Positions 1 through 64,000 of a DNA stretch of 64,000 nt are shown here, piece by piece (positions within the stretch are counted from its first letter, which is position 1; each line of letters starts with the position of its first letter). This DNA is from Natronospirales bacterium (GTDB lineage: Bacteria > Pseudomonadota > Gammaproteobacteria > Natronospirales > JAIVGZ01), in contig JAIVGZ010000003.1 in assembly GCA_020201335.1 (NCBI GenBank), forward strand, positions 1,781 through 65,780, in the 5' to 3' direction. A program made the translations under genes and the position numbers. The notes under the pieces were generated by a model, which worked only from the letters and a program-made list of their open reading frames with translations, was not told the origin of the DNA and did not search any database.

Positions 1-1
1 G

Positions 2-628
2 CGGGAGTATGCGCCGTCCCGGCTCGACCTTGAGGCGTTGCAGCCGGTGATCAGCGGCCGCATCCCGTTGCTCGCGCTGGTCGACCGCGCTTCGGACATC
101 GAGGCGTTGCTGCGGCTGGCACGCGAATTTGAACTACGGCTTGTGATTTCCGGCGGCGCCGAGGCATGGATGGTGGCTGACCAGCTGGTGGCGGCAGGCG
201 TGCCGGTTGTTCTTGACCCGCTGGTCAACCTGCCCGGCAGCTTCGAGATGCTTGGCGCCACCGGTGAGAATGCCGCCCGGCTGCACGCAGCCGGGGTACG
301 CATTGCCTTCGCGACCGGCGACACGCACAACGCGCGCAACCTGCGCCAATCGGCCGGCAATGCTGTCGCGCGCGGGCTGCCGTGGGACGCCGCGCTTGCC
401 GCAGTGACGGTGAACGCGCCGCGCATGTTCGGGATCGAATCCTTCGGCACGATCGCCCCCGGCGCGGCCGCCGACATCGTGGTCTGGGACGGCGACCCGC
501 TCGAAGTGACCAGCTACCCGGATGCGGTGTTCATCAACGGCGAGCGCATACCGATGCGCAGCCGCCAGACGGAACTGCGCGACCGGTACTTACCGCGGGC
601 GCGAACGCTTCCGCACGCGTATCAATGA
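2..628 (+). CDS. Amidohydrolase-family protein, C-terminal part (5' end lies outside the window)
   Basis: The frame is open from the window edge. The C-terminal sequence (..AADIVVWDGDPLEV..) is typical of metal-dependent amidohydrolases. Confidence 0.6.
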   Translation, partial: REYAPSRLDLEALQPVISGRIPLLALVDRASDIEALLRLAREFELRLVISGGAEAWMVADQLVAAGVPVVLDPLVNLPGSFEMLGATGENAARLHAAGVRIAFATGDTHNARNLRQSAGNAVARGLPWDAALAAVTVNAPRMFGIESFGTIAPGAAADIVVWDGDPLEVTSYPDAVFINGERIPMRSRQTELRDRYLPRARTLPHAYQ

Positions 629-1011
629 TGATTACCATTACACCGCTGTACGCCGCACCGCTCGCGATACTGCTCGTCGGCCTGGTGCTCCGCGTTGTCG
701 CGCTGCGCCGGCGGCTGAAGGTCGGTATCGGAGACGGCGGTGAGCGCGAGCTCGCGAAGGCTGTCCGTGCACACGGCAACGCCGCAGAGACCATTCCAAT
801 CGCCATAGTGTTGCTCCTGCTTGCCGAACTCGCGGGTGTCGGCAGCGCCCTGCTGCACGGTGCCGGCATAGCGCTGCTCGTCGGCCGGCTGCTGCACGCT
901 TACGGGCTGAGTACGCGCAGCGGCATGTCGTTCGGTCGATTCACCGGCATGGTGCTGACGCTGCTGGCGATCACGGTGCTGGCGGTAGTGTCGGTGGTGC
1001 GGGTCCTATGA
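625..1011 (+). CDS. MAPEG-family inner membrane protein (YecN-like)
   Basis: About 128 aa and 3-4 TM segments. The ATG overlaps the upstream stop (ATGATG). Contains ..VRAHGNAAETIPIA.. and ..GRLLHAYG.. motifs. Confidence 0.65.
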   Translation: MMITITPLYAAPLAILLVGLVLRVVALRRRLKVGIGDGGERELAKAVRAHGNAAETIPIAIVLLLLAELAGVGSALLHGAGIALLVGRLLHAYGLSTRSGMSFGRFTGMVLTLLAITVLAVVSVVRVL

Positions 1012-1032
1012 GCGGATGTGCCGGTCATGCAC

Positions 1033-1058
1033 ATCGCGGTGCGGAGCACCGCTCCTAC
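1033..1058 (-). repeat. REP-type palindromic element (ATCGCGGTGCGGAGCACCGCTCCTAC)
   Basis: 7-bp stem GCGGTGC/GCACCGC with a 3-nt loop. The same unit recurs at 1527, 5840 and 11260-11435. Confidence 0.8.
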
Positions 1059-1062
1059 TCTC

Positions 1063-1506
1063 GTGGATGAGTTAAACCAACAGCTGCTCGCGCGCCTTTC
1101 CGATGCGGCGGCGCAGGCGCCGGTGCCGCTCGAAATTCCGCCACGCATTTTCTCTTACCTCGGCGGGCACTTCACGGCGTTCGACGAAGCGGCTTCGACG
1201 CTGACCGCGCGCTTCCCCGTACGCGCCGAGTACCGCAACCCGATCGGTTTCATGCAAGGCGGCATGCTGGTAGCCGCGATCGACAATACGATGGGGCCGT
1301 TGTGCTTCCTGTGCGGTTTTCTCGGCGTCTCGACGCAGATCAACACGACCTATGTGCGGCCGGTCACGCCGGAGGAAGAATGGGTTGAAGTCGAGGCGCG
1401 CATCGTCGAGCGCACGCAGACGCTCGCGCAGGTGCACGCGGTGGCGAGGAACGGAGCCGGAAAGACCGTGGTGCTCTGTCAGGGGACTTTTGCATTGCCG
1501 AAATGA
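1063..1506 (+). CDS. PaaI/hotdog-fold thioesterase
   Basis: ..NPIGFMQGGMLVAAIDNTMG.. motif. The ORF track starts at 1018, but that part runs through a REP element. The GTG at 1063 was chosen and the start is uncertain. Confidence 0.6.
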   Translation: MDELNQQLLARLSDAAAQAPVPLEIPPRIFSYLGGHFTAFDEAASTLTARFPVRAEYRNPIGFMQGGMLVAAIDNTMGPLCFLCGFLGVSTQINTTYVRPVTPEEEWVEVEARIVERTQTLAQVHAVARNGAGKTVVLCQGTFALPK

Positions 1507-1526
1507 CGGCAGTGCCGCTCATGCAA

Positions 1527-1553
1527 ATCGCGGTGCGGAGCACCGCTCCCACA
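1527..1553 (-). repeat. REP-type palindromic element
   Basis: ATCGCGGTGCGGAGCACCGCTCCCACA, lying between convergent genes. Confidence 0.8.
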
Positions 1554-1561
1554 TTGCTTGC

Positions 1562-2920
1562 CTAGCGAGCTGCAAATGCATCTGCCTCAACGGCGGCCTG
1601 CCGGCCGCGGGCCTGATTCACGAACAGGCCGAGCACCGCGGCAACTGCGAACAGCGCGACGCAGAACAGGATTGAGCGGTGCAGGCCGAACTGCGTCTGC
1701 AGCAGCCCGAGCCCTAATATCCCGAACACTGCGGCGAGCTTCGACGACAGACCCCAGAAGCCGAAGAATTCGGCCGCCTTCGCGCGCGGCGACAGCACGC
1801 CGACCAGCGCGCGGCCGGCCGACTGGCTCGAGCCGAGCGACAGGCCGGCGAGGCAACCGGCAACCAGGAACAGGTGCTGCGCCTGCCAGTCGACGCCGAA
1901 CGCCGCATTGATTCCGGCGGTCACCTGCGGTGTCGCATAGATGGCGCCGATCGCGACGATCCAGAGCAACAGCGTGATGATGTAAGTCGTGCGCGCACCG
2001 ATGCGGTCCTGCAGCAGCCCGAAAGCAATCGCGCCGGCCGCCGCGGTGATTTGCACCACAATGAACATGATGTTGCGGATGCCGGTGTCCCAGCCAATTA
2101 CCTGCGCGCCGTAAATGAACGCGAACGCGATCACGATGTACACGCCAGCCATCGCGAAGAACACCGACGCGAGCAACATCGCCATGTCGCGCGACTCGTG
2201 CAGCCTTGCGAGCGTCGCGCTCAGGCGTGCGACGCCCATGTGCACCAGGGATTCGCCTGGCGGCAACACGCGGCGGCTGCCGCGTTCCTGCAGCCACATG
2301 AAAGTCGGGATCGCGGCGATTAGGAAAAAGAAGCCTGCGAACGGACCGACCCAACGGATGCGGTCGAAATTCTCGGCGCTGACCTCGCCGAGGAAAACCA
2401 GCGTGAAACCCGCCGCAAATAGACCGCCGATGTACCCGAGCGCCCAGCCGAAGCCCGATATGCGACCCAGTTCCTCCGGCGGGCCGAGTTCCGGCAAGAA
2501 GCTCGCGATGAATGATTCGCCGACCGAGTACGCGTAGTTTGAAATAATGATCAGCACGACCCCAAGCCACACGAGCCCGGGGGTGACGAAGTACAACAGC
2601 GTAGTCGCAGCGACCGTCAGCAAGTAGCTATAGAACAAGTAGCGCTTCTTCGCTGCCGTGAAGTCCATGATTGCGCCGAGCACCGGCGCACTTGCGACGA
2701 CCATCAGGTAGCTGACCGACAGCGCGATGCTCCACAGCAGGTTCCCGTACGCGTGGTCATCGCCGCGGTCGCCGACGATTACGCGCGAGAACAGGTCGCC
2801 GAACACCACCGTGATGATGAGCAGCGTGTACGCCTGGTTGGCGAAGTCGAACATCGCCCAGCCGAAGATTTCCTTGCGGCCGGCCCGGATGCGAGCGTCC
2901 ATCGCCGGATTAAAGCACAC
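1562..2920 (-). CDS. MFS transporter (UMF1/Atg22-like family)
   Basis: 452-aa polytopic ORF with the N-terminal ..WAMFDFANQAYTLLIITVVF.. signature. The start may be the internal Met at 2902. Confidence 0.7.
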   Translation of the reverse strand: MCFNPAMDARIRAGRKEIFGWAMFDFANQAYTLLIITVVFGDLFSRVIVGDRGDDHAYGNLLWSIALSVSYLMVVASAPVLGAIMDFTAAKKRYLFYSYLLTVAATTLLYFVTPGLVWLGVVLIIISNYAYSVGESFIASFLPELGPPEELGRISGFGWALGYIGGLFAAGFTLVFLGEVSAENFDRIRWVGPFAGFFFLIAAIPTFMWLQERGSRRVLPPGESLVHMGVARLSATLARLHESRDMAMLLASVFFAMAGVYIVIAFAFIYGAQVIGWDTGIRNIMFIVVQITAAAGAIAFGLLQDRIGARTTYIITLLLWIVAIGAIYATPQVTAGINAAFGVDWQAQHLFLVAGCLAGLSLGSSQSAGRALVGVLSPRAKAAEFFGFWGLSSKLAAVFGILGLGLLQTQFGLHRSILFCVALFAVAAVLGLFVNQARGRQAAVEADAFAAR

Positions 2921-2999
2921 AAGGGCCGAGGGGGAACTTCCCCCTGCGCGTGGGGTCAGGCAGAATCAGGTCCTTCGAATTCCTGCTGGAGAGCATCCC

Positions 3000-5735
3000 A
3001 TGAACCCATTACGACTCCTCGGCGCGTTGGTCGCGCTGGCCCTCGTCGCGTTGCCGGTCCACGCCGACGACGAGGTCGATATTCCGTACCACCGCTTCGT
3101 GCTCGACAACGGCCTCCGGCTAATCGTCCACGTCGACGACAAGGCGCCGATCGCCGCCGTCAACGTGTGGTACCACGTTGGTTCGAAGGACGAGCGTGAG
3201 GGCAAGACGGGCTTCGCACACCTGTTTGAGCACCTCATGTTCAACGGCTCGGAGAATCACGACGAAGACTGGTTCAAGCTGATGCAGCGCATTGGCGCAA
3301 CCGACCTCAACGGCACCACTAACTTCGACCGCACCAATTACTTCCAGAACGTGCCGACGAGCGCGCTCGATACGGTGTTGTGGATGGAATCCGACCGCAT
3401 GGGGCATATGCTCGGTGCCGTCACGCAGGAGAAGCTGGACGAACAGCGCGGCGTCGTGCAGAACGAGAAGCGTCAGGGCGAAAATCAGCCGTACGGCCAG
3501 GTCTGGGAGACGGTGTTCCGCAACCTGTTCCCCGTAGGCCACCCGTACTCGTGGGGCGTGATTGGATACATGGAGGACCTCGAGGCTGCGGAGCTCAGCG
3601 ACGCACACGGGTGGTTCGAGCAGTACTACGGCGCGTCGAACGCTGTGATTGTTATCGCCGGCGACGTCGACCCCGACGATGTGCACCAGCGCGTGCAGCG
3701 CTACTTCGGCCACATCCCGGCCGGGCCGCCGCTGCCGCGCCACGAATCGTGGGTCCCGCGGCGCACCGACCCGCAGCGCATCACTATGCAGGACCGCGTG
3801 CCGCAGGCCCGCGTATACAAATACTGGGCGATGCCGCCGAGCGGTTCAGCGGACGCCGATTACCTCGACCTCGCAGCGAGCGTGCTCGCGACCGGCCGTA
3901 ACTCGCGGCTGTACGAGCGCCTCGTGTACCGCGAGCAGATCGCGACCGATGTCACCGCGTTCGCGTACGGCCTTGAGATAGCCGGCATTTTCGCGATGTT
4001 CGCGACTGTGCAGCCGGGTGGAGACGTCGCTGCGGTCGAACGCGCGATGGACGAAGAACTGGCGCGCCTGCTCGACCGTGGCGTTACCCGCAGCGAGCTC
4101 GACCGCGCGAAGACCGGATACCGGGCTTCGTTCATCCGTGGCGTCGAGCGCATCGGCGGCTTCGGCGGCAAGTCCGACGTGCTCGCGTCCGGCGAGGTGT
4201 ATTTCAACAACCCGCACCAGTACCAGGAGCGCCTCGCGCGCATTGCTGCCGCCACGCCGCAGCAGGTCCGCGATGCCGCGCGCCGCTGGATTGCTTCGCC
4301 GTCGCTGGTGCTTGAAGTGCAGCCGTTCCCGCAGTATTCGAACACAGCGGCGCAGGTTGACCGGACTTCCGGTCCGCCACGCCCCGACGATTACCCGTCG
4401 GTCGACTTCCCGGTACCCGAGCGCGCGATGCTGTCGAACGGGCTGCGCGTGGAATTGGTGCAGCGCGATGCCGTTCCCGTCGTCAGCATGACTTTGCTCG
4501 TTGATGCCGGCTACGCAGCCGACCAGCACGCGGCGCCCGGCACCGCAAACCTGACGCTCGACATGCTGAGCGAGGGCACGCGCCGTCGCACCTCATTGCA
4601 GATCAGCGACCAGCTGCAGCGACTCGGTGCGAATCTGTCGACAGGCTCAAACCTGGACCAGTCGTCGGTGTCGATGTCAGCGCTCGCCGAGAACCTCGAT
4701 GCGTCGCTTGACCTGTTCGCCGACGTGATTCTCAACCCGGCGTTCCCGGAAGCCGACTTCAACCGCCGCAGGCAGCAGCAGATCGCCGGCATCCAGCGCG
4801 AGCAGGTGACGCCGGTACCGATGGCATTGCGCGTGTTCCCGCGCCTGCTGTACGGCGACGACCATGCGTACTCGCTCCCGTTAACCGGGTCGGGCACGTT
4901 GGAGTCGGTCCGCGCGATGTCGATCCCTGACTTGCAGGCGTTCCACAGCACCTGGTTCAAGCCGAACAACGCTACGCTCGTCGTCGTCGGTGACGTCTCG
5001 ATGGCAGAGATGCAGCCGAAGCTCGAGCGCCTGTTCAGGGGCTGGCAGCCGGGCGAGGTGCCGGAGAAGAACATCGGGCCGGTCGCGCACCGTGAAGCAG
5101 CGGGCGTCTACATCATCGACCGGCCGGGCTCGCAGCAGTCGATCATCTTTGCCGGCCACATCGCGCCGCCGAAGGCGAACGAACACGAGTTCGCGCTGAT
5201 GACGATGAACGACGTGCTCGGCGGGACCTTTACTTCGCGCATCAACATGAACCTGCGCGAGGATAAGGGCTGGGCGTATGGCGCGAGCTCGCTGCTGTAC
5301 AGCGCGCGCGGTCCGCGGCCGTTCTTCGCGTACGCACCGGTACAAAGCGACCGCACCGCCGACTCGATGCGTGAGATCCGCAACGAGCTCACCGAACTGC
5401 TCGGCGACCGGCCCGTCACCGACGATGAGTTGTCGAAGTCGGTAGATGGCCGCGTGCTGACGCTGCCCGGCCGCTGGGAGACCGGTGGTGCCATTTCGGG
5501 CTCGCTCGTTGAGTCGCTGCGCTTCGGTTACCCGGACGATTACTGGGCGACCTACGCCGACAACATTCGTGGGCTGGCGCGTGACGACCTTCAACAGGCG
5601 GCGAACTCCGTGATACGGCCCGACCGCTTGATCTGGGTCGTCGTTGGCGACCGGCGCAGCATTGAGGGTCCAATCCGCGAGCTGGGCTTCGGCGACATCC
5701 AGTACCTGGATGCCGACGGCAACCCCGTAGACTAG
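3000..5735 (+). CDS. Secreted M16 (pitrilysin/insulinase) zinc peptidase, two-unit type
   Basis: Signal peptide MNPLRLLGALVALALVALPVHA and the inverted zinc motif HLFEHLMF. About 911 aa with a second M16-like half. Confidence 0.85.
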   Translation: MNPLRLLGALVALALVALPVHADDEVDIPYHRFVLDNGLRLIVHVDDKAPIAAVNVWYHVGSKDEREGKTGFAHLFEHLMFNGSENHDEDWFKLMQRIGATDLNGTTNFDRTNYFQNVPTSALDTVLWMESDRMGHMLGAVTQEKLDEQRGVVQNEKRQGENQPYGQVWETVFRNLFPVGHPYSWGVIGYMEDLEAAELSDAHGWFEQYYGASNAVIVIAGDVDPDDVHQRVQRYFGHIPAGPPLPRHESWVPRRTDPQRITMQDRVPQARVYKYWAMPPSGSADADYLDLAASVLATGRNSRLYERLVYREQIATDVTAFAYGLEIAGIFAMFATVQPGGDVAAVERAMDEELARLLDRGVTRSELDRAKTGYRASFIRGVERIGGFGGKSDVLASGEVYFNNPHQYQERLARIAAATPQQVRDAARRWIASPSLVLEVQPFPQYSNTAAQVDRTSGPPRPDDYPSVDFPVPERAMLSNGLRVELVQRDAVPVVSMTLLVDAGYAADQHAAPGTANLTLDMLSEGTRRRTSLQISDQLQRLGANLSTGSNLDQSSVSMSALAENLDASLDLFADVILNPAFPEADFNRRRQQQIAGIQREQVTPVPMALRVFPRLLYGDDHAYSLPLTGSGTLESVRAMSIPDLQAFHSTWFKPNNATLVVVGDVSMAEMQPKLERLFRGWQPGEVPEKNIGPVAHREAAGVYIIDRPGSQQSIIFAGHIAPPKANEHEFALMTMNDVLGGTFTSRINMNLREDKGWAYGASSLLYSARGPRPFFAYAPVQSDRTADSMREIRNELTELLGDRPVTDDELSKSVDGRVLTLPGRWETGGAISGSLVESLRFGYPDDYWATYADNIRGLARDDLQQAANSVIRPDRLIWVVVGDRRSIEGPIRELGFGDIQYLDADGNPVD

Positions 5736-5839
5736 CACCGCGCCCGCCGCAGCGCTCACTCCTGTGGGTTCACCGGCTTTTTCAGAGCCGGCTGTAACCC
5801 ACAAGTCGCTTTGCGCTTGCGGCGGGATGTGGTGCTCAG

Positions 5840-5866
5840 TGTGGGAGCGGCGCTCCGCACCGCGAT
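5840..5866 (+). repeat. REP-type palindromic element
   Basis: TGTGGGAGCGGCGCTCCGCACCGCGAT in an intergenic position. Confidence 0.75.
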
Positions 5867-5921
5867 GGCGCGTTCCGGTTGTGGCAGAATCGGTGGCTCG
5901 CACATCCGGCTGGAGCCGTTC

Positions 5922-7045
5922 ATGAAAAGATTCCTCGCTTGCCTGCTGCTGGGCGCGTCAACCACTGTCTACGCCCAGGCCCCGGATGCCGTAATCGAGG
6001 CCGCCGCCTCAATGCGCGACCGCGCGCTCGAGGAGAACCGCGCGTACGACACGCTGACCTCTCTGTTAACTGAAGTCGGCCCGCGCTTCGCCGGTACGCC
6101 CGGGGATGCGGCGGCGGTCGCGTGGGCGTTGCGCACGCTGCGCGACGCGGGTCTGCACAACGTACGCGCGGAGCCGGTCGAGGTTCCGCGCTGGGTGCGC
6201 GGCGAGGTGGAAGTCGAGATCACCGGCCCGTTCCCGCAACCGCTGGTCGCGCTGGCGCTCGGCGGCAGCGTGGGCACGCCTGACGAGGGTATCGAAGCGC
6301 CGGTGCTCATGGTCACCGACCCGGACGCGCTGCGTGCGCTCCCGGAGAGTGAGGTCGCCGGCAAGATCGTGTTCTACAACCGGCGCATGGAGCGCGAGCA
6401 GGACGGAACCGGCTACGGGCGCACCGTGCGCAACCGCGGTGAAGGCGCGGCGGTCGCTGCGCAGCGTGGCGCAGTCGGCGTCGTGATCCGTTCGGTCGGG
6501 ACCTCGAACGCACGCGTCGCGCACACCGGTAGCATGCGTTACCAGGATGCTATTGCACAGATTCCGGCCGCCGCGATCTCGAACCCCGACGCCGACACGC
6601 TGCAGCGGCAGGTAGACAGCGGGCGGCAGGTCACGCTGCGCATGCACCTCACTTCGCGGATGCTCGGCACGGCGCGCTCAGCGAATGTCGTCGGCGAGAT
6701 TCCGGGGCGCGGGCCGCGCGCGAATGAGATTGTGCTTCTCGGCGCACACCTCGATTCCTGGGATATCACGCCGGGTGCGCACGACGACGGCGCCGGCGTT
6801 GCGATCGTCATCGAGGCCGCACGGATGATCGGCGCACAGCGGCGCAACCCCGCGTACCGATGCTCGACATCCGACAGGACATGCGTGGCTACTTCGACAT
6901 CCACCATACGATCAACGACACGCTCGACAAGGTTGACCCCGCAGAGTTGACGCGCAATGTCGCCGCGTATGTCGCGCTGACCTACGCGGCCGCGTACGGC
7001 GACGTCGACTTCGGGCGCCTGCCGGAACCGGCAACCGAAGACTGA
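5922..7045 (+). pseudogene. M28-family (PA-domain) aminopeptidase, disrupted by an internal deletion and frameshift
   Basis: The N-terminal part has a signal peptide, a PA-like region and ..LLGAHLDSWDITPGAHDDGAGV... It runs to about 6850. The conserved C-terminus (..YFDIHHTINDTLDKVD..) resumes at 6860 in another frame. The Glu-Glu/Asp ligand region between them is absent. Confidence 0.65.
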
Positions 7046-7046
7046 T

Positions 7047-9124
7047 CTGAACCGCAACGACATAAATTTCTCCGCAGGCGACGACGGCCTGCGCCACGAT
7101 GTCAGCGACCTCGGAGCGCTCGTCGGCGAGGCCTTGCGCGAGCAGGGCGGCGACGCGTTGTTCGAGCGCGTCGAATCGTTGCGCGCCACCGCGATTCTGC
7201 GGCGCGAGGGTGACCAATCCGCCGCTCCTGAGCTCGAGCGGCTTACGGCGGGGCTGGACGCACCGCAGGCTGCCGCACTCGTACGGGCCTTCTCCACCTA
7301 CTTCCAGGTTGTGAACCTCGCCGAGCGCGTGCACCGCATCCGCCGCCGGCGCGAGTACCAGCGCGCACAGTCCGGTCCGCAGCCCGGCGGCGTCGAGGCG
7401 GAGCTGGTACGCATGCGCGAAGCTGGCGTGAACGCCGCGCAGGCAGCCGCGTTGGTTGCGCGCGCCCGCTTCGAGCCGGTGTTCACCGCTCACCCGACCG
7501 AAGCCACCCGCCGAACGCTGCTCGAGAAACAGCAGCGCATCGGCCGTGCGCTGATCGAGCGACTGAACCCGACGCTGACGCCGGATGAGCAGAAACGGCT
7601 GACTGGCCAGTTGCGCGCCGAAATCACCGCGGCGTGGCAGACCGACGAGCACCCGGATGTTCGGCTGACGGTCGCGGACGAACTCGAACACGTGATGTTC
7701 TACCTCACTGACGTGATCTACAGCGTCGCGCCGGCGTTCATCGAAGGTCTGCACGACGCGTTCCAGCGCGTGTTCGGGGAGCCGTTACCTGCTGCCTGCC
7801 TGCCGCTCAAGTTCGCGTCGTGGGTCGGCGGTGACATGGACCGAAGTCGAACGCAGCACGCCGCCGCGCCACCGCGACATGCCGTACCGAAAATTTCTGC
7901 GCTTCGTCGACGCGCGGCTTGCCGCACGCTCCCATGGCGCATCCGGCGCGTACGCCCATTGCGATGAGTTCGCCGCCGACATCGACCTCATTGCAGACAG
8001 CCTGCGCCTGCACCGTGGCGAGAACGCCGGTCTGTTCACGGTCGAGCGGCTGCGGTGTCGTATCGCGCTGTTCGGTTTCCACCTCGCGGCGCTCGACATG
8101 CGGCAGGACGCGGCATCGCTACACGAAGGCGACGCGCAGACCGTCGCTGCGGTCGCCGCACTGCGCGCTGCGCTCGACGAGGACCCGGCGCGTGCCGGCA
8201 CCTTCGTCGTCAGCATGGCGCGGGAGCCGGGCGATGTTACGCGCGTGCTAGAACTGGCCGGCGGCGCTGCGCTCGATGTCGCGCCGTTGTTCGAGACTGT
8301 CGACGATCTTGAACACGCGCCGGACGCCTTGCGCGCGCTGTTCGCAGACCGCGCCTACCAAGCGCACCTTGCGACGCGCAGCAACCGGCAGGTCGTGATG
8401 CTCGGCTATTCGGACAGCAACAAGGATGGCGGACTCGCGGCCGCGCGCTGGGCGCTGTACCGCTGCCAGCAGCAGCTGGTCGAAGTGCAGCGCGAGACCG
8501 GTGTCGAGCTCCTGCTGTTCCACGGTCGCGGCGGCACAACGAGCCGTGGCGGCGGCAAGACCGCGGACGCGGTACGCGCAGCACCACCTGGCAGCCTGAG
8601 CGGAACCCTTCGGGTGACCGAGCAGGGCGAAATGATCAACGCGAAGTACGGGCTGCGTGGCATCGCCGCGCGCACTTTCGACCAGGCGCTCGGCGCGGTG
8701 ATTGGCTGCTTGCACGACGACACCAACCCGCGCGCGCCGGAACCGGAGTGGGTGGCTGCGCTCGACACGCTTGCGGCGGCGAGCCGCGATGCGTATCGCG
8801 CGCTGGTATTCGACGACCCGCGCTTCCAGCGCTTCTTCAGCGAAGCGACACCGATTGATGTAATCGAGCGGATGATGATCGGGTCGCGGCCCGCGGACAC
8901 GCGACGGCATCCTGACACTCAAGGATGCCGACTCCCTGCTCGACGACGACCCCGTGCTGCAGCGCTCGATCCGCCTGCGCAACCCGTATGTGGATCCGAT
9001 GAGCCTGCTGCAGGTCGACCTGTTGCGCCGCTGGCGCGCGGGCGGCCGTACCGACGACGCGTTGTTCGAAGCCCTGCTCGCGTCGGTGAACGGAATCGCC
9101 CAGGGCCTCCAGAACACAGGTTAG
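7047..9124 (+). pseudogene. ppc: Phosphoenolpyruvate carboxylase, fragmented across three frames
   Basis: PEPC motifs are spread over three frames: ..FEPVFTAHPTEATRRT.., ..SWVGGDMD (frame break near 7842), ..MPYRKF.., ..LDMRQDA.., ..GYSDSNKDGG.., ..FHGRGGTTSRGGG.., ..IGSRPA (frame break near 8900), ..[15 protein letters not shown]. No in-frame ATG/GTG/TTG precedes the conserved N-terminus. The locus encodes about 690 codons, against about 880-930 for typical PEPC. Confidence 0.75.
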
Positions 9125-9133
9125 GTAGCAAGC

Positions 9134-9856
9134 ATGCGCACACTCATTATCGTCACGCTGTCGCTGTTGGTCGCCGCGTGCGCGCTCGACCAATCGCCGC
9201 AAGACGGCAACCTTGGCCCGCATGTATCGGTGCGCGGCGAGGCGCGCGTCGAGGTTCGCCCCGACACGCTGACCGTGCGCGCGCGAGTCACGCACACGGC
9301 CGACGAGGTTGTCGGCGCGACCGGTAACGTCGATCGCCGGACCGCAGCTGCAATCGAAGCCGCGCGCGCCGTCGGCGTCGCCGACGAGGACATACAGGCG
9401 CTGTCGATTTCGGTGCAGCCGATGTGGGACTGGCACGATGGCCGGCGCAGCTTCCGCGGCCACGAGGCCGCGCGCACGATCGTGATCAAGCTGCGCGACA
9501 TCGAGGTCTGGCCGGACTTGCTGGCCGGGCTAATCAATGCGCGCGTCGACCGTTTCGACTCGGTCGAGGCCGACCACAGCGACCGCGACGGCATCATGCG
9601 TGAGGCGATGCAATCTGCTGTACGCGACGCCCGCTCGCGCGCGGACCTGCTCGCCGAGGCCGCGGATGCACGCGTCGCCAGCGTCTTCAGCATCTCCGAG
9701 CAGAGCCGGGGCTGGACGCAGCCGGAAGCACGCGAACAGATGATGGCGATGCGCTCTGACCAGCAGGCGGCGCCGGCGGCGTACGAGCCCGGGGTAATCA
9801 TGATTACCAGCGAAGTTGCGGCGGTGTTCGTGTTGCGTGGCCGGAGGGGCCGCTGA
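9134..9856 (+). CDS. SIMPL-domain (DUF541/BP26-like) lipoprotein
   Basis: Lipobox LLVAAC. Family-typical layout (..VRGEARVEVRPD.., ..GVIMITSEV..). Confidence 0.65.
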   Translation: MRTLIIVTLSLLVAACALDQSPQDGNLGPHVSVRGEARVEVRPDTLTVRARVTHTADEVVGATGNVDRRTAAAIEAARAVGVADEDIQALSISVQPMWDWHDGRRSFRGHEAARTIVIKLRDIEVWPDLLAGLINARVDRFDSVEADHSDRDGIMREAMQSAVRDARSRADLLAEAADARVASVFSISEQSRGWTQPEAREQMMAMRSDQQAAPAAYEPGVIMITSEVAAVFVLRGRRGR

Positions 9857-10302
9857 TGCGCGGGCTACTTGTACTGGCAGCATTGGCGCTCGCTGCGTGC
9901 GGGGTGACCGCGACCGAACCGGAGGAGGCACCGATGCGCGAAATCGCCCGCGGTTACCACAGCCAGCAAAAGGCGCAGCTGTTCGAACTCGTCACGGATG
10001 CCGGGCGCCTGAATACGCTGTGGCGGCAGCACGGCAGCAGCGCACGGCCCACGATTGATTTTGCCGAGAGCGCGGTGCTTGCGCTGTTCCTGGGCGAGAA
10101 GCCAACCGGCGGCTACGCGGTTATCGTCGAGCGCGTCACCCGGCGCGGCGATGTCCTTGAAGTTGACGTTGCCGTGTACGAGCCCGGCCGTGGCTGCATG
10201 ACCACGCAGGCCCTGACGCAGCCGTTCCAGTTTGTCGAAGTTCCAGCCGGTGCCACTGAGGCGCGTTTCAACACGCGGCGTATCGCCGAACCCTGCGGAT
10301 GA
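9856..10302 (+). CDS. PrcB-family (protease complex subunit C-terminal domain) lipoprotein
   Basis: Lipobox LALAAC. ..GEKPTGGYAVIVERV.. and ..TQALTQPFQFVEVP.. motifs. The start overlaps the upstream stop. Confidence 0.6.
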   Translation: MRGLLVLAALALAACGVTATEPEEAPMREIARGYHSQQKAQLFELVTDAGRLNTLWRQHGSSARPTIDFAESAVLALFLGEKPTGGYAVIVERVTRRGDVLEVDVAVYEPGRGCMTTQALTQPFQFVEVPAGATEARFNTRRIAEPCG

Positions 10303-11255
10303 CCCGCGCCGTCGTCCTCGACCTCGCCACGATTACCCGTGGCGACCTCGACCTCGGCGAACTTGACCGCGCGCTGCCGGGCTGGACCGGCTACCCGGTA
10401 ACGCGCATGGACGAGCTGCACGCGCGCATCGCCGACGCCGAAATCATCCTGACCAACAAGATCCGGCTCGACGCCGACGCGATCGCGGCAGCGAAGGACC
10501 TGAAGCTCATCTGCCTCGCCGCAACCGGCACCAACAACGTCGACCTTAAAGCTGCGGAAGCACGCGGGATCGGGGTCGCGAACATCACCGCGTACTGCAC
10601 CGCGTCGGTCGCGCAGCATGTGTTCGCGCTGATACTCTCGCTCACCATCAATATCCCGGGCTACCGCAAGTTGCTCCGCGACGGCGCGTGGCGCGAGAGC
10701 CCGCAATTCTGCCTGCTCGATTTTCCGATCCGCGAGCTTGCCGGCAAGACGCTCGGCATCGTCGGTTACGGCGAGCTCGGGCGCGCGACCGCGCGCATCG
10801 GCGCGGCGTTCGGGATGGACATCGTGATTGCGAACCGGCCCGGTACCGAACTGAAGCCGGGGCGCGTGTCGCTCGAGCAGTTGCTTGCGGCCGCCGATGT
10901 CGTCAGCCTGCATTGCCCACTGACGCCGGAAACGAAAGGCCTGATCGACGCAGCCGCGCTGCGGCGAATGAAGCCCGACGCGTTGCTCATCAACACCGCG
11001 CGCGGCGCGCTCATCGACGAGCAGGCGCTCGCCGACGCGCTGCGCGCCGGCACAATCGGCGGCGCCGGCATCGACGTACTCAGTGAGGAGCCGCCGGTCA
11101 ACGGCAACCCGCTGCTCGCCGACGACATCCCGAACCTCATCGTCACGCCGCACATCGCTTGGGCGGCGCGCGAGGCGCGCCAGCGTGCAATCAACGAGAT
11201 GGCCGCGAATGCCGCGGCCTTCCTTGCAGGTAAGCCCCGCAACCGCGTGGTCTAA
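10299..11255 (+). CDS. D-isomer-specific 2-hydroxyacid dehydrogenase (glycerate dehydrogenase-like)
   Basis: 318 aa. NAD fold ..GIVGYGELGRA.. and catalytic ..NTARGALID....PHIAWA.. pattern. Confidence 0.85.
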   Translation: MTRAVVLDLATITRGDLDLGELDRALPGWTGYPVTRMDELHARIADAEIILTNKIRLDADAIAAAKDLKLICLAATGTNNVDLKAAEARGIGVANITAYCTASVAQHVFALILSLTINIPGYRKLLRDGAWRESPQFCLLDFPIRELAGKTLGIVGYGELGRATARIGAAFGMDIVIANRPGTELKPGRVSLEQLLAAADVVSLHCPLTPETKGLIDAAALRRMKPDALLINTARGALIDEQALADALRAGTIGGAGIDVLSEEPPVNGNPLLADDIPNLIVTPHIAWAAREARQRAINEMAANAAAFLAGKPRNRVV

Positions 11256-11259
11256 ACGC

Positions 11260-11435
11260 CAATGTAGGAGCGGTGCTCCGCACCGAGATCGCAGAGGCTT
11301 GGACATGCAATGTAGGAGCGGTGCTCCGCACCGCGATAGCAGAGGCTCGGACTTGCAATGTAGGAGCGGTGCTCCGCACCGCGATAGCAGAGGCTCGGAC
11401 TTGCAATGTAGGAGCGGTGCTCCGCACCGCGATAG
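11260..11435 (+). repeat. Tandem array of four REP-type units (48-bp period)
   Basis: CAATGTAGGAGCGGTGCTCCGCACCGCGATAGCAGAGGCTCGGACTTG repeats at 11260, 11308, 11356 and 11404. The last copy is partial. The array is intergenic. Confidence 0.9.
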
Positions 11436-11507
11436 TTCGGTTTCGCACAGCGTGTCAGGCGCTGATAGCCTAAGTTCGAGAATGCAGCAGCACCCCAGGA
11501 GGCAGCC

Positions 11508-12116
11508 ATGGCAAAAGTAAAACTCGCGGTCATCTACTATTCGACCTACGGCACCAACCACATGATGGCGACCGCAGCGGCCGAGGCGGCCGAAGCAGCG
11601 GGCGCCGAAGTCCGCCTCCGCAAATGCCGCGAAACCGCGCCGCAGGAAGTCGTGCAGAAGCAGGACGCCTGGAAAGCGACCGCGGAACGCACGAAAGACG
11701 TTGAAGTCGTGACCCCCGATGACATGGCGTGGGCTGACGCTTACCTGTTCAGCTCCCCGACGCGCTACGGCGGTGCCGCGAGCCAGGTGCGCGCGTTCAT
11801 CGACACGCTCGGCCCGCTGTGGCAGAAGGGCGGCCTCGCCGACAAATGCGTCACCGCGATGACCAGCGCGATGAACCCGCACGGCGGCCAGGAGACAACG
11901 CTGCAGACACTCTATTTCACCTTCATGCACTGGGGCGCGATCATCGTGCCACCCGGCTACACCGATGACGCCGTCTCGAAGGCCGGTGGCAACCCGTATG
12001 GCACCAGCGTAACGGCCGGCAAGCCGAAGCTCGACGACACCGATGTCGCCGCGATCCGCCACCAGGCGACGCGCCTCGTACGTACCGCCGAGGCGCTCCT
12101 GAAAGGCCGCAGCTAA
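11508..12116 (+). CDS. wrbA: NAD(P)H:quinone oxidoreductase WrbA (flavodoxin-like)
   Basis: 202 aa. [21 protein letters not shown].. and ..[19 protein letters not shown].. are characteristic of WrbA. Confidence 0.85.
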
Positions 12117-12135
12117 CACCAGCAGCCTTGCTCCC

Positions 12136-12163
12136 CTGTGGGAGCGAATCTGTGATTCGCGAC
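12136..12163 (+). repeat. REP-like palindrome variant (CTGTGGGAGCGAATCTGTGATTCGCGAC)
   Basis: 7-bp stem GCGAATC/GATTCGC downstream of wrbA. Confidence 0.6.
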
Positions 12164-12186
12164 TTGCGCTGGTTTAGAATTCGCTG

Positions 12187-12873
12187 ATGCTCAAATCACT
12201 GCTCCAGCGCACCGGCCTGCACGGCCTCGACCGCCGCGCGAAAAAAGCGCTCGGTATCCATAAAGACCACATGAGCCACCCGCCGTACGGGGCAGACGCC
12301 CACCGGCTGGTCAAGGCGCACATCGACATCGTGCGCTACGGCTCGATCGCACTCGCGCTGCACCGGCTGAACGAGGAGCAGGTACCGGGTGCGATGGCCG
12401 AGCTCGGTGTGTTCAAGGGCGAGCTCAGCGCATTCCTTGCGGCGATCGAGCGAAAACGCACGCTGCACCTGTTTGACACCTTCGCCGGGTTCCCCGAGGG
12501 CGACCTCGAGGCGGGCGAGACCAACGATGCGCGCTTCCAGGACACCAGCGAAGATGCGGTGCGCACGCGCATCGGCGACTGCAGCAATGTCCGCTTCCAC
12601 GTTGGCCCGTTCCCCGACACCGCGGGCCCGATCATGAACGAACGCTTCGCATTCGTGGTGCTCGACCCCGACAAGTACAAGCCGACGCTGGCTGGGCTTG
12701 AAATCTTCTACCCACGCATGCGCTCCGGCGGCTATATATTCATGCACGACTACAACAACCCCGAGTCCGACTTCGCGGTTTCGCGCGCCGCGCACGAATT
12801 CTTGCAGGACAAACCCGAAAAGCTCATCGACATCCCCGACGCCAACGGCTCGGCGCTGTTCCGGAAAACTTGA
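12187..12873 (+). CDS. TylF/MycF-family class I SAM-dependent O-methyltransferase
   Basis: 228 aa with ..ELGVFKGELSAFL.., ..FDTFAGFPE.., ..LDPDKYKPT.. and ..GGYIFMHDY.. patterns. Confidence 0.7.
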   Translation: MLKSLLQRTGLHGLDRRAKKALGIHKDHMSHPPYGADAHRLVKAHIDIVRYGSIALALHRLNEEQVPGAMAELGVFKGELSAFLAAIERKRTLHLFDTFAGFPEGDLEAGETNDARFQDTSEDAVRTRIGDCSNVRFHVGPFPDTAGPIMNERFAFVVLDPDKYKPTLAGLEIFYPRMRSGGYIFMHDYNNPESDFAVSRAAHEFLQDKPEKLIDIPDANGSALFRKT

Positions 12874-13268
12874 AAATCCCGCCCCCGATTGTTGGCGCTG
12901 CTTGCTGCGCGCTCGTGTGGGCGCTCGACCGCGCGCTCCCCACAGCGCGCATCGTGACGCGGTGGAACGACGAAATCGCGCTCGCGCTTTTGATTGCAGG
13001 CATCGGTCTCGCCGCCGCCGGCGCCATCTCGTTCGAGCGTGCAGACACGACCGTCGACCCGCTGCACCCGGAGCGCTCGACCGCGCTCGTCACGAGCGGC
13101 GTGTTCCGTATCACGCGCAACCCGATGTATGTCGGCATGGCACTCGGAGTCGCCGCGTTCGTCGTCTGGATCGACCGCATGCAGATACCCGCCGAGGAGC
13201 GCGCGCTGGCCGCGCACTTCGGGCCCGCGTTTGCTGCGTACCGAGACCGCGTCCGCCGCTGGCTCTAA
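12870..13268 (+). CDS. Isoprenylcysteine carboxyl methyltransferase (ICMT/PEMT)-family membrane protein, shortened
   Basis: ..TSGVFRITRNPMYVGMAL.. and the C-terminal ..AAYRDRVRRWL. Relative to the cassette paralogue (23364-23858) it lacks about 17 residues between the RNPMY helix and the PxEE motif. Confidence 0.65.
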   Translation: MKIPPPIVGAACCALVWALDRALPTARIVTRWNDEIALALLIAGIGLAAAGAISFERADTTVDPLHPERSTALVTSGVFRITRNPMYVGMALGVAAFVVWIDRMQIPAEERALAAHFGPAFAAYRDRVRRWL

Positions 13269-13284
13269 GCTTCAGTCCAACGCG

Positions 13285-13454
13285 GCTGCGTACAACGGCC
13301 CCGCACTCACGCGGGGGCCGCTTGTTGAAGAATAGGATGACATCCGTGCCCACGCGACATACGCCTTCTCGGTACTGCGCGCGTAGTGGCGGACCCGGAC
13401 TGCATCGCGGATTGACTGAAGGAACGCGGATTCTCCCATCACGCCTCCATGCAT
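13285..13454 (-). pseudogene. intI: Integron integrase (IntI) N-terminal remnant, frameshifted and 3'-truncated
   Basis: The minus strand reads MHGGVMGESAFLQSIRDAVRVRHYARSTEKAYVAWAR, then frame-shifts to ..VILFFNKRPPRECGAVV. This matches the IntI N-terminus (..IRxRHYSxRTExAYVxWxRRFIxFHxKRHPxEMG..). Only about 56 codons remain before the stop of the ICMT gene. Confidence 0.8.
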
Positions 13455-13554
13455 TTTGGGAAAAATGGCAACGAAATAAATCTAGACTGAACGGGAAACC
13501 GCGTCTATGGTTTAGCGAAACGGAGCGTCCCGACAGGAAAGTTTATGACCCTCT

Positions 13555-13612
13555 CCATTCCAATAACTAACCCAACTATGACCCTCCAACGGGTCACACA
13601 TAGTCGTTAGCG
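13555..13612 (+). promoter_or_regulatory. attI recombination site (junction GTTAGCG at 13606-13612)
   Basis: Lies directly between the intI start and the first cassette. TTAGCGCCAACG (13607 onward) is the reverse complement of CGTTGGCGCTAA, which precedes the first attC (14190-14201). The left side resembles the second junction at 18395-18455. Confidence 0.7.
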
Positions 13613-13617
13613 CCAAC

Positions 13618-14187
13618 GTGATCTCACGCTTTGCGTCAGGCATACAACGAGACGTATTGACACGCGCTGGCCTGACTGCTTGTGCCTTAATTGTGGTGAT
13701 TGCTAGCGGATTGCTACTGAGCATGTACTCTGACAAGGCGTTCAATTGGATTCCAGTCGCTGTAGGAATCTCCTTAGTGAGTTGGGCGCTCTTTTGGTTC
13801 CGGAGATATCGACAAGCACGCACCTGGATGCCTGTCGAGGCGCAGGTGCTGAAAATTATGGAAAAGTCGCGAGGTGTGCGAATCGGCGTCGGTCTCTACC
13901 TATACGTGTATCCATCCGTGACTTTTCGGTATGAGGTGCACGGGCAAACCTACATGGGGGGCGAGTCGAGCGTGGAGATTGAGAATATTTGGGTTCCCGA
14001 CTATGAGCGCACCTCCGCGTTCTGGGCAGACTGGGCAGATGGGAAACGGATTACCGCCGTTTACAATCCCACGAATCCTAAACAGGCGATGCTGATGACG
14101 GAACTTAGTAAGAGCCGGTTGTCCCACCACGCCGCTGTTCTGAGTGCAGGACTTCTTGTGCTTGTTTTAGGCGTGATTCTTCTGTGA
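13618..14187 (+). CDS. Cassette 1: DUF3592-like membrane protein
   Basis: 189 aa with TM helices at both ends. The central ..W.PVEAQV......YPSVTFRYEVHGQTY.G......GKRITAVYNPTNPKQAML.. pattern is typical of DUF3592. GTG start. Confidence 0.6.
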   Translation: MISRFASGIQRDVLTRAGLTACALIVVIASGLLLSMYSDKAFNWIPVAVGISLVSWALFWFRRYRQARTWMPVEAQVLKIMEKSRGVRIGVGLYLYVYPSVTFRYEVHGQTYMGGESSVEIENIWVPDYERTSAFWADWADGKRITAVYNPTNPKQAMLMTELSKSRLSHHAAVLSAGLLVLVLGVILL

Positions 14188-14192
14188 GGGTT

Positions 14193-14320
14193 GGCGCTAA
14201 CAATGCATCGGAGCGGCCGCGCTCCGCGGTTTCTAGGGAGGGTCTGGTAAAGATGACAAGGATAAAGTTCCAATCTGAAATCTCGGCGGCGTCGCGCGCC
14301 GCTCAACGCAGTCGTTAGAG
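14193..14320 (+). repeat. attC 1 (class A, about 128 bp)
   Basis: GGCGCTAAC...CATCGGAGCGGCCGCGC...GCGCGCCGCTCAACGCAGTC GTTAGAG. Confidence 0.85.
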
Positions 14321-14326
14321 GACGCT

Positions 14327-14869
14327 ATGTCCGTCGCCGACGTCGCCACCATTACGATCGCGCTCATCGCCCTCGCGGTATCCCTATACGCTGTCACGCG
14401 CGACCGAAGGCAACGACAGTTCGACTTGTTCCTTCGCTGCCACGATCGGTTAAAGCAGTTACAGAAGGAGACCCCTTTACTGCCGCCATCTCAGTATCTA
14501 GAAATGGAGGAAGACCCCGGGAACCCGGCTTGGGAGAAGTACCAAATCCAATCGACCGAGGCACAGTTGCGGCTTGATAGCGAATTAGAGACTGCATGCT
14601 ACTTGGCGGTGAAGGGCGAACTGAATGTGGAAGTATTCTTCAATTTATTTCGTGGCTGGCTTGCGATGAGAGATGTGATGTGGACCTCGGGGGTAGGCGA
14701 ACATCGCGCTCGAAATCACCCATACACAGTGGCGGTCATCGAAATGTGTAGAAGGCGTAAGCTGTTACCAATTAAGGATAATGTAGAGTTTCGAGAGATG
14801 ACGAAACTCGTGAACGAATACCTTGGCGAGTCGGCGTCCTCTAACAAAGCATTGGAGCGGTCGCGCTAA
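14327..14869 (+). CDS. Cassette 2: hypothetical protein with an N-terminal TM anchor
   Basis: 180-aa ORF starting 12 nt after the attC core. No recognisable family. The stop lies inside its attC. Confidence 0.6.
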   Translation: MSVADVATITIALIALAVSLYAVTRDRRQRQFDLFLRCHDRLKQLQKETPLLPPSQYLEMEEDPGNPAWEKYQIQSTEAQLRLDSELETACYLAVKGELNVEVFFNLFRGWLAMRDVMWTSGVGEHRARNHPYTVAVIEMCRRRKLLPIKDNVEFREMTKLVNEYLGESASSNKALERSR

Positions 14870-14968
14870 GGAGTGTTCGATGAATGGACTGGTAAAGACG
14901 AAGTTGGGAATAAAGTGCTTTCTGTCAGCGTCGCCGCTTCCGCGCGCCGCTCAACGCGGGTGTTAGGC
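14834..14968 (+). repeat. attC 2 (class A)
   Basis: GCGTCCTCTAAC (reverse complement of 14314 GTTAGAGGACGC) ... CCGCTCAACGCGGGT GTTAGGC. Confidence 0.85.
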
Positions 14969-14972
14969 GCCA

Positions 14973-15485
14973 ATGAGTGATCTCCGGCCAATCGTCGACT
15001 GGATGCAGGCGACTCACGATAAAGAGGCCGCGGAACGCATCGTCGCCTCACAGTGGCGCTATCTCGCGAGCTATTTCGAGAAATCCGTCGCCTATGCCAA
15101 CGTTCTCGTCATTGCGGGATACGCCAGCTACTTCGGGCTATGGACACTTGCCCGTACGCACATAGATACCGGCCCAGCGACTGCGTCAGCACTGCTAATG
15201 GCCATCTCAGTTGTGCTTTATCTGTCGTTCCAAGTGTTTTCGTTATTCCGAATGAGTCAGTCCGTCATTGACCATCAGGCTGCATTGAAAACTAGGCTGC
15301 GGGGAAAAAGCCCGCAGGAGATGGTAAAGGAACTCGAGGAAATTGAAGATGAGGCGGCAGAGTCCACGCTGAAGCTTATGCCCTGGTGGCGTCGGTTTGT
15401 GCTTTCGGCCATTGTTGCGGGCCTCGCCGCGTTTGGAATCCTCGGCTACGAGTTTGTACGTGTTCTGCACTATATTGGCGCCTAA
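14973..15485 (+). CDS. Cassette 3: hypothetical membrane protein (about 4 TM plus a central coiled segment)
   Basis: 170-aa ORF filling the cassette. No recognisable family. Confidence 0.6.
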   Translation: MSDLRPIVDWMQATHDKEAAERIVASQWRYLASYFEKSVAYANVLVIAGYASYFGLWTLARTHIDTGPATASALLMAISVVLYLSFQVFSLFRMSQSVIDHQAALKTRLRGKSPQEMVKELEEIEDEAAESTLKLMPWWRRFVLSAIVAGLAAFGILGYEFVRVLHYIGA

Positions 15486-15602
15486 CGATGCATTGGAGCG
15501 GCCGCGCTCCGCGGTTTCTAGGGAGGGACTGGGAAAGATGATCGGGATAAAGTGCAGATCGGCAAGGTTGGCGGCGCGTGCCGCTCAACGCAGGGGCTAA
15601 GC
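15477..15602 (+). repeat. attC 3 (class A) with a non-canonical core GCTAAGC
   Basis: GGCGCCTAAC (reverse complement of 14962 GTTAGGCGCC) ... CCGCTCAACGCAGGG GCTAAGC. The second core base is C, not T. Confidence 0.75.
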
Positions 15603-15612
15603 GGCTGAGAAA

Positions 15613-16356
15613 ATGCGTGAGCTACTCGAACAATCGGAAGCGCTTCAGAACCTGTTGATATCGCAGGCAACCGGAGGCCGCGAAGACGATGCGGAGTTCG
15701 TGCGGCTCCGACAGATGCTCCTCTCCAATCCTGCGCTAGATCCGTTCGTCCCTCGCTTTGTTCGAACATGCAGGAACCTGTCGCAGTTTTGGCAGTTCAT
15801 AAAGTTCAGGTACGGCAGTTATGCCGAACGTCGAGATTACATATGGAACGAGTTCGCCCCTCTGCTCGACGCCCTGGAGCGCGGACCACTTTCACCCGCT
15901 GATCAGCTTGTCTCCGAGAAGCTTGAGACTTTCGATGCCTCACACGTGCAAGCCGCCTGGTCCAAGGCGCTTGAACGGCGCACATCCGATCCGGAAGGGG
16001 CGATAACGTCCGCCCGTACCCTGATCGAGTCTGTGTGCAAGCACATCCTCGATTCTGCAGAGGTGCCTTATGATGATGGGGCAGATCTTCCAAAGCTTTA
16101 CAAATTGACGGCAGAAGCCCTGAAGCTCGCGCCCTCGCAGCATACCGAGTCAGTGTTCAAGCAGATCCTGGGCGGCTGCACTGCCGTAGTGGAAGGGCTC
16201 GGCTCCCTGAGAAACCGCCTGAGTGACGCGCATGGAAAAGGTAGGATCGGCTCAAAGCCCGCCTCTCGCCACGCCGAGTTGGCCGTCAATCTCTCTGGCG
16301 CACTGGCTATTTTCCTGCTGGCGACATGGGAAGCACGAAACGAGGCAGCACCCTAA
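15613..16356 (+). CDS. Cassette 4: Abi_C-domain (abortive infection C-terminus, AbiJ/Abi-like) protein
   Basis: 247 aa. The C-terminal half (..ARTLIESVCKHIL...LYKLTAEAL......GLGSLRNRLSDAHGKG....RHAELAVNLSGALAIFLL..) matches the Abi_C (PF14355-type) pattern as recalled. Confidence 0.65.
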   Translation: MRELLEQSEALQNLLISQATGGREDDAEFVRLRQMLLSNPALDPFVPRFVRTCRNLSQFWQFIKFRYGSYAERRDYIWNEFAPLLDALERGPLSPADQLVSEKLETFDASHVQAAWSKALERRTSDPEGAITSARTLIESVCKHILDSAEVPYDDGADLPKLYKLTAEALKLAPSQHTESVFKQILGGCTAVVEGLGSLRNRLSDAHGKGRIGSKPASRHAELAVNLSGALAIFLLATWEARNEAAP

Positions 16357-16441
16357 CTATGCGTTCAACCAGGCTGCGGGGAGAGGCTACTGTGTTTCCT
16401 GATATTCTGTCGGCCCGCTACCGCTTAACGCGGCGTTATGG
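16351..16441 (+). repeat. attC 4 (class B, about 91 bp)
   Basis: CCCTAACTATGCGTTCAACC...CCGCTTAACGCGGC GTTATGG. The inner arms GCGTTCAA/GCTTAACGC pair. Confidence 0.8.
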
Positions 16442-16980
16442 TCATGGCCCCGCTCGCTGACCGCGTGACCGTGAATCTCACGCCGCTCGAAATCGCCGAG
16501 CGCCAGATCGACCGTGCGATTACTTTATTTCTGGACGATGCAGATTATATTTCCGCATCAACCCTCGCCGGTGCAGCGGAGGGAATAATTGGCGACCTCC
16601 TGCGGCGCGGTGGGCGTCCCTACGCTTTGGATGACATAGTGAAAGGCGCAATGGCATTAACTAAAGAAATGGATCCTTCTGATTCGTCCAAAAGAAAAGA
16701 CTACATAGCATTCGTGAACGACTTTCGAGATCGTCTAAAACACCTAAAGAGTGGTGAAACACTGCACTGCTCGGTCGATTACGAAGCTGCTTGCTTGATT
16801 GACCGTGCGATGGACAATTACTTCAATCTGACCGAAAGCGAGACCGAGACGATGCTCCGCTTTCGGAGGTTTAACTACTTCGAAATTGAGACGGGGCAGC
16901 CAAAACAATGCATTGGAGCGGCCGCGGAACCTGCCCCGATAAAAGAGAAGCTCCCGAGTGAAATGCTTCGGGAAAAATAA
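16438..16980 (+). CDS. Cassette 5: hypothetical cytoplasmic protein
   Basis: 180-aa ORF. Its 3' end reads through the partial attC. No recognisable family. Confidence 0.55.
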   Translation: MVMAPLADRVTVNLTPLEIAERQIDRAITLFLDDADYISASTLAGAAEGIIGDLLRRGGRPYALDDIVKGAMALTKEMDPSDSSKRKDYIAFVNDFRDRLKHLKSGETLHCSVDYEAACLIDRAMDNYFNLTESETETMLRFRRFNYFEIETGQPKQCIGAAAEPAPIKEKLPSEMLREK

Positions 16981-16985
16981 AGCGT
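16897..16985 (+). repeat. attC 5, truncated (left arm and centre only)
   Basis: CAGCCAAAACAATGCATTGGAGCGGCCGCGGAACCTGCC..GGGAAAAATAAAGCG parallels the left two-thirds of attC 9 and 14. The right arm (GCGCGCCGCTCAACGC..GTTRRRY) is missing. Confidence 0.7.
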
Positions 16986-17012
16986 AGGCGAGCTCACGAA
17001 GGTAAAGAGATC

Positions 17013-18023
17013 ATGAAGAATAAAGGCCTGCTCCTTTTCCCAGTTCTGCTACTAGTTGCGCACATCGACGAAGTGCTAGCCGTTCAATCTCCCATGATTG
17101 ATAAGACTGACACTTGCTATCAGGGCGAATTCAGTAATCTTGAAAGCTACCTTTCTCGACCTATTACGAGAACGGCGTATGACGATCCGGTCCAGTTTGA
17201 GCGGGCAAGGGTCAGATACACCTGGTGGCGCGATAACTTCGATTGCGACTGGATCAGTTATTCAGTCGACGGTTTGGAGGTTAATGGCTTTGTTGTGAAG
17301 CCGACTGGCGACTCTCCACCAGAAGGGTGGCCCGTTGTAATTTTCAATCACGGGGGAAATGCCGACATCGGCTCGGTACGGTTCGAGTACATTGCAGCGC
17401 GCCTGTTCCCGATAGTTGAAGCCGGCTTCGTCGTTATGGGTACCCAGTACCGCGGCGCGAAGATTGACGGAGCCGATAGTCCGGACAGACTCCGGGATGA
17501 ATTCGGCGGAAGCGATGTCAACGATGTGCTCGCCTTGATTTCCATTGCAGATTCGATTCCGGAAGCGGATGGGAGCAGGATCGGAATGTATGGGATAAGC
17601 CGCGGCGGGATGATGAGTTTTCTTGCTGCGCGTCGTACAAACAGAATTTCGACAATAGTGGTACAAGATACGCCAACTGATTTGGTGCGAGGGTTGGAGT
17701 TCACGCCTGACATGGTGCGGGTATTTACCAAATGGATTCCTGACTATGAAAAGAATCCACATGAGGCCTTGATACAACGATCGGCGTTGTACTGGCTGGA
17801 TGAACTCGACCCAAACATGTCCGTATTGATCTTGCACGGCACTGCGGATCAACGGGTGAGTGCTGAACAGGCCTTGGTAACGGCACTTAAATTGCAGGAA
17901 TTGCGCCGCCAATATAAATTGGTTATCTACCCAAATGCGTCGCACGGTCTTCGTGAATATCATCAAGCCGTGGAAACAGAAATAATTGCTTGGTTCTCGT
18001 CGGTCCTCCGCAAGGATTACTGA
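17013..18023 (+). CDS. Secreted alpha/beta hydrolase (S9 prolyl-oligopeptidase/dienelactone-hydrolase-like)
   Basis: Signal peptide, nucleophile elbow GISRGGMM and ..LILHGTADQRV... 336 aa. Not bounded by an attC. Confidence 0.7.
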   Translation: MKNKGLLLFPVLLLVAHIDEVLAVQSPMIDKTDTCYQGEFSNLESYLSRPITRTAYDDPVQFERARVRYTWWRDNFDCDWISYSVDGLEVNGFVVKPTGDSPPEGWPVVIFNHGGNADIGSVRFEYIAARLFPIVEAGFVVMGTQYRGAKIDGADSPDRLRDEFGGSDVNDVLALISIADSIPEADGSRIGMYGISRGGMMSFLAARRTNRISTIVVQDTPTDLVRGLEFTPDMVRVFTKWIPDYEKNPHEALIQRSALYWLDELDPNMSVLILHGTADQRVSAEQALVTALKLQELRRQYKLVIYPNASHGLREYHQAVETEIIAWFSSVLRKDY

Positions 18024-18394
18024 TACACGGAGGGGCTGACCATAACTGTCTGTTTATCCAGCGTTAGCAAAGATGACGCCGCAGGATTTTCGCTCTGTGG
18101 AACGGACCGCCATGGCGCTAGCTAATTAGATCCGCCGCTCACTTTTCTGGGGGCGTTCGAGCAGCGCGAATGACCTGTCCTCCGTAATTAGTACCGCTTC
18201 CGGTCTCGCTCGCGCTGCCATCTCTGATCTCCTCACACTTTGGTGCATTCGGAGCAGAAGGCAGGTTCCATCACCTCATATTTGGGATGGATGAACGAGA
18301 GATGGACGAGTTCGTGCGGATTGGTGGACGAGCGGCGTTTCGATGCCCTACATTCTATTGCAACGAGCCCCAACGGACGGAGTCGGCATGCCTG

Positions 18395-18455
18395 AACGTT
18401 CCATATTAACTACCCCGCGTATAACCCCCCTGAGGGTCATACATAGGTGTTAGCG
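18395..18455 (+). promoter_or_regulatory. Second attI-like junction (GTTAGCG at 18449-18455)
   Basis: AACTACCCCGCGTATAACCCCCCTGAGGGTCATACATAGGTGTTAGCG resembles the attI at 13565-13612 (AACTAACCCAACTATGACCCTCCAACGGGTCACACATAGTCGTTAGCG). TTAGCGAACGAGCT is the reverse complement of AGCTCGTCCGCTAA (18951) with one mismatch. Confidence 0.6.
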
Positions 18456-18512
18456 AACGAGCTAGACCAGCCTCGTGCCGGGCGTATACTTGACCGAGAG
18501 AGGTAGGAGCGA

Positions 18513-18713
18513 ATGCGCAGACTTGACGAAATCGAGAACCAAATCAAGGCGCTCTCTCGCGAAGAGTTCAAAGAACTGCGCGAGTGGATTCTCGAGCGCG
18601 ATTGGGAAGCATGGGACGCTCAGGTCAGCCGTGACGCCGAGGCAGGGAAGCTGGACCACGCCTTGAACGAAGCGAGAGACGACTACAAGGCTGGGCGCTC
18701 GCGCGAGTTGTGA
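18513..18713 (+). CDS. Cassette 7: putative antitoxin partner of the ParE-like toxin
   Basis: 66-aa acidic helical protein overlapping the downstream toxin gene by 4 nt (GTGA). The antitoxin role is assigned by position. Confidence 0.55.
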   Translation: MRRLDEIENQIKALSREEFKELREWILERDWEAWDAQVSRDAEAGKLDHALNEARDDYKAGRSREL

Positions 18714-18964
18714 AGCATTCTGCCTCGTCGAAGTTCTGGTCGCTATACCAGAACTTGCCCAAGGAGGTCCGGGCCATTGCGGACAAGAGCTTCGAGATAC
18801 TCAAATCTGACCCGGGGCATCCTTCGCTCCATTTTAAAAAGATCGGTGCGCTTCGGTCTGTCCGAATCGGGCTCCAATACCGTGCTTTGGGATACGACGT
18901 GGATGGCGGTGTTCATTGGTTTTGGATCGGGACGCATGGGGAGTATGACAAGCTCGTCCGCTAA
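18710..18964 (+). CDS. Cassette 7: RelE/ParE-superfamily toxin (ParE-like)
   Basis: 84 aa with ..DPGHPSLHFKKIGALRSVRIGLQYRALG....WFWIGTHGEYDKL.. , the pattern of the ParE-like toxin family. Confidence 0.7.
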   Translation: MKHSASSKFWSLYQNLPKEVRAIADKSFEILKSDPGHPSLHFKKIGALRSVRIGLQYRALGYDVDGGVHWFWIGTHGEYDKLVR

Positions 18965-19084
18965 CAAAGCATTGGAGCGACCGCGCTCCGCGGTTTCTAG
19001 CGAGGACCTGGTAAAGATGACAAGGATAAAGTGCCTATCTGCAATCGCGGTGATGTCGCGCGCCGCTCAACGCGAGTGTTAGGC
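18951..19084 (+). repeat. attC 7 (class A)
   Basis: AGCTCGTCCGCTAACAAAGCATTGGAGCGACCGCGC...GCGCGCCGCTCAACGCGAGT GTTAGGC. Confidence 0.85.
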
Positions 19085-19104
19085 AACGGTCACACGGAGG
19101 TGCC

Positions 19105-19302
19105 ATGCCCCCGAAAATCCGGGACCTTATCGCAGAATTGGAGCGCGCCGGCTTCGTGGACCGGGGCGGCAAAGGCAGCCACAGGAACTTCGTCCATCCC
19201 GGGGTTAAAATGCCGGTAACCGTCTCTGGCAACCTTGGCGACGATGCGAAGCACTACCAGACCCGTGCAGTAAAGAGGGCGCTGGAGGAGGCGAAGAAAT
19301 GA
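19105..19302 (+). CDS. hicA: Cassette 8: HicA-family mRNA interferase toxin
   Basis: 65 aa. ..LERAGFVDRGGKGSHRNFVHPG.. is the HicA/YcfA signature. Confidence 0.8.
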   Translation: MPPKIRDLIAELERAGFVDRGGKGSHRNFVHPGVKMPVTVSGNLGDDAKHYQTRAVKRALEEAKK

Positions 19303-19538
19303 AGGACAGCGCGAAGTACGTCAAGTTGGTGGAATGGTCCGAGGAGGACCAATGCTACGTCGGTAGCGCTCCGGGTCTCATCTTTGGCGGATGCCACGGC
19401 GACAACGAGAAGGCCGTCTTTGACGAACTTTGCGACGTCGTCGAGGAGACGATCGCGCTTTATCACAAGGATGGCAAAGCTCTGCCGCCTCCAACTGCAG
19501 GGCAGGACTTAGCCAACAAGCTGCAGACCGTCGCCTAA
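19299..19538 (+). CDS. hicB: Cassette 8: HicB-family antitoxin
   Basis: 79 aa overlapping hicA by 4 nt. ..WSEEDQCYVGSAPGL..CHGDNEKAVFDEL..VEETIALY.. is HicB-like. Confidence 0.7.
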   Translation: MKDSAKYVKLVEWSEEDQCYVGSAPGLIFGGCHGDNEKAVFDELCDVVEETIALYHKDGKALPPPTAGQDLANKLQTVA

Positions 19539-19658
19539 CAAAGCATTGGAGCGGCCGCGCTCCGCGGTTTCTAGGGAGGGACTGGTAAAGATGACAAGGA
19601 TAAAGTTCCGATCTGAAATCGCGGTGTGGTCGCGCGCCGCTCAACGCAGGTGTTAGAT
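19527..19658 (+). repeat. attC 8 (class A)
   Basis: ACCGTCGCCTAAC (reverse complement of 19078 GTTAGGCAACGGT, one mismatch) ... CCGCTCAACGCAGGT GTTAGAT. Confidence 0.85.
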
Positions 19659-19664
19659 GCCATC

Positions 19665-20237
19665 ATGAAGGCGTTGCTGGTCTCGGCAATCCTCCCCGCG
19701 TTTCTAGCGATTGCCAGTTGCGTCTCCACACCTACTGCGGTGGAGCAAGTTTCAGAATGGATTGAGCTACAGTATTGGCTCGATTCTGACTGTCGGTTTG
19801 TCGCTGCACCGACTGATGGCAATGACGCATCCGTCATCGACTTAGGACATGCCGGTGCTGCTTTTCTCCGCGCAGCACTGGTGCAAGAACTGCATGAGAT
19901 TGACTGGTCTCAAATTGAGAGCACGCGCGGACTCGCCTATAGAGGCGCCCCCCACGCACAAGCGGACCACATTGAAGACGAGATTGCGAGAAAAGGCCCG
20001 TGGCCTCTGACGGCGCGAGGCTTGCTGGATCCGACCCGGCCGACTGCTCCTACGTATGGGGCCCGCGCGATTTGTGGTTTCGACGAAAATGGAGAAATTG
20101 ACATGGTGATGCTCTACTCGTCGGAGTACGAAGGCGGGAGGCGCATCATCCCGCGGGCTGAACTCGAACCTGGGAGGAATATAGTTGATCCCGTCCACGT
20201 TCGGATTGAACTTCGATTGCTGTTCAACGGCATCTAA
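19665..20237 (+). CDS. Cassette 9: hypothetical lipoprotein
   Basis: Lipobox FLAIASC after the ATG at 19665. The tracked ORF start at 19626 lies inside the attC. No recognisable family. Confidence 0.6.
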   Translation: MKALLVSAILPAFLAIASCVSTPTAVEQVSEWIELQYWLDSDCRFVAAPTDGNDASVIDLGHAGAAFLRAALVQELHEIDWSQIESTRGLAYRGAPHAQADHIEDEIARKGPWPLTARGLLDPTRPTAPTYGARAICGFDENGEIDMVMLYSSEYEGGRRIIPRAELEPGRNIVDPVHVRIELRLLFNGI

Positions 20238-20358
20238 CGAAGCATTGGAGCGGTCGCGCGGAGCTGCCGATTAGCGAGGGACTGGAAATGCGTTCAGGGA
20301 TAAAGTGCTTCTCAACAGCGGTCGCCGGTCCGCGCGCCGCTCAACGCTGGGGTTAGGC
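20228..20358 (+). repeat. attC 9 (class A variant)
   Basis: ACGGCATCTAACGAAGCATTGGAGCGGTCGCGCGGAGCTGCC...GCGCGCCGCTCAACGCTGGG GTTAGGC. Confidence 0.85.
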
Positions 20359-20408
20359 AGTCGTAGAACCACTGATGTGCTTCCGGCGGATAGGGGTGAT
20401 CAACATTA

Positions 20409-20810
20409 ATGGTTAATACGATAGCTGCGCTGGTGGTACTGCTAACCGGCCTGTACTTGGTCACACTCTCCGCGTTCTCAGTTTTCGATTCGGGACGCGC
20501 TGCGCGCTTCCTTGAGGCGTTCGCGAGTAACAAAAGCGCTCACTTCGTGGAGCTTTCCCTTCGCCTTATCGTGGGAGTTAGCATACTGGTATACGCACCG
20601 CGCATGCTATTCCCAGACATGTTCACAGTGTTTGGCTGGATCATTACTGTTACGACCATCGGCTTATTCGCGATTCCTTGGCGGTGGCATCGCGACTTCG
20701 CTCAACAAGTGGTGCCTTTGGTTACCAAGCATCTCGGATTATTTTCAATTGGCTCGCTTGCGCTTGGAGCAGTTATCATGCTTTCGGTAATGTTTGGATA
20801 TGGCACTTAA
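20409..20810 (+). CDS. Cassette 10: hypothetical 4-TM membrane protein
   Basis: 133-aa hydrophobic ORF filling the cassette. Confidence 0.6.
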   Translation: MVNTIAALVVLLTGLYLVTLSAFSVFDSGRAARFLEAFASNKSAHFVELSLRLIVGVSILVYAPRMLFPDMFTVFGWIITVTTIGLFAIPWRWHRDFAQQVVPLVTKHLGLFSIGSLALGAVIMLSVMFGYGT

Positions 20811-20841
20811 AACGTGTAGACAACGCACACGTGGTGAAATC

Positions 20842-20972
20842 CGACGCCTAACTACGCGTTGGAGCGGCCTGATGAAAAGTAGGCGGCCATGCGCCTCGGG
20901 CGCGCTTTAATATTGTGCGCCCTCGGCGAATGGACAATACGCGGCGCCTGCCGCTCAACGCAGGGGTTAGAG
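20842..20972 (+). repeat. attC 10 (class C, about 131 bp)
   Basis: CGACGCCTAACTACGCGTTGGAGCGGCC...CTGCCGCTCAACGCAGGG GTTAGAG. The central part differs from class A and resembles attC 15. Confidence 0.8.
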
Positions 20973-20984
20973 CGCGGGTGACGA

Positions 20985-21254
20985 ATGCAGTTCGAATGGT
21001 CCAAGGAGAAGGCCCAAGCAAATGCGACAAAGCACGGGGTCACATTCTTGGAAGCCCGTACCGTATTCGGCGATCCGCTGTCCTCGACAACCCCGGACCC
21101 TGAGCACTCGCTGGACGAAGCTAGGTTCCTGATATTTGGTCGTTCTGTTACAGGTCGAGCCCTTGTCGTATCCTTTACCGAGCGTGGCGAAAGTATCCGC
21201 CTCATTTCGGCCCGTTCAATGACGCCGCGCGAGATTCGAGCCTATGAGCAATAA
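20985..21254 (+). CDS. brnT: Cassette 11: BrnT-family (DUF497) ribonuclease toxin
   Basis: 89 aa. ..FEWSKEKAQANATKHGVTFLEARTVFGDP......R.LIFG......LVVSFTERGESIRLISAR.. is the BrnT pattern. Confidence 0.8.
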   Translation: MQFEWSKEKAQANATKHGVTFLEARTVFGDPLSSTTPDPEHSLDEARFLIFGRSVTGRALVVSFTERGESIRLISARSMTPREIRAYEQ

Positions 21255-21450
21255 CGACGACAAGCTGAGAGACGAATACCCCGAGGACCTCATCCGCGGC
21301 GGGGAGCGGGGTAAGTACGCCGCGCGATATCGAGAAAGCGAACACTTCGTTGCGATAGATCCCGAAATGCACGAACTCTTTCCAGACGCGGAGTCTGTGA
21401 ATAAAGCACTCCGTGAGTATGCCGCCGAGAAGAAGAAGTCCGCGCCCTAA
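21244..21450 (+). CDS. brnA: Cassette 11: BrnA-like antitoxin
   Basis: 68 aa overlapping brnT by 11 nt. ..GERGKYAARY....VAIDPEMHELFPDAESVNKALR.. is BrnA-like. Confidence 0.65.
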   Translation: MSNNDDKLRDEYPEDLIRGGERGKYAARYRESEHFVAIDPEMHELFPDAESVNKALREYAAEKKKSAP

Positions 21451-21570
21451 CAAAGCATTGGAGCGGCCGCGCTCCGCGGTTTCTATGGAGGGACTGGTAA
21501 AGATGTCAGGGATAAAGTGCAACTTGGCTAGCTCGGCGCTGTCACGCGCCGCTCAACGCGGGTGTTAGGC
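21439..21570 (+). repeat. attC 11 (class A)
   Basis: TCCGCGCCCTAACAAAGCATTGGAGCGGCCGCGC...CACGCGCCGCTCAACGCGGGT GTTAGGC. Confidence 0.85.
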
Positions 21571-21573
21571 CGC

Positions 21574-22227
21574 ATGACGAAACCTAGGAAGCCCATGAAT
21601 AGAGCAAAGCTCGCCCGACTCCTACTCTTCGCATCCATTCTTTATGTAATTGGCTTCTACTTCATTGGCAGCGCCATAAAGCCGGGATACTCACAGATTA
21701 CAAACTTTGTCAGTGAGTACAACGCAGCTGGAACGTCTTGGGCTCAAACGCTTACTTATGCAGGTTTTGCTGCCACGTCAGCAATCCTTGCGGCGTTCTT
21801 AGTCACAACTTTGCCACTTCTTAATGTTTCCGGCGCAAGTCGCATGGGAGCATGGCTTTTGTGGTCTGTTCCCGCGTCATACCTTCTTGCTGTGATTGCC
21901 CCTTGTGATGCTGGGTGCCCGCTTGACGGTTCGACCAGCCAGATCGCACACAATTTGCTTGCCATCATCACCTACTTCGGCATGGGCGCCAGCATCTTCC
22001 TAATTTCACTGGCCCCGGAATTCGGTAACTTCAAGCTGCGCCGCGGCTTCCTGCTTGTGACCGGCATCGCCTTTCCAGTAGTGTTCTTCCTCATGGTTCA
22101 GCCAGAGCTAGCCTTGTGGGGCGGCTTGATGCAGCGTCTACTAGACGTTGCAATGGCTATATCTTTGGCAATAGTTGTTTGGACACTCGCGCCGACCGAC
22201 CGCGATGTACAGCGGACTGCGGCCTAA
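21574..22227 (+). CDS. Cassette 12: polytopic membrane protein (possibly DUF998-like)
   Basis: About 217 aa and 6 TM segments. The ATG at 21574 lies just after the attC core. Confidence 0.55.
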   Translation: MTKPRKPMNRAKLARLLLFASILYVIGFYFIGSAIKPGYSQITNFVSEYNAAGTSWAQTLTYAGFAATSAILAAFLVTTLPLLNVSGASRMGAWLLWSVPASYLLAVIAPCDAGCPLDGSTSQIAHNLLAIITYFGMGASIFLISLAPEFGNFKLRRGFLLVTGIAFPVVFFLMVQPELALWGGLMQRLLDVAMAISLAIVVWTLAPTDRDVQRTAA

Positions 22228-22282
22228 CAATTCGTTCAAGCCGAACTGGCTTCGCCAGTCGCCTTAACTCAGGTGGTTAGAC
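22219..22282 (+). repeat. attC 12 (short class, 64 bp)
   Basis: GCGGCCTAAC (exact reverse complement of 21564 GTTAGGCCGC) AATTCGTTCAAGCC...GCCTTAACTCAGGTG GTTAGAC. Confidence 0.85.
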
Positions 22283-22320
22283 CTCACCACAACTTTCATG
22301 GGTGTTCGAAGGAGAGAAGC

Positions 22321-22839
22321 ATGTTCCTGCCAAAGTGGCTCATTGCACTGCTAGTTTTGGTCTTTACGGCTCTTGCCGCTTGGACCTATCTTTTGGCGAT
22401 TGAGCGCAACCCACTTCCATTCCCTGACCGTGGGTCGCGCATTTTCTCCACACCGTCTCCTGAAGCCAAAGAAGCCCTTGTTTCTCTTCTTGCCCGCCAC
22501 GGTATCAGGGAACGGTTTCAGGCCAACAGCAGCGGAATCCTTCGTTCAATCATGTGGGATGGAACCATCATCAACTACGCCCCACCGGACGTCGTTGAGA
22601 AACTTGGCCACGCCACTGCCAGTATTGGACTTGTCGCTGATGATCCGGTGGCTAGCGCCAACGCTGCGGCCGAATTTTTGCGGTCGCACGGCTTTGAGGC
22701 AAGCGTTGTCCTAGACGCTGAGCCTGAGTTGCCTATTGCCTTTGTTGTGACCAACGCGACGTCAGGCACCGTGCTGAACTTTCGTAAGCATGTCATCCAT
22801 CTACCGCGGCCACAATCTGTCGACACAAATCCCGAGTGA
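22321..22839 (+). CDS. Cassette 13: hypothetical protein with an N-terminal TM anchor
   Basis: ATG at 22321 preceded by AAGGAGAG. 172 aa. No recognisable family. Confidence 0.6.
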   Translation: MFLPKWLIALLVLVFTALAAWTYLLAIERNPLPFPDRGSRIFSTPSPEAKEALVSLLARHGIRERFQANSSGILRSIMWDGTIINYAPPDVVEKLGHATASIGLVADDPVASANAAAEFLRSHGFEASVVLDAEPELPIAFVVTNATSGTVLNFRKHVIHLPRPQSVDTNPE

Positions 22840-22880
22840 GGTCTAACCATGCGTTCAAGCGGACCGCGGGGAGAGGCTAT
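22836..22880 (+). repeat. attC 13, truncated (class B left arm only)
   Basis: GTGAGGTCTAAC (exact reverse complement of 22276 GTTAGACCTCAC) CATGCGTTCAAGCGGACCGCGGGGAGAGGCTAT parallels the left half of attC 4, then breaks. Confidence 0.75.
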
Positions 22881-22883
22881 CGG

Positions 22884-22991
22884 AAAGGGACAAAGGTCAT
22901 CTTGCTTTTGGCAGGTGGTGACAAGTCCACGCAACGGCGTGATATTGAACGCGCTGTCGATCTACTCAACCAGTTGGACCTTGAATCATGA
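22884..22991 (+). pseudogene. 3' remnant of an addiction-module killer (HigB/RelE-type) toxin gene
   Basis: Reads ..VILLLAGGDKSTQRRDIERAVDLLNQLDLES*, the conserved C-terminus of the 'addiction module killer protein' family. The stop overlaps the downstream ATG (ATGA). The N-terminal ~70 codons are absent. Confidence 0.7.
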
Positions 22992-23203
22992 GCCACTCTA
23001 AGCCAAAGAAACCGAAGATTGTGCCTTTCGATGCCGCCCGATACCTAGGCGACGACAAGGCAATCGCGGAGTACATGACCGCCGTGCTTGAAAGCGACGA
23101 TCCCGATCTGTTGCTGGCGGCGCTCGGAGACGTAGCTCGTGCTAAAGGAATGGGCGAGGTTGCAAAGGCCTTGGGGATTCAGCTTACCGCTAAGGTGGCA
23201 TGA
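22988..23203 (+). CDS. Addiction-module antidote protein (HigA-family), probably shortened
   Basis: ..PFDAARYLGDDKAIAEYMTAVLESDDPDLLLAALGDVARAKGM.. matches the antidote family N-terminus. The HTH region appears abbreviated (71 aa). Confidence 0.65.
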   Translation: MSHSKPKKPKIVPFDAARYLGDDKAIAEYMTAVLESDDPDLLLAALGDVARAKGMGEVAKALGIQLTAKVA

Positions 23204-23204
23204 T

Positions 23205-23333
23205 TGGCTCTAACGAAGCATTGGAGCGGCCGCGCGGAGGCAGTTTCAATGAAGGGACTGGAAATGAGTATATGGATAAAGTGCAATTCAATTAGGCAGG
23301 CGCGTCCGCACGCCGCTAAACGCGTCGTTATGC
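23205..23333 (+). repeat. attC 14 (class A variant)
   Basis: TGGCTCTAACGAAGCATTGGAGCGGCCGCGCGGAGGCAG...GCACGCCGCTAAACGCGTC GTTATGC. Confidence 0.8.
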
Positions 23334-23363
23334 AGCGCCACGCAAACCTTAAGGAGTACCACT

Positions 23364-23858
23364 ATGGTTGAAAATCAATTTGCTGCTACCGCAAAACCGA
23401 TTCCGCCGGAGTGTGTCGTCCGCGTTCCACCGTGGGTATGGTTTCTCCTGTCACTGTTGGTAGCAATCGGACTGCATCGCATTTTGCCACTTGAGGTCCT
23501 GCCACCGACGGTGAACTCTCTGTTTGGCTGGGTCGTAGTTGGCTTGGGTATGGCCGTGTTGGCGTGGTCGGAACAGCAATTCTCCCGCCACCGAACTTCC
23601 CATGACCATAAGGCAGTCGCATCGACGCTGATTACGACGGGTCCGTTCCGGTTCTCACGGAACCCCGTGTATCTTGGGCTCTCGATACTGCTCGTCGGAT
23701 TCGCAATTACTTTGAATATCCTTTGGCTCCTGCTTGCGGCACCACTGGCGCTACTCGTGATGCAGTTGCATGTAGTGCCGAGGGAGGAGGCGTGCTTGGA
23801 GCAGTTGTTTCCAGAGGCGTATCCGCGTTATCGCCAATCTGTACGGCGCTGGTTATGA
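23364..23858 (+). CDS. Cassette 15: ICMT/PEMT-family methyltransferase-like membrane protein
   Basis: 164 aa. ..TTGPFRFSRNPVYLGL.....VPREEACLEQLFPEAYPRYRQSVRRWL. Confidence 0.7.
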   Translation: MVENQFAATAKPIPPECVVRVPPWVWFLLSLLVAIGLHRILPLEVLPPTVNSLFGWVVVGLGMAVLAWSEQQFSRHRTSHDHKAVASTLITTGPFRFSRNPVYLGLSILLVGFAITLNILWLLLAAPLALLVMQLHVVPREEACLEQLFPEAYPRYRQSVRRWL

Positions 23859-23871
23859 CAGATATGGTCGA

Positions 23872-23999
23872 CTGCATAACTACGCGTTGGAGCGGCCAGT
23901 GAAAACTTGTTGGTCATGCGCCTCGGGCGCGCTTCGCTATTGTGCGCCCACTGCGCATGGGCAAACGGCGGCGAGTGCCGCTCAACGCGGGTGTTAGAC
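23872..23999 (+). repeat. attC 15 (class C)
   Basis: CTGCATAAC (exact reverse complement of 23327 GTTATGCAG) TACGCGTTGGAGCGGCC...GTGCCGCTCAACGCGGGT GTTAGAC. Confidence 0.85.
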
Positions 24000-24014
24000 A
24001 TCACTGGAGAAGGA

Positions 24015-24446
24015 ATGCGTCATTCAATAATTCTCGCCATAGTGCCCTTACTACTCTGTGCTCCTTCCGTTCATTCACAGGAGCCAGTGTCAAACAATGT
24101 ACGCACGGTTGAGCGGTTTATTGCAGCATTCAACGCTCACGACAGTGGCGCCATGGGGGCATTAGTTGCTGACGATGTCGCCTGGTTGAATATCACTGGC
24201 GAAGACGTGACGGTGGTGGTCAAGGGCAAGAGCGAGTTGGTTGCAAGTATGAACGATTATTTTGAAGCCTGCCCAACATGCCAATCAGTATTATTCGGAA
24301 CCATATCTACTCCTGACAGGATCAGCGCTATTGAGATTGCAAGTTGGCAGGGTACGACTGGTCTAAGGTCACAGAGGAGTATCTCTGTATACGAGTTTTC
24401 AGAGAGCTTGATTCAACGTGTCTATTATTTCCCCTCTGAGAATTAG
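24015..24446 (+). CDS. Cassette 16: secreted SnoaL-like/NTF2-fold protein
   Basis: Signal peptide MRHSIILAIVPLLLCAPSVHS. ..VERFIAAFNAHDSGAMGALVADDVAW.. is typical of SnoaL-like domains. Confidence 0.65.
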   Translation: MRHSIILAIVPLLLCAPSVHSQEPVSNNVRTVERFIAAFNAHDSGAMGALVADDVAWLNITGEDVTVVVKGKSELVASMNDYFEACPTCQSVLFGTISTPDRISAIEIASWQGTTGLRSQRSISVYEFSESLIQRVYYFPSEN

Positions 24447-24447
24447 A

Positions 24448-24471
24448 GTGACGTCGACGCTGGGGTTATGC
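24448..24471 (+). repeat. attC 16 remnant (collapsed to about 24 bp)
   Basis: GTGACGTC (compare the expected GTGATGTCTAAC from 23993 GTTAGACATCAC) is fused directly to GACGCTGGGGTTATGC, the right end of a class A attC. Confidence 0.55.
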
Positions 24472-24504
24472 GGACTTCCGGCGCCAAGGGTAGAGGAGGA
24501 GCGC

Positions 24505-25020
24505 ATGCAACACGACGCGAACGTGAGAGATGGTCGCCCAAATCACTGGGCCGCGATCCCCGGTCTTCCGGCTAACGCCTTCGTGGCGAACGAAGCCAGG
24601 TGGCTGGCCGCAGACGCCGGTTTTGTCGTCTTCGTTCTCCCGGGACTGTTGGCTGGAGCCAAAGTGAGTGGTCAGATGATTCTTGGTCACACGCTCGGCT
24701 TCTTTTCGCCAAAGAACCCGCTCGCATTTGTCCGAGCCGACTTGGTGCTAGCTGCTCTCGTCACCGACTTGATGTCGGACGCTTTTCTATCCTTGGATCC
24801 CAAGAACTTCCGACTGACTTCGGGTGATGTAATCAGAATCTGCGGCTCCTCTCGTCGGTCGCTGTGGACCGTCGGGGTGAGGAATAGTGGCAAACTGAGA
24901 GTTGTCCAACGTCGGGGCCGCGACAGAACGCTGATTCTGTTGGGGCAACAGGACCTGACGCAGATCGGCCGCCTACTGACCAGTGCGGGATTCGTGTTCG
25001 AAGCGGACGGCTCCACGTAG
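24505..25020 (+). CDS. Hypothetical protein (cassette 17 or first attC-less gene)
   Basis: ATG at 24505 preceded by GAGGAGGAG. 171 aa. No recognisable family. Confidence 0.55.
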   Translation: MQHDANVRDGRPNHWAAIPGLPANAFVANEARWLAADAGFVVFVLPGLLAGAKVSGQMILGHTLGFFSPKNPLAFVRADLVLAALVTDLMSDAFLSLDPKNFRLTSGDVIRICGSSRRSLWTVGVRNSGKLRVVQRRGRDRTLILLGQQDLTQIGRLLTSAGFVFEADGST

Positions 25021-25060
25021 GGGTGCACCTAACCGTGAACAACTTAAGAAGGAGCGATTA

Positions 25061-25873
25061 ATGAATCCGAACAAAACCCTGTGGGAAAAGGGCGACTTCG
25101 CGTGTATCGCAGAAACCATGCGCGAAAGCGGGGAGGCGCTCGTCGAAAAGTTGGGCATCACAAAAAGTCTCAAGGTGCTGGACCTCGGATGTGGTGACGG
25201 AACCACTGCCATCCCTGCGGCGATACGTGGCGCGGATGTACTGGGCATCGACATCGCGAGCAATCTCGTCGCCGCGGGCAACAAGCGAGCAAAAGAGCTG
25301 GGTCTCGCCAACTGCAGGTTTCAGGAAGGCGATGCTTCCGACATGCAGGGAGTGCAGGACCGGAGCTTCGACCTGCTCTTAAGCATCTTCGGCGCGATGT
25401 TCGCGCCCAAGCCATTCGATGTCGCGAAAGAGATGGTTCGCGTCACCCGGCCCGGGGGACGCATCATCATGGGCAACTGGATTCCAAACGATCCGACGCT
25501 GGTCGCACAAATTCTGAAGATTAGCTCGGCGTTCACGCCACCGCCGCCGGAAGGTTTCGTCAGCCCGATGACCTGGGGCGTCGAGAGCAGCGTCACCGAG
25601 CGCTTTGTCGCTGCCGGAGTTCCGGCGGAGAAAGTATCCTTCGCGCGCGACACTTTTACCCTCAACTCTCCGGGCACGCCGGCTGAACTCGTTGGCCGGT
25701 TCAAGAACTACTACGGGCCGACCATGAATGCCTTCGAGGCCGCGGACAAGAGCGGGCGCGTTGCCGATCTGCAGAGGCAACTGGAGGACCTGTTTGAAAC
25801 ACAGAACAAGAGTTCACGCAAGGACATGACATCCATTTCTGCGACGTTCTTGCGCGTGACGGTTGTGCTTTGA
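25061..25873 (+). CDS. Class I SAM-dependent methyltransferase
   Basis: ..VLDLGCGDGTTAI.. (motif I), ..FDLLLSIFGAMF.. and ..RPGGRIIMGNW... RBS AAGGAG precedes the ATG at 25061. Confidence 0.8.
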   Translation: MNPNKTLWEKGDFACIAETMRESGEALVEKLGITKSLKVLDLGCGDGTTAIPAAIRGADVLGIDIASNLVAAGNKRAKELGLANCRFQEGDASDMQGVQDRSFDLLLSIFGAMFAPKPFDVAKEMVRVTRPGGRIIMGNWIPNDPTLVAQILKISSAFTPPPPEGFVSPMTWGVESSVTERFVAAGVPAEKVSFARDTFTLNSPGTPAELVGRFKNYYGPTMNAFEAADKSGRVADLQRQLEDLFETQNKSSRKDMTSISATFLRVTVVL

Positions 25874-25923
25874 CGGCGTCCGCGTTCCACCCTGGGTATG
25901 GTTTCTCCTGAAGGAGGGGTCGA

Positions 25924-26457
25924 TTGCTCACTGACAAGCAGCAAGGCGTACTTCGCGGCGTAGTTTCAGGGAGTATCGTTACGCTCCTTGCCCTTACCCT
26001 CGCTGTTGTCACGCATCCATCTGCGCTTACACCCGACCCTGGCTTCTCGGCATCACTCGTGCACGCTCTAAGCTGGGATGTCCTTATCGCTGCCTGCCTC
26101 ATGGTCAGCATCGGCCTCGTGGCACGCCACCGATTCTTCACTCCGGATGACATCGACGGTGGCGGCCTTACCAAAGGCACACCTCAGGTCCAGGTCCTTC
26201 AATCCATACTGCAAAACACGCTCGAACAAACCGTGCTGGCGGTATCGGTTCACACCATATGGGCGGCAGTAATGCCGCAGACATGGCAAGCTGCGGTTCC
26301 CGCCGCGGTCATTCTCTTCTTGGTTGGCCGGGTGCTCTTTTGGCGCGGCTATGCCCAGGGGGCGGGAGCGCGAGCGCTAGGGTTCGCCTTAACGTTCTAT
26401 CCATCAGTGGCCATGGTGTTTTTGATCGTCGGCCAATTGACCCTGGCGCTCTTCTAG
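25924..26457 (+). CDS. MAPEG-family membrane protein
   Basis: 177 aa. ..ARHRFFTPDDIDG......QNTLEQTVLA....GRVLFWRGYAQGAGARALGFALTF... TTG start after GAAGGAGG. Confidence 0.65.
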   Translation: MLTDKQQGVLRGVVSGSIVTLLALTLAVVTHPSALTPDPGFSASLVHALSWDVLIAACLMVSIGLVARHRFFTPDDIDGGGLTKGTPQVQVLQSILQNTLEQTVLAVSVHTIWAAVMPQTWQAAVPAAVILFLVGRVLFWRGYAQGAGARALGFALTFYPSVAMVFLIVGQLTLALF

Positions 26458-26530
26458 TGGCGCGCGGGGAAGACCAGGTGCCGTTCTGGTGTTATGTGGC
26501 ACCAACAACATGTCGTAGAGGTTATACAGA

Positions 26531-26905
26531 ATGAACGCTAAATTCGCACCAGGCCGCAATATTGCAATGAAAGTGCCTGCCCATGAGTACGATGATACCG
26601 TTGCGTTTTATCGGGATGTTCTTGGGCTCAGGGAAATTCTAGAGCAAGCCCCGAGCAGTACGAAGTCAGTGAGGTTTGATTTCGGTGACAAAGTTCTCTG
26701 GATCGACAAAGTGCCTTCGTTGAGCCAAGCGGAAATTTGGCTGGAAGTGTATGCGAGTGATGTTGCTGGTTCAGCGAAATATCTTGCTGAGCATGGGTGC
26801 CCCCGTCGTGACGAGATTGAGAATTTGCCAGAGGGCTTTAAGGGGTTCTGGGTTTCCAGCCCAGCGAACATAATTCATCTGGTAACCGAGAACGATGCCA
26901 CATAA
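26531..26905 (+). CDS. VOC-family (glyoxalase/bleomycin-resistance fold) protein
   Basis: 124 aa. ..DDTVAFYRDVLGL.. start and overall beta-alpha-beta-beta-beta-like layout. Confidence 0.6.
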   Translation: MNAKFAPGRNIAMKVPAHEYDDTVAFYRDVLGLREILEQAPSSTKSVRFDFGDKVLWIDKVPSLSQAEIWLEVYASDVAGSAKYLAEHGCPRRDEIENLPEGFKGFWVSSPANIIHLVTENDAT

Positions 26906-26952
26906 CGAATCGCATAAACAAAATAGTATCAGCACAAGCAACGGGGAACCGT

Positions 26953-27561
26953 ATGGCAATTCGGGTCGGATGGTGGCTTATGGCTGCGCTTGCGCTGGGT
27001 GTCGCGGCGTACGCATCAATGGCTTTGTGGAATCCGAATGCGATTGACTTCATCGCGAACAGAGAAGGCTTCCTACGCTCTGCGCTTATCATACATGGAG
27101 CGGTTGGAACCCTCGCGCTAGCGCTTGGCCCCTTCCAGTTCGTAAAAAGACTGCGTCAGATCCGGCCGCAGTTCCATCGTATCAGTGGCCGCATCTACTT
27201 GACCTGCATCCTGATCAGCGGCGTCACCGGCTTGTGGCTTTCCTTCTATACCCCAGGCGGGCTGCCAGCTACCAGCGGGTTCTTTGTCCTTGCAATTCTC
27301 TGGCTACTTACCGGTTCGCTGGCATTGCGTGCGGTGCTAAAGCGAGATTATGCAGCTCACCGTGCATGGATGATGCGATCTTATGCGCTGACTTTCGGCG
27401 CGGTAACACTGAGAATCTATCTGGGACTGGGAGTTCCGGTTGCCGGCATTGAATTTAATCAAGTTTACGGTATGGCAGCATGGGCGAGTTGGGCCATCAA
27501 CCTGCTCTTTGTAGAGTGGCTGCTGTTAGCTAAGCCTTCAGTACCACTGGCGCCTAACTAG
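26953..27561 (+). CDS. DUF2306-family membrane protein
   Basis: 202 aa and about 5-6 TM. ..HRISGRIYL......HRAWMMRSYALTFGAVTLRIY.. pattern. Confidence 0.6.
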   Translation: MAIRVGWWLMAALALGVAAYASMALWNPNAIDFIANREGFLRSALIIHGAVGTLALALGPFQFVKRLRQIRPQFHRISGRIYLTCILISGVTGLWLSFYTPGGLPATSGFFVLAILWLLTGSLALRAVLKRDYAAHRAWMMRSYALTFGAVTLRIYLGLGVPVAGIEFNQVYGMAAWASWAINLLFVEWLLLAKPSVPLAPN

Positions 27562-27722
27562 CCGCTGTCGGGTAATTGTCGGGGGAATTACGTGGCGGAC
27601 AAGCCGATGATGTACCGATACTGGTTCACGGGTATCTGGAGAGCACATCATGCTTACGCATGCGTATGTTTGCACACTGCTTAAATGACAAGGCGACAAG
27701 TACGCGGTCTGGCCCGCGACAC

Positions 27723-29015
27723 CTACAGCATGAACGACAGAAGCATCGCGGTACCGAGGAAAGAGAAGAACCCGAACACGTCGGTGATCGTGGTCTGGAT
27801 GATTGACGACGCGACCGCGGGGTCCTGGCCGAAGCGGGTGAGGATTAACGGCACCAGCGCGCCGGCGATTCCGGCGGCGAGCATGGACATGATCATCGCC
27901 ACGCCGATAATCAAAGCTAGCCCAAGAGTGCCGCTCCACAAGTAGACGGCCAGACCGCAGGTGACGGCGAGTGCAAGACCGTTCGTGAGGCCGACCAAGA
28001 TCTCCTTGGTCAGGACCGCACGCCAATGGCGGATACCGATCTCACGCAGTGCAAGACCGCGAATGGTCACCGCGAGTGCCTGGGCACCGGCGTTGCCCGA
28101 CTGCCCGGCGACCACCGGCAGCAGGATTGCGAGGGCGGTGAACTGTGCGATCAAGGACTCGAACAACCCGACAACCGAGGCGGCCAGGAACGCGGTCAGC
28201 AGGTTGATGTGGAGCCAGGGTAGGCGCCGCCGGATGGCGAAGCCCGGCATCGACAATGCGCGTTCCTCTGGGCTGACACCGACCATCTTCTGCATATCGG
28301 CGGTGGCGACGTCCTCGATTGCGCGGAACAGGTTTCGGTAGCGGACCACCCCGAGAAACTGGCCGGTGACATCCACCACCGGAACGGAGTCGCGCATCGA
28401 GCGCTCCAGCAACTCGACCAGCTCCTCGCGGCTGGTTTGGGGCGTGACCGAGATGTCTACCCCATGTACCAATTCCCCGATAGGCGTGTCGTCGGACGCA
28501 ATCGCCAGGTCCTGCATATCCACGCGACCAAACAGGCGCCCATCGGTAGCGATGACGAACAGCGACCGCGCGCTACGGATGGTGGTCTCCTGAAGACGAC
28601 GCAACACCTCGCCGACGCTCATGTCCGCGCGCGCACCGAGGAAGGAGCGGTCCATCATCCGGCCCGCAGAGTTCTCAGGGAACGACAGCATCCGCTCAAT
28701 GTCTTTGCGCGCGCCTGGCGAGAGTCCGGCGAGCAGCGATTCACGCGATTCAGGAACAAGCTGCGCGACCAGCGACACCGCGAGTCTCGGTGCGGCGCGT
28801 TCGACCAACGTACTTCGGTCATCGGACGACAGTGCCTCGAATATCGTCAGCGCGCGGGGCGGGCTCGAGTATTCGAGCGCGACGGCGAGCGCTTCGGGCG
28901 CCAGCGACTGGACCGTGGACTTGAGCGCACGCGAGGACACCGCCTCGAGCGTCTCGGCGGCTTCCACGGGATGCCGGCGCAGGAACTCGTTCTCAACCAA
29001 CGCGGCGGCGCTCAT
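27723..29015 (-). CDS. mgtE: Magnesium transporter MgtE
   Basis: 430 aa. N-domain, two CBS motifs and a C-terminal 5-TM domain (..PVVAGQSGNAGAQALAVTIRGLAL.., ..DPAVASSIIQTTITDV..). Confidence 0.9.
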   Translation of the reverse strand: MSAAALVENEFLRRHPVEAAETLEAVSSRALKSTVQSLAPEALAVALEYSSPPRALTIFEALSSDDRSTLVERAAPRLAVSLVAQLVPESRESLLAGLSPGARKDIERMLSFPENSAGRMMDRSFLGARADMSVGEVLRRLQETTIRSARSLFVIATDGRLFGRVDMQDLAIASDDTPIGELVHGVDISVTPQTSREELVELLERSMRDSVPVVDVTGQFLGVVRYRNLFRAIEDVATADMQKMVGVSPEERALSMPGFAIRRRLPWLHINLLTAFLAASVVGLFESLIAQFTALAILLPVVAGQSGNAGAQALAVTIRGLALREIGIRHWRAVLTKEILVGLTNGLALAVTCGLAVYLWSGTLGLALIIGVAMIMSMLAAGIAGALVPLILTRFGQDPAVASSIIQTTITDVFGFFSFLGTAMLLSFML

Positions 29016-29836
29016 CGTTTTGCCCCGCGCGGGCCGAACAAGTCGCCGAGCACGCTGCGCAAGACATGGAAGTACTGCTGAGTGAGTTCAGTGACCGCGT
29101 CTGCGAGTCCGGTCTCGGCACGCAAGTCGTCGCCGAGCGCCGCCAACAGTCGTTCACGCGACAGTGAGCCAAGAAAATGATCGAGGTGGTCCACCACCGG
29201 CAGTTCGGGGTAAAGGTTCCATTCCGGAAAATCACGCGCGTCGGCAAGGGTGATATCGGCCCGGATAGGACGCACCGTGAGCGACAGGTCGGCGAGCGTG
29301 TACCGCCCCGACGGCGCGACCAATGCGCGGTTAGCATCGAGCAGGCCGGCATAGCGGCCTTGCGCATCCACTAGCCAGATCGCACGTTCGGAGCTGGCAC
29401 GGTCGCCGCGCAACAGGTCGAGCGCGTCACTGAGCGGTAACGCGGCTTGGAGCTGTGGCGCCGTCGGGTCTGCGACTGCGCCCGTGGTCGTGCGCGGGTA
29501 GATCAACAGCCGCTTGAGCGCCTCGCGCCGGGAGACGGCCGAGACCGATTCCAGCACGCGTATTCGGCGCTCGTCGTCTAAATGACGCGCGATTGCCAGT
29601 GCTTCGTCGAGCGAGGCCTTGTCGAGCCATTCGCCGAGGGTCATGTCTTCTTGTTGCTCGAGCACACGCCGCGCGTGGCCGCGAGGCAGGTGCGCGACCA
29701 GCGCAGCGACCGATTTCTCGGGCAGGCCGTCGAGTCCGGCCGCGATGGCGTCAGCACCCTGGGCGGCGAGCAACTGGGCCATTTCCGCGGGAAAGCGTTG
29801 GGCGTAGGCGAGTCGCAGCGGGTTCAGTGCCGCCAT
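29012..29836 (-). CDS. MgtE-N-domain/CBS-like cytoplasmic protein lacking the TM domain
   Basis: 274 aa with an MgtE intracellular N-domain-like layout and no hydrophobic C-terminus. Its stop overlaps the mgtE start. Confidence 0.55.
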   Translation of the reverse strand: MAALNPLRLAYAQRFPAEMAQLLAAQGADAIAAGLDGLPEKSVAALVAHLPRGHARRVLEQQEDMTLGEWLDKASLDEALAIARHLDDERRIRVLESVSAVSRREALKRLLIYPRTTTGAVADPTAPQLQAALPLSDALDLLRGDRASSERAIWLVDAQGRYAGLLDANRALVAPSGRYTLADLSLTVRPIRADITLADARDFPEWNLYPELPVVDHLDHFLGSLSRERLLAALGDDLRAETGLADAVTELTQQYFHVLRSVLGDLFGPRGAKR

Positions 29837-29838
29837 GC

Positions 29839-30606
29839 TCAGTCGCCGTTGGCTGAGCCGGGGATTAGCAGTACCGGCCCGGACGCGAATCGAGAAGCCG
29901 GCACCGATACTTGACCCCGGTCGGTGGCCAGGGTGAGGCCGGTTCGGTGGATCTCGACGACCACGCCTTCGTCGTCATCGATGCGAAGGCGGTCACCGGC
30001 CGCGTAGCGGGAGAGTTCGGACTGCGCGAGCAGGTTGGCCACGTATTGGCGCGCGCCGAGCGCGAAGGCGAGCGACAGGCCGCCGAGCAACGCGGCGAGG
30101 ATGATCAGCGACAACTGGACGATGAACGAGATGTCGATGCCGACTTGCTGCAGGCCGGTGATCACCGCGATGGTGACCACGCCGACGTGCACCAGGCGCG
30201 GCACCAATGCATGGGTGTCGCCCTTGGCGATGATGCCCGCGGTGAGGGTACGTAGCAAAGCGCCGAGCACATTGCCGATACCGATGATGAACAGGCCAAG
30301 TATGAAGCGCGGCACGTAGGCGAGCACTGATTCGAGCCACACGGTCAGGTGGGCGATGTCGAGCAGGCGCACGGCGATGACGACCGCGAACACCAGAACC
30401 GAGGCGAACACCACCAGCGCAAAACCCTGCTTGAATACCGGGGAGACCAGCGCCTGGTCACGCGTGCCGTAGCGGTTGACCAGGCGTTCGGTGACGTCGA
30501 GAGACCGGCGCACGGCTAGTTCCGCCAGCTTTCCGGCCACCACGCCGAGCACCAGCACCAAACCGGCGGCCAGCTCGGGATAGGCCTGGATGAGGTCGCG
30601 GACCAT
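29839..30606 (-). CDS. Small-conductance mechanosensitive-channel-like membrane protein (conserved TM-helix repeat type)
   Basis: 4-5 TM followed by ..GDRLRIDDDEGVVVEIHRTGLTLATDRGQVSVPAS.. (MscS beta-domain-like). The start may be 30654. Confidence 0.55.
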   Translation of the reverse strand: MVRDLIQAYPELAAGLVLVLGVVAGKLAELAVRRSLDVTERLVNRYGTRDQALVSPVFKQGFALVVFASVLVFAVVIAVRLLDIAHLTVWLESVLAYVPRFILGLFIIGIGNVLGALLRTLTAGIIAKGDTHALVPRLVHVGVVTIAVITGLQQVGIDISFIVQLSLIILAALLGGLSLAFALGARQYVANLLAQSELSRYAAGDRLRIDDDEGVVVEIHRTGLTLATDRGQVSVPASRFASGPVLLIPGSANGD

Positions 30607-30667
30607 GGGGCGATGATACCCTTTTCGACGGCGGGAGAAATTCATGATTGACAAACAATCTAATCAT

Positions 30668-30684
30668 TGGCAAAAGTTGCCAAC
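30668..30684. promoter_or_regulatory. Perfect inverted repeat TTGGCAA-AAG-TTGCCAA in a divergent intergenic region (possible operator)
   Basis: Lies between the mgtE-operon start (minus strand) and the LEA_2 lipoprotein gene (plus strand). No regulator has been assigned. Confidence 0.3.
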
Positions 30685-30731
30685 GGGCTTGAAGTGGCTG
30701 TTGGTAACTCCTTCTCCCTAGGGAGCTAATC

Positions 30732-31196
30732 GTGTTCGTACGACAGAAAGCCACAATCATCATCGCCGTCAGCGCACTCGTCGCTGGCTGCGCTTCGCTG
30801 CCATTCTATGAGCAACCGCAAGTCACCGTTACGACAGTCGCTCTTTCGCCGAAGACGAGCAACTTCGCCGCGCCGCGCTTCGATATCGGCCTGCGAGTCG
30901 TAAATCCTAACCGCGTGGCGTTGCCGTTGCGCGGCATCGACTACTCACTCGACATCGGCGGTTCGCGGCTCGTCAGCGGCGCCACACGCGACCTGCCGCG
31001 CATCCCGGCCAACGGCGCCGCCGATTTCACAATCGAAGTGAGTCCGGATTTTGCCAGCGCAGCGCGTGTATTCAATGAACTGATGACGCGACGTGACGTA
31101 GTCCAGTACACCTTCCGTGCGCGGCTTGACGTCGGCGGGCTCGTACCGAATTTCAATGTGGAGCAGCGCGGGCAACTGACGGTGACCGGTAATTGA
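30732..31196 (+). CDS. LEA_2 (NDR1/HIN1-like, water-stress) family lipoprotein
   Basis: Lipobox LVAGC. ..RVVNPNRVALPLRGIDYSLDIGG.. pattern. Confidence 0.65.
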   Translation: MFVRQKATIIIAVSALVAGCASLPFYEQPQVTVTTVALSPKTSNFAAPRFDIGLRVVNPNRVALPLRGIDYSLDIGGSRLVSGATRDLPRIPANGAADFTIEVSPDFASAARVFNELMTRRDVVQYTFRARLDVGGLVPNFNVEQRGQLTVTGN

Positions 31197-31286
31197 TGAC
31201 AACAGCCGCGATTGTCGTAGTGATCCTGCTCGCCTATCAAGATGCTGCCGCCGTACTCGGAGTACACTGAACAAAGGAGAGGACGC

Positions 31287-31586
31287 ATGAAACTCGGAAA
31301 CGCAGGAATAGCCACGATACTGCTTGTCGCCGCCGGCATCGCGCTGGCTCTGGCCGCTGGGGCGTGGTTTCGCGGCGAGGAGACATGGGCAGCGATCGCG
31401 CTCACCACCGGGTTCGCGCTCGTAATCCTCGGCTTCTGGCGTGCGAAACGCTATAAGGCGAATTGGCGAGACGAGCCGGCGAGCCGCAGCCAGAAGGCCT
31501 TCGCGGACAAGGTCGGTATCTCGTATCCGCCAGACGTGACCAACGGCCAGCTCGCGGACCAGATTGCCCAGAACACAACCCGCTGA
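31287..31586 (+). CDS. Hypothetical 2-TM membrane protein
   Basis: ATG at 31287 preceded by AAAGGAGAGG. About 99 aa. Confidence 0.5.
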   Translation: MKLGNAGIATILLVAAGIALALAAGAWFRGEETWAAIALTTGFALVILGFWRAKRYKANWRDEPASRSQKAFADKVGISYPPDVTNGQLADQIAQNTTR

Positions 31587-31600
31587 CTGGAGGGCGAGAC

Positions 31601-32122
31601 ATGCTCGGTGATACACGCGAACGCTACGGTTCGGTTTCACGGTTCTTCCACTGGTTAATGTCCGTGTTGCTGATCTGGCAGTTTCTGCGCCTAGGTCATC
31701 GCATCAACGACGGTGAGCACTGGATCGGCGAGACGCTGGTGCCGTGGCACGTGTCGATCGGCGTGACGCTGCTGGTGTTGATTGTGTTGCGTATGCTCTG
31801 GGTCTCGACGCAGCTCGACAAGCGCCCGCTCGCCGACCCCGTGCATCCGGTTGCAGTGCGCACCGGGCACTTCCTGCTCTACGCCGCGATGTTGCTGATG
31901 CCGGTTACCGGCATCCTGTACATGCTCGGCAAGGGCTACGGGCTGAAGGTATTCGGCATGCAGCTGGTCGCGCGCGGTACCGAGGTGTCTTGGGCGCTGC
32001 CGATCGGTGAGTTGCACTCGCCTATCGCGTGGTTCCTTCTGGTGATGGTGCTCGGCCACATCGGCATCGCGCTCTACCACCACTTCATCAAGCGCGACCA
32101 AGTGTTGCGCCGGATGCTGTAG
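31601..32122 (+). CDS. Cytochrome b561 family protein
   Basis: 173 aa. ..RYGSVSRFFHWLMSVLL.. and ..GHIGIALYHHFIKRD.. with 4 TM and conserved His residues. Confidence 0.8.
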   Translation: MLGDTRERYGSVSRFFHWLMSVLLIWQFLRLGHRINDGEHWIGETLVPWHVSIGVTLLVLIVLRMLWVSTQLDKRPLADPVHPVAVRTGHFLLYAAMLLMPVTGILYMLGKGYGLKVFGMQLVARGTEVSWALPIGELHSPIAWFLLVMVLGHIGIALYHHFIKRDQVLRRML

Positions 32123-32129
32123 GCGCCTG

Positions 32130-32546
32130 GTGACAGCCATCTTCCTGTGGTTGGGCGGCGGCATTTTCGTAATGCTTGGGTTCGTCCACGCGCTCTACAC
32201 GCTCCTGGACACGCTGAATCCGCGGCGCATCGTTCCCGCTGACCTCGCGCTCATCGAGGCGATGAAGGCGAACCCGGTGCGCCTCGCCCACGGCGGCACC
32301 GACATGTGGAACGCGTGGGTGGGGTTCAATCTGAGCCACAGTATCGGAGCGATACTGTTCGGCGGCGTGTGCATCTACCTTGGCGTGATGACCGAGGTTT
32401 ACATCGTCCCGTCGAACCTGGTGCTGCTGCCGGTACTGGTCGGCGGCCTGTACCTCGCGCTCGCGGTGCGCTACTGGTTCCGCATCCCGGTCATCGGCTG
32501 CACGCTCGCATTCGCGTCGTTCATCGCCGCATGGGTGTTTGCCTGA
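32130..32546 (+). CDS. Hypothetical 4-TM membrane protein
   Basis: 138-aa hydrophobic ORF with a GTG start. Confidence 0.5.
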   Translation: MTAIFLWLGGGIFVMLGFVHALYTLLDTLNPRRIVPADLALIEAMKANPVRLAHGGTDMWNAWVGFNLSHSIGAILFGGVCIYLGVMTEVYIVPSNLVLLPVLVGGLYLALAVRYWFRIPVIGCTLAFASFIAAWVFA

Positions 32547-33486
32547 TATGACAAACTCGCCACCACCGCCGGTAGAAGAAGTAGTCCCCGTCCCGGAGTC
32601 CTGGACCGACGTTACTGAGTGGCTGGCCTGGTTCTGGAACCTACGGGTCATCCGCATCGGCGACGCCGATGTGATGGTCAGTCAGATTGCCGTCACCTTC
32701 GTCCTGCTGGTGGTCGGGATATGGCTCGCAAGCTGGATCAGCCGCCGGGTGCGCCGGCGTTTGATGAGTAGCGAGGTGCTCGACGTGAGCGCCGCCACTG
32801 CGGTCGAGAAGCTGCTGTTCTACGTCCTTGTCGTGGTCATCGTGATGCTGGCGCTGCAGACCCTGCAGGTCCCGATCGGCATGTTTGCATTTTTCGGCGG
32901 CGCAATTGCAATCGGCGTCGGTTTCGGCGCGCAAAGTATCTTCAACAATTTCATTTCCGGCCTGATTTTGATGTTCGACCGACCGATCCGGCTTGGCGAT
33001 ACTGTCGAGGTCTCAGGAAACTACGGAAGGATCGCCGCAATCGGCGCTCGCTGTACGCGGTTACGGCGCTTTGACGGCGTTGATGTGCTCGTTCCTAACA
33101 GCTCGCTGATTGAAAATGATGTCATCAATTGGACGCTCGCCGACACACGCGTCCGGCAAGCCGTGCATGTTGGCGTAGCCTACGGGTCTGACGTCAGGCG
33201 AGCCGCTGATTTGATGATGCAGGCGGCGGCCGAGCACCCTGAAGTGTTAAAGGAAGAAGGGCGCGTACCGCAGGTTATCTTCGAAGAATTCGGCGACAAC
33301 GCGCTCGAGTTAGACCTGTACTTCTGGCTGGAACTCAGTGAGCTCGTCAACATGCGCATCATCCGTTCGGCCATCCGATTTCGGATTGACGAGCTTTTCC
33401 GTGAAGCCGGGATCAGCATCGCGTTCCCGCAACGCGACGTCCATTTGGATACCGCGAAGCCGCTTGAGATTCGAATGTTGCCCTGA
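32539..33486 (+). CDS. Mechanosensitive ion channel (MscS family)
   Basis: ..NFISGLILMFDRPIRLGDTVEVSGNYGRIAAIGARCTRLRRFDGVDVLVPNS.. core. Confidence 0.85.
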   Translation: MPDMTNSPPPPVEEVVPVPESWTDVTEWLAWFWNLRVIRIGDADVMVSQIAVTFVLLVVGIWLASWISRRVRRRLMSSEVLDVSAATAVEKLLFYVLVVVIVMLALQTLQVPIGMFAFFGGAIAIGVGFGAQSIFNNFISGLILMFDRPIRLGDTVEVSGNYGRIAAIGARCTRLRRFDGVDVLVPNSSLIENDVINWTLADTRVRQAVHVGVAYGSDVRRAADLMMQAAAEHPEVLKEEGRVPQVIFEEFGDNALELDLYFWLELSELVNMRIIRSAIRFRIDELFREAGISIAFPQRDVHLDTAKPLEIRMLP

Positions 33487-33917
33487 TGCGCCTGTGGTCA
33501 TTGCACCCGCGTTACCTCGATCCGCAAGGGTTAGTCGCACTGTGGCGCGAGGCGCTGCTTGCGCGTGCGGTGTTACGCGGCCAAACGAAAGGCTATCGCC
33601 ACCATCCCCAATTGCTGAGATTTAGCGCGCATCCAAGCCCGCGCCGCGCGATCAGCGCGTACCTCGCTGCCGTATGCGACGAAGCGGATGCGCGCGGTTA
33701 TGCGTTCGACCGCAGCAAGGCGGGCCCACTGCACGCGGTTACGCCGATTGCTGTCACGCGTGGCCAGCTCGGCTTCGAGTGGATGCACCTGCTGGCGAAG
33801 CTCAAGGTACGTGACCCACAGCTGCACCGCACATGGCGCGGCGAGCGCGCCCCCGGCTGTCACCCAATGTTTCGTGTGCGCGCGGGCGGCGTCGCGGCCT
33901 GGGAGCGTGTCGGATGA
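33486..33917 (+). CDS. Pyrimidine-dimer DNA glycosylase (endonuclease V/DenV family)
   Basis: MRLWSLHPRYLDPQGLVALWREALLARAVLRGQTKGYRHHPQLLRF.. is the family N-terminus. Confidence 0.8.
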   Translation: MRLWSLHPRYLDPQGLVALWREALLARAVLRGQTKGYRHHPQLLRFSAHPSPRRAISAYLAAVCDEADARGYAFDRSKAGPLHAVTPIAVTRGQLGFEWMHLLAKLKVRDPQLHRTWRGERAPGCHPMFRVRAGGVAAWERVG

Positions 33918-35150
33918 GGCCGTGGTGGTTAGCGCTCGCGGCGGTACTCGGCTGGACCGTAGGCGGCAACGGCTACGAGGTTCTGCTCGACCGTGAGCGC
34001 GCGCATGCGGGCCCCGCGAGTCTGCGCATCACGCAGGTGCATCCTGTACCTCGACAACATGCGCGACCGAGGCGTCACCGGGACGACCGACTGGGTGCGA
34101 TACGAAGTTCAGGCGACGATTCCAGACGGCACCGAATGGGTCTATTACGGTGCGCTGCTCGCCGGCTCCGGTACAGCTTGGTTCGATTCTTTCCATGTCG
34201 AGGACCTCGACGCAGCGGAGTTGCCGGATCCGAGCGAAGAAGCGCGCGCATACTTGCAGCGCGCGCTGAACATCATTGAACGCTTCGCGTTGCGCCGCGA
34301 TGAGGTCGATTGGTCCCGGATTCAGGACGAAGCGCTGGCACAGGCGCGCGGCGCGGCGGATGCCGCTGCCGTGCATACGGTGCTGCGCAACACTTTGCGC
34401 ACGCTCGGCGACCGGCACAGCGTGCTGCTTGCGCCGCCGGAGGCACGCGCGTGGGAAGCGGGCGCCGACCCAGCCGGCCGGCCGGAGCCAATGGGTGTGA
34501 TGTTGTCGCGTCGCGTCGCCTATCTTGAAGTGCCGCGGTTCAGCGGTGATGTGGCCGAGCAGGTCACCGCGTACGCCGACGCACTGCAGAATCTGATACG
34601 CACGCAGGCGGAGGCCGGCGCGTGCGGCTGGGTCGTCGACCTGCGCGGCAACAGCGGAGGCAACATGTGGCCGATGCTCGCAGGGCTCGGGCCGCTGTTC
34701 GGCGATGGGGAGCTCGGCGGATTCCGCGGCGCCGACGGCGAGCAGGCCGCATGGTGGTACCGGGGCGGCGCGACCGGAGTCGCTGAACGTACTGCCGCGC
34801 GCGTGAGCAATGAACCATTCATCCTGCCGACGTTGCCGCCCGTTGCGGTCCTGGTAGGCCCGACGACCGCGAGTTCCGGCGAAGCGGTCGCGCTGGCGCT
34901 GACCGGCCGCGACAATGCTGCGTCATTCGGTGCGCCAACCGCTGGTCTGACCACGGGCAACCAGTTGTTCGTGCTCAGCGACGGTGCCTTGCTGTGGCTG
35001 ACGACCTCGGTGTTCGTCGACCGCGACGGCCGCGCGTACGGCGGTCCGGTGCAACCGGACCACGAAGTCATTCCGACTGCGGCGTCGCAGCGAGGAGCAG
35101 ACCCCGTCCGCGACAGTGCGCTGACATGGCTCAAGCGGTCCTGCTTATAG
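33914..35150 (+). pseudogene. S41-family peptidase, N-terminal region frameshifted or deleted
   Basis: The signal-peptide start (MRPWWLALAAVLGW..GPASLRITQ) is in one frame to about 34030. The body (..LYLDNMRDRGVTGTTDW.., ..DLRGNSGGNMWPML.., ..LVGPTTASSGEAVA..) is in another frame with no start codon of its own carrying a signal peptide. Confidence 0.6.
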
Positions 35151-35200
35151 GGGAGACCCCCGCTGGCCATGCCTGTCTCAGTCCCATACCATGGGGAGCG

Positions 35201-37226
35201 ATGCGTCTTGTAATCGTCTCGAATCGCTTGCCGTTCACCGTCGATCTCGCAAATGGCAAGCTCCGCTACCGGCACAGTGCCGGCGGCCTCGCAACAGGGC
35301 TGTCCAGCTACCTGGAGCGTCGGCCGGAGAGCGCGGTCGGTGGATCGAGCTATCTGTGGCTTGGCTGGCCGGGCGCTGATGTTCCCCCCGAACACCAAGA
35401 AGAGGTGCGCGAGTACGCGCAGCAATGCCACGCGGCGCCGGTGTTCCTGTCCGAGGACAGCGTCGAGCGCTTCTACCACGGCTTTTGCAACAAGACGATT
35501 TGGCCGCTGTTCCACTACTTCTCGATGATTGTGCACTACGAGGATGAGGACTGGCTCGAGTACCAGCGGGTCAACCGCCAGTTCGCCGATGAGATTTGCA
35601 GCGTGCTCGAGCCCGACGACCAGATATGGATACACGACTACCAACTGATGCTGGTGCCACAGATGGTGCGCGAGCGTTTCCCCGACGCGTCGATCGGCTT
35701 CTTCCTACACATCCCGTTCCCGTCGTACGAGCTGTTCCGCTTGCTGCCGCACCCATGGCGCACTGAGCTTGTGAACGGGTTGCTCGGCGCCAGCCTGATT
35801 GGTTTTCACACGCACGACTACACGCGCGACTTCCTGACCTCTGTGCTGCGCACCGTGGGCTACGAACACTCGCTCGGCGCGCTCGCGCTGCCCGACCGCA
35901 TCGTCAAGGTCGACACTTTTCCGATGGGTATCGACTACGAGCGCTTTGCCGGCGCTGCTGCCAACGACACGACGACCGGCGGCGTCGATGAAATCCACAA
36001 GCTGTGTGACGGCCGCAAGTTGATCTTCTCCGTCGACCGGCTCGACTATACGAAAGGCCTTTTGAACCGGCTGCGCGGCTACGAGCTGTTCCTGGAGCGG
36101 CACCCCGAGTGGCACGAGAAGGTCGTGTTCCTGATGTCGGTCGCACCATCGCGTGTTGATGTCGCGGACTACCAGGAGATGAAGCAGGAGATCGAGCAGA
36201 CGGTCGGCCGCATCATCGGGGCCTACGGCAACGTTCGCTGGACGCCGCTGATCTACCAGTACCGCAACCTCGGCTTCGATGAGATCGTACCGCTGTACAA
36301 GGCATGCGACATCGCCATGATCACGCCACTGCGCGACGGCATGAACCTCGTCGCTAAGGAGTTCGTGGCCAGCCGTACCGACGGAACAGGCGTACTGATC
36401 CTGAGCGAGATGGCTGGCGCCGTGAAGGAGATGGGCGAAGCGTTGGTCATCAACCCGTTCCACGTTGACGATTTTGTGTGGGCACTGGAGCGCGCGATGA
36501 AGATGCCGGTCGAGGAGCAGCAGCGTCGGATGCACATGATGCAGGAGCGCTTGCAGCGCTACGACGTGACCCGCTGGGCCGGCGACTTCGTGCACGGTAT
36601 GGTGCTGACCGGCCGAACTGAGGCTGATCGTCGCGTACGCGTGTTGTCCGGCAAGGCGCAAGAGCAGATGGTCGAGGCGTGGCGGGGCGCCGAGCGGCGC
36701 GCGGCTGAAGCGGCGCGGCGGTGCGTGGCGGATGCCGCGGCCGATGGACTCGAGCTGGCAGTCGAGCATCCGACCGATCCTGCAGCTGTACGTGGACCGC
36801 CTGCCCGGCGCGATGCTGGAGCAGAAGGATTATTCACTCGCGTGGCATTACCGCGGCGCGGATCCGGAACTCGCGTCGGTGCGTGCGCGGGAGCTGCTCG
36901 ACGATCTTGCTGGCTACACGCGCAACATCGATGTGCAGGTGCTCGAGGGCAATAAGGTCATCGAAGTCCGCAACGCTGGGGTGACGAAAGGGACCGCGGC
37001 ACTTGAATGGCTGCAGGGTCAGGCGCCTGGCTTCATCCTCGCCATCGGCGACGACTGGACGGATGAGGACATGTTCCGTGCATTGCCGGAGGACGCGCAC
37101 ACGATCCGCGTTGGGATCACGAACACGGCCGCCAGGCACCACCTGCAGGGGTACGATGCCGTGCGCGAACTGCTGCGCGGGTTTAGCGGCGCCACGACGC
37201 TGGCGTCGCGCCCCGCGCTCCGTTAG
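35201..37226 (+). pseudogene. otsA: Fused trehalose-6-phosphate synthase/phosphatase (OtsA-OtsB), phosphatase domain disrupted
   Basis: The synthase domain is intact (MRLVIVSNRLPF.., ..IWIHDYQLMLVP.., ..TPLRDGMNLVAKE..). The phosphatase C-terminus (..WHYRGADPEL.., ..GNKVIEVR..GVTKG.., ..AIGDDWTDEDMF..) is in a different frame from about 36745. No HAD DxDGT motif was found in any frame. Confidence 0.7.
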
Positions 37227-37236
37227 ATTGTGGGCC

Positions 37237-37902
37237 GTGGATTTCCAACGCGATGGTTATACGGTCGTACGCGGCGCGGTTGCGCCAGAGGCAATGGCGC
37301 TCTATTGCCGGAGCACGCTGCTGCAAAAAGCGAAGTACTGGCTACCTGAGCCGGCATACAACTCGCTTGGCCGTTACGCGGACGCCCAAGGCGAGGCGAT
37401 ACTCGAGCGCCTGCAGCCCGAGGTCGAACGCATCACCGGCCATGCGCTGTACCCGTGTTACTCGTTCTTGAGGATTTACCAGCCCGGCTCGGAGCTGCGC
37501 CGCCACACCGACCGCCCGTCGTGCGAGTTCAGCGTGACGCTGCATGTCGGCGGCCCGGACGGGGCCGAGTGGCCAATCTGGATTGAGAATGACGGAAAAG
37601 CAGCCGAAGTAAGGCTCGCGCCGGGCGATCTGATGGTGTATCGAGGTGCGGCGCTGCCGCACTGGCGTGAGCGGTTCGACGGACCCTGGTGGGTGCAGCT
37701 GTTCCTGCACTATGTCGATGCCGCAGGTGCGTACGCGCACTATCGGCACGACGGTAGGGCGCAGCTGGGCCCGTTCAACATCCACAAAGACCGCCGCAAG
37801 CTCCCTGACCCGACGAAACTACTGCCCGGCGATGGCTGCTGGTGCGGCAGCGGCCGGGCATTGAAGGATTGTCACCGCGCGCAGATGACTGCGCGCTCCT
37901 GA
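37237..37902 (+). CDS. 2OG-Fe(II) oxygenase-like protein with a C-terminal SEC-C motif
   Basis: ..ELRRHTDRPSCEF.. (HxD-like), ..ALPHWRE.. and the terminal ..CWCGSGRALKDCH... Start uncertain (TTG 37228 or GTG 37237). Confidence 0.5.
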   Translation: MDFQRDGYTVVRGAVAPEAMALYCRSTLLQKAKYWLPEPAYNSLGRYADAQGEAILERLQPEVERITGHALYPCYSFLRIYQPGSELRRHTDRPSCEFSVTLHVGGPDGAEWPIWIENDGKAAEVRLAPGDLMVYRGAALPHWRERFDGPWWVQLFLHYVDAAGAYAHYRHDGRAQLGPFNIHKDRRKLPDPTKLLPGDGCWCGSGRALKDCHRAQMTARS

Positions 37903-37903
37903 C

Positions 37904-39181
37904 TCACCGTTCGCGCTGTTCTGCTCTACCTTCGCGCCGCGTCGGTTCGCCACGCGCGCGGGCCGGTGCATCCGCACGGGCAGCAGGCGCAGGTCTCGCG
38001 GCGGGTGCAGGTCTCGCGGCGGGCGCAGGCCGTGGCGTCACAGCCCGTGCCGGCATCGAAGGCGCAGTCGAGCGCACCTGGGGAGCCGCCGGCCGCGGCG
38101 CCTGCGGGCGCTGAGCCTGGATGCGGCCGCGATCGACACCGCGCGATTCGAACTGGTTCGTCGGCCGCCCGGCGTCGAGTATCGGCGCCGTTGCGCGCGG
38201 TGGCGTGGCTGCCGCCGGCCGCTGTGTGCGGCGCTGCGGGCTCTGCGTCCGTGTGGCATTCGGCTGCGTCGTGTAGGTGCTCGGGGACTGGTGCTGTCGC
38301 CTCTGCACCGTACTCGGCGTGCTTACCTGGCGTGACGGTCCACGCAATCCGCGCGGGAAAGTCTCACGACGCCCGTCGGCCCATTCGCGGTGTGCATCGC
38401 GGCGCGGCCGGTTCGTGTTGCCGTGATAGACCGGCGGCCGGTGCCGAGGCGTGTGGTGCCAGCGCCGCGGGTGGTGGCGGTTCGCATTGATCACCACGAT
38501 GTGCCGCTGCGGCCAGTAGAACGAGCTGTAGTAGAACGATGACGATACATACACCGGGCGGCTCCAGTGAAACGCTACGCCGCTGCGGTAACCGCGCGGG
38601 TATGCCCAGTACACTGGCGGATACGCTGGTTCCCACCACGGGCCATAAACAACGCGCGTGTCATAGTAAGGAACGTACACGACCTCGCGGCGCACCGGCT
38701 CGATCGCAATCGTCCGTGTCTCGCGGACGATGCGCACATGGTCATTGGTCCGGAGGTTGCCGTTCGCGTATGCGCGCTCACGAAGCCCCTGAATCGTGTC
38801 CATCACCAGCGCTTCCTGGAACATGAACGCTTCGCCGACCCGCTGCATCCAGTCGAGGTCAGAGTCCATGCGCGCAAGGACATCGGGGAATGCAACCAGC
38901 GCCTTCACGCTCGGGTCCCAATTGCGGTCCTGAACCGCAGCGATTGCCGCTTCGCCGTCGACGCCGGGATTATCCCGCGTCCAGCGCGCAGCCTGTACGA
39001 CTTCGAGCGGGTAGGTGGAGGCAATCAAGATGTTCGACAGCACGCTGTCCGGGTGCAGCGCCACCGGAGCGAGCAGTTGCTGTAGCTCAGCTTCGCTGAA
39101 AGTACGCTCTTCCGCGGAGGCGGTCGGTGCGGCCAGCACGGCGAGGAAGAGGGCGCCCATCAATGCGGTCAATGTTTTCAT
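37904..39181 (-). CDS. DUF3300-domain secreted protein with a Pro/Arg-rich tail
   Basis: Signal peptide. ..LLAPVALHPDSVLSNILIASTYPLEVVQAARW.. is the DUF3300 signature. The low-complexity C-terminus includes (PAPAAR)x3. Confidence 0.75.
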   Translation of the reverse strand: MKTLTALMGALFLAVLAAPTASAEERTFSEAELQQLLAPVALHPDSVLSNILIASTYPLEVVQAARWTRDNPGVDGEAAIAAVQDRNWDPSVKALVAFPDVLARMDSDLDWMQRVGEAFMFQEALVMDTIQGLRERAYANGNLRTNDHVRIVRETRTIAIEPVRREVVYVPYYDTRVVYGPWWEPAYPPVYWAYPRGYRSGVAFHWSRPVYVSSSFYYSSFYWPQRHIVVINANRHHPRRWHHTPRHRPPVYHGNTNRPRRDAHREWADGRRETFPRGLRGPSRQVSTPSTVQRRQHQSPSTYTTQPNATRTQSPQRRTQRPAAATPPRATAPILDAGRPTNQFESRGVDRGRIQAQRPQAPRPAAPQVRSTAPSMPARAVTPRPAPAARPAPAARPAPAARADAPARARGEPTRREGRAEQRER

Positions 39182-39248
39182 CGGGTTCTCCCGTAGCTTG
39201 CCCTCTTTTTACACCCCCGTTCCTGAAGCTTCGCTGAATACAGGAACC

Positions 39249-39863
39249 CTAGGAGGGGCGGCGGGTAGCGCCGCTGGCTGGCGCGCCGGTGACTCCGGCA
39301 GTCAGCGTGAAACGCAGCGCGTCCGAGGTCGGCATGTCGACATATTCGAGCCGGTCGCGCGGAAGGAACAGCGTATAGCCGCCGATCTGGTAGCTCATCG
39401 GCAGGTAAACGGCGACGAGGTCGGGACCCGCCAGCCCATCAGGCAGGTTCGTGCAGTCGTTGCGGGTGATGAAGCCGATCAGCTTCGCGTCGGTGCCTGG
39501 CAACGTGAAAGTCACGACCGAGCTGAACTGCCTTTGCTTTTCAGGCGAGAATAGCTCGGTGATGTCCTTGATGGCGCCGTACACGCTTTTGAGGACCGGT
39601 ACGCGCATCATCAAGCGCTCGAATACCTCGAACAGCCGCTGCGCGAGCCAGTGGCTCATGATTGCCCCGACTGCGAACACCAGCGCGATACTGGCAACCA
39701 ACCCCATGCCGCGCTGGTATGCGCCTTCCGGCAACAGCCATGCGATTAGGCCTCCTAGCATCCCCTCGAGCGTGCCGACGAGCCACATGATGATCGCAAC
39801 CGTGACGACGACCGGAAGCACGGTGAATAGACCGGTCAGCAGCATGCGTGAGAACGCCTTCAT
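39249..39863 (-). CDS. DUF502-family membrane protein
   Basis: ..LFTVLPVVVTVAIIMWL.. and ..VPVLKSVYGAIKDI.. patterns. Confidence 0.7.
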   Translation of the reverse strand: MKAFSRMLLTGLFTVLPVVVTVAIIMWLVGTLEGMLGGLIAWLLPEGAYQRGMGLVASIALVFAVGAIMSHWLAQRLFEVFERLMMRVPVLKSVYGAIKDITELFSPEKQRQFSSVVTFTLPGTDAKLIGFITRNDCTNLPDGLAGPDLVAVYLPMSYQIGGYTLFLPRDRLEYVDMPTSDALRFTLTAGVTGAPASGATRRPS

Positions 39864-39938
39864 CGGGGGAAACTCCACTGGCAAGTCGGGGAGAACTCAG
39901 TCTAGCATGCAGGCATGAGAAGGCCGGACGGAGGCGGG

Positions 39939-40424
39939 ATGAGGGCGATTCTGGTGGTTGTGGTTGGGGCACTGACGGCCGGCTGCGGGTGGCAGGCGTC
40001 GCCGTGCGGCACCCGTGGCGCCGATGACGCCCGCATGCGCCTCCTGGCTGCCGACGCGGCGTTCTCTCGGACTGCTTTCGAGCGCGGTCCTGCTGCCGCG
40101 TTCGGTGAGGTGCTCGATGCGGACTCCGTGTTTCTCGCTTCGAACTACGGGACCCTCTACGGCGTCGACGATGTCGTTACTTTCCTCGGCGGTGACGAGG
40201 CGTTGCGTATAAGTTGGATTCCGGCGGATGCGGAGGTAGCCCACGGGTGCGACATCGGCTACACCTTCGGCGCTTGGTCTGCCGACGGCGCGGACGCAGA
40301 TGGTAACCCGCTCGACCTGAGCGGAAAGTACCTTGCAGTGTGGCGTCATCAGGACGACGGTGGTTGGCGGCTCGCCGTGTACATGCAAAACAGCGACCCC
40401 GCCGGGAGCGATGCCGAGCCCTGA
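39939..40424 (+). CDS. DUF4440/SnoaL-like lipoprotein
   Basis: Lipobox LTAGC. ..GKYLAVWRHQDDGGWRLAVYM.. C-terminus typical of the NTF2-like fold. Confidence 0.55.
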   Translation: MRAILVVVVGALTAGCGWQASPCGTRGADDARMRLLAADAAFSRTAFERGPAAAFGEVLDADSVFLASNYGTLYGVDDVVTFLGGDEALRISWIPADAEVAHGCDIGYTFGAWSADGADADGNPLDLSGKYLAVWRHQDDGGWRLAVYMQNSDPAGSDAEP

Positions 40425-40431
40425 CCGGGCG

Positions 40432-40653
40432 TCAGGGTTTGCGTCCGGCGCTGACCAGGATTAATCCGCCGACGATGATTGCGCCGACACCCGCCCAGAC
40501 GGGAACGTTCACAGATTCCTTGTCTTCTACCGCGAGTTCGAGTGGTCCAATCTGCGTTTCGGAGCGGTCTTTGGTATAGGTGAAGCCCCCGAAAACCAGG
40601 GCAAGCACACCGCCGATAATCAGAACGATGGCGACGATTTTGAGTCCACTCAT
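40432..40653 (-). CDS. Small 2-TM membrane protein
   Basis: 73-aa ORF with two hydrophobic helices. Confidence 0.5.
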   Translation of the reverse strand: MSGLKIVAIVLIIGGVLALVFGGFTYTKDRSETQIGPLELAVEDKESVNVPVWAGVGAIIVGGLILVSAGRKP

Positions 40654-40723
40654 GGAGTTCTCCTAAGGTTCGTTGAAACCAATGTACGCCGGTGGACCGT
40701 CAGGCGTCCGTGCGTAACCGAAC

Positions 40724-41431
40724 CTAGGCACCGGAGTCCGTGGGGGGCAGCAATTGCGCCGCCGTTTCGGCGACCACTCGGTAACACTCACACGAAGCTT
40801 GCTCGAGCGCCGCGCGGTCGATGATTGTGATGTCGCCACGGGTGTACTTGATCACCTTGTTCTGGCGCAGGATGCCGGCTGCAGTCGTTATTCCGCTGCG
40901 CCGCACGCCCAACATTTCTGCGAGCAGCCCGTGCGTGAGTTCGAGGTGGTCATCGGGCGAGCGGTCGTGAATCATCAGCAACCAGCGGGCAAGCCGCGCC
41001 TCGACCAAGTGGAAGCGCGTACAGACCGCAGTTTGTGCGAGCTGCGTAAGTAGGACGCAGGTGTAGTGATTCAAGTCGGTACGCATCACCTCGCTATTAG
41101 CGAGGCAACGCCTGAAGTTTTGTGCATCCATGCGCAAGGCGGTACCGGACGCCCGCACCACCGCACGCAGCGTAGCGGCATCAACTCCGAGCGCAAGTGA
41201 AACGCCGAGCATGCCGTCGGTGCCGACGATGCCGACCTCGAGCGTCGTGTCGTCATCCACCGTAGCGAGCAGCGAGACAATTGCACCGGCCGGGAAGTAG
41301 ACGTGGGAAACCGGTCGGCCCGGCTCCGCGAGGATGTCGCCGATCGAAAGCTCGACGGTCTCGCATTGCTCGATCATCGCGTCGCGCTCATTGCGCGGCA
41401 ACGCGGACAGCCGTTCGTTAACCATCGGCAT
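40724..41431 (-). CDS. Crp/Fnr-family regulator (cNMP-binding domain plus HTH), paralogue 1
   Basis: ..YFPAGAIVSLL..EVGIVGTDGMLG.. beta-barrel, ..LTHGLLAEMLGVRRSGITTAAGIL.. HTH and a C-terminal CECY. Start uncertain. Confidence 0.7.
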   Translation of the reverse strand: MPMVNERLSALPRNERDAMIEQCETVELSIGDILAEPGRPVSHVYFPAGAIVSLLATVDDDTTLEVGIVGTDGMLGVSLALGVDAATLRAVVRASGTALRMDAQNFRRCLANSEVMRTDLNHYTCVLLTQLAQTAVCTRFHLVEARLARWLLMIHDRSPDDHLELTHGLLAEMLGVRRSGITTAAGILRQNKVIKYTRGDITIIDRAALEQASCECYRVVAETAAQLLPPTDSGA

Positions 41432-41522
41432 CGCCGCGTCGGTCAGTCGTTGTTCTCCAACGCGCGCGGATTGGGTATTCGAAATCTGTATTGAGTTGTC
41501 TGTTCCTGACACCTTGACCTCG

Positions 41523-42272
41523 TCAAATAATCGAGCGCAGCATGAACTGTCGCGCAGGTGGGAATAGCCGATCCGAAGCACCCTTGACGACCGCGTAGCA
41601 CTCGCACGCGAGCCGCTCAAGCTGCGGACGATTCAGGATCGTGATTTGTCCGCGGGTGAATGTGATTGCGCCGAGTCGCTGTAACTTCGAAGCGGCTTCA
41701 GCCAGCTCATCGGCCCCGACCCCGAGGATCGTGGCCACCAATTCTTGCGTCATCACCAGCTGGTTCGATGGCAGCCGGTCCAGAGTCAGTAGCAGCCACC
41801 GGCACAGGCGCTGGTACACCGGGTGGTGCCAATTGCACGCAGCCGTCTGCGTCATCTGTACGAGTAGCGCTTGCGAGTAGCGCAGTACGAGTTGCTGCAA
41901 CTCGCCTTCGTGGCCGAACTCCTCTCGGAGTACCTTCCCGTCCAGTCGCCACGCATGCCCGGGACCTTGCACGACTGCCTGATTGAGTGCGGCAGTGCCG
42001 CCCATCCAGAGCGCTATGCCAACCAGTCCTTCATTACCGACGACGGATATCTCGACGCTGCCGCCGTCGTCGGTTGCGTGCAGCAGCGCGAAGATTGCGC
42101 CGTCGGGGAAGAAGACATTCGTGTCGCCGGCGGCGTGCACATTCTGGCCAAGTGTCAGCGGTACAAGTTCGAGGTGTGGCAGCAGCTGTTCGCGTTCAGT
42201 CGCAGGCAATGCGGCCAACAGCGAATTGTGCATCGGGTCGGGAGCGACCGAAGTTGTCGAACTCGTTCGCAT
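41523..42272 (-). CDS. Crp/Fnr-family regulator, paralogue 2
   Basis: Same architecture: ..EISVVGNEGLVG.., ..MTQELVATILGV.. and ACECY. Confidence 0.7.
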   Translation of the reverse strand: MRTSSTTSVAPDPMHNSLLAALPATEREQLLPHLELVPLTLGQNVHAAGDTNVFFPDGAIFALLHATDDGGSVEISVVGNEGLVGIALWMGGTAALNQAVVQGPGHAWRLDGKVLREEFGHEGELQQLVLRYSQALLVQMTQTAACNWHHPVYQRLCRWLLLTLDRLPSNQLVMTQELVATILGVGADELAEAASKLQRLGAITFTRGQITILNRPQLERLACECYAVVKGASDRLFPPARQFMLRSII

Positions 42273-42407
42273 GGGGTCTCCTGCACGCTGCTGGGTTCGA
42301 ACCAAAGCTATCGGATGTCCTGCAAAAGGTATGTACGACAGCACACCCACCTTAAGTAGGAGCGATATCGCACAGACCTGTTAACACCATTCCCGGAGCA
42401 TGATTCC

Positions 42408-43049
42408 GTGATTCGCATGAGAACAGTGGAGACGATTCTTTGGGTCGCTGGTGCGGCGCTGCTGGCCTTTTATTTCGGCGCACGCGCGCATGGCGATTAC
42501 GAGGCTCGGCAGGGTCTGGCGGTGTTCGAGCAGGTGCGCGCGGAAATGCCCGCACGGGAAACCGAGTCGCCGACCGGTAATCTCGATGACTACGCGCTGG
42601 ACCAGGCGGAGTGGGCAGACTACCGGGTGCACCTTTACGAGCGCGACCGCGCAGCGGCCCGCGACGCACCGGTCGCGGTGCTACGCGTACCCGACGCGGG
42701 ACTCGCGATTCCGATATACGGCGCGCTCACGGAGCGCAACCTGAATCGCGGCGCTGCATGGATAGAGGGAACCGCGGCCCCTGGCGCGAGCGGAAATGCC
42801 GGTATCGCCGGGCACCGTGACAGCTTTTTCAGGGGCCTGCGCCACGTATCCGTCGGCGACACGATCGAACTCGCCAACCATGGCGGCACCGCCTCATACC
42901 GGGTCACCGACCTCTCGGTTGTGGAACCGGATGACGTCAGCGTATTGGCACCGGCGGACGGCAAGGTGCTGACGCTGGTGACCTGCTACCCCTTTTATTT
43001 CGCCGGCCACGCTCCGCAACGCTACATCGTGCGGGCGGAGGCCATCTAA
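42408..43049 (+). CDS. Sortase (proteobacterial class)
   Basis: N-terminal TM anchor, ..IAGHRDSFF.. (catalytic His), ..LTLVTCYPF.. (TLxTC Cys) and ..RYIVRAE.. (Arg). Confidence 0.85.
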   Translation: MIRMRTVETILWVAGAALLAFYFGARAHGDYEARQGLAVFEQVRAEMPARETESPTGNLDDYALDQAEWADYRVHLYERDRAAARDAPVAVLRVPDAGLAIPIYGALTERNLNRGAAWIEGTAAPGASGNAGIAGHRDSFFRGLRHVSVGDTIELANHGGTASYRVTDLSVVEPDDVSVLAPADGKVLTLVTCYPFYFAGHAPQRYIVRAEAI

Positions 43050-43074
43050 GTACTCGGCAACAGGAGAGGAGATT

Positions 43075-43737
43075 ATGAAAGCTACCGGAATGAGAACAGC
43101 GGCAACGCTGATTGGCCTCGCATGCGCGAGCGCCGTTGCGGCTGACATGCAACAGCAGATGCCGGAGGAAAATGTTCGACCGGCATCCTGTAACGACATG
43201 GAGTGGCATCCTGACCTTCAGAGGAACCATCCAAACCTTATCGGCGCGTGCCAGGAAGCGGTCGTGGCTGGTGGTCAGCGGTGGGCGCGCTTCGCAGCAA
43301 ACTTCACTGAGTTGCGCACGAATGGCAATGTCGTGTTCACGATCCACGATCGGTCGAGCGGCATAGGGCGCGGCGGCATCGTCGGTGACGTGACGATTGA
43401 ACCAGCGCCAGGTCAGATGGTGTACATCAATGAGCGGCGTACCCCGTTCAACGAACTGCATCCTGGCCAGCGAGTGAATCTGTATGTTCCGGAAGGACAG
43501 TACGGCTTCTCGACGCTGCCCGGCGCGCCGTCGACGCAGGTAGCGGGTGTCGCGCGCGAAGATTCGAGCGACGGTCGCATGCTGGCGATGCGGACGCAGC
43601 AGCGTGACCCGCAGGCGGTAATCGCAAGCTTGCCAGCGACAGCCGGCCCGCTGCCGTGGCTCGCAGTCGGTGGTGCGTTGTCGATGTTCGGTGCGCTGGG
43701 CCTAGGGCTGCGTCGCCGACTCGTCAAGCACGGCTGA
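43075..43737 (+). CDS. Putative sortase substrate (signal peptide plus C-terminal LPATAG sorting signal)
   Basis: N-terminal signal peptide. The C-terminus ..SLPATAG-PLPWLAVGGALSMFGALGLGL-RRRLVKHG comprises motif, hydrophobic helix and basic tail. Confidence 0.75.
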   Translation: MKATGMRTAATLIGLACASAVAADMQQQMPEENVRPASCNDMEWHPDLQRNHPNLIGACQEAVVAGGQRWARFAANFTELRTNGNVVFTIHDRSSGIGRGGIVGDVTIEPAPGQMVYINERRTPFNELHPGQRVNLYVPEGQYGFSTLPGAPSTQVAGVAREDSSDGRMLAMRTQQRDPQAVIASLPATAGPLPWLAVGGALSMFGALGLGLRRRLVKHG

Positions 43738-43765
43738 ATGCAAGGTGCCGTTGCCCGCGCCGGCC

Positions 43766-44437
43766 CTACGGGGCTGGCGCGGTGTAGCGTGCGTGGCGTC
43801 GCGTAGCCTGGTCCCAGTCGACGACTGCCCACCAGCCATCGAGATAGTTTCCGCGCTCGTTCTGGTGCTTAAGGTAGTAAGCATGCTCCCACACATCGTT
43901 GACGAGCACCGGGAATAGGCCATCCGCAGCGGGGTTGTCGTGCCCCAGCGTGGTGGTGACGCGCAGCGTGCCACCGTCATCAGCGACGAGCCACACCCAT
44001 CCTGACCCAAACACCTTTTTGCCCGCGTCCTCGAACGCCTTCTTGAACTCGGTGAAGCCGCCTAGATCCCGGTCTATCGCCTGAGCGAGCGCCCCTGACG
44101 GCTTGCGTGCGCCCGACGGCGACATCGCGTGCCAAAACAGGCAATGGTTCACGTGGCCCCCGGCATTGTTGCGCACGGCGGTTTTTATCGATTCCGGCAC
44201 GCTTTCGAGGTTCAGCAACAACCACCACGCGGAGCGTTCGCGCAGGTCGTCGTGGCCCTCCAGCGCGCCGTTCAGTTTTTTCACGTAAGAGGCGTGGTGC
44301 TTCGTGTGGTGTATCTGCATAGTCCGCTCGTCGATATGCGGCGCGAGTGAGGCATGTTTGTACGGCAGCTCGGTCAGTATGTGGTCGCCGCCCATGGGTT
44401 CGCACGCGCAGGGCTCGTCAGCGAGAAATTCCTTCAT
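43766..44437 (-). CDS. Fe/Mn superoxide dismutase with an N-terminal Cys-containing extension
   Basis: ..HHTKHHASYV.., ..GGHVNHCLFW.. and ..NDVWEHAYYL... About 20 extra residues (MKEFLADEPCACEPMGGDH..) precede the usual LPY start. Confidence 0.85.
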   Translation of the reverse strand: MKEFLADEPCACEPMGGDHILTELPYKHASLAPHIDERTMQIHHTKHHASYVKKLNGALEGHDDLRERSAWWLLLNLESVPESIKTAVRNNAGGHVNHCLFWHAMSPSGARKPSGALAQAIDRDLGGFTEFKKAFEDAGKKVFGSGWVWLVADDGGTLRVTTTLGHDNPAADGLFPVLVNDVWEHAYYLKHQNERGNYLDGWWAVVDWDQATRRHARYTAPAP

Positions 44438-44595
44438 GTCGTCCTCCTGGCAAATCACACAAGTTTCGGCGGGTGTTCACTAGCGTTCGGTGCGCCACGC
44501 CACGCATCGGCAGAAATGTGGCGTGTCGAACGGACCTGGTGTCGAGGCGGGAACATGCTGGCTCGCGAAGTGAACTCAAACTAGGAGAAACAGAG

Positions 44596-44790
44596 ATGAC
44601 GAAAGAGAACCAGCAGGACAAGGACCGCCAGAATCAGCAGCAGGCCGGCGGCAACAATCCGAAGCAGGGCCAACAGAATCCGCAACAGCAGCAGGCAGGC
44701 GCGGGCCAGCAGGGCAAGCAAGACCAGCAGTCGCGTGACGGTAAAGAGAACCTCGCCGGCAAGCAGAAGGACGCCGACAACAACGTTTAA
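44596..44790 (+). CDS. Small Gln-rich hydrophilic protein
   Basis: 64 aa. RBS AGGAGA. The composition (Q/K/N/D) is hydrophilin-like and the gene sits in the stress cluster. Confidence 0.5.
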   Translation: MTKENQQDKDRQNQQQAGGNNPKQGQQNPQQQQAGAGQQGKQDQQSRDGKENLAGKQKDADNNV

Positions 44791-44861
44791 GTTAGCCGTC
44801 GAACTGACCGAGGCAGTATGCCTGCGGCATGGTTGATATATCGCACAAGCGAGGAGGTTTT

Positions 44862-45026
44862 ATGAACAAAGACCAAGTGAAGGGTGGCTTCAACGAAGCC
44901 AAGGGCAAAACCAAGGAAGAGATCGGCGACGCTACCAATAACCGGAAGTTGGAAGCGAAAGGAAAGCTCGAAAAAACCGGAGGCAAGGTGCAGAAGGGCT
45001 TCGGAGACGCGAAGGACGAAGCATGA
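44862..45026 (+). CDS. CsbD-family stress protein
   Basis: MNKDQVKGGFNEAKGKTKEEIGDATNNRKLEAKGKLEKTGGKVQKGFGDAKDE is the canonical CsbD repeat pattern. RBS GAGGAGG. Confidence 0.85.
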   Translation: MNKDQVKGGFNEAKGKTKEEIGDATNNRKLEAKGKLEKTGGKVQKGFGDAKDEA

Positions 45027-45373
45027 ATCATCAGAATTTGATGAGCGTTGGTACGCTGATTGGCAACGATGTGTACAACCACAAGGACGAACAGTTGGGC
45101 GAGATCAACGAGATCATGCTCGACATGGGCACAGGCTCGATCGCATACGCCGTGCTGTCTTTCGGTGGTTTCCTTGGCATGGGCGACAAGCTGTTCGCCG
45201 TGCCGTGGAGCGCGCTAATCCTCGATACCAAGGAGAAGCGCTTCCTGCTCAATCTGGAGAAGGATCGCCTAAAGGACGCACCCGGCTTTGATAAGGATCA
45301 GTGGCCGAACATGCGCGATGAGAATTGGGCAAACAAGGTCAGTTCGTACTACGGAACCGCCAGGCACCACTGA
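45023..45373 (+). CDS. PRC-barrel domain protein
   Basis: ..GTLIGNDVYNHKDEQLGEINEIMLDMGTGSIAYAVLSFGGFLGMGDKLFAVPW... Confidence 0.8.
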   Translation: MNHQNLMSVGTLIGNDVYNHKDEQLGEINEIMLDMGTGSIAYAVLSFGGFLGMGDKLFAVPWSALILDTKEKRFLLNLEKDRLKDAPGFDKDQWPNMRDENWANKVSSYYGTARHH

Positions 45374-45448
45374 GGGCGCCTGTTCAACGCCCTTGCCCGT
45401 CGCTATCGCGGCGGGCAAGGGATTTTCAACTACCCGCCGGAGGAATGA

Positions 45449-46372
45449 ATGATTACCCTTAAGGATTACCTGGCTTGGGCGCCTTCTGTACTGCTGGCAG
45501 TCTCGCTGCCGGCGCTGGCAGCCCAGCCTGACGAAGCATGGCAAGATCGTGGACCGCAGCCGATGGTCGGCCAGCTGGAAACCGAAACGACAGAGATGCC
45601 GGCGGCCCCACAGGCCAATGCCGAAGTGGAAGCCGCACGCAAGGAAGCTCGGGTCGAGACGACCATCGCGTTGAACCGCAGCCTGCAGCGCAGCGACATC
45701 CGTGTGCGCGTTGACGGAACCACAGCCGTACTCGAAGGCACCGTGGATGACGAGCTGCACAAGGAGCTCGCCGAGACTCTCGCGTTGAACGTCGACGGTA
45801 TCGACGAAGTCGACAACGAACTCGAAGTCGATGAAGAATACGCCGGGCTCGATCGGGACGGTGAAGAGCGCACATTTGCGCAGGCCGTCGAGGACGCAAC
45901 CGCAACTACGGCGGTGCGCTCACGCCTGCTCTGGAGCCGCGACGCAGATGGCGTCAATACCGAAGTGGAGACGCGTAACGGTCAAGTGACGCTGAGTGGA
46001 TCCGCGGAGAGCGCAGAGGCGAAAGAGCGCGCAGCGGAACTCGCACGCACCGCATGGGGCGTCAATTCCGTGGTCAACAATATCGCTGTCGAACCGGACA
46101 ACGAAACAGCGAGCGCGGATGCAGAAGCTGATGCCGATTCCGATGTAGGTGGCGCAATTTCGGATGCGTGGATCACCACGAAGGTGCGCTCGAGCTTCCT
46201 GACCTCACGCTGGATCAGTGGCACCGACATCTCGATTGAAACCAACGAAGGTGTGGTCGAGCTGAGCGGCGAACTCGACAGCGAATCGGAGCGAGAGCTC
46301 GCGATTGAAGTCGCGGGGAACATCCGCGGCGTCCGCGACGTCGACGCACGGAACCTCACTGTCGTCGGCTAA
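45449..46372 (+). CDS. BON-domain (OsmY-like) periplasmic protein with three BON repeats
   Basis: Signal peptide. Three repeats of ..V.V....G.V.L.G.V.....K..A...A....GV..V.N.L.V.. . Confidence 0.8.
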   Translation: MITLKDYLAWAPSVLLAVSLPALAAQPDEAWQDRGPQPMVGQLETETTEMPAAPQANAEVEAARKEARVETTIALNRSLQRSDIRVRVDGTTAVLEGTVDDELHKELAETLALNVDGIDEVDNELEVDEEYAGLDRDGEERTFAQAVEDATATTAVRSRLLWSRDADGVNTEVETRNGQVTLSGSAESAEAKERAAELARTAWGVNSVVNNIAVEPDNETASADAEADADSDVGGAISDAWITTKVRSSFLTSRWISGTDISIETNEGVVELSGELDSESERELAIEVAGNIRGVRDVDARNLTVVG

Positions 46373-47531
46373 CAGCCGCCCAGAGGGCAGCCCGCCGGTC
46401 GGCGGTAACCGTCTGCAGCTGCTGAAGGACGGGCCGGAGACCTACGCCGCGATGCGCGCGGCAATCGGTAGCGCGACCGACCACATCAACCTAGAGAGTT
46501 ATTGCATCGAGGACGATGAGGTCGGGCGCGCGTTTGCGGCGTTGTTGCTAGAGAAGCGCGCGGCTGGAGTAGAAGTCAATGTCATCTACGACAGCGCCGG
46601 CGCATTCCTGACACCGACCGATTTCTTCGACCGGCTGCGCGACGCCGGCGCGCGTGTCGTCGAGTTCAATCCGCTTAACCCGTTGACGGTCGGCAAACGC
46701 GACTGGTGCCTCAAGCTTCGCGACCACCGCAAGCTTCTGATCGTCGACGGTGTAAACGCATTCGTCGGCGGCATCAACATCAGTGAGGTTTACTCGAGCG
46801 GGAGCTTCATTCGTCGCCGCCGTCCGACGGCGCGACCGTCGGGCTGGCGCGATACGCACCTCGAGATCGAAGGCCCTGCGGTCGCCGAGTTTCAGCGCTT
46901 GTTCCTTGACACCTGGCGGCGCCAGGACGGCCCACCTTTGATGACCGCGCAATACTTCCCCGAGTTGCACCCGGCCGGCGAGGGTGTCGTGCGCGCGATA
47001 GGCAGTATGGGGGGCGCCGAAGGCGTGAGTGAGATCTACGAGGCGCTGCTCGACACGATGCGGGAGGCGACCAGCCACATCTACCTTACCGTCGCGTACT
47101 TCGCGCCGGACCGTCCGCTGCTTAATACGTTGAAAGGCGCGGCGGCGCGCGGGGTCGACGTGCGCATGATCATGCCATCGACCACCGACTCCTGGGCGGT
47201 GTTCCACGTCGGGAGGTCGTATTTCGAAACGCTATTGGAAGCCGGCGTCCGGATTTTCGAGCGACGCGGCTCGGTGATGCACGCGAAGACCGCGGTAATC
47301 GATGGCGTCTGGTCGACAATAGGGTCCACCAACCTCGACTGGCTGAGCCTTTACTACAACGATGAGCTGAATGCGGTGGTCCTGAGCGAGGACTTCGCCG
47401 CAAAGATGGATCGCCTGTTCGCCGACGACCTCGCGCACTCCGACGAGGTCAAACTCCGTCAGTGGCGCAGGAGGCCGTTACCTGCTCGGGCACTCGAGTG
47501 GTCGGCTCGGCTTATAGAGCGGGTACTCTGA
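46305..47531 (+). CDS. Phospholipase D/cardiolipin synthase (ClsB-like) family protein, start unresolved
   Basis: Two HKD motifs (..RDHRKLLIVDG.., ..MHAKTAVIDG..). The only in-frame start upstream of the conserved ..GGNRLQLLKDG.. is the TTG at 46305, which overlaps the BON gene by 68 nt. Confidence 0.7.
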   Translation: MKSRGTSAASATSTHGTSLSSANSRPEGSPPVGGNRLQLLKDGPETYAAMRAAIGSATDHINLESYCIEDDEVGRAFAALLLEKRAAGVEVNVIYDSAGAFLTPTDFFDRLRDAGARVVEFNPLNPLTVGKRDWCLKLRDHRKLLIVDGVNAFVGGINISEVYSSGSFIRRRRPTARPSGWRDTHLEIEGPAVAEFQRLFLDTWRRQDGPPLMTAQYFPELHPAGEGVVRAIGSMGGAEGVSEIYEALLDTMREATSHIYLTVAYFAPDRPLLNTLKGAAARGVDVRMIMPSTTDSWAVFHVGRSYFETLLEAGVRIFERRGSVMHAKTAVIDGVWSTIGSTNLDWLSLYYNDELNAVVLSEDFAAKMDRLFADDLAHSDEVKLRQWRRRPLPARALEWSARLIERVL

Positions 47532-47875
47532 GGCGTCGGCCCGGGCGGTGGTGAGGCCAGCCGCTTTTTCAGCTGCGTGTACACGACCTGAGCGATTGGA
47601 ATCAGCGACAGCGCCCTTCTCCGCAGGCCTTTTGATGGCTTCGGCGTTGACCGGGGCCGCAGTTTGCTGCGTGCCGCAGCGACCGCGCCCATGCGGATGA
47701 ACTGGTGCGCCGCAATGCCGGTGGCGAGACCGCCGATGATGATGGTGCCTGCCAAGTAACGCCATCGGAAGGTCTGGCCGAACGCACGTGCGTGGGCGAG
47801 CACGCTTTCCTGTCCGTCTATCACGCGTCGTTCCGCGTCGCGCGCCCGTCGTTCCAGGTCGCTGAAGCCGCCCAT
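47459..47875 (-). CDS. YqjK-like membrane protein
   Basis: Last gene of a DUF883/holin-like/YqjK-type triplet with a single central TM. Its 3' end overlaps the convergent PLD gene, so the extent is uncertain. Confidence 0.4.
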   Translation of the reverse strand: MGGFSDLERRARDAERRVIDGQESVLAHARAFGQTFRWRYLAGTIIIGGLATGIAAHQFIRMGAVAAARSKLRPRSTPKPSKGLRRRALSLIPIAQVVYTQLKKRLASPPPGPTPQSTRSISRADHSSARAGNGLLRH

Positions 47876-48264
47876 CAGTGCACCTCCGAGGTGGCAATCG
47901 CGCCGGGGTGCTCGTTACGCAAACTGCGTACCGTCCCGGGGAAAGCGAGGTTGCGCGCGAGCCTGCGGACCAGGAAAAACAGCCCGGCGGCCCCTCCCAG
48001 GTTAACGAGTGCCGCGATCAGCAAGGCCCAACCCGGGTGCACGCCGGCGGCAACCAGGCCGACGACGCCTGCAGCGAGTATCGCAAGCCACGCGCTGAGC
48101 AGCAGCAGCCCAATCAGGATGCCAGCCGCCACCATCCGCGCAAGGCTCTCGCCAGCGATGCGCGTTTCCAGCGCCGCGAGTTCGACGCGGTCGTGCGCTA
48201 CACCTCGTAGCGCACTCCAAATCGCTCGGGCCTCCTGCAGGAGCCCTGGTCGAGGATCATCCAT
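47875..48264 (-). CDS. YqjE/phage-holin-like (DUF1469) membrane protein
   Basis: 129 aa and 2 TM. ..RVELAALETRIAGESLARMV.. pattern. Confidence 0.6.
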   Translation of the reverse strand: MDDPRPGLLQEARAIWSALRGVAHDRVELAALETRIAGESLARMVAAGILIGLLLLSAWLAILAAGVVGLVAAGVHPGWALLIAALVNLGGAAGLFFLVRRLARNLAFPGTVRSLRNEHPGAIATSEVH

Positions 48265-48272
48265 CCCGACGC

Positions 48273-48620
48273 TCAGCGTGAACTGAGTATGCGGCTCAGC
48301 AAGTATCCGCCAGCGACAGCCATGCTAAGCGCGGCGACCGGGTGCTCACTGACGTAGGCGCGGAGCTGACTCAACGCCTGCTCCTGCGCTTCCATGAATT
48401 CCTCGCTCTTGCGCTCGAGGTGGTCGGTGGCGGTGTTGGCGGAATCGGCGAGGCGGTCGACGGTCTTGTGTGCCTTCTGGGCAACCTTGTCCACCGCGGG
48501 GCTGATGGCGTCCTGCGCGCGATCAATCTTGTCGTGCGTCGCGCTGCTGGCCTGATTGACGGCTTGCTCGGCGTTCCGGGCCGCCTTCGAGCCTGTGTTT
48601 GATTGCTTTTCGGTCTGCAT
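48273..48620 (-). CDS. DUF883 (ElaB/YqjD/YgaM) family membrane-anchored stress protein
   Basis: Helical hydrophilic N-terminal region and the C-terminal anchor ..HPVAALSMAVAGGYLLSRIL... Start taken at MQTEKQ. Confidence 0.75.
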   Translation of the reverse strand: MQTEKQSNTGSKAARNAEQAVNQASSATHDKIDRAQDAISPAVDKVAQKAHKTVDRLADSANTATDHLERKSEEFMEAQEQALSQLRAYVSEHPVAALSMAVAGGYLLSRILSSR

Positions 48621-48703
48621 GTTGAAACTCCCTAGTTCGTGTGAGGTGCCCACACTCTATCCTCCGGCAGGGAAAATCTTCGTGCGTTGGACCACAGTGT
48701 CCG

Positions 48704-50137
48704 CTACGGGGCCGGCGGACCCACCACGCGCTTGAAGGGGTAGCCGGCGGGGACGGGCGTACCGGAGTCGTCGAGTTGGTTTAACAGCGCGAGCTCGTTG
48801 AGGTCGACGGTTGACGGATAGCGCGAGGCGAAAGCAGTGAGCGACATACGCTCGGACGATCGGATGATCTCAAGGCGCTGGGGCTGTGCCGCAAGCACCT
48901 GCGGGTCGGTCAAACGGTTGAAGCTGCGCACTGCGGCGCGCAACACCGGCTCGTACGATGAGAATACTTGCGCAGGCGTGTAGCCGACCAATGCATAAGT
49001 GTGCTGGTCAAGAGAGACGAATGCGGCAACGCCGGCAAGCAATCCTTGTTCGGTCTGCGCGCTGAAGTAGCCCGTGACCGCCGGCAAGCCATTGATGTGC
49101 TCCTCAGAAACTCGCGTCGCCTCGATGCCCTGCTGGCTGAAAAATTTTGCAGCAGCATCGTGGATGTTGCCGTCGGCGAGCGTCAGCTGCAGTAGTGCAT
49201 CCTGCCGCTCGCTGCCCGCGAGCACTGCCTGCGCCATGTTTCGAGTCTGCCAGCCGCGAGGGAAGTTCACTTGGAAGCCGAGGTCCGGGTGCAGAAATAA
49301 TTGCTCACGGAAGTAGCCATTGCGCGGGTTTTCGCCGTACACGAGTCCATCGATGTGTTCCATATACTCATCGACGCCGGACCGTAGTCCGGTTGGCAAC
49401 GGTTCTGCCGCCACCCGCGCCTGGATACGCCGCACGCGGTCCTCGGGGTACGGGTGTGTCGACAACCACGCCGGAACCGTGCTGCGTTCGGACGCTTCGC
49501 CAACGCGCTGCAGCGATACGAACATGTTGCTCATCTCTGCGACGTTGTAGCCCTGGCCGAGCGCGTAGCGGTACCCGAGGTCATCCGCCTGCAGTTCCGC
49601 GTCGCGGCTGTAACGGAGAAACAGCAATTGCAGGCCAGTGCCCGCAAGTTCCCCAAGGGAGGCAATCGTCGGGCTGATCATCGCGCCGATACCGAGGCCG
49701 AGTTGCGCGAGTTGCGAACGACTAATCATCGCAACCGAGTGTCGCGCAGTAACATGCCCGATTTCATGGCCGAGTACGCCGGCGAGTTCCGCTTCGCTGC
49801 GCATCAGGGCGAGCATGCCGCGGGTGATGAAAATAAACCCGCCGGGGGCGGCAAATGCGTTCGGCGTAGGGTCGTCGACAACACCGAATGCCCACGGTAG
49901 GTCCGGACGCTCCGACGCAGCGGCGAGCGTCTTGCCGAGCCGCTGCACGTACTCCTGCAACGCTGGGTCGTCGACCAGGCCAAGTTGTGCGACTGCGGCC
50001 GCCGCCGACTGCTGCCCCAGTGCAATCTCCTGGCTCTCGGAAACCAGCGCAAGCTCGCGAGAGCCCGTGACGGGGTTCGTCGCGCACGCGACCGTGGTGA
50101 GCGCGACGGCAAACACCCATGCAAGCCGGTTGATCAT
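48704..50137 (-). CDS. M48-family zinc metalloprotease lipoprotein
   Basis: Lipobox LTTVAC and the HEIGHV zinc motif. The start overlaps the upstream regulator stop (ATGA). Confidence 0.8.
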   Translation of the reverse strand: MINRLAWVFAVALTTVACATNPVTGSRELALVSESQEIALGQQSAAAAVAQLGLVDDPALQEYVQRLGKTLAAASERPDLPWAFGVVDDPTPNAFAAPGGFIFITRGMLALMRSEAELAGVLGHEIGHVTARHSVAMISRSQLAQLGLGIGAMISPTIASLGELAGTGLQLLFLRYSRDAELQADDLGYRYALGQGYNVAEMSNMFVSLQRVGEASERSTVPAWLSTHPYPEDRVRRIQARVAAEPLPTGLRSGVDEYMEHIDGLVYGENPRNGYFREQLFLHPDLGFQVNFPRGWQTRNMAQAVLAGSERQDALLQLTLADGNIHDAAAKFFSQQGIEATRVSEEHINGLPAVTGYFSAQTEQGLLAGVAAFVSLDQHTYALVGYTPAQVFSSYEPVLRAAVRSFNRLTDPQVLAAQPQRLEIIRSSERMSLTAFASRYPSTVDLNELALLNQLDDSGTPVPAGYPFKRVVGPPAP

Positions 50138-50892
50138 CTTGCTGAAACCTGGACGGAGATAGGCACGACGCGACCGCTCAACGGAAGCGGGAAGTCGAGC
50201 ATCCTTTCGGACTCGCGCTTCACCGCTTCGTAGCACTCGCAGCAATTCTTCTCAAGACGCAGGCGATCCAAAACCTTGATGTGTCCGCGGCGATACTTGA
50301 TCACAGTCGCTTTCTGCAAACGCCCGGCTGCTTCGGTGACGCCCTCGCGGCGTACCCCCAGCATGTTCGCGATGAGCTCCTGCGTCATCGTGATCTCGTC
50401 GCTTTCGAGGCGATCCATTGATAGCAGCAACCAGCGGCATAATTGCTGGTCGACGGTGTGGAAGCGGTTGCACACGGCAGTTTGCGCTGTCTGCGCGAAC
50501 AGGGTCTGCGCATATCGCAACAACATGTCGTGCAGCCGTTCCTTGCGCGCGAACTCGCGGCGCATCAGGTTGCCCTTGATCCGGAACGCGTGCCCCGGGT
50601 TCTGCACGACAGCGCGGTTCGGCATCGTTCCGTCGCCGGTGAGTAGCGCGATGCCGATCATGCCCTCGTTGCCGACCATTGATATCTCTGCGGATGAGCC
50701 GTCCTCGGTCACATACAGCAGCGATACAATCGCGTCCGTCGGGAAGTACACGTGGTTCTGTTTCTCGTTCGTATCGTAAAGCACATCGCCGAGCTCCAGC
50801 GGAACCCACTCGAGGTGTGGAAACAGGCGGTCCTTCTCCGCGCCGGTAAACGCGTTAAGCAAGTGGTTGTGCTGCGTTCGTACAAGTACCAT
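50134..50892 (-). CDS. Crp/Fnr-family regulator, paralogue 3
   Basis: ..EISMVGNEGMIG.., ..MTQELIANMLGVRREGVTEAAGRL.. and CCECY. Confidence 0.75.
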   Translation of the reverse strand: MVLVRTQHNHLLNAFTGAEKDRLFPHLEWVPLELGDVLYDTNEKQNHVYFPTDAIVSLLYVTEDGSSAEISMVGNEGMIGIALLTGDGTMPNRAVVQNPGHAFRIKGNLMRREFARKERLHDMLLRYAQTLFAQTAQTAVCNRFHTVDQQLCRWLLLSMDRLESDEITMTQELIANMLGVRREGVTEAAGRLQKATVIKYRRGHIKVLDRLRLEKNCCECYEAVKRESERMLDFPLPLSGRVVPISVQVSAR

Positions 50893-50910
50893 CGTGTTTA
50901 CCTCCTGAGT

Positions 50911-51636
50911 TTATGCGGACTCGCGCATCGGCGCGGCGACGAGCCGGTCGAACTCCCGTTTGACGACCGAATAGCATTCACAACACCGTTCCTCGAGCAG
51001 GTCACGGTCGAGCACAGCGATGCGGCCCCGGCTGTAACGGATGATCCCGAGCTTCTGTAACTTGCCGGCCGCCTCGGTAACGCCTTCGCGGCGCACGCCA
51101 AGCATGTTTGCGATTAGTTGCTGGGTCATCACCAGTTTGTTCGATGGCAGACGGTCCAGCGACAGCAGCACCCAGCGGCATAATTGCTGGTCGACCGTAT
51201 GGTGGCGGTTGCAGACGGCCGTTTGAGCCATCTGCGACAGCAGCGCCTGGGTGTAGCGCAGCACGCGGTCGTGGAATAGCCCGTTGCGCCGGAACTCTTC
51301 CTTGAATACGTCACCGCTGAGCCTATAGGCGGAACCTGCACCCTGTACCAGCGCACGGCTGGCCGACTCGCTGTTGCCCATGCAAAGTCCGACACCGGTC
51401 ACACCTTCGCGGCCGACAACCGCAATCTCGGCCGACGAACCGTCTTCCATCACATAGAGGAGCGAGACGATTGAGTCGACGGGATAGAAGACATCGGTAA
51501 TCACATCGTGGCTGTCGTACAGAATGTCGCCGAGCTGGAAGTCCACGAGTTCCATGTTCGGATAGAGCCGATCTTTCTCAGCTACGGTCAGCGAAGCCAG
51601 CAGTAGGTTCTGCTCTGGTCGGGCAAATTCGGACAT
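50911..51636 (-). CDS. Crp/Fnr-family regulator, paralogue 4
   Basis: ..EIAVVGREGVTG.., ..MTQQLIANMLGVRREGVTEAAGKL.. and CCECY. Confidence 0.75.
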   Translation of the reverse strand: MSEFARPEQNLLLASLTVAEKDRLYPNMELVDFQLGDILYDSHDVITDVFYPVDSIVSLLYVMEDGSSAEIAVVGREGVTGVGLCMGNSESASRALVQGAGSAYRLSGDVFKEEFRRNGLFHDRVLRYTQALLSQMAQTAVCNRHHTVDQQLCRWVLLSLDRLPSNKLVMTQQLIANMLGVRREGVTEAAGKLQKLGIIRYSRGRIAVLDRDLLEERCCECYSVVKREFDRLVAAPMRESA

Positions 51637-51724
51637 GTCAAAAGGCTATGCCATATAGCTATGGCGGCCCATCCGGTCATTACCGGACCGAGGGGCGGAA
51701 TAGACCCTATGCGGGGTAGCGCAC

Positions 51725-54077
51725 TCAGGTACGGCGGAGGACGGCCAGCGGCGGCACCTGGAGGACAGTACGTGTGGCGAGGAGGCCGACCAGGCCCACG
51801 CCGAATGCACCGCCCCCGAGGCCAACCAGCCACACCCAGGGGTCGGGCGCGTAGACCGATTCGAAGACCCGCTCAGCGAGCACCCAACCGACGCCGGTGG
51901 CGCCGATGGCGGCAAGCAAGCCGGCAAGCGCGCCCAGTGCGGTGAACTCGGCCCCCAGGCCGCGCAGCACCACGCCGCGCGCGGCGCCGAATGTACGCAG
52001 CAGCGCGCTTTCGCGAAGGCGCTCGTCGCGAGACGCGTTGACGGCCGCGAGCATCACGACGATTCCGGCAACCAGCGTGAACACAAACACGAATTCGACG
52101 GCGCGCGACGCTTGCGCGACCACGCTGCGTACCTGGTCGAGAATCGCGTCGATGTCGATCACCGTTACCGTCGGTAGCGTCCGTACCAATTGCAGCAGCA
52201 CCCCGCGCTCATCGCGCGGCACGAACGCGCCGCCAACCCAGGTCGCCGGCAGTCCGTCGAGCGCACCCGGCGGCAGAACCAGAAAGAAGTTCGGGTTAAA
52301 CGAGTCCCAATCGACAGTACGCAGGCTGCTCACTGTCAGTACGACGCTTTCGCCGGCGATGTCGTAGGTCATCGTATCGCCGACGGCGAGGCTGAGCCGC
52401 TCCGCGGCCTCGACCTCGACCGATACAAGCGGTTCGCCATGCTGGGCCTCGGTCCACCACGAACCGGCGACGATGCGGTTATCGACCTGAGGCTCAGCGG
52501 TCCAGCTGAGATTCGCCTCACGGTTCGCAAAGCTGCGCCCGCGGCCGCTATCGAACTCGATCTCGTCGACTGGCGTGTCGTTCAGGTGCGTCAGGCGCGC
52601 GCGCACCATCGGATGCAGAACCGGCGGCTCAATACCGGCGCCTTCGAACACGGCCGCGACCGTACTGCGTTCGTGCGTCTGGATGTTAATCAGAAACTGA
52701 TTCGGCGTGCCTTCGCCGACCGTTTGCCGCCAGCCCTCCATCAGGTCGGCGCGCACGAGCGCGAGCACCAGCAGCACCATGATGCCGAGCCCGAACGCAA
52801 CGATTTGCACGACGCTCTCGTTGCGGCGACGCGAGATGTTCGCGAGTCCGTAGCGCCAGGCGACACCGACACGTGTACGCAAGCCGCCCAATGCGCAGAG
52901 CAGCACCCATGCGCCACCGGCGAGCAGTGCCCCGGTCGCGACGACTCCAGCACCGAACCAGCCGGTGAGTTTCGCGTCACCGGTTTGCAGGTAGAGCAGG
53001 GTGCCGACGGCAGCGAGCGCGATGCCGTACGCGAACCACGCCGAGAGCGGTGGTGGGTCGAGGTCGCGGCGCAGTACGCGCGCAGGCGGAACCCGCCGCA
53101 GCGGCAGCAGCGGGGGTAACGCAAAGCCGGCCAACATGACCAGCCCCGTGCCGACGCCGACCCACGCACCGGCTGCGCGCGGCGCCGGCAGGTCGGTGAC
53201 CGACAACAGGCCGGACATGAGTTCGACCAACGCCGCTTGCGCGCCCCAACCGACCAGCACGCCAAATGCGCTGCCGACGAGCCCAATCAGGAGCACCTGC
53301 AGCGAGTAAGCACGCAGCACGAAGGCCTGCGTTCCGCCGACGCACTTGATGATTGCGATTGCGTCGAGGTGCCGCGATGCATAGCGCCGTGCGGCCATCG
53401 CTACGGGTAGCGAACGCGCTGATCGCATCCGCATCACCGGCGAACAGTTGCCGGTACGATACGCGGCTGCCCGGCTGTATCAGCTCGGTAGCCGCAAGGT
53501 CAGCGAGGTTCATCAGCGCCGCCGGTGCGAGGCTCGAGAACCCAAAGCCTTCGTCCGGCGTGTACTCGAGTACCAGCGTCGCGGTGTAGGTTGCAGCGCC
53601 AATCGACACTTCGTCGCCCGGCTCGATGCCGAGTTGCGCGAACAATTGCGTGTCCAGCCACACGGTGCCGCGCTCAGGAATCGCATTTGCGGCGTGTTGC
53701 TCGGCGAACGGGCGCGCGGCGACGCGTACGATTCCGCGCAGCGGGTAGCCATCGGCGACCGCCTTCAGATTTGCGAGTACGCTCTGGTCGCCGGCAAGTA
53801 TCACGCTCGCGAGTGACCAGCGTGCGCTCGTGCGCAGGCCCGCATCCCGCGCGGCGTCGAGGTAGCGTGCGGTGGGTTCGCTGCGCGATGTGACGACGAG
53901 GTCTGCGGCGAGGATGTCACCCGCTTGGCGCTCCATGCCGCGCGCAACTCGGTCCGTGAAGAAACCAACCGCGCTGACCGCTGCGACCGCGACCACCAAG
54001 GCGACGCCAAGGAGCAGCAGCTCACCTGATTTCAGGTCGCGCCACAGCGCCCGCCACGCGAAGCGCAGTGCAATCAT
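51725..54077 (-). pseudogene. ybbP: YbbP-type ABC transporter permease (double FtsX domain), frameshifted with an internal deletion
   Basis: The N-terminal 220 codons (54077 down to about 53420, ..QPGSRVSYRQLFAGDADAISAF) are in one frame. The remainder (..SLPVAMAARRYASRHLDAIAIIKCVGG.. to the end) is in another. About 50 residues present in E. coli YbbP between these blocks are missing. Confidence 0.7.
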
Positions 54078-54751
54078 ATGAAGCGGCCCGCATCGATTTC
54101 GACCACACGCCCACAGCGCTGTGCGAGCGCCGGGTCGTGTGTTACGAGAACAAGCGTTGTGCGCTGCGCATCGTTAAGGCTGAAAAGCATGTCGATCACG
54201 CGTGCGCCGGTGCGCGCATCCAGATTGCCGGTCGGTTCGTCAGCGAACAGCACCGACGGCCGGGGCGCGAACGCGCGCGCGAGCGCGACGCGCTGTTGCT
54301 CGCCGCCCGACAATTGTTGCGGGTAATGCCCGACGCGAGCAGCAAGGCCGACTTCGTCCAGAACGGCGCGTGCGGTGCCGCGCGGGTCCATGGCGCCGGC
54401 GAGTTCGAGGGGCAGCATCACGTTCTCGAGCGCGGTCAGCCCCCCGAGCAGGTGGAACGACTGGAACACGAATCCGACGTGCGCGGCCCTGACGCCAGCG
54501 CGGCCGTCCTCGTCGAGCGCGGTGATTTCCGTGCCTGCGAGGTGCACTGTTCCGGAACTTGGCGTGTCCAAACCTGCCAAAAGACCCAGCAGCGTCGATT
54601 TTCCGGAGCCGGACGCGCCAACAATCGCCAATGACTCGCCGCGACGGACCGAGAGCGAGACGCTGTCGAGAATCGTCAGGGTGCCCTCGGGGCTGCTAAC
54701 CTGTTTGGTCAGGCGTTCGGCGCCCAGTATTTCGGAGGTCGTTTCGGACAT
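54074..54751 (-). CDS. ybbA: ABC transporter ATP-binding protein YbbA-like
   Basis: Walker A GASGSGKST, signature LSGGEQQR and Walker B LFADEPTGNLD. Overlaps the ybbP start (ATGA). Confidence 0.9.
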   Translation of the reverse strand: MSETTSEILGAERLTKQVSSPEGTLTILDSVSLSVRRGESLAIVGASGSGKSTLLGLLAGLDTPSSGTVHLAGTEITALDEDGRAGVRAAHVGFVFQSFHLLGGLTALENVMLPLELAGAMDPRGTARAVLDEVGLAARVGHYPQQLSGGEQQRVALARAFAPRPSVLFADEPTGNLDARTGARVIDMLFSLNDAQRTTLVLVTHDPALAQRCGRVVEIDAGRFI

Positions 54752-55364
54752 GGTCAGATGGTTTCCATTATTGCTGTTGTTGTTCGTTGCGCCGTGGCCC
54801 GCCGCCGCCGCACCGGTCGTGCTGGTCGTCGGCGACAGCCTCGGGACCGCGTTTGGCCTTGAACCGCGTGAAGGCTGGGTCGCCCAGCTCGGGGAGCGTC
54901 TCGCCGATCGTGGGTTCCCGCACCGGGTCGTTAACGCGAGCATCAGTGGCGACACGACCCAGGGCGGCGTCGCGCGCCTGCCTCGTGCGCTGCGCGTGCA
55001 CGAGCCCGACACGGTCGTCATCGAACTCGGCGGCAACGACGGCCTGCGTGGATACCCGATTGAGCGGATGCGCGCGAACCTCGAGTCGATGATAACGATG
55101 TCGCGCGATGCCGGCGCAAATGTGCTGCTGGTTGGCGTGACAATTCCGCCGAATTACGGCCCTGACTATCGGCGCCGCTTCACGCGCGCGTACGAAACGC
55201 TTGCCGACAAGCATGGTGTGCCGCTGGTCGTGTTCGCGATCGAGGAGGTCGCAGAGCGCGATGGCATGCTGCAGGCGGACGGCGTCCATCCGACCGCGGC
55301 CGCACAGGGCTGGATGCTGGATATCATCTGGTCGCAACTCGAAGGCCTCGTTACCGCCCGCTGA
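54750..55364 (+). CDS. tesA: SGNH/GDSL arylesterase-thioesterase I (TesA-like)
   Basis: Signal peptide, ..VVGDSLG.., ..GGNDGLR.. and ..DGVHPT... Divergent from ybbA, as in the E. coli tesA-ybbA-ybbP arrangement. Confidence 0.85.
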   Translation: MVRWFPLLLLLFVAPWPAAAAPVVLVVGDSLGTAFGLEPREGWVAQLGERLADRGFPHRVVNASISGDTTQGGVARLPRALRVHEPDTVVIELGGNDGLRGYPIERMRANLESMITMSRDAGANVLLVGVTIPPNYGPDYRRRFTRAYETLADKHGVPLVVFAIEEVAERDGMLQADGVHPTAAAQGWMLDIIWSQLEGLVTAR

Positions 55365-56115
55365 ACATGCGCATCACCGGGAAGTAGAGCCGGTACGGCA
55401 GCATCCGGAACAGCTTCAGCAGCAATACGAAACGCAGCGGGAACGCAATCTCAAACCGACCCGACTCAAGTCCGCGCTCGATGCGCCGCGCCGCGTCCTC
55501 GACGCCGATCAGGAACGGCATGTGGAAGCGGTTCTGCTCGGTGAGTGGCGTCTTGACGAAGCCCGGATTAATCACGGTGACCCTCAGCCCCATGCGGTCG
55601 AAATCGAAGCGCAGGCTCTCCGCGAGATTGATCAGCGCTGCTTTGGTTGCGCTATAAGGCCCGCCGAGCGGCAGGCCGCGATAGCCGGACAGGCTCGCCA
55701 TCAGCGCGATGTGCCCGCGGCCACGGCCGCGCATGGCGGGCAGTATCGCGTCGATGCCGTGCACCACACCCATGAAGTTCACGCGCATCGTGGTATCGAA
55801 CGGTTCGACCGAGAAATCCTTTGCGCGGAACGGCGTGAACTGGCCGGCGTTCAATACTGCGAGGTCGATTGGCCCCAATTCAGACTCGATTGCGGCGACC
55901 GTGGCGCGGTTGGCCGGCAGGTCGGTTACATCGAGCGGAAACGCATGGACCGTCCCTGGAGGCGCCGCGTCGACAACCTCGCGCAGCGCTGCGTCGCGCC
56001 GCCCTGAAACCGCCACCGTCCAGCCATGCGCCGCAAGCCTGAGCGCGAGTGCCCGCCCGATGCCCGTGCCGCCGCCAGTTATCCACACAATCCGCCGTTG
56101 TTCCATCCTGTCCAT
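55351..56115 (-). CDS. SDR-family oxidoreductase
   Basis: ..ITGGGTGIGRALA.. and ..YSATKAA... Start taken at MDRMEQ. Confidence 0.8.
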   Translation of the reverse strand: MDRMEQRRIVWITGGGTGIGRALALRLAAHGWTVAVSGRRDAALREVVDAAPPGTVHAFPLDVTDLPANRATVAAIESELGPIDLAVLNAGQFTPFRAKDFSVEPFDTTMRVNFMGVVHGIDAILPAMRGRGRGHIALMASLSGYRGLPLGGPYSATKAALINLAESLRFDFDRMGLRVTVINPGFVKTPLTEQNRFHMPFLIGVEDAARRIERGLESGRFEIAFPLRFVLLLKLFRMLPYRLYFPVMRMFSGR

Positions 56116-56132
56116 GCCGCCACAATAGCGCG

Positions 56133-57344
56133 ATGAACGACAAGAAAGGAACACTGAGCGATACGAACTGGGGCGCGTCCACGCGCGCCGTGTGGGGCGG
56201 TGAGCCAGAAACCGGTCCCGACGGTGTGACGGTAACGCCGGTGTTTCACGGCGTCACCTTCGGCTTCGCGAACCTCGAAGACTGGCGTGCGGTCGCGCTC
56301 GGGGAACGGCCCGGCCATGTCTATTCGCGCAACACCAACCCGAGTGTCGCTGTGTTTGAGGACAAGGTGCGCGTACTCGAAGGCGCCGCAGCCGCGACCA
56401 GCTTCGCGACCGGCATGGCCGCAGTCAGCAACACGCTGTTCACGCTCCTTTCGCCGGGCGACCGTGTGGTCAGCATCAAGGATAGTTACGGCGGCACCAA
56501 CAAGCTCTTCATGGAGTTCCTGCCGCGCTTCGGCATCGAGGTCGAGCTGTGCGACACCACCGACCACGAGGCCATCGAAAGCGCGGTCGCAAAGGGTTGT
56601 CGGGTGCTGTACCTCGAATCACCCACCAATCCGACGCTCAAGGTCGTCGACATAAGTCGCCTGGCTGCGGCCGCGCACGCGGTCGGCGCAACAGTGGTGG
56701 TGGACAACACCTTCGCCACGCCGATCAACCAGAATCCGCTCGCCCTTGGCGCCGACCTCGTGCTGCACAGCGCCACCAAGTTCCTCGGTGGCCATTCGGA
56801 TGCGATGGGCGGCGTGGTCTGCGGGTCGACAGAACTGGTCAAGCGCCTTTACCACTTCCGCGAGATCAATGGTGCCTCGCTCGACTCTATGTCGGCGTTC
56901 CTGTTGACGCGGGGTATCAAGACGCTGGAGTTGCGCGTCGAGCGCCAGAACGCCAACGCGATGAAAATCTCACGGTTCCTGGCCGAGCATCCGGCGGTCG
57001 CTTCCGTTCATTACCCTGGGCTCGAGAGCCACCCCGGACACGCAATCGCCGCGCGCCAGATGCGCGGGTTCGGCGGTGTGCTCGCTTTCTCGCTCAATGG
57101 CGGCTACGAGGCGATGCGCACGGTCGTGGATGCGCTCCGCCTCGCACACCGAGCGGCGAGCCTGGGTTCGGTCGGCACGCTGGTGGGGCCACCCGCGGTG
57201 ACCAGCCATGTCGAACTCTCGGAAACCGAGCGCGCCGCCGCCGGCATCCCCGAGAGCCTGGTCCGCTACTCGACTGGCATCGAGAATGCGGATGACCTGA
57301 TTGCTGACCTCGCACAGGCGCTGGATGGACTCGCCGCTGACTGA
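56133..57344 (+). CDS. Cys/Met-metabolism PLP-dependent enzyme (cystathionine gamma-synthase/beta-lyase family)
   Basis: 403 aa. ..VLHSATKFLGGHSDAMGG.. (PLP Lys) and ..YSRNTNPS... Confidence 0.85.
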   Translation: MNDKKGTLSDTNWGASTRAVWGGEPETGPDGVTVTPVFHGVTFGFANLEDWRAVALGERPGHVYSRNTNPSVAVFEDKVRVLEGAAAATSFATGMAAVSNTLFTLLSPGDRVVSIKDSYGGTNKLFMEFLPRFGIEVELCDTTDHEAIESAVAKGCRVLYLESPTNPTLKVVDISRLAAAAHAVGATVVVDNTFATPINQNPLALGADLVLHSATKFLGGHSDAMGGVVCGSTELVKRLYHFREINGASLDSMSAFLLTRGIKTLELRVERQNANAMKISRFLAEHPAVASVHYPGLESHPGHAIAARQMRGFGGVLAFSLNGGYEAMRTVVDALRLAHRAASLGSVGTLVGPPAVTSHVELSETERAAAGIPESLVRYSTGIENADDLIADLAQALDGLAAD

Positions 57345-58611
57345 TACCGAACGACGCGTACTCGAGGCCGTTGATATCGACGGCCTGGTCGCGACGCTGT
57401 GCGAACTGATCGCGTTCAAGAGTGACGGTGGTCAGGAGGTCGCCGTGCAGGAACGCATGGCCGCGTTGCTCGCCGATATCGGTATGGCGGTCGATACCTG
57501 GGAAATCGACCTGCCCGAATTACGGCAGCACACCGCCTACGCCGCTGAGATCGAACGCGACCGCGCGCTCGGCGTGGTCGGCAAGATTGGGCGTGGCGAC
57601 GGTCGCTCGCTAATCCTGAATGGGCATGTCGATGTCGTCCCGGCCGGCGAGTTGGCACGCTGGAGCGTGCCGCCATTCGAGGGTACCGTGCGCGACGGGC
57701 GCGTGTACGGGCGCGGCAGCGCCGACATGAAAGGCGGTGTGTGCTGCGCGGTGTACGCGGTACGGGCGCTACGCGACGCCGGCGTCGAGCTCGACGGCTC
57801 GCTGCTCATCCAGAGCGTCGCAGGTGAAGAGGACGGCGGCATGGGTACGCTGGCCGCGATTGAACGCGGACACACCGCGGATGCGGCAATTATTCTCGAG
57901 CCGACCGAGCTCATCGTCGCGCCTGCCCAGGGTGGTGCGCTGAGCTTCCGTATCACCATCCCGGGATTGGCCGCGCACGGCGCGTTGCGCGCCGAGGGCG
58001 TCGACCCGCTGGAAAAATTCCCGGCGGTCTTCCGCGCTCTGCGTGAACTCGAGCGCACACGCAACGAACGCCTGCGCCACCCGCTCTACGCTGATTACGA
58101 AGTGCCGTACGCGATTTGCGTCGGCAAAGTCCGTGGCGGCGTGTGGGCCTCGACGGTCGCGGAGACGCTGGTCCTTGAAGGACGATACGGCGTCGGCATC
58201 GGCGAGGATTGCGAAACCGCACGCGAGGAGTTCGAGCACGCGATTGCTGCGGCCGCGCGTGACGATGCGTGGCTCGCCGGGCATCCGCCCCTCGTCGAGT
58301 GGTGGGGTGCGCGTTACGAGCCCGCCGACATTCCTGTCGACCACCCGCTGGTGACAACGCTGGGCTGCGCGTTCGGCCAGGCCACTGGTGCGCCCCCGCG
58401 TATCCAGGGGATGCCCTACGGCGCCGACATGCACTTGCTCGTGCACCACGGGCACACACCGACCGTAATCTTCGGCCCCGGCGATGTGCGCACCGCGCAT
58501 GCACCGGATGAATTCGTGCCGATCGCCGAGCTCGAAGCCGCGACCCGCACGCTGGCGTTGACGGCGCTTCGCTACTGCGCAACCGGGTTGCCTGCCGCGC
58601 ACAGGCGGTGA
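57325..58611 (+). CDS. M20-family peptidase (ArgE/DapE-like deacylase)
   Basis: ..LNGHVDVVP.., ..GRGSADMKGG.. and ..GEEDGG... Overlaps the upstream gene. Confidence 0.8.
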   Translation: MDSPLTDTERRVLEAVDIDGLVATLCELIAFKSDGGQEVAVQERMAALLADIGMAVDTWEIDLPELRQHTAYAAEIERDRALGVVGKIGRGDGRSLILNGHVDVVPAGELARWSVPPFEGTVRDGRVYGRGSADMKGGVCCAVYAVRALRDAGVELDGSLLIQSVAGEEDGGMGTLAAIERGHTADAAIILEPTELIVAPAQGGALSFRITIPGLAAHGALRAEGVDPLEKFPAVFRALRELERTRNERLRHPLYADYEVPYAICVGKVRGGVWASTVAETLVLEGRYGVGIGEDCETAREEFEHAIAAAARDDAWLAGHPPLVEWWGARYEPADIPVDHPLVTTLGCAFGQATGAPPRIQGMPYGADMHLLVHHGHTPTVIFGPGDVRTAHAPDEFVPIAELEAATRTLALTALRYCATGLPAAHRR

Positions 58612-58623
58612 TATACAGGTCCG

Positions 58624-60285
58624 ATGGACAAGATATGGCTCAAACAATACCCGCCCGGCGTTCCGCCCGAAATCGAACTCGGGCCAGATGCGACGCTGCA
58701 GAAGGTCATCAACGAGAGCTTTAACGAGTTCCGGAACCTGCCTGCGTTCTCGAACATGGGCAAGACGCTGACCTTCGCCGAGATCGACCAGTCCAGCCGC
58801 TATTTCGCTGCCTGGCTGCAGAAGGTCGCCGGCCTGAAAGCAGGCGACCGCCTCGCGATCATGATGCCGAACCTGCTGCAGTACCCGGTCGTACTCTACG
58901 GTGCGCTGCGGTCGGGCATCGTCGTGGTGAACGTGAACCCGCTGTACACGGCGCGGGAGCTCGAGCACCAGCTCAAGGATTCCGGCGCGACCGCCATTGT
59001 GATCCTGGACAATTTCGCGCACACGCTCGAGAAGGTAATCGAGAAAACGCCAATCAAGACGGTCGTTACCACGCGGATTGGCGACATGCTGAGCCCACCG
59101 AAGCGCCAGCTCGTCAACTTTGTCATCAAGCGCGTGAAGAAGATGGTGCCTGCGTACAGCTTGCCTGGCGCGCACGACCTGAGGCGCGCAATCGGCGCCG
59201 GCAAATGGCAGATACTCGACGAGGTTGAGGTCAGCCCGGACGACACCGCGTTCCTGCAATATACCGGTGGCACCACTGGCGTTTCGAAAGGCGCGGAGCT
59301 CACGCACCGCAACATGGTTGCAAACCTCGAGCAGGTCAAGGCGTGGTTCGGCACGAAAACGATTGTGGGCGGCGAAGTCGTCATTACCGCGCTGCCGCTG
59401 TACCACATCTTCTCTCTGACCTGTAACTGCCTGCAGTTTCTGAAGCTCGGCGGCCTGAACGTGCTGATCACCAACCCGCGCGACATGCCGGCGTTCTGCA
59501 AGGAGCTCGGCAAGCACAAGTTCACGGTAATCACCGGCGTGAACACGCTGTTCAACGGGCTACTCCACTGCCCATCGTTCGCCAAACTGGACTTCTCGTC
59601 GCTGAAGCTGGCACTCGGAGGTGGCATGGCGGTGCAGCGTGCGGTCGCCGAGCATTGGAAGCGCGTCACCGGCGTGCCGCTGCTCGAGGGCTTCGGCCTG
59701 ACGGAGACTTCTCCGGTCGCGACGGTGAACCCGCTCGACAACACCGATTACACCGGCTCAATCGGCTTGCCGCTGCCATCGACCGAGCTGTCGATTCGCG
59801 ACGAAGAAGGTAACGAAGTTCCGTCCGGCAACGTCGGTGAAATCTGGATACGCGGCCCACAGGTTATGAAGGGCTACTGGAACCGGCCGGACGAAACCGT
59901 GAAGGTGCTGATGCCCGGCGGTTGGTTAAAGACCGGCGACATGGGCGAGATGGACGAAGACGGGTACACCCGCATCGTCGACCGCAAGAAGGACATGATC
60001 CTGGTGTCCGGCTTCAACGTCTATCCGAACGAAATAGAGTCAGTCGCCGTCGAGCACCCGGGAATCCTTGAGGCCGCTGCGGTCGGCGTGCCCGACGAGA
60101 ACTCCGGCGAAGTCGTCAAGCTGTTCGTGGTGCGTAACGACCCCAGTCTGACTGTTGAGCAGGTGGTCGCGCATTGCCGCGAATCGTTGACCGGGTACAA
60201 GGTGCCGAAGCATGTGGAGTTCCGGGATGAACTTCCAAAAACCAATGTTGGGAAAATATTGAGACGGGCGTTGCGGGACGGTTAA
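58624..60285 (+). CDS. fadD: Long-chain-fatty-acid--CoA ligase
   Basis: 553 aa. AMP-binding ..[12 protein letters not shown].. and ..[24 protein letters not shown]... Confidence 0.9.
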
Positions 60286-61337
60286 TCGGACTGGTGCGAG
60301 TGGACCGCGTCGACCATTACCGCGACATGGTCGGGGTCGATGTGCTGGTGGATGCCGTGCCCCAGATTGAACACGTGGCCCGGTCCGGGTCCGAAGCTGT
60401 CCAGAACCTTCCTGACTTCAGTCCGGATTTCATCCGGCTCCGCGTATAGCACCGACGGGTCGAGGTTGCCCTGCAGCGCGACGCGGTCACCGACACGCCG
60501 CCTAGCATCCGCGAGGTCGGTCGTCCAATCGATGCCGACCCCGTCGGCACCCGTAGCGGCGATATCCTCTAGCCATTGGCCGCCACCTTTCGTAAAAAGG
60601 ATTACCGGCACACGGTGGCCTTCGTGTTCACGCTTCAGGCCGGCGACAATTTCGCGCATCGGGTCCAGCGACCAGCGCTTGTAGCCTGCGGGCGTTAATA
60701 CACCGCCCCAGCTGTCGAAAATCATCAGCGCCTGCGCACCCGCTTCGACCTGTGCGTTCAGGTAACGCGTGACCGACTTGACCAGCACATCGAGCAGCGC
60801 GTGCAGTGTGCCGGGGTCGGTGTATGCGAGCGCTTTGATTTTTGCAAACTCGCGCGTTGAACCGCCCTCGACCATGTAGGTTGCGAGCGTCCACGGGCTG
60901 CCAGCAAAACCGATAAGGGGCACGCTTCCGGCGAGTTCCTTGCGAATCAGGCGAACCGCGTCGGTCACATAGCGCAGCTCTATATCCGGGTCCGGCGGGG
61001 CAAGCTTCAGAATCTCGCTGCGGCTCGTCAACGGCCGCTCGAACACCGGGCCTTCGCCTTCGACGAAGCGCAGCCCGAGCCCCATCGCGTCAGGGATCGT
61101 CAGGATGTCGGAGAAGAGGATTGCTGCATCAAGCGGGAAGCGTGCGAGCGGCTGCAGCGTGACCTCGCAAGCGAGTTCAGGCGTCGAGCACAGCGTCATG
61201 AAGTCGCCGGCACGCGCACGCGTTGCGCGGTACTCGGGGAGGTAGCGGCCGGCCTGACGCATCACCCAAACCGGCGTGCGGTCGACCGGCTGGCGCGCGA
61301 GCGCGCGCAGTAGCCGGTCGTTCTGGAGTTCAACCAC
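60282..61337 (-). CDS. hemE: Uroporphyrinogen decarboxylase
   Basis: ..[16 protein letters not shown].. and ..[13 protein letters not shown]... The GTG at 61337 gives about 352 aa and overlaps the pyrF stop. Confidence 0.9.
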
Positions 61338-62037
61338 CGACGACCTCGGCAATTGTTTGCTGGATGCTCTCGGCGGCGGCGCGCGGGTCCGGCGCGTTGC
61401 GGATGGGGCGGCCGACAACGATGTAATCGGCACCGCTACGGAACGCCTGGTCGACGGTGACGACGCGCTTCTGGTCGTCGACGGGGCGGTTTTCAACTGG
61501 GCGAATGCCGGGGCACACGACGAAAAGCTTGTCGCTCACATCGCGGCGCAGCATCGGTACCTCGAGCCCCGATGACACGACACCGTCGCAGCCGGCTTCT
61601 AGCGCGCGCCTCGCGCGGGAAATCACGAGTTGCTCTACATCGCACTGGAAGCCCAGGTCATCGAGGTCGCCGCGGTCGAGGCTCGTGAGCACCGTGACGG
61701 CCAATACCTTGAGGTCGCCCTTTTCAGCAGCGGCAGCTTCCATGATTGACTGATTGCCGTGGATGGTCGCGAAGGTTGCTCCGCGCTCGCGCAGCCGGCG
61801 GATTGCCGCAGCGACCGTCGCAGGGACATCGAAGAACTTCAGGTCAACGAAGACTTTCTTGTCACGGGCGATCAGCCACTCCATGAGCTCGAAGTAGCCG
61901 CCGGCCATGAAGAGTTCCATGCCGAGCTTGTAGAAGGTAACGGAATCCCCGAGTTGCTCGACGACCCGACGCGCTTCCGTGGCGTCGGGGACATCGAGCG
62001 CGAAAATCAGGCGCTCGCTGGTGGGGATGTCCTTCAT
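61330..62037 (-). CDS. pyrF: Orotidine 5'-phosphate decarboxylase
   Basis: ..LIFALDV.., ..[12 protein letters not shown].. and ..IVVGRPI... Confidence 0.9.
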
Positions 62038-62052
62038 GCGCCAGCGGAACCG

Positions 62053-63984
62053 TCAGCTCGGGTTCGTGCAGTCACCCTGGATGCCCCACGGGCTGACCAA
62101 GTTTGGCGGCGTCGTGTTCGCCGCCGAGTCTGCGGCCAACATCGGCAAAACGAAGTCGAGCCGGCGTGTGCTTTCGGTTCCGGCGACTACAGCGGTCGCG
62201 GTCAGGCGTACCAGAGCCCACAACGCGTAGTTCTGCGGCCAGCGGATTGTGAATGACGCCACGCCGTCGGTGCTAATTTCGGCCGTGCTGGGGACCAATG
62301 CGACATTCGCAGGGTCAATCTGACCATTATTGTTGTAGTCGGTCGAAAGATTGATGTTGCCGGTGCCTTGCGGGTCCTCGGTGCGGCAGCCGTACGGGCC
62401 CTCGCCGAAGTACGGACCCATCCCGCCGAAGAATGGATCGGTTCCCGGGACCAAGTCGCCCGGGTCGATGACCCATGGGTCGGTGGGCGCCGCACGCGAG
62501 AAGAAGCCTTTCTGGTACTCGAGCGAGCGTAGGGACAGCCGGAATTGCGTGCCGGGCGGCGGCGGGTTGCCGGCGGAATCCAGGATCAACGCGTTGAAGG
62601 TTTTGTCGTAGGTCGCATCCGCGTTGTTCTTCACAACGAGGTTGTCGGTGCCGAGCACGATGAACAGTGTCGGCGCGGCGACCGTGATGAACGCGTCGTC
62701 GCTCGCGATGACCGGGTCGCCGACCTCGGCGATTACTCGTACGCCGTTCTGCGCGGACGAGGCCGTCGAAGCTACGTAAGTGGTGCGCGCGATACCCTGC
62801 GTGTCCGTGACGTCGGTAGAGGCGGTCAAACTGCCACCGGACACGTCTTCGAGCGCGAAGCGCACGACCTGATTCTTTACGGGGTTACTGTTGGCATCGC
62901 GGACGACAGTAATTACCGACGCCTGGCCACCCGGCGCGACCGTGCCCGGTTCGACCTGCGTGGAAATCGTCGTTGGCGTCGTTGCCACAAATTCGAACAG
63001 ATGCTTGCGCTGCACATTGTCCGGGCCGAGCGCCGTCACCAGCACCGGCCCGGCACCGTTCGCGCCGGCTGAAGTGAGCGTCACAGTTGCGCGTCCGCCG
63101 CCTGCAGTCACCTGGCTGTTTGCCGAAAGCGTGCCGCGCGTCGCGCTGAACTGGACTGTCTCGCCGTCAAGGGGGTTGCCGTCTTGCCGCAGTTCGACCT
63201 CCACCGTCACGACATCGCCGAGATTGACCTCGGCGCCCTCGGCGGGCTGGATGAAAACGAAGCCATACGGAGACACGAGCACCGGGCGCGCGGTCGACAT
63301 CTCCATCCCGGTGAAGGTCAGCGTGTCCGCGCCGCCCGCATTGCCGCTGACCTGGAAGGTCGTGACGCCGTCGACGTTGGTCACAGCCGATGCCGGTGTA
63401 ATCACATTTCCGTTCGCCGAGGTCGCATCGACCGTGACGTCGCGAAGGCCGACGCCGCTGGAATCACGCAGCGTTACGGTGAAGGTCTCAGTCTCACCAG
63501 ATTCAATCGACGGCGGGCCTGCGACCAGGAGCTGCGTACCGACGACGTCGATCGTAATGGAGGTCGTGATCGTACCGGACGCGGCGCTGACGGTAATCGT
63601 ACGGTTACGCGGGTCGCCGCCTGTGGTCAGGATTGCGCGGGCGCGGCCATTCGCGTCGGTGATCGGGTCGGCTACGGCGAGTGCGCCTGAATCGGCGGAA
63701 AACGTTAGCGAGGTTTCGGGAATGACGACGTTGTTCGCATCACGGGCAATTGCGGTGACCGTTACGCCAGCATCGTTGCCAATCGCGGCGGACGCCAGCA
63801 CGGGCGGGTCGACCAGCAGCAGGATCGAATTGACAACAGGAACCACTGGGTCGCCCGGGTCGCCACCACCATCGCCGCCGCCACCACCACCAGGCGGTCC
63901 CACGAATGCGTCGTCGCTGCCACACCCGCCGAGCGCGAACATTGCAAGCACGGCGGCAAGCCCAAGGCGCTGTCCCCAATTCAT
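62053..63984 (-). CDS. Large surface lipoprotein with repeated bacterial Ig-like (Big_1/invasin-type) domains
   Basis: Lipobox ALGGC and a Gly-rich linker. Several ~90-aa repeats of the type ..VTVTA.D..GNPV......F....G.L......TD..G.A... Confidence 0.7.
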   Translation of the reverse strand: MNWGQRLGLAAVLAMFALGGCGSDDAFVGPPGGGGGGDGGGDPGDPVVPVVNSILLLVDPPVLASAAIGNDAGVTVTAIARDANNVVIPETSLTFSADSGALAVADPITDANGRARAILTTGGDPRNRTITVSAASGTITTSITIDVVGTQLLVAGPPSIESGETETFTVTLRDSSGVGLRDVTVDATSANGNVITPASAVTNVDGVTTFQVSGNAGGADTLTFTGMEMSTARPVLVSPYGFVFIQPAEGAEVNLGDVVTVEVELRQDGNPLDGETVQFSATRGTLSANSQVTAGGGRATVTLTSAGANGAGPVLVTALGPDNVQRKHLFEFVATTPTTISTQVEPGTVAPGGQASVITVVRDANSNPVKNQVVRFALEDVSGGSLTASTDVTDTQGIARTTYVASTASSAQNGVRVIAEVGDPVIASDDAFITVAAPTLFIVLGTDNLVVKNNADATYDKTFNALILDSAGNPPPPGTQFRLSLRSLEYQKGFFSRAAPTDPWVIDPGDLVPGTDPFFGGMGPYFGEGPYGCRTEDPQGTGNINLSTDYNNNGQIDPANVALVPSTAEISTDGVASFTIRWPQNYALWALVRLTATAVVAGTESTRRLDFVLPMLAADSAANTTPPNLVSPWGIQGDCTNPS

Positions 63985-64000
63985 ATTGATTCCCCCATCC

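What the first reader, a model, noticed from the sequence alone, without database searches (positions are those of the whole stretch)
13285..24471. Sedentary chromosomal integron with 15 attC-bounded units, not signposted by any large ORF
From 13607 to 24471 every credible ORF is on the plus strand. The ORFs are separated by 64-135 bp elements that start RYYYAAC (GCCTAAC, TCTAAC, GCATAAC) and end GTTRRRY (GTTAGGC, GTTAGAT, GTTATGC).

The bases following each GTT are the reverse complement of the bases preceding the RYYYAAC at the 3' end of the same unit:
- 14314 GTTAGAGGACGC / 14834 GCGTCCTCTAAC
- 21564 GTTAGGCCGC / 22219 GCGGCCTAAC
- 22276 GTTAGACCTCAC / 22836 GTGAGGTCTAAC
- 23327 GTTATGCAG / 23872 CTGCATAAC

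This is the footprint of circularisable integron cassettes. The inner arms pair imperfectly (CATTGGAGCGGCCGCGC versus GCGCGCCGCTCAACG), leaving unpaired bases as in folded attC sites.

An IntI N-terminal remnant sits divergently at the 5' end. The island is visibly less G+C-rich than its flanks. Most cassette proteins have no recognisable family, so the array is a reservoir of undescribed functions.
Basis: partly seen in the sequence, partly recalled or inferred. Interest (0 to 1): 0.85.

Follow-up and report, generated by a model that had tools for sequence, protein, structure and literature searches.

The report
Chromosomal integron array, integrase deleted
This is a genuine integron gene-cassette array in the chromosome of an uncultured soil-type gammaproteobacterium whose integrase gene has been almost entirely deleted; it is a well-known kind of element, so it is a solid but ordinary find.

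Summary
Window 13.3-27.6 kb is a low-G+C island (0.55 against 0.64-0.66 in the flanks). It carries a one-directional array of promoterless cassettes separated by attC sites.

There are 12 complete attC sites of 61-130 nt, plus at least 6 truncated relics. A covariance model built only from attC sites of other genomes recovers 10 of the 12 at my exact coordinates (E 4e-26 to 6e-7). An 11th, a4, scores E 0.02. The 12th, a12, is 83% identical to the aadB attC of class 1 resistance integrons.

Each cassette's first bases are the reverse complement of the bases before its own TAAC, in perfect runs of 9-13 nt.

Only the first 32 codons of intI survive (13344-13439, minus strand). No other integrase fragment exists in the 64 kb.

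Relatives carry the same attC family next to intact integron integrases.

Corrections: the array runs to about 27.6 kb, not 24.5 kb. About half of the cassette proteins have a recognisable family. "Sedentary" is untested.

An unexpected second attI-like site lies inside the array at 18398-18459.

Verdict: a degenerate chromosomal integron (a CALIN in IntegronFinder terms), and a new member of a known kind.

The parts
13344..13439 (-). intI remnant: the first 32 codons of an integron integrase. The rest of the gene is deleted, and the junction abuts the terminator hairpin of the upstream PEMT-family gene.
   Evidence: 22/32 identical to the intact IntI of L064; the tblastn alignment that contains this stretch has E 1e-10. 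Pfam Phage_int_SAM_4 positions 1-28. TIGR02249 positions 1-27. It is the only hit of a 9-sequence IntI profile in the six-frame window, E 4.6e-8.
13540..13612 (+). attI site (attI-1), with the crossover GTT at 13606-13608. It contains GACCC-N6-GGGTC, then ACACATAGTC-GTTAGCG.
   Evidence: The same architecture occurs in L064, directly upstream of its intact intI. The motif GGGWCAYACATARNNGTTAG is expected 0 times by chance in the window. The first cassette's end, GTTGGCGCTAAC, is the reverse complement of GTTAGCGCCAAC at the attI.
13606..14320 (+). Cassette 1: ORF 13618-14187 (DUF3592), with attC 14195-14320.
   Evidence: CM E 1.5e-10
14314..14968 (+). Cassette 2: ORF 14327-14869 (no family), with attC 14839-14968.
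   Evidence: (E 5.8e-13)
14962..15602 (+). Cassette 3: ORF 14973-15485 (no family; its stop codon lies in the TAA of the R'' box), with attC 15480-15602. The R' box of this attC has decayed to GCTAAGC.
   Evidence: E 3.4e-9
15596..16441 (+). Cassette 4: ORF 15613-16356 (Abi_C / AbiJ-like abortive-infection protein), with a 91-nt attC of a different type at 16351-16441.
   Evidence: AbiJ E 2.3e-19; E 0.02
16435..18069 (+). Cassette 5, a fused unit. It holds ORF 16438-16980 (no family), which reads through a 5'-half attC relic at 16899-16926, and ORF 17013-18023 (S9-family serine hydrolase). It ends in a truncated attC at 18040-18069.
   Evidence: The R'' TGACCATAAC at 18037-18046 is the reverse complement of the cassette start GTTATGGTCA at 16435. 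The relic is a member of repeat family D3. Pfam result.
18066..18397 (.). Unassigned 330-bp spacer between the truncated attC and the internal attI-like site. It has no IntI signal and no similarity to attI-1's upstream region.
18398..18459 (+). Second attI-like site inside the array (attI-2), with GTT at 18449. It contains AACCC-N6-GGGTC, then ATACATAGGT-GTTAGCG.
   Evidence: Local alignment to attI-1 scores 41, against 18.5 +/- 2.2 (maximum 29) in shuffles. The attI motif matches. The next cassette's end, GCTCGTCCGCTAAC, is complementary to GTTAGCGAACGAGC at 13 of 14 positions.
18449..19084 (+). Cassette 6: a toxin-antitoxin pair, 18513-18713 (putative antitoxin) and 18710-18964 (ParE-like). 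It has its own promoter-like site at 18463-18490 and attC 18959-19084.
   Evidence: E 1.9e-9. Homologous attC-bounded cassettes occur in L010, L065 and L024.
19078..19658 (+). Cassette 7: HicA toxin 19105-19302 and a HicB-like partner 19299-19538, with attC 19533-19658.
   Evidence: fold z -3.3; E 1.4e-12
19652..20358 (+). Cassette 8: ORF 19665-20237 (no family), with attC 20232-20358.
   Evidence: E 2.1e-14
20352..20972 (+). Cassette 9: ORF 20409-20810 (membrane protein, no family), with attC 20846-20972. This attC is the type that is widespread in relatives.
   Evidence: E 4.1e-25
20966..21570 (+). Cassette 10: BrnT toxin 20985-21254 and its partner 21244-21450, with attC 21445-21570.
   Evidence: E 5.9e-12. 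A homologous two-gene cassette lies between attC sites in L028.
21564..22282 (+). Cassette 11: DUF998 membrane protein 21574-22227, with the 61-nt attC 22222-22282.
   Evidence: The attC is 82.6% identical over about 69 nt to the aadB attC of class 1 integrons, found in 4243 plasmid records. Fold z -3.0, with the canonical bulged G in TTGAAC.
22276..22879 (+). Cassette 12: ORF 22321-22839 (no family), with only the 5' half of its attC at 22841-22879. This half is the same type as the attC at 16351.
   Evidence: D8, 86%; 12-nt complementarity
22880..23333 (+). Cassette 13, 5'-truncated: a C-terminal fragment of an addiction-module toxin ending at 23001, a shortened HI1420-type antitoxin 22988-23203, and attC 23208-23333.
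   Evidence: profile positions 2-55 of 90; E 6.1e-7
23327..23999 (+). Cassette 14: PEMT/ICMT-family methyltransferase 23364-23858, with attC 23874-23999.
   Evidence: E 4.2e-26
23993..24472 (+). Cassette 15: SnoaL-like protein 24015-24446. Only the last roughly 20 nt of its attC remain (24452-24472, GACGCTGGGGTTATGCG).
24466..27600 (+). Decayed distal part of the array. It holds five plus-strand ORFs: 24505-25020 (no family), 25061-25873 (SAM methyltransferase), 25924-26457 (MAPEG), 26531-26905 (glyoxalase-like, weak) and 26953-27561 (DUF2306). Only attC scraps remain.
   Evidence: G+C stays at 0.54-0.59 up to about 27.7 kb. GTTATGTGGCA at 26491 is complementary to TGCCACATAAC at 26896-26906, an 11-nt run. 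R''-like GCACCTAAC lies at 25025 and GCGCCTAAC at 27550. A 34-nt copy of the cassette-14 gene start lies at 25877-25910 (D9). There are no significant CM hits here. Pfam results.

Best explanation
The region is a chromosomal integron that has lost its integrase.

**History (inferred from established integron biology).** An IntI tyrosine recombinase was encoded divergently at the left end. It captured circular, promoterless cassettes by recombining the folded bottom strand of each cassette's attC site with attI, crossing over between the G and TT of GTTAGCG at 13606. This built a one-directional array. It is also why each cassette starts with the reverse complement of the bases before its own TAAC.

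**Later events (read from the sequence).**
- A deletion removed intI from codon 33 onward.
- Several attC sites were truncated, fusing neighbouring cassettes.
- The distal 3 kb lost almost all attC sequence.

**Present state (inferred).** In cis the array is frozen as a stock of accessory genes. These include an AbiJ-like defence gene, membrane proteins, methyltransferases and a hydrolase. Three apparently intact toxin-antitoxin cassettes, which typically carry their own promoters, would penalise loss of the array. The 10 well-preserved attC sites could still be recombined if an IntI were supplied in trans. IntegronFinder would label the element a CALIN.
For: - **attC sites.** Twelve complete sites lie on one strand, recognised by a covariance model built only from other genomes, and none lies outside the island. 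The fold has R box, spacer, L box and two bulges on one arm. In the external family 95% of cells are paired, 11 pairs show compensatory changes, and 0 of 500 shuffles reach the observed values.
- **Link to a characterised attC.** One attC is homologous to the aadB attC of class 1 integrons.
- **Cassette ends.** Cognate start/end complementarity runs 9-13 nt, against a 4.4-nt null.
- **Integrase remnant.** It is limited to 32 codons.
- **attI.** The site is shared with L064, where it abuts an intact TIGR02249 integrase of 439 bits.
- **Relatives.** Nine genomes carry this attC family beside IntI that is 50-57% identical to IntI1, in the same divergent geometry; examples are L087 and L029+L074.
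- **Shared cassettes.** The same TA cassettes are attC-bounded in four other genomes.
- **Composition.** The island is low in G+C.
- **Chromosomal context.** mgtE and two further genes are syntenic with L064 at 78% nucleotide identity.
- **Precedent.** Integrase loss with a retained array is documented in Xanthomonas (PMC12444791) and in CALIN elements (PMC4889954).
Against: - IntegronFinder itself and its attC model could not be run, so my model covers one attC family. The 91-nt and 61-nt sites score weakly with it (E 0.02 and 0.4) and rest on other evidence.
- No sigma-70 consensus promoter was found in the intI-attI region, so expression of the cassettes is unsupported.
- An internal attI-like site (18398-18459) is not expected in a simple single array.
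- No recombination or expression was measured.
- Whether an IntI exists elsewhere in this genome is unknown, because only 64 kb is available and the genome is not in the searchable collections.
Confidence: 0.93

Rival explanations
1. The array is not frozen. An integron integrase encoded elsewhere in the same genome or on a plasmid still excises and reshuffles these cassettes in trans, so the locus is a working satellite array rather than a fossil.
For: Ten attC sites keep intact TAAC/GTTA cores, bulges and long cognate complementarity. In complete genomes, half of CALIN elements are in genomes that encode IntI elsewhere (PMC4889954). CALINs can be mobilised in trans (PMC12444791). The relative L064 has its integron at a different position near the same mgtE block.
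Against: No IntI catalytic domain occurs anywhere in the 64 kb. There are several truncated attC sites, a mutated R' box (GCTAAGC) and an attC-free distal third. These show decay rather than maintenance.
Confidence: 0.25
2. The locus is two integrons joined head to tail: platform 1 (intI remnant, attI-1, cassettes 1-5) and platform 2 (attI-2, cassettes 6 onward). Both have lost their integrases. It is not one array.
For: A second attI-like site, with the same GGGTCAYACATAG-NN-GTTAGCG architecture, lies at 18398-18459, exactly where a new cassette series starts. The first cassette after it is complementary to it. The two copies are only about 75% identical, which suggests old or independent origin rather than recent duplication. 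The cassette before it ends in a truncated attC followed by 330 bp of unrelated DNA.
Against: There is no IntI-like coding remnant and no similarity to the intI-attI intergenic region upstream of attI-2. The same attC type is used on both sides. No relative with this arrangement was found, and the metagenome scan returned only chance matches.
Confidence: 0.4
3. The repeats are ordinary intergenic palindromes (REP/BIME- or MITE-like elements) between co-directional genes, not attC sites.
For: They are imperfect palindromes in intergenic positions. A true REP-like hairpin does occur just outside the array at 12113-12183.
Against: The repeats are confined to one low-G+C island and one strand. Cassette-specific start/end complementarity is not a property of REPs. 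The family sits beside intact integron integrases in nine other genomes. One copy is homologous to the aadB attC. An IntI remnant and an attI lie at the array head.
Confidence: 0.02

Closest known systems
Xanthomonas chromosomal integrons with inactivated intI (Gillings et al. 2005, as summarised in PMC12444791)
   Same: Both are chromosomal arrays of attC-bounded cassettes of mostly unknown function, in high-G+C Gammaproteobacteria. In both, intI is destroyed by large deletions, frameshifts or stop codons and the array is retained and stabilised.
   Different: The genomic site differs: next to mgtE here, downstream of ilvD in Xanthomonas. The attC family and the IntI clade also differ. Here only 32 codons of intI remain, and the array contains a second attI-like site.
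[quoted passage not shown]
   Same: At least two attC sites lie close together with no IntI detectable nearby. This is exactly the operational class the locus would fall in.
   Different: Only 6.6% of CALINs have more than 10 attC sites, and 95% have no recognisable intI pseudogene nearby. This one has 12 complete sites, and it keeps both attI and an N-terminal intI stub, so its origin by integrase deletion is directly visible.
Vibrio cholerae superintegron and other large sedentary chromosomal integrons (PMC13108822, PMC11023631)
   Same: Both have a one-directional array, attC sites of 120-130 nt, several toxin-antitoxin cassettes interspersed, and defence-type cassettes (bioRxiv 10.1101/2024.07.02.601686).
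   Different: The Vibrio SCI has an intact, SOS-regulated intIA, about 180 cassettes and highly homogeneous attC sites. Here intI is gone, there are about 20 cassettes, and four attC types are mixed. Mean identity within the main type is 73%.
Complete integrons of related uncultured Gammaproteobacteria (loci L087, L029+L074, L055, L064 from GTDB genomes)
   Same: They share the attC family (CTAAC-N-GCGTTGGAGCGG ... GCCGCTCAACGC-N4-GTTAG), the divergent intI-attI-array geometry, and homologous TA cassettes.
   Different: Those loci keep a full-length TIGR02249 integrase. The window's predominant attC subtype (AAAGCATTGGAGCGGCCGCGC...) scores lower against their consensus, at 30-55 bits against 90-137 bits.
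attC of the aadB/aadA cassettes of class 1 mobile integrons
   Same: The 61-nt attC at 22222-22282 is 82.6% identical over about 69 nt. It has the same R and L boxes and the same bulged G.
   Different: Here it belongs to a DUF998 membrane-protein cassette in a chromosomal array, not to a resistance gene on a plasmid.

Membership tests
Complete integron | A full-length integron integrase gene (tyrosine recombinase with the IntI-specific insertion; TIGR02249 / intI_Cterm) | tested here: not met
   Only codons 1-32 remain (13344-13439, minus strand). TIGR02249 scores 19.5 bits against a 265-bit cutoff. An IntI profile finds no other fragment in six-frame translations of all 64 kb.
Complete integron | An attI recombination site next to the 5' end of intI, at the head of the array | tested here: met
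   13540-13612, with GTTAGCG at 13606. The architecture and motif are shared with the attI beside the intact intI of L064. The first cassette end is complementary to it over 12 nt. Recombination activity was not testable.
Complete integron | A cassette promoter Pc reading into the array | tested here: inconclusive
   No sigma-70 consensus match in 13200-13700. The scan is crude, and Pc may have been lost with intI.
attC site (59-base element) | Inverse core R'' (..TAAC) and core R' (GTTA..) at the two ends, with L''/L' inner repeats | tested here: met
   TAAC in 12 of 12 and GTTA in 11 of 12 complete sites. The strict RYYYAAC and GTTRRRY consensus holds in 5 of 12 and 7 of 12.
attC site (59-base element) | A single-stranded (bottom-strand) hairpin with paired R box, unpaired central spacer, L stem with extrahelical bases on one arm, and a variable terminal loop | tested here: met
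   DNA folds of all 12 sites. In 61 family members from other genomes, two conserved bulge columns are seen, 95% of cells are paired and 11 pairs show compensatory changes.
attC site (59-base element) | Recognition by an attC covariance model | tested here: met
   A model built from 61 non-window attC sites gives 10 hits with E <= 6e-7 at the exact site coordinates, all on the plus strand, and none outside the island. IntegronFinder's own attC_4 model was not available.
attC site (59-base element) | Recombination by IntI in vivo | not testable with these tools
   Needs a suicide-conjugation or excision assay.
Integron gene cassette | The cassette's first bases (after the G of GTT) are the reverse complement of the bases preceding its own AAC, which is the footprint of a circular intermediate | tested here: met
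   10 of the 16 start/end pairings tested have perfect runs of 9-13 nt, and 3 more have a single mismatch. Non-cognate pairs average 4.4 nt.
Integron gene cassette | One promoterless ORF (or a TA pair) per unit, all co-oriented with the attC at the 3' end | tested here: met
   Units measure 473-839 bp, apart from the fused ones. Stop codons often lie in the TAA of R''. Minus-strand ORFs have no Pfam match.
CALIN (IntegronFinder class) | At least two attC sites clustered with no integron integrase within the clustering distance | tested here: met
   12 attC sites lie within 10 kb and there is no IntI catalytic domain in the window. The classification was made with my own model, not with IntegronFinder.
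Sedentary chromosomal integron (definition of PMC4889954) | Present in all genomes of the species, or more than 19 attC sites | tested here: not met
   There are 12 complete attC sites plus at least 6 relics, below the 19-site criterion. Frequency within the species is not testable, because the genome is absent from the collections. Chromosomal location is supported by synteny of the mgtE block with L064.

The most novel reading that the evidence does not exclude
The internal attI-like site at 18398-18459 may be a real second recombination platform. On this reading the locus is a head-to-tail fusion of two integrons that both lost their integrases. Alternatively it is a single array that acquired a second, internal insertion point. 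If attI-2 is still recognised by a trans-acting IntI, new cassettes could enter the middle of the array, and the segment between the two attI sites could be excised or exchanged as a multi-cassette block. That behaviour has not been described for integrons, to my knowledge. The one literature search on this was uninformative because of word matching.
Probability: 0.2. Interest if true: 0.5.

Novelty: new member of a known kind. Interest (0 to 1): 0.3.

Why it matters
The locus is a clean, fully dissected example of how a chromosomal integron dies. The integrase is deleted down to a 32-codon stub while attI survives. The attC sites range from pristine to truncated, cassettes have fused, and toxin-antitoxin cassettes are retained.

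It also documents a 120-130-nt attC family that is widespread in uncultured soil and groundwater Gammaproteobacteria, Betaproteobacteria and Nitrospira genomes. One cassette site links that family to the aadB/aadA attC type of clinical class 1 integrons. This is relevant to the question of where resistance-cassette attC sites come from.

None of this changes how integrons are understood. The cassette content is of routine interest for gene-discovery screens: an AbiJ-like defence gene and about 10 ORFs without a family.

Tried and rejected
- **Rfam scan of the window.** No hits. This is uninformative for attC.
- **Strict RYYYAAC...GTTRRRY pair scan.** It missed nearly all sites because the outer consensus positions are degenerate here. 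I replaced it with family-specific patterns and a covariance model.
- **Second IntI remnant upstream of attI-2.** None was found by DNA alignment (score 16 against 17.8 in shuffles), by tblastn or by profile search.
- **Metagenome scan with the attI motif.** Nine matches, all without IntI or any similarity to the window, so these are chance matches.
- **Exact-protein look-ups to identify the source genome.** Nothing on record. The organism can only be placed near the uncultured gammaproteobacterium of L064, at 78% nucleotide identity in the mgtE block.
- **An attC-like inverted repeat at 12113-12183, upstream of the left-flank genes.** I rejected it as an attC. It is a fully paired REP-like hairpin (TGTGGGAGCGAAT...ATTCGCGAC), it gets no covariance-model hit, and it lies in host-like G+C.
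- **Sigma-70 promoter scan for Pc.** Nothing found.
- **Inverted-repeat finder on the array.** It misses attC arms because of their bulges.
- **Literature search for tandem or duplicated attI.** It failed because "attI" matched "attitude".
- **Replication-strand inference from GC skew.** Too weak to use: flank skews are -0.012 on the left and +0.024 on the right.
- **Not done.** Large homology searches and structure prediction for the orphan cassette proteins, because they would not change the verdict.

Full report
**What is there**

The window is G+C-rich, at 0.66 left of 13.3 kb and 0.64 right of 27.7 kb. Between about 13.3 and 27.7 kb the G+C falls to 0.48-0.59. In this island the long ORFs with protein-family support are all on the plus strand. 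The ten longest minus-strand ORFs have no Pfam match.

The ORFs are separated by repeated elements. I delimited these by their conserved ends. Twelve are complete:
- 14195-14320
- 14839-14968
- 15480-15602
- 16351-16441
- 18959-19084
- 19533-19658
- 20232-20358
- 20846-20972
- 21445-21570
- 22222-22282
- 23208-23333
- 23874-23999

They fall into four types:
- Eight sites of about 126 nt, with mean pairwise identity 73%.
- Two sites of about 126 nt of a second type, 81% identical to each other.
- One site of 91 nt.
- One site of 61 nt.

Truncated copies lie at 16899-16926, 18040-18069, 22841-22879 and 24452-24472. Scraps lie further right.

**Check of the observation**

More generally, the bases following the GTT at the start of a unit are the reverse complement of the bases preceding the TAAC at the end of the same unit.
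- 10 of the 16 start/end pairings I tested have perfect runs of 9-13 nt.
- Three more have one mismatch in about 14 nt.
- Non-cognate start/end combinations average 4.4 nt.

This is the signature of units that once existed as circles closed through their recombination site.

Folding the bottom strand of each element as DNA gives the canonical attC architecture. There is a paired R box (CTAAC/GTTAG), an unpaired spacer, and an L stem (GCGTTGAGCGG against CCGCTCCAATGC) with two single-base bulges on the same arm. A variable terminal region closes the fold. Energy z-scores range from -0.3 to -3.4.

The strict RYYYAAC and GTTRRRY consensus is met by only 5 and 7 of the 12 sites. The invariant core is TAAC...GTTA. 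The site at 15480-15602 has a decayed R' box, GCTAAGC.

**Independent tests that these are attC sites**

A pattern taken from the two conserved inner boxes (TTGGAGCGG-N72-92-GCCGCTCAACGC) found 91 stretches in one-genome-per-species bacterial assemblies. They came mostly from uncultured Gammaproteobacteria (several Steroidobacteraceae), Betaproteobacteria and a Nitrospira.

Sixty-one of the 109 individual matches also carry the flanking TAAC and GTTA that the pattern did not require. These 61 sites contain no window sequence. I aligned them and built a covariance model from them. On that alignment:
- 95% of cells form standard pairs.
- 11 pairs show compensatory double changes.
- No shuffle out of 500 reaches the observed values.
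- Sliding the partners by 1-3 columns collapses pairing to 29-39%.

I then scanned the whole window with all filters off.
- The model hits ten of my twelve sites at the exact coordinates, all on the plus strand, with E from 4e-26 to 6e-7.
- The 91-nt site scores E 0.02.
- Nothing else in the 64 kb is significant.

The 61-nt site is a different attC type. It is 82.6% identical over about 69 nt to the attC that follows aadB in class 1 integrons, found in 4243 plasmid records. It folds with the classical bulged G.

**Integrase and attI**

Nine of the fetched loci encode an integrase 50-57% identical to IntI1 next to these attC sites. The L064 protein scores 439 bits on TIGR02249 "integron integrase", against a cutoff of 265. 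In L087 and in the contiguous pair L029+L074, the integrase lies divergently upstream of 11 and at least 18 co-oriented attC sites.

In the window, the minus strand at 13344-13439 encodes MGESAFLQSIRDAVRVRHYARSTEKAYVAWAR.
- It is 22/32 identical to the N-terminus of the L064 integrase; the tblastn alignment containing this stretch has E 1e-10.
- It matches positions 1-28 of Pfam Phage_int_SAM_4.
- It matches positions 1-27 of TIGR02249.

After codon 32 the reading frame runs into the terminator hairpin of the neighbouring PEMT-family gene. A profile of nine integron integrases, searched against all six-frame fragments of the window, finds only this stub (E 4.6e-8; the next best hit is 0.065). 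So intI was deleted from codon 33 onward. No catalytic domain survives in the 64 kb.

Between the stub and the first cassette lies the attI site: GACCC-N6-GGGTC followed by ACACATAGTC-GTTAGCG, with the GTT at 13606. L064 has the same arrangement directly upstream of its intact intI. The derived motif occurs only twice in the window, with zero expected by chance.

**Anatomy of the array**

Up to 24.47 kb there are fifteen units (see the parts list).

Gene content:

| Unit | Content |
|---|---|
| 1 | DUF3592 |
| 2, 3 | Orphan proteins |
| 4 | Abi_C / AbiJ-like protein (PADLOC AbiJ, E 2e-19) |
| 5 | Fused unit: an orphan ORF and an S9-family hydrolase |
| 6 | ParE-like toxin-antitoxin pair |
| 7 | HicA with a HicB-like partner |
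| 8, 9 | Orphan secreted or membrane proteins |
| 10 | BrnT with its partner |
| 11 | DUF998 |
| 12 | Orphan protein |
| 13 | 5'-truncated toxin with a shortened HI1420-type antitoxin |
| 14 | PEMT/ICMT methyltransferase |
| 15 | SnoaL-like protein |

Twelve of about 25 ORFs pass a Pfam threshold, so "most have no family" is an overstatement.

Homologues of the ParE-like and BrnT pairs occur as attC-bounded cassettes in the arrays of L010, L065, L024 and L028. That is what mobile cassettes should look like.

The island does not stop at 24471. Five more plus-strand genes follow, up to 27561: an orphan, a SAM methyltransferase, a MAPEG protein, a weak glyoxalase-like protein and DUF2306. Only attC scraps remain there:
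- One cognate start/end pair, 26491/26906 (an 11-nt run).
- R''-like ends at 25025 and 27550.
- A 34-nt copy of the cassette-14 gene start at 25877-25910.
- No significant covariance-model hit.

I read this stretch as the old, decayed end of the array. It abuts mgtE (27723-29015, minus strand). mgtE and the two genes after it are syntenic with L064 at 78% nucleotide identity, which places the element in a chromosome.

**An unexpected feature**

A second attI-like site lies inside the array at 18398-18459. It reads AACCC-N6-GGGTC-ATACATAGGT-GTTAGCG.
- It aligns to attI-1 with score 41, against 18.5 +/- 2.2 (maximum 29) in shuffles.
- The cassette that follows it ends with its reverse complement, matching at 13 of 14 positions.
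- The preceding cassette ends in a truncated attC, followed by 330 bp with no similarity to anything I could test and no integrase signal.

Either a second integron platform was once joined here and lost its integrase completely, or attI was duplicated into the array. I could not decide between these. No relative shows this arrangement, and a metagenome scan with the attI motif gave only chance matches.

**How it most likely works**

- **Shown:** the sites, their fold, the cassette-end complementarity, the attI, the integrase stub, and the association of this attC family with intact integrases elsewhere.
- **Inferred from established integron biology:**
  - Cassettes were inserted one at a time at attI by IntI, which recombined the folded bottom strand of attC.
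  - The array is now fixed in cis because the recombinase is gone.
  - The three apparently intact TA cassettes disfavour loss of the region, as shown for Vibrio in PMC13108822. One of them has a promoter-like site at 18463-18490.
- **Not shown:**
  - Any transcription. No sigma-70 consensus promoter was found near attI.
  - Any present-day recombination.
  - Whether an IntI elsewhere in the genome still acts on the ten well-kept attC sites.

The GC skew of the flanks is -0.012 on the left and +0.024 on the right. That is too weak to say whether the bottom strands sit on the leading-strand template, as reported for sedentary integrons (PMC11023631).

**Comparison with what is known**

The closest precedents are:
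- The CALIN class of IntegronFinder (PMC4889954).

By that paper's definitions this locus is a CALIN. It is unusual in two ways. It has more than 10 attC sites, which only 6.6% of CALINs do. It also keeps a visible intI stub and attI, whereas 95% of CALINs have no recognisable intI pseudogene nearby.

It does not meet the paper's more-than-19-site criterion for "sedentary chromosomal integron". The alternative criterion, presence in all genomes of the species, cannot be tested, because the genome is not in the searchable collections. It is not a complete integron, because the integrase test fails.

**Verdict**

The element is a new instance of a well-known kind, with one modestly unusual feature: the internal attI-like site. 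Interest is low to moderate.

Noticed in passing
window 18398-18459 (with 18066-18397 upstream): A second attI-like site lies in the middle of the cassette array, about 75% identical to the attI at 13557-13612. It is preceded by 330 bp of unassignable DNA with no integrase remnant.
   Followed up: partly
window 12113-12183: A REP-like palindromic element (…CTGTGGGAGCGAATCTGTGATTCGCGAC…) is flanked by the inverted repeat CTAACACCAGC/GCTGGTTTAG. It lies between ORF 11508-12116 and the TylF-family methyltransferase gene. It superficially resembles an attC but is not one, and it is single-copy in the window.
   Followed up: partly
window 12870-13268 and L077 6216-6659: The PEMT/ICMT-family gene immediately left of the intI stub is a distant paralogue of cassette 14 (27-34% identity). 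It is 42% identical to a gene that directly follows the only attC detected in the fetched part of L077, an unrelated MAG. This hints that the left-flank genes may themselves be former cassette material, even though their G+C is host-like (0.64).
   Followed up: partly
window 25877-25910 vs 23417-23450: A 34-nt, 97% identical copy of the 5' coding region of the cassette-14 PEMT gene sits between the methyltransferase and MAPEG genes. It is a scar of a deletion or recombination between cassettes in the decayed distal part.
   Followed up: no
L064 1-8000 vs window 28388-30634: The closest relative found shares the mgtE block at 78% nucleotide identity. Its intact integron (intI 6418-7374, minus strand) lies about 4 kb to the other side of that block. 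The integron therefore occupies a different position relative to mgtE in the two genomes.
   Followed up: partly
window 22222-22282: A 61-nt attC in this environmental chromosomal array is 83% identical to the aadB attC of clinical class 1 integrons (4243 plasmid records). This is a possible pointer to the kind of host in which such resistance-cassette attC sites originated.
   Followed up: partly
window 15613-16356: Cassette 4 encodes an AbiJ-like / Abi_C protein (PADLOC E 2e-19). This fits recent reports that chromosomal integrons stock anti-phage defence genes.
   Followed up: no
window 16899-16980: ORF 16438-16980 reads through a 5'-half attC relic whose R'' reads GCCAAAAC instead of ..TAAC. 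Loss of the usual in-R'' TAA stop appears to have extended the protein by about 24 codons.
   Followed up: no
loci L025, L027, L042, L046, L078, L080 (Nitrospira MAG RAS-S14-bin2) and others: The same attC family occurs in arrays in MAGs assigned to very different phyla: Nitrospira, Dehalococcoidia (L037, with an IntI) and Acholeplasmataceae (L044). This reflects either wide horizontal spread of this integron lineage or binning contamination.
   Followed up: no
window 44001-46000: A second, milder G+C dip (0.585-0.595) with strong positive AT skew (0.17-0.18) lies outside the finding. It was not examined.
   Followed up: no

What the first reader, a model, noticed from the sequence alone, without database searches (positions are those of the whole stretch)
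15613..16356. Single-gene cassette encoding an Abi_C-type abortive-infection candidate
The C-terminal half of the 247-aa protein carries the pattern I associate with the Abi_C domain (..SLRNRLSDAHGKG...RHAELAVNL..). This domain occurs in AbiJ/AbiD-like phage-exclusion proteins. The N-terminal half is unassigned.

The gene occupies the fourth cassette from attI. Integron cassettes have recently been recognised as carriers of compact anti-phage genes, which makes this the best defence candidate in the window.
Basis: partly seen in the sequence, partly recalled or inferred. Interest (0 to 1): 0.7.

Follow-up and report, generated by a model that had tools for sequence, protein, structure and literature searches.

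The report
AbiJ-type RNase gene in integron cassette
A single-gene integron cassette in a Xanthomonadaceae genome encodes a predicted RNA-cutting "abortive infection" anti-phage protein; it is a real and well-conserved but fairly ordinary member of a known defence family, and its N-terminal half is an uncatalogued module that other defence enzymes also carry.

Summary
ORF 15613-16356 (+, 247 aa) carries Pfam Abi_C (PF14355, E 1.1e-20) and an invariant HEPN RNase motif, R200-N201-x5-H207. It is the fourth cassette after attI.

NCBI already names the identical protein "abortive infection family protein". Thousands of full-length relatives (43-90% identity) occur in many bacterial phyla and one archaeon. 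They sit in integron cassettes, a P2-like prophage, an integrative island, plasmids and type I restriction-modification operons, with no conserved partner gene.

The "unassigned" N-terminal 105 residues form a confident seven-helix domain. It matches nothing in Pfam, in the PADLOC models or among PDB folds. The same domain is fused elsewhere to TIR, CHAT and kinase effectors, which suggests a swappable sensor or regulator.

Most likely mechanism (inferred): a self-contained, phage-triggered HEPN RNase that arrests the infected cell. Experimental precedents are SadR and the Vibrio cassette Taranis.

Caveats. intI is only a frameshifted remnant. The attC upstream of the gene has lost its GTT core (GCTAAGC). 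No promoter was found. The phenotype is untested.

Verdict: new member of a known kind, moderate-to-low interest.

The parts
13270..13454 (-). Remnant of the integron integrase gene intI (first ~60 codons, one frameshift, then truncated against a PEMT-family gene)
   Evidence: Phage_int_SAM_4 matches residues 11-38 at E 9.8e-5, below the Pfam cut-off. A second frame reads ...ILFFNKRPPRECGAVV..., which continues the IntI-like sequence. The neighbouring + strand genes 12187-12873 (TylF) and 12870-13268 (PEMT) have Pfam hits of their own.
13605..13611 (+). Putative attI crossover core, GTTAGCG, 7 nt before the first cassette ORF
   Evidence: Read directly from the sequence. The position relative to the intI remnant and the first ORF is as expected. 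Inferred, not tested.
15481..15602 (+). attC of cassette 3, which is the 5' boundary of the Abi_C cassette. R'' is GCCTAAC. R' is degenerate: GCTAAGC at 15596-15602 instead of GTTAGGC.
   Evidence: attC sequence model R1: 45.6 bits, E 6.6e-14. The bottom strand folds with paired ends. The L'-box scan shows 10 of 11 sites with GTTA and this one with GCTAAGC. In alignments with 7 homologous cassettes and 21 other attC sites, all the others have GTTAG/GTTAT.
15597..16435 (+). The cassette itself (839 bp): one ORF plus its attC. There are 10 nt between R' and the start codon.
   Evidence: Boundaries follow from the R' positions. The same 10-nt spacing is seen in homologous cassettes L006-L008, L011 and L016.
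15613..16356 (+). ORF of 247 aa: uncatalogued N-terminal domain plus AbiJ-type HEPN (Abi_C) domain
   Evidence: PHROG 23253 matches the full length at E 1.4e-77. dN is 0.06-0.16 with saturated dS against homologues.
15613..15927 (+). N-terminal domain, residues 1-105: seven helices, with conserved motif R..L.QFWQFIK....YAERR..IW.EF.P
   Evidence: AF2 pLDDT 89.3, pTM 0.79. No Pfam hit at E<=1. No fold match in PDB or BFVD. 1005 representative proteins carry it, some of them fused to TIR, CHAT or Pkinase instead of HEPN.
15934..16323 (+). HEPN domain of the AbiJ type, residues 108-237. The Pfam Abi_C core is residues 160-236 (16090-16320).
   Evidence: Foldseek matches to solved HEPN domains: 1wol prob 0.96, 3o10 prob 0.92, 2hsb prob 0.80.
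16210..16233 (+). Predicted catalytic motif R200-N201-R-L-S-D-A-H207 (RNx5H), at the end of helix 180-203 and the start of the following loop
   Evidence: R200, N201 and H207 are invariant in 39 homologues. Helix and loop positions come from the AF2 model. SadR has the same spacing, RNEYGDAH, and R, N and H are each essential there for RNase activity and defence (PMC13590631).
16351..16441 (+). attC of the Abi_C cassette (91 nt). R'' is CCCTAAC and contains the stop codon. R' is GTTATGG and contains the next cassette's ATG.
   Evidence: R1: 23.8 bits, E 4.2e-7. The bottom strand folds into the expected bulged hairpin with paired R''/R'. A related left arm occurs at 22843.

Best explanation
The cassette encodes a self-contained, single-protein abortive-infection (or growth-arrest) defence enzyme of the AbiJ/Abi_C HEPN RNase class.

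Proposed mechanism:
1. The C-terminal four-helix HEPN domain (residues ~108-237) probably dimerises, as HEPN RNases generally do. This would bring two R200-N201-x5-H207 motifs together into one RNase site.
2. The N-terminal seven-helix domain (residues 1-105) keeps this site silent until infection. It does so either by sensing a phage-derived or infection-induced cue, or by acting as a cis-inhibitor that is relieved on infection.
3. The released RNase cleaves single-stranded cellular and phage RNA. Translation stops and the phage burst is aborted.

What is shown here:
- The ORF, its domains, the invariant catalytic triad and the HEPN fold.
- Strong purifying selection.
- A stand-alone genetic organisation.
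- Location on many kinds of mobile element.
- Modular re-use of the N-terminal domain with TIR, CHAT and kinase effectors.

What is inferred from relatives (SadR, Taranis, L. lactis AbiJ): RNase activity, dimerisation, triggering by phage, and the anti-phage phenotype.

In this genome the cassette sits in a decayed integron, with an intI remnant and a mutated upstream R'. It is therefore probably no longer mobilisable on its own, and its expression is unproven.
For: Domains and fold:
- Abi_C at E 1.1e-20.
- PADLOC AbiJ at E 2.3e-19 over the HEPN half.
- AF2 model pLDDT 84.3, with R200/N201 at the end of helix 180-203 and H207 in the following loop. This is exactly where the Rx4-6H motif lies in HEPN domains (PMC3710099).
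- Foldseek finds solved HEPN domains at prob 0.80-0.96.
- R200, N201 and H207 are invariant in 39 homologues.

Experimental precedents:
- SadR, another Abi_C protein with the same RNx5H spacing, degrades ssRNA and runs at about twice its monomer size on native PAGE. It loses both RNase activity and phage defence when R, N or H is mutated.
- The Vibrio cholerae cassette Taranis (Abi_C) is a validated anti-phage cassette.

Genomic context:
- Homologues sit in a P2-like prophage between tail gene D and ogr, and in an integrase/AlpA/RadC island.
- 20 plasmid records carry a full-length copy.
- Some copies lie next to type I hsdM-hsdS.
- 7 of 65 genome loci have the gene directly flanked by attC.
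- No neighbour is conserved across the 65 loci.

Other points:
- No RNA-antitoxin repeats and no Rfam element.
- The N-terminal domain is fused to TIR_2, CAP12-PCTIR_TIR, CHAT and Pkinase in other proteins. PADLOC models (SpbK, PDC-S66, PDC-S35, PDC-S05) match only their effector halves.
- dN is 0.06-0.16 with saturated dS.
Against: - There is no phenotype, RNase assay or expression data for this protein or for any member of its exact family.
- No sigma-70-like promoter was found on the + strand between attI and the gene. The gene is fourth in the array, and distal cassettes are often poorly expressed.
- PADLOC's AbiJ model is matched over less than half its length. According to PMC13590631, PADLOC assigned none of 2815 Abi_C proteins and DefenseFinder assigned only 56.6%. 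A defence-finder call is therefore not guaranteed.
- The role of the N-terminal domain (sensor, cis-antitoxin or oligomerisation module) is pure inference. It has no structural or sequence relative of known function.
- The unusually strong conservation across phyla is atypical for a phage-sensing domain.
Confidence: 0.7

Rival explanations
1. The gene acts as an addiction or stabilisation module. The protein would be a fused toxin-antitoxin, with HEPN as the toxin and the N-terminal domain as a cis-antitoxin. Its main role would be to stabilise the cassette array or other mobile elements against loss, not to stop phages.
For: HEPN domains are classical toxins, and PMC3710099 suggests the N-terminal domains might act as antitoxins. 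The same array carries HicA and ParE-like toxin cassettes, which are typical of sedentary integrons. Homologues lie on plasmids and on an integrative island.
Against: A covalently fused antitoxin cannot give post-segregational killing, because that relies on a labile, separately made antitoxin. No separate antitoxin gene or RNA repeat is present. Relatives lie in restriction-modification operons and in a prophage accessory-gene position typical of defence genes. Abi_C relatives have measured anti-phage activity.
Confidence: 0.08
2. The gene is intact but silent cargo in this host. The cassette would be a fossil in a dead integron, not transcribed and contributing nothing at present, although the family is functional elsewhere.
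For: intI is reduced to a frameshifted remnant. The upstream attC has lost the GTT core. No promoter-like site was found on the + strand from 13200 to 16600. The gene is in fourth position, and position effects on cassette expression and cost are documented.
Against: The ORF is full length with every invariant residue of the family intact. One homologous cassette (L016) has acquired a premature stop, so decay does occur and would be visible here. The consensus promoter scan is weak evidence, and many cassettes carry atypical internal promoters.
Confidence: 0.15
3. The N-terminal domain is a homotypic adaptor, like a death-like or effector-associated domain. It would recruit the HEPN effector to a separate sensor protein bearing the same domain, so the cassette would be only half of a system.
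For: The domain is a small helical bundle shared by TIR, CHAT, kinase and HEPN effectors. This is the pattern known for adaptor domains in NTPase-centred conflict systems (my own knowledge of that literature). Some proteins carry two tandem copies.
Against: No neighbour family is conserved across the 65 loci. The gene travels alone in 839-bp cassettes, in a prophage and on plasmids. None of the 150 representative proteins scanned carried an NTPase or other sensor-type Pfam domain next to this domain.
Confidence: 0.05

Closest known systems
AbiJ (Abi-859) of Lactococcus lactis, and the Pfam Abi_C / 'AbiJ' HEPN family (Anantharaman et al. 2013, PMC3710099)
   Same: The C-terminal HEPN domain is of the same family (Pfam Abi_C E 1.1e-20; PADLOC AbiJ E 2.3e-19 over model positions 146-275 of 281). 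It has the same two-part architecture of a variable N-terminal domain plus HEPN. It is a single-gene system.
   Different: The N-terminal 105 residues do not match the AbiJ model's N-terminal 145 positions, nor Pfam AbiJ_NTD3, 4 or 5. The host phylum differs, and this copy is carried by an integron cassette. The mechanism of AbiJ itself is still unknown (PMC13064643).
SadR of Staphylococcus aureus (Kondo et al. 2026, PMC13590631)
   Same: It is an Abi_C protein of similar size (266 aa). It has an identical motif layout, RNx5H (RNEYGDAH in SadR, RNRLSDAH here). It acts as a single gene. SadR has demonstrated ssRNA RNase activity and anti-phage and anti-plasmid defence that depend on R, N and H.
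   Different: The sequences were not compared directly here. SadR is chromosomal, next to rlmH, in Firmicutes. This protein's N-terminal domain falls in that paper's 'no NTD recognised' class.
Taranis, a Vibrio cholerae superintegron cassette (Darracq et al., bioRxiv 10.1101/2024.07.02.601686; Science 2025)
   Same: It is an Abi_C-domain protein encoded by a sedentary chromosomal integron cassette, and it was experimentally shown to protect against phage.
   Different: [quoted passage not shown] The host and attC type differ.
AbiJ-NTD1 and AbiJ-NTD2 domains defined in 2013 (exemplars Bcep1808_2091 and BF1118), which are not in Pfam
   Same: [quoted passage not shown] AbiJ-NTD1 is also helical and is fused to kinases.
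   Different: Identity could not be tested. The exemplar sequences and alignments were not retrievable. CHAT fusions are not reported for either domain. NTD1 is described as about 140 aa, and NTD2 as having a conserved beta strand that the AF2 model does not show.
TIR single-gene defence proteins of the SpbK, PDC-S66, PDC-S35 and PycTIR types
   Same: Some proteins whose C-terminal TIR halves match these PADLOC models carry the same N-terminal domain as this protein. This implies a shared trigger or regulatory logic with a different effector.
   Different: The effector is a TIR (NADase-type) domain rather than a HEPN RNase. The PADLOC models themselves do not include this N-terminal domain.

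Membership tests
Pfam Abi_C (PF14355) | Score above the curated gathering threshold of the family HMM | tested here: met
   73.9 bits against a cut-off of 24, E 1.1e-20, residues 160-236 covering model positions 1-82 of 83.
HEPN superfamily | [quoted passage not shown] | tested here: met
   R200-N201-x5-H207 is invariant in 39 homologues. It lies at the end of predicted helix 180-203 and in the following loop. The location criterion comes from PMC3710099.
HEPN superfamily | Four-helix up-and-down bundle fold | tested here: met
HEPN superfamily | Metal-independent or Mg-assisted RNase activity that depends on the R and H residues | not testable with these tools
   Shown only for the relative SadR.
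AbiJ system (L. lactis type, PADLOC PDLC02347) | Match to the whole AbiJ protein model, including its N-terminal domain | tested here: not met
   Only model positions 146-275 of 281 are matched, by residues 108-237. The N-terminal 145 positions are unmatched.
AbiJ system | N-terminal domain of one of the catalogued types AbiJ_NTD3, 4 or 5 | tested here: not met
   No Pfam family other than Abi_C at E<=1 for the whole protein, and none at all for residues 1-105.
AbiJ system | N-terminal domain of type AbiJ-NTD1 or AbiJ-NTD2 (not in Pfam) | not testable with these tools
   No exemplar sequences were obtainable. The supplement holds no alignment, and no B. fragilis member appeared in a search seeded from a Bacteroidales homologue.
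AbiJ system | Abortive-infection phenotype against phage | not testable with these tools
   Requires cloning and phage challenge.
Integron gene cassette | attC at the 3' end: R'' RYYYAAC, imperfect inverted repeat, R' GTTRRRY, bottom strand folding into a bulged hairpin | tested here: met
   The site at 16351-16441 has CCCTAAC ... GTTATGG. R1 gives 23.8 bits, E 4.2e-7. The fold has paired ends and bulges, although its energy z-score (-0.85) is not significant.
Integron gene cassette | 5' boundary at a functional R' core (G|TT) of the preceding attC | tested here: not met
   R' reads GCTAAGC at 15596-15602. Ten other attC sites in the array and all 7 homologous cassettes have GTTAG or GTTAT. 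The boundary is recognisable but the conserved GTT triplet is lost.
Integron gene cassette | Lies in an array next to attI and an integron integrase gene | tested here: inconclusive
   There is an array of 12 attC sites, all on the + strand, at 14197-23998, and a plausible attI core at 13605. However, intI is only a frameshifted remnant of about 60 codons.
Type III toxin-antitoxin HEPN systems (AbiF/AbiV type) | Tandem-repeat RNA antitoxin locus next to the toxin gene | tested here: not met
   No tandem repeats at 15300-16700. No Rfam family at 13000-29000. Only 10 nt lie upstream of the ORF inside the cassette.
Taranis (V. cholerae Abi_C cassette) | Abi_C domain plus an N-terminus related to AbiJ_NTD5 | tested here: not met
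   Abi_C is present. AbiJ_NTD5 is not detected at E<=1. No direct sequence comparison was done.

The most novel reading that the evidence does not exclude
The N-terminal 105-residue helical domain may be a defence-sensor or regulator module that has not been catalogued. It is absent from Pfam, does not match the PADLOC models tested and has no fold relative in the PDB. It would define a family of single-protein immune genes in which one input domain is wired to HEPN RNase, TIR, CHAT protease or kinase outputs.

Its unusual conservation suggests that it monitors a universal, host-derived or infection-generic cue rather than a fast-evolving phage protein. The evidence for that conservation is 43-90% identity across bacterial phyla and one archaeon, and dN/dS below 0.05 where dS could be computed (synonymous sites were saturated in the other comparisons). 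Candidate cues would be a nucleotide, an RNA species or a translation state.
Probability: 0.3. Interest if true: 0.55.

Novelty: new member of a known kind. Interest (0 to 1): 0.35.

Why it matters
It adds a Xanthomonadaceae example to the recent finding that integron cassettes store compact anti-phage genes. It also shows one such gene moving between cassettes, a prophage, an integrative island, plasmids and restriction-modification operons.

The more useful lead is the N-terminal domain. It is a well-folded module with no known function, and roughly a thousand sequence clusters carry it, wired to four different effector types. Finding what it binds would explain the trigger for a whole set of single-gene defence systems, including most Abi_C proteins currently classed as having no recognisable N-terminal domain.

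For this particular locus the practical importance is small. The gene is already annotated as an abortive infection family protein, and the integron carrying it is decayed.

Tried and rejected
- **Exact-sequence look-ups.** Looking up the window protein and P0001 in the contig index found nothing. Context had to come from homologues.
- **Home-made attC detector.** My detector (AAC...GTT plus arm complementarity) was unspecific genome-wide, with about 21 hits outside the array at the working threshold. I used it only in a 50-nt window at gene ends and then replaced it with a profile.
- **attC covariance model.** RNAalifold found no consensus pairs in the mixed-length attC alignment, so model R1 is sequence-only. 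It is biased toward Xanthomonadales-type attC and may miss cassettes in Vibrio-like hosts (L033, L070).
- **Sequence search of the PDB.** A search with the family profile gave only chance hits, with E above 0.1.
- **AbiJ-NTD1/NTD2 test.** The 2013 supplement holds no alignments. A search seeded with a Bacteroidales homologue returned no B. fragilis protein.
- **Type III toxin-antitoxin idea.** Rejected: there are no repeats and no room for them in the cassette.
- **Two-gene system idea.** Rejected: no neighbour is conserved.
- **Promoter scan.** It found nothing on the + strand. I treat this as uninformative rather than negative.

Full report
**1. Observation**

The ORF at 15613-16356 (+ strand, ATG start, 247 aa) is present as described. 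It contains the quoted string GSLRNRLSDAHGKG...RHAELAVNL. Database scans gave the following:
- Pfam Abi_C (PF14355) matches residues 160-236 at E 1.1e-20, 73.9 bits against a cut-off of 24.
- The PADLOC AbiJ model matches residues 108-237, but only to model positions 146-275 of 281 (E 2.3e-19).
- NCBIfam has no model for it.
- A search of 5.8 billion proteins returned 5200 hits. The identical sequence is already in NCBI as 'MAG: abortive infection family protein [Xanthomonadaceae bacterium]'.

The gene is therefore real and the domain call is far beyond chance.

**2. Integron context**

A stretch of lower G+C (0.54-0.58, against about 0.65 in the flanks) runs from about 13.5 to 28 kb. It consists of short ORFs, all on the + strand, separated by attC-like repeats. 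A sequence profile built from these repeats finds 12 complete attC sites. All are on the + strand between 14197 and 23998, and there are none elsewhere in the 64 kb.

Reading from the left:
- A roughly 185-bp remnant of intI lies on the minus strand at 13270-13454. It has a Phage_int_SAM_4 hit at E 1e-4, one frameshift, and is then truncated against a PEMT-family gene.
- A plausible attI core, GTTAGCG, lies at 13605-13611.
- Cassette ORFs follow at 13618-14187 (DUF3592), 14327-14869, 14973-15485 and 15613-16356.

The gene is therefore in the fourth cassette. The cassette is 839 bp (15597-16435) and holds this ORF alone. The stop codon lies inside R'' (CCCTAAC). The 91-nt attC (16351-16441) ends in R' GTTATGG, which contains the next ORF's ATG. 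Its bottom strand folds into the expected bulged hairpin with paired ends.

Two signs of decay are worth recording:
- intI is only a remnant. The Xanthomonas integron literature reports that most integrase genes surveyed there are inactivated (10.1101/2025.06.18.660453).
- The attC immediately upstream (15481-15602) ends in GCTAAGC. Ten other attC sites in the array, and the R' sites of seven homologous cassettes in other genomes, all read GTTAG or GTTAT. From established knowledge of attC sites, the GTT/AAC triplet is the conserved cleavage core. Cassettes 3 and 4 are therefore probably no longer separable by an integrase.

No sigma-70-like promoter was detected on the + strand between 13200 and 16600. 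Expression is unproven.

**3. The protein**

An AlphaFold2 model built on 39 homologues (pLDDT 84.3) is all-helical with two domains.

C-terminal half (residues ~108-237):
- Foldseek retrieves solved HEPN domains: 1wol at prob 0.96, sacsin 3o10 at 0.92, 2hsb at 0.80.
- R200, N201 and H207 are invariant among the 39 homologues.
- They sit at the end of helix 180-203 and in the following low-confidence loop. This is the position of the Rx4-6H RNase motif in HEPN domains (PMC3710099).

N-terminal half (residues 1-105):
- Folded alone, it is a confident seven-helix domain (pLDDT 89.3, pTM 0.79).
- It has no Pfam hit at E<=1 and no relative among solved structures by sequence.
- It has no credible fold match in the PDB or in viral structure predictions.

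**4. The N-terminal domain is modular**

An exhaustive phmmer search with residues 1-105 against 1.84 billion cluster representatives found 1005 proteins at E<=1e-3. Among the best 150:
- 21 carry Abi_C.
- 15 carry TIR_2 and 4 carry the CAP12/Pycsar TIR domain.
- 4 carry CHAT and 1 carries a protein kinase domain.
- Many of the rest are short fragments.
- A few have two tandem copies of the domain ahead of a TIR or HEPN domain.

Where PADLOC models match these proteins (SpbK, PDC-S66, PDC-S35, PDC-S05, ThsB-like, AbiJ), the match always covers the C-terminal effector and never the N-terminal domain. Conversely, some plasmid genes match only residues 94-247 of the query, that is, the HEPN half without this N-terminal domain.

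This is the effector-swapping pattern that Anantharaman et al. described in 2013 for 'AbiJ-NTD1 to 5'. The present domain is not NTD3, 4 or 5, which are the ones in Pfam. It could be their NTD2 (about 100 aa, mostly helical, fused to AbiJ and TIR) or NTD1. I could not test this. Residues conserved in at least 90% of the 150 aligned representatives, whatever their effector (R33, P47, F59, W60, I63, Y70, R73, R74, F81 in this protein's numbering), point to a function intrinsic to the domain.

**5. Distribution and context of the family**

Full-length relatives at 43-90% identity occur in the following groups:
- Xanthomonadales, Burkholderiales, Nitrosomonas, Halomonas, Psychrobacter and Acinetobacter.
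- Planctomycetes, Chloroflexi, Cyanobacteria, Bacteroidota and a Truepera MAG.
- One archaeon, Methanobrevibacter curvatus.

A PHROG of unknown function (23253) matches the whole protein at E 1.4e-77.

Contexts are diverse and typical of mobile defence genes:
- A P2-like prophage of X. arboricola, between tail gene D and ogr.
- An integrase/AlpA/RadC/DUF932/ParB island next to guaA in Burkholderiales and another genome.
- 20 plasmid records with a full-length copy.
- Positions adjacent to type I hsdM-hsdS in Psychrobacter and Pseudidiomarina.
- attC-flanked cassettes in X. hortorum, Stenotrophomonas, Luteimonas, Rhodanobacter, Salinisphaera and two MAGs, which is 7 of 65 genome loci.

Those homologous cassettes share the 10-nt leader but carry a different, 57-60-nt attC.

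No neighbouring gene family is conserved beyond close relatives, and there is no RNA-antitoxin-like repeat. The gene therefore works alone. Against the cassette homologues, dN is 0.06-0.16 while synonymous sites are saturated. This indicates long-term strong purifying selection on both domains.

**6. Mechanism**

The best-supported reading is a single-protein abortive-infection RNase. A HEPN dimer would form a composite RNx5H active site. The N-terminal domain would hold it inactive until an infection cue arrives, and the released RNase would then degrade single-stranded RNA and stop translation.

The direct evidence here is architectural. The functional steps are borrowed from relatives:
- SadR is an Abi_C protein with the same RNx5H spacing. 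It cleaves ssRNA, runs at about twice its monomer size on native PAGE, and needs R, N and H for both RNase activity and defence (PMC13590631).
- Taranis is an Abi_C cassette of the V. cholerae superintegron and protects against phage.
- Phages that escape L. lactis AbiJ carry mutations in ssDNA-annealing proteins, but its mechanism is otherwise unknown (PMC13064643).

I put 0.7 on this class of mechanism. I put much less on any specific role for the N-terminal domain.

Rival explanations:
- An addiction-type role. This is unlikely for a fused protein with no separate antitoxin.
- The copy in this genome is silent cargo. This is possible and is not exclusive of the main reading.
- The N-terminal domain is an adaptor that needs a partner. 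This is disfavoured by the solitary contexts.

**7. Comparison and novelty**

The protein is a member of Pfam Abi_C and of the HEPN superfamily; those defining features were tested and met. It is not a full-length member of the L. lactis AbiJ model, nor of the NTD3/4/5 subtypes. It is also not demonstrably the same as Taranis.

Anti-phage integron cassettes, including HEPN ones (an AbiV-family cassette, an AbiU2 HEPN cassette, and the Abi_C cassette Taranis), are already published. DefenseFinder hits to abortive-infection systems in Xanthomonas cassettes have been reported.

The finding is therefore a new member of a known kind. What remains open, and modestly interesting, is the uncatalogued and unusually conserved N-terminal module shared with TIR, CHAT and kinase effectors.

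**8. Verdict**

- AbiD belongs to a different HEPN family.
- Only the C-terminal half is AbiJ-like.
- The integron is decayed.
- The N-terminal half is a modular domain rather than simply unassigned.

Interest is 0.35.

Noticed in passing
window 13270-13454 (- strand): The integron integrase is reduced to about 60 codons with one frameshift. It abuts a PEMT-family methyltransferase gene (12870-13268) and a TylF-like methyltransferase gene (12187-12873). The array is effectively a cluster of attC sites without a working integrase.
   Followed up: partly
window 15596-15602: The R' core of the attC between cassettes 3 and 4 reads GCTAAGC. All 11 other attC sites found in the window and 7 homologous cassettes elsewhere have GTTAG or GTTAT. 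Cassettes 3 and 4 are probably fused as a unit for recombination.
   Followed up: yes
window 18513-18964 and 19105-19538: There are two small two-gene cassettes that look like toxin-antitoxin pairs. One has a ParE-like toxin at 18710-18964 (E 1.9e-4, below the Pfam cut-off) preceded by a 66-aa ORF. The other has a HicA toxin at 19105-19302 (E 1.4e-10) followed by a 79-aa ORF that may be its antitoxin (no Pfam hit).
   Followed up: partly
window 16904-16926 and 22842-22864: Only the left arm (R''-L'') of an attC is detected at each of these two places. This suggests truncated attC sites and hence fused cassettes, for example ORF 16438-16980 with the S9 peptidase gene at 17013-18023.
   Followed up: no
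window 24000-27600: This stretch has low G+C and ORFs only on the + strand (a methyltransferase, MAPEG, DUF2306 and others). The attC profile detects no attC site here. Either the sites are of a different type or the region is not made of cassettes.
   Followed up: no
window 23364-23858 versus 12870-13268: A second PEMT-family methyltransferase is encoded inside the array, in addition to the one abutting the intI remnant.
   Followed up: no
window 23417-23450 and 25877-25910: A 34-nt direct repeat, 97% identical, lies 2.46 kb apart inside the array. One copy is within the PEMT cassette ORF. It is unexplained.
   Followed up: no
window 11260-11435: An intergenic tandem repeat of 48 nt x 3.7 copies (96% matches) lies upstream of the WrbA-like flavodoxin gene. 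Each unit contains a GC-rich palindrome, so it may be a REP-like element. It also creates a spurious long ORF on the minus strand.
   Followed up: partly
P0376 (Methanobrevibacter curvatus): A full-length member of this bacterial family is annotated in an archaeal methanogen genome. It is 59% identical to a Bacteroidales homologue. This suggests cross-domain transfer or contamination.
   Followed up: no
L016 4001-4741: In this MAG, the homologous cassette copy has an in-frame stop replacing the conserved W239. This removes the last 9 residues and may be early decay of a cassette gene.
   Followed up: no
L071 2593-3411 (Escherichia phage ESSI2_ev040, Peduoviridae): A P2-like coliphage encodes a 272-aa Abi_C protein just downstream of its integrase. 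Its HEPN half is 32% identical to the query, and its N-terminal half is different and also unrecognised by Pfam. One copy of the record annotates the gene as 'HrpA, ATP-dependent RNA helicase', which looks like a mis-annotation.
   Followed up: partly

Follow-up and report, generated by a model that had tools for sequence, protein, structure and literature searches.

How does an integron cassette array come to contain a second, orphan attI ahead of its sixth cassette? The array lies in a 64-kb window (the whole stretch of DNA that was analysed) from a 79-kb NCBI contig of an environmental metagenome-assembled genome (MAG) of the Xanthomonadaceae, and its contiguity rests on the MAG assembly. 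It is of the sedentary type with homogeneous 130-bp attCs, and these repeats occur throughout at ~130 bp and 61–84% identity. An earlier note, made from the sequence, had described a non-cassette segment that interrupts the array and ends in a second attI-like junction, and had proposed two histories: a tandem fusion of two integron platforms with loss of the second intI, or duplication of attI inside the array. The parts needed to compare the two sites are as follows.

13272–13454, reverse strand: primary intI stump of ~60 codons with a frameshift; it adjoins a PEMT-like gene whose 3' end is at 13268.
13558–13606, forward strand: primary attI core, crossover G13606|TTAGCG, including TGACCC-N6-GGGTCA and ACATAG.
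13607–16435, forward strand: cassettes 1–4 of the proximal sub-array (DUF3592, two unknowns and an Abi_C protein); attC1–3 of the long type, attC4 of the short type.
18399–18449, forward strand: second, orphan attI core, crossover G18449|TTAGCG, 4.8 kb downstream of the normal insertion site.
18450–19078, forward strand: cassette 6, first of the distal sub-array, with an antitoxin-like ORF (18513–18713), a ParE-like toxin (18710–18964) and attC6.

The primary platform is a recognizable, decayed integron head. Its intI stump matches the N-terminus of PF13495 (Pfam, E 1e-4), aligns with amino acids 17–42 of IntI1 (tblastn, E 0.002) and scores 49.8 bits with a profile of IntI N-termini of its clade; a word-index protein search with the repaired stump gave no match. 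A DNA profile built from two related platforms, L013 and L014, matches at E 4e-20. The attI lies next to the integrase gene and divergent from it, 152–167 nt from the intI start (167 nt from ATG to crossover), and the start of cassette 1 is complementary to the attC1 flank at 11/16 positions. The core is homologous to the attI of L013 and contains TATGACCCTC twice, an internal repeat that is a candidate integrase-binding site. The primary recombination site of class 1 integrons, attI1, is 65 bp long. Both sites of this array are like attI1 in size (~50–65 bp), in the crossover G|TTRRRY and in having internal repeats as possible integrase-binding sites. However, they show no sequence similarity to attI1 and, unlike its L/R simple site, carry an inverted repeat RACCC-N5-6-GGGTCA 9 nt from the crossover.

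The second site resembles the primary one closely enough to be compared column by column: 36 of 48 columns are identical (75%; 13558–13603 versus 18399–18446), with the register preserved up to the crossover G|TT. Their local alignment has a score of 40, compared with 18.8 +/- 2.2 for 500 dinucleotide shuffles (z ~10), and without the cassette-derived TTAGCG it still scores 32, the maximum in 1000 shuffles being 30. The resemblance over ~55 bp reported in the earlier note thus holds as a core of ~50 bp, and it outscores all of the shuffled controls that the note had proposed. None of the 13 cassette junctions other than that at 18449 resembles attI. Cassette 6 (ParE_like, E 2e-4 for its toxin; 143 bits for attC6 with the attC model) begins exactly at G18449|T, and 14 of its 16 first bases, TTAGCGAACGAGCTAG, match the reverse complement of its own attC6 R'' flank, a signature that the other cassettes show at 7–14/16. 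The complementarity pointed out earlier between the bases after GTT and the start of the next attC is therefore confirmed, and the junction is real. Here, a cassette is joined at a crossover of the form G|TTRRRY, namely G18449|TTAGCG.

Independent support comes from L013, a metagenome contig with an attI beside IntI P0244, the closest IntI N-terminal relative found. When its attI is compared with the whole window, the second site ranks first (score 26) and the primary site next (24), both in one register; 13 of 13 bases, AGGGTCATACATA, are shared with the second site. The L013 attI matches the second site no less well than the primary one. Judged by its sequence, the junction at the second site is of a genuine attI type, as had been claimed for it: it has a true crossover and is homologous to the primary and L013 attIs, which belong to one integrase clade. 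The attI core of L014 differs, and the core is thus non-uniform across the integrase clade. L016 (P0255), another candidate for comparison, proved to be an unrelated AT-rich integron. The spacer between intI and attI aligns well between the primary platform and L014, a true close relative (z 4.8), whereas it is not conserved between the primary platform and L013 (z -0.56). Since these last two are both bona fide platforms, the absence of a conserved spacer at the second site is uninformative. Promoter and terminator scans at both platforms were likewise uninformative.

Upstream of the second site, the array is interrupted by the following features.

16436–16980, forward strand: start of cassette 5 and its ORF (16438–16980, 180 aa, no family), which reads through the attC5 left arm.
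16897–16931, forward strand: left arm of attC5 alone (R'' CCAAAAC and AATGCATTGGAGCGGCCGCG); right arm absent.
17013–18023, forward strand: full-length Peptidase_S9/DLH alpha/beta hydrolase gene (prolyl-oligopeptidase/dienelactone-hydrolase type), with a signal-peptide-like N-terminus and GC of ~50%.
18032–18046, forward strand: R''-like inverted copy of the first bases of cassette 5 (16435–16451), GGGGC--TGACCATAAC, 15 nt, 14 nt past the hydrolase stop.
18047–18256, no strand assigned: non-coding DNA, 210 nt, with no Pfam, Rfam, IntI-profile or platform-profile match.
18257–18298, reverse strand: putative relic of a second intI, with a ribosome-binding site, an ATG (18271–18269) and codons M-E-P-A-F.

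An attC HMM and covariance model trained on the eight long-type attCs found no right arm of attC5 in 16930–18455; the recognized left arm is confined to 16904–16926, which align to model positions 11–33 (nhmmer, E 3e-4). The loss of the right arm, placed near 16985 by the earlier note, is therefore upheld as a loss, and the position would fit a weak attC8-like similarity that possibly runs on to ~16982 (p ~0.06). The secreted alpha/beta hydrolase and ~425 bp of non-coding DNA described behind attC5 are present: the gene is complete (PF00326, E 1.5e-24 in Pfam; full-length alignment to homologues) and 426 nt (18024–18449) follow it, in which six-frame Pfam and Rfam searches gave no match and no group II intron was found. 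The nearest hydrolase homologues (62–66% identity) have ordinary chromosomal surroundings without attC. Exact-protein look-ups of the hydrolase and of the TylF gene of the window returned no match, and relatives of the latter (72–89% identity) lie on contigs without an integron. No match was obtained in a plasmid BLAST of 16880–18470.

The inverted copy behind the hydrolase shares an exact 10-mer with the start of cassette 5 that occurs at just these two places in the window, and it scores 24 compared with 15.5 +/- 1.5 for shuffled queries; no attC follows it. Because this copy lies past the hydrolase, the label 'non-cassette segment' is insecure, the proximal array may end in a composite cassette that includes the hydrolase, and the history of the seam was more complicated than one deletion. 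Four candidate explanations of the segment were rejected: (i) the stretch 18038–18158 as attC5's lost right arm or as a degenerate attC, where AAAGATGAC, CGCCGCTCA and GTT occur in the correct order, but with z -0.45 in global alignment to the eight attCs and no hairpin; (ii) derivation of the hydrolase start codon from the small ORF built into attC (17001–17036 versus the attC centre, E 6.9); (iii) an inversion of the segment bounded by two perfect inverted repeats of 10 nt (16926 and 18260), which disagrees with the position of the conserved Phe codon of the stub inside that segment; (iv) a transposon around the hydrolase, for which terminal inverted repeats and target duplications were not found.

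The short reverse-strand element at 18257–18298 may be the stub of a second intI. It was spotted by eye first and its statistics were computed afterwards: a gap-tolerant alignment with the block at the primary intI start scores 37, whereas shuffles reach 25.2 +/- 3.5 (p 0.004) and random windows give p < 0.001; the alignment is not significant under strict gap costs. Between its ATG and the crossover are 178 nt, a spacing that is 177 nt in L013 and 167 nt at the primary platform. The intI traces that had been suspected in 18024–18449 do not extend, as coding sequence, beyond ~5 codons by the second site in searches with IntI1 (tblastn), six-frame Pfam, the clade IntI profile and the platform DNA profile. 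An integrase remnant in 18024–18256 was ruled out by IntI1 tblastn, six-frame Pfam, the clade IntI N-terminal profile and the platform DNA profile.

We lean towards an explanation in which two related integron platforms stand in tandem and the second intI has been deleted. The interruption would then be the seam of two related sedentary-integron arrays joined head to tail, and the distal array (cassette 6 onward) would retain its own insertion platform, made up of a ~50-bp attI core with crossover G18449|TT, an unconserved spacer of ~100 bp and a ~40-bp stub of a divergent integrase gene (ATG at 18271). The remainder of that gene would have been deleted, leaving to the left of the stub the 210 nt and the complete hydrolase gene, itself placed after the half-destroyed attC5. 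We infer this tandem history rather than a duplication because the primary core is as far from the second one as from the attI of another organism and because the intI-start relic has the spacing and strand expected of a platform.

The earlier note did not know of either history as a standard integron feature, but precedents exist. The closest is In104 of SGI1, a complex class 1 integron with a pair of attI1 sites, of which the second follows a truncated groEL-intI1 fusion (PMC3285670, PMC7056807). Like In104, this locus has two attI-type sites in the same orientation with cassettes at each; in In104 the second site is preceded by an integrase gene of which only the 5' part is left, joined to foreign DNA (PMC3285670, PMC7056807), a state comparable to the candidate stub here, where the 5' intI fragment is only suggestive and contiguity depends on the assembly. 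The two loci also differ: the repeated 5' segments of In104 are 441 bp long and perfectly identical, whereas the platforms here are ~75% identical over ~50 bp; its first intI1 is functional, whereas both integrases are dead here, the second with ~5 codons; and its integrons, on a mobile island of clinical bacteria, have 3'-CS, floR and tet(G) between them, whereas the present array is of the sedentary type in an environmental MAG. Tandem integrons are known from clinical class 1 integrons and are little described in chromosomal ones.

The most serious rival, which we nevertheless consider unlikely, is that an integrase moved the hydrolase segment in as a pseudo-cassette of the 'delta-attI' type, with an attI fragment in place of attC as its 3' site. 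Cassettes ending in attI fragments have been catalogued (PMC12901181); they are known in class 1 and 2 integrons, are recombination-proficient, and include a full attI1-ORF-attI1 and a 244-nt delta-attI2 (PMC12901181). As in these unusual cassettes, attI-derived sequence stands 3' of a gene inside the array and the next cassette follows at G|TT. Cassette-like termini also stand on either side of the hydrolase, whose start lies ~27 nt past the last attC5-like sequence, as in a promoterless cassette gene. However, in most of the catalogued cassettes the retained attI1 or attI2 sequence is 14–18 nt long and matches the resident site exactly, and a proper crossover bounds the cassette upstream (PMC12901181), whereas here ~50 nt of diverged attI occur with a probable intI stub, and a broken attC rather than a crossover point forms the upstream limit. 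Moreover, 350 nt separate the R''-like repeat (18032–18046) from the attI core (18399), the hydrolase homologues are ordinary chromosomal genes, and the intI-start relic with its conserved spacing argues for a whole platform, more than an attI fragment.

A metagenome mis-assembly of two integrons from co-occurring strains is improbable too, and slightly more so. Repeats such as attCs are classic sites of chimeric joins in assemblies, and the MAG contig contains many of them at the lengths and identities given above. Nevertheless, the sole repeat shared at the seam is ~25 nt of attC left arm, and the stretch comprising the hydrolase, the 210 nt, the stub, the second attI and cassette 6 is unique sequence without internal repeats. 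GC content is equal on both sides of the seam, and one attC family is mixed across both. Even if the contig had been joined there, the donor would carry a partial attC upstream of the hydrolase, the stub and the second attI, and would still be a tandem.

The other history that the earlier note had allowed, a recent tandem duplication of the primary attI within the array, is very improbable, the tandem platforms being favoured. Both sites do share a core and are each followed by TTAGCG, but this hexamer is part of each cassette's own attC, core identity is just 75% and comparable to the distance to the L013 attI, the spacer is unalignable whereas that of the primary site aligns with L014, and no cassette is duplicated. 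Hardly credible, finally, is a chance resemblance, or an attC of a rare short family: the aligned stretch is just ~50 bp and a weak hairpin CTAAC...TGACCC-loop-GGGTCA...GTTAG is possible in both elements, but the score exceeds that of every shuffle, the register to the crossover is shared, a third, independent copy adjoins an intI in L013, the attC covariance model and HMM find no significant match at 18399–18455 or 13558–13612, the span from CTAAC to GTTAG is 47 nt, short of the 57–141 bp of attCs (minimum 57 nt; PMC12901181), and the elements fold weakly (-4.6 to -9.1 kcal/mol, z 0.1 to -2.8), the top strand of the second site no better than its shuffles (z 0.1).

The locus as it stands is a frozen one. 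No full intI occurs in the 64-kb window and no intact intI adjoins the attCs, as IntegronFinder takes a complete integron to have, so that the locus would class as CALIN. Several deletion scars besides attC5 mark the array. Because the first intI, too, is only a 60-codon stump, both attI sites are probably inert fossils by now; with both integrases dead, the locus has no evident present-day function. Chromosomal integrons of Xanthomonas with inactivated intI (Gillings 2005, cited in bioRxiv 10.1101/2025.06.18.660453) and CALIN arrays (Cury 2016, PMC4889954) are comparable: the host is of the same family, the integrase has been inactivated by deletion or frameshift, and the arrays are frozen and decay slowly. 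The Xanthomonas integrons lie downstream of ilvD, whereas the array here abuts PEMT-like and TylF-like methyltransferase genes. As far as these reports were consulted, they mention no second attI inside an array.

Given a cognate integrase in trans, the tandem arrangement predicts that cassettes could enter at either site and that recombination between the two attIs would excise cassettes 1–5 and the hydrolase as a circle of ~4.8 kb, because this is the established behaviour of IntI recombinases. That sedentary chromosomal integrons can fuse to bipartite arrays that keep an internal, still recombination-competent attI is a long shot; were it true, there would be a second insertion point deep in the array, and the multi-cassette block of cassettes 1–5 plus hydrolase could be excised and transferred en bloc as one circle with the integrase supplied in trans. 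If the contiguity of the contig is real, chromosomal arrays would also grow by the joining of whole integrons, besides cassette by cassette, and their platforms would decay piecemeal, the integrase being lost first and attI last.

The attIs of chromosomal integrons are barely annotated, and present tools recognize classes 1–3 only; internal or orphan attIs would therefore escape notice. When GTDB genomes and JGI metagenomes were scanned with GGGTCA[Y/N]ACATAGNNGTTAG, only chance matches were obtained, and these scans therefore give no second genome with the arrangement; L013, a real relative, has CATAAGGGTTAG, which shows that this pattern was too strict. For one integrase clade of the Xanthomonadales type, the analysis defines the conserved attI core RACCC-N5-6-GGGTCAYACATA-N3-5-G|TTAG, a motif that could serve to find further cases. 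The compact attI of this clade, hairpin-capable and with CTAAC...GTTAG ends, could possibly represent an evolutionary intermediate between attC and attI.

The integron array, at ~55% GC in host DNA of ~65%, spans 13.6 to ~27.6 kb of the window, which comes from a metagenome-assembled genome (MAG). Its attC recombination sites include eight ~130-bp sites of one family (61-84% pairwise identity) and several shorter types. Most cassettes begin with 10-14 nt that are reverse-complementary to the sequence next to the R'' of the cassette's own attC (7-14/16). The 64-kb window contains no intact integrase, and the primary platform at the array start retains a stump:

13272-13454, minus strand: primary intI stump matching the N-terminal SAM-like domain (a clade IntI N-terminus profile scores it at 49.8 bits)

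The stump carries a frameshift, and its end abuts the stop codon of a PEMT-like gene. Only 26 residues (13421-13344) align in a tblastn search of the window with an IntI1 sequence, and the clade IntI profile independently agrees. The primary attI crossover is G13606|TTAGCG. The PEMT/ICMT-like gene abutting the stump (12870-13268) has a distant paralogue in a distal-array cassette (23364-23858; 27% identity, E 1e-15), relative to which it is ~15-20 residues short.

A second attI-like core (18399-18449) precedes cassette 6. The last ~50 nt of the non-coding stretch there align to the primary attI with a score of 40, compared with 18.8 +/- 2.2 for shuffles, and once the six bases that come from the cassette are left out, 36 of 48 columns still agree, exceeding all 1000 shuffles. 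The match stops 3 nt short of the crossover in both copies and is unique to the 18449 junction (one of 13 cassette junctions). Cassette 6 is complementary to its own attC R'' flank at 14/16 positions, and this complementarity begins precisely with T18450. What lies to the left of 18449 therefore does not belong to cassette 6, and the crossover falls at the point expected for an integrase. The attI likeness described in the earlier note holds against shuffled controls, and its claim of a genuine attI x attC-type junction is borne out.

When the 60-residue stump was used as query in an exhaustive HMMER search, short IntI N-terminal fragments were returned. The closest, P0244 (65% identity, same MxGGxMG start), lies on the JGI metagenome contig L013, which carries ...ACGGACCCCAAAAGGGTCATACATAAGG|GTTAGG upstream of intI at the expected distance. 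Scanned over the whole window, this attI best matched the second site (score 26, 13/13 AGGGTCATACATA), followed by the primary site (score 24); thus RACCC-N5-6-GGGTCAYACATA-N3-5-G|TTAG is common to three sites, two of them beside intI. A second relative, L014 (P0245), shares the long attC family, and its spacer is homologous to that of the primary platform (z 4.8); its attI core is different. P0244 (L013 257-862) is itself broken, its ORF becoming beta-lactamase/esterase-like past ~residue 170 (weak PF00144 match), and integrase decay therefore seems common in this IntI clade.

Most likely, the locus consists of two related integrons in head-to-tail order. Its proximal array, made up of cassettes 1-5 and perhaps a hydrolase gene, would run into the platform of the distal array, whose integrase gene would have lost all but a 5' stub by deletion. 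With 75% identity, the attI cores are as far apart as each is from another organism's attI, which points to two separate platforms within one clade, and the occurrence of the same attC family to the left and right of the seam fits two integrons of the same lineage. We infer that neither attI site can now act unless an integrase is provided in trans. An attI-terminated pseudo-cassette is an unlikely alternative; attI fragments within arrays are already on record under the name delta-attI-type cassettes, among them a full attI1-ORF-attI1 (PMC12901181), so that the earlier note overstated the novelty of the arrangement. Less likely still is an assembly chimera, which would leave the oddity standing because the donor genome would still carry a partial attC upstream of the hydrolase, the stub and the second attI. 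Of the two histories offered earlier, fused tandem platforms are favoured, whereas a recent attI duplication is very improbable given a core identity no higher than that to another organism's attI. Chance resemblance, or an attC variant, is just as improbable.

No coding trace of a second integrase was found in 16900-18460 by IntI1 tblastn, Pfam, the clade IntI profile or a profile of L013 and L014 platform DNA, which finds the primary platform at E 4e-20. The most conserved platform block (intI ribosome-binding site, start codon and first codons) does align to 18257-18298 on the minus strand, with several short gaps. The candidate, ...CCCAAATATGAGGTGATGGAACCTGCCTTC, reads M-E-P-A-F, compared with M-G-E-S-A-F, M-G-S-P-F and M-G-K-S-A-F in three relatives. 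It scores 37, whereas shuffles of all 375 nt of the non-coding stretch give 25.2 +/- 3.5 (p 0.004), and the comparison with random windows gives p < 0.001; it is not significant under strict gap penalties, and was first spotted by eye, with the statistics run afterwards. The distance from its ATG to the crossover is 178 nt, close to the 177 nt of L013 and the 167 nt of the primary site. Even the primary and L013 platforms, both bona fide, do not align in the spacer that separates intI start from attI core (z -0.56), and the missing similarity of this spacer at the second site therefore says nothing. On this sequence evidence, 18257-18298 is a probable, not proven, 5' stub of a second intI.

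The interruption described in the earlier note, comprising attC5 loss, a hydrolase gene, non-coding DNA and the attI resemblance, is present in all four elements, and its interpretation was largely right. Of attC5, models built on the long attC family (HMM and covariance model) detect the left arm alone (16904-16926, E 3e-4), and no right arm was found in 16930-18455. The loss had been placed near 16985, which would agree with a weaker attC8-variant-like similarity that may extend to ~16982 (p ~0.06). The ORF at 17013-18023 encodes a full alpha/beta hydrolase of S9/DLH type whose N-terminus is variable and signal-peptide-like, in agreement with the secreted enzyme proposed; the protein is 100% identical to one annotated 'prolyl oligopeptidase family serine peptidase' in a Xanthomonadaceae bacterium MAG. 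Its GC content (~50%) is below that of both host and cassettes, and its closest homologues (62-66% identity) occupy ordinary chromosomal neighbourhoods, beside catalase or a MacB-type permease, with no attC. The following 426 nt, previously put at ~425 bp of non-coding DNA, gave no Pfam (six frames) or Rfam match.

Whether this segment is 'non-cassette', as it had been labelled, is uncertain. Unexpectedly, the start of cassette 5 (GTTATGGTCATGGCCCC, 16435-16451) recurs as an inverted copy of 15 nt, GGGGC--TGACCATAAC, at 18032-18046, 14 nt past the hydrolase stop. Its exact 10-mer is absent elsewhere in the window, and it fits the cassette 5 start better than does the R'' on the attC5 left arm (16892-16908). 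Such a copy is the signature of a cassette's own R'', so the hydrolase may lie, together with ORF 16438-16980, in a composite cassette 5. Beyond 18046, no stretch resembles an attC by score or by folding. An inverted repeat of 10 nt without mismatch, GGAACCTGCC / GGCAGGTTCC, joins the exact end of the attC5 left-arm homology (16926-16935) to codons 2-4 of the putative stub (18260-18269); chance alone should produce roughly one such pair in this 1.7-kb stretch, and a model of inversion between the repeats does not fit.

Compared with known cases, this is a sedentary-type array in an environmental MAG, with diverged platforms and both integrases lost; in a limited literature search, no sedentary chromosomal integron with an internal attI was found described. 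Integrase decay and CALINs (attC arrays without an intact integrase) are typical of Xanthomonas integrons (bioRxiv 10.1101/2025.06.18.660453). Further deletion scars fit an integrase-less, decaying array:

22841-23001: short-type attC left arm, cut off and fused to a 5'-truncated addiction-module toxin ORF
~24454-24473: orphan R' end with almost no attC ahead
25880-25912: 33-nt piece of the cassette gene at 23417-23450, repeated 2.4 kb downstream

At least four toxin-antitoxin-type cassettes (ParE-like, HicA/HicB-like, BrnT with partner, and HI1420-type antidote with truncated toxin) cluster directly after the second attI:

18513-18964: toxin-antitoxin-type cassette
19105-19538: toxin-antitoxin-type cassette
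20985-21450: toxin-antitoxin-type cassette
22849-23203: toxin-antitoxin-type cassette

One account holds that such cassettes are thought to stabilise large arrays (PMC13108822). All eight long-type attCs contain a small ORF on the cassette-sense strand:

14253-14318: attC small ORF
14880-14966: attC small ORF
15538-15600: attC small ORF
19017-19082: attC small ORF
19591-19656: attC small ORF
20288-20356: attC small ORF
21503-21568: attC small ORF
23264-23371: attC small ORF

These ORFs (20-35 codons, M..IK[CF]...RAAQR..) have an SD-like GGAGG/GAGGG 10-12 nt ahead of the ATG and end in the TAG that forms part of the GTTAG core, or for attC3 in the TAA of its mutated core; that of attC13 runs on, its TGA overlapping the ATG of the next gene. 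In the cases read, the start codon of the next cassette follows ~5-45 nt further on. They may serve as a built-in translational-coupling leader. Elsewhere in the window, GTAG-type palindromic repeats (CAATGTAGGAGCGGTGCTCCGCACCGCGAT) occur at 11260-11435, 1013-1058, 1507-1552 and 12135-12170, with three tandem copies at a 48-bp period; we take them to resemble the SMAG/REP elements of Stenotrophomonas and relatives, a likeness that fits the Xanthomonadaceae label.
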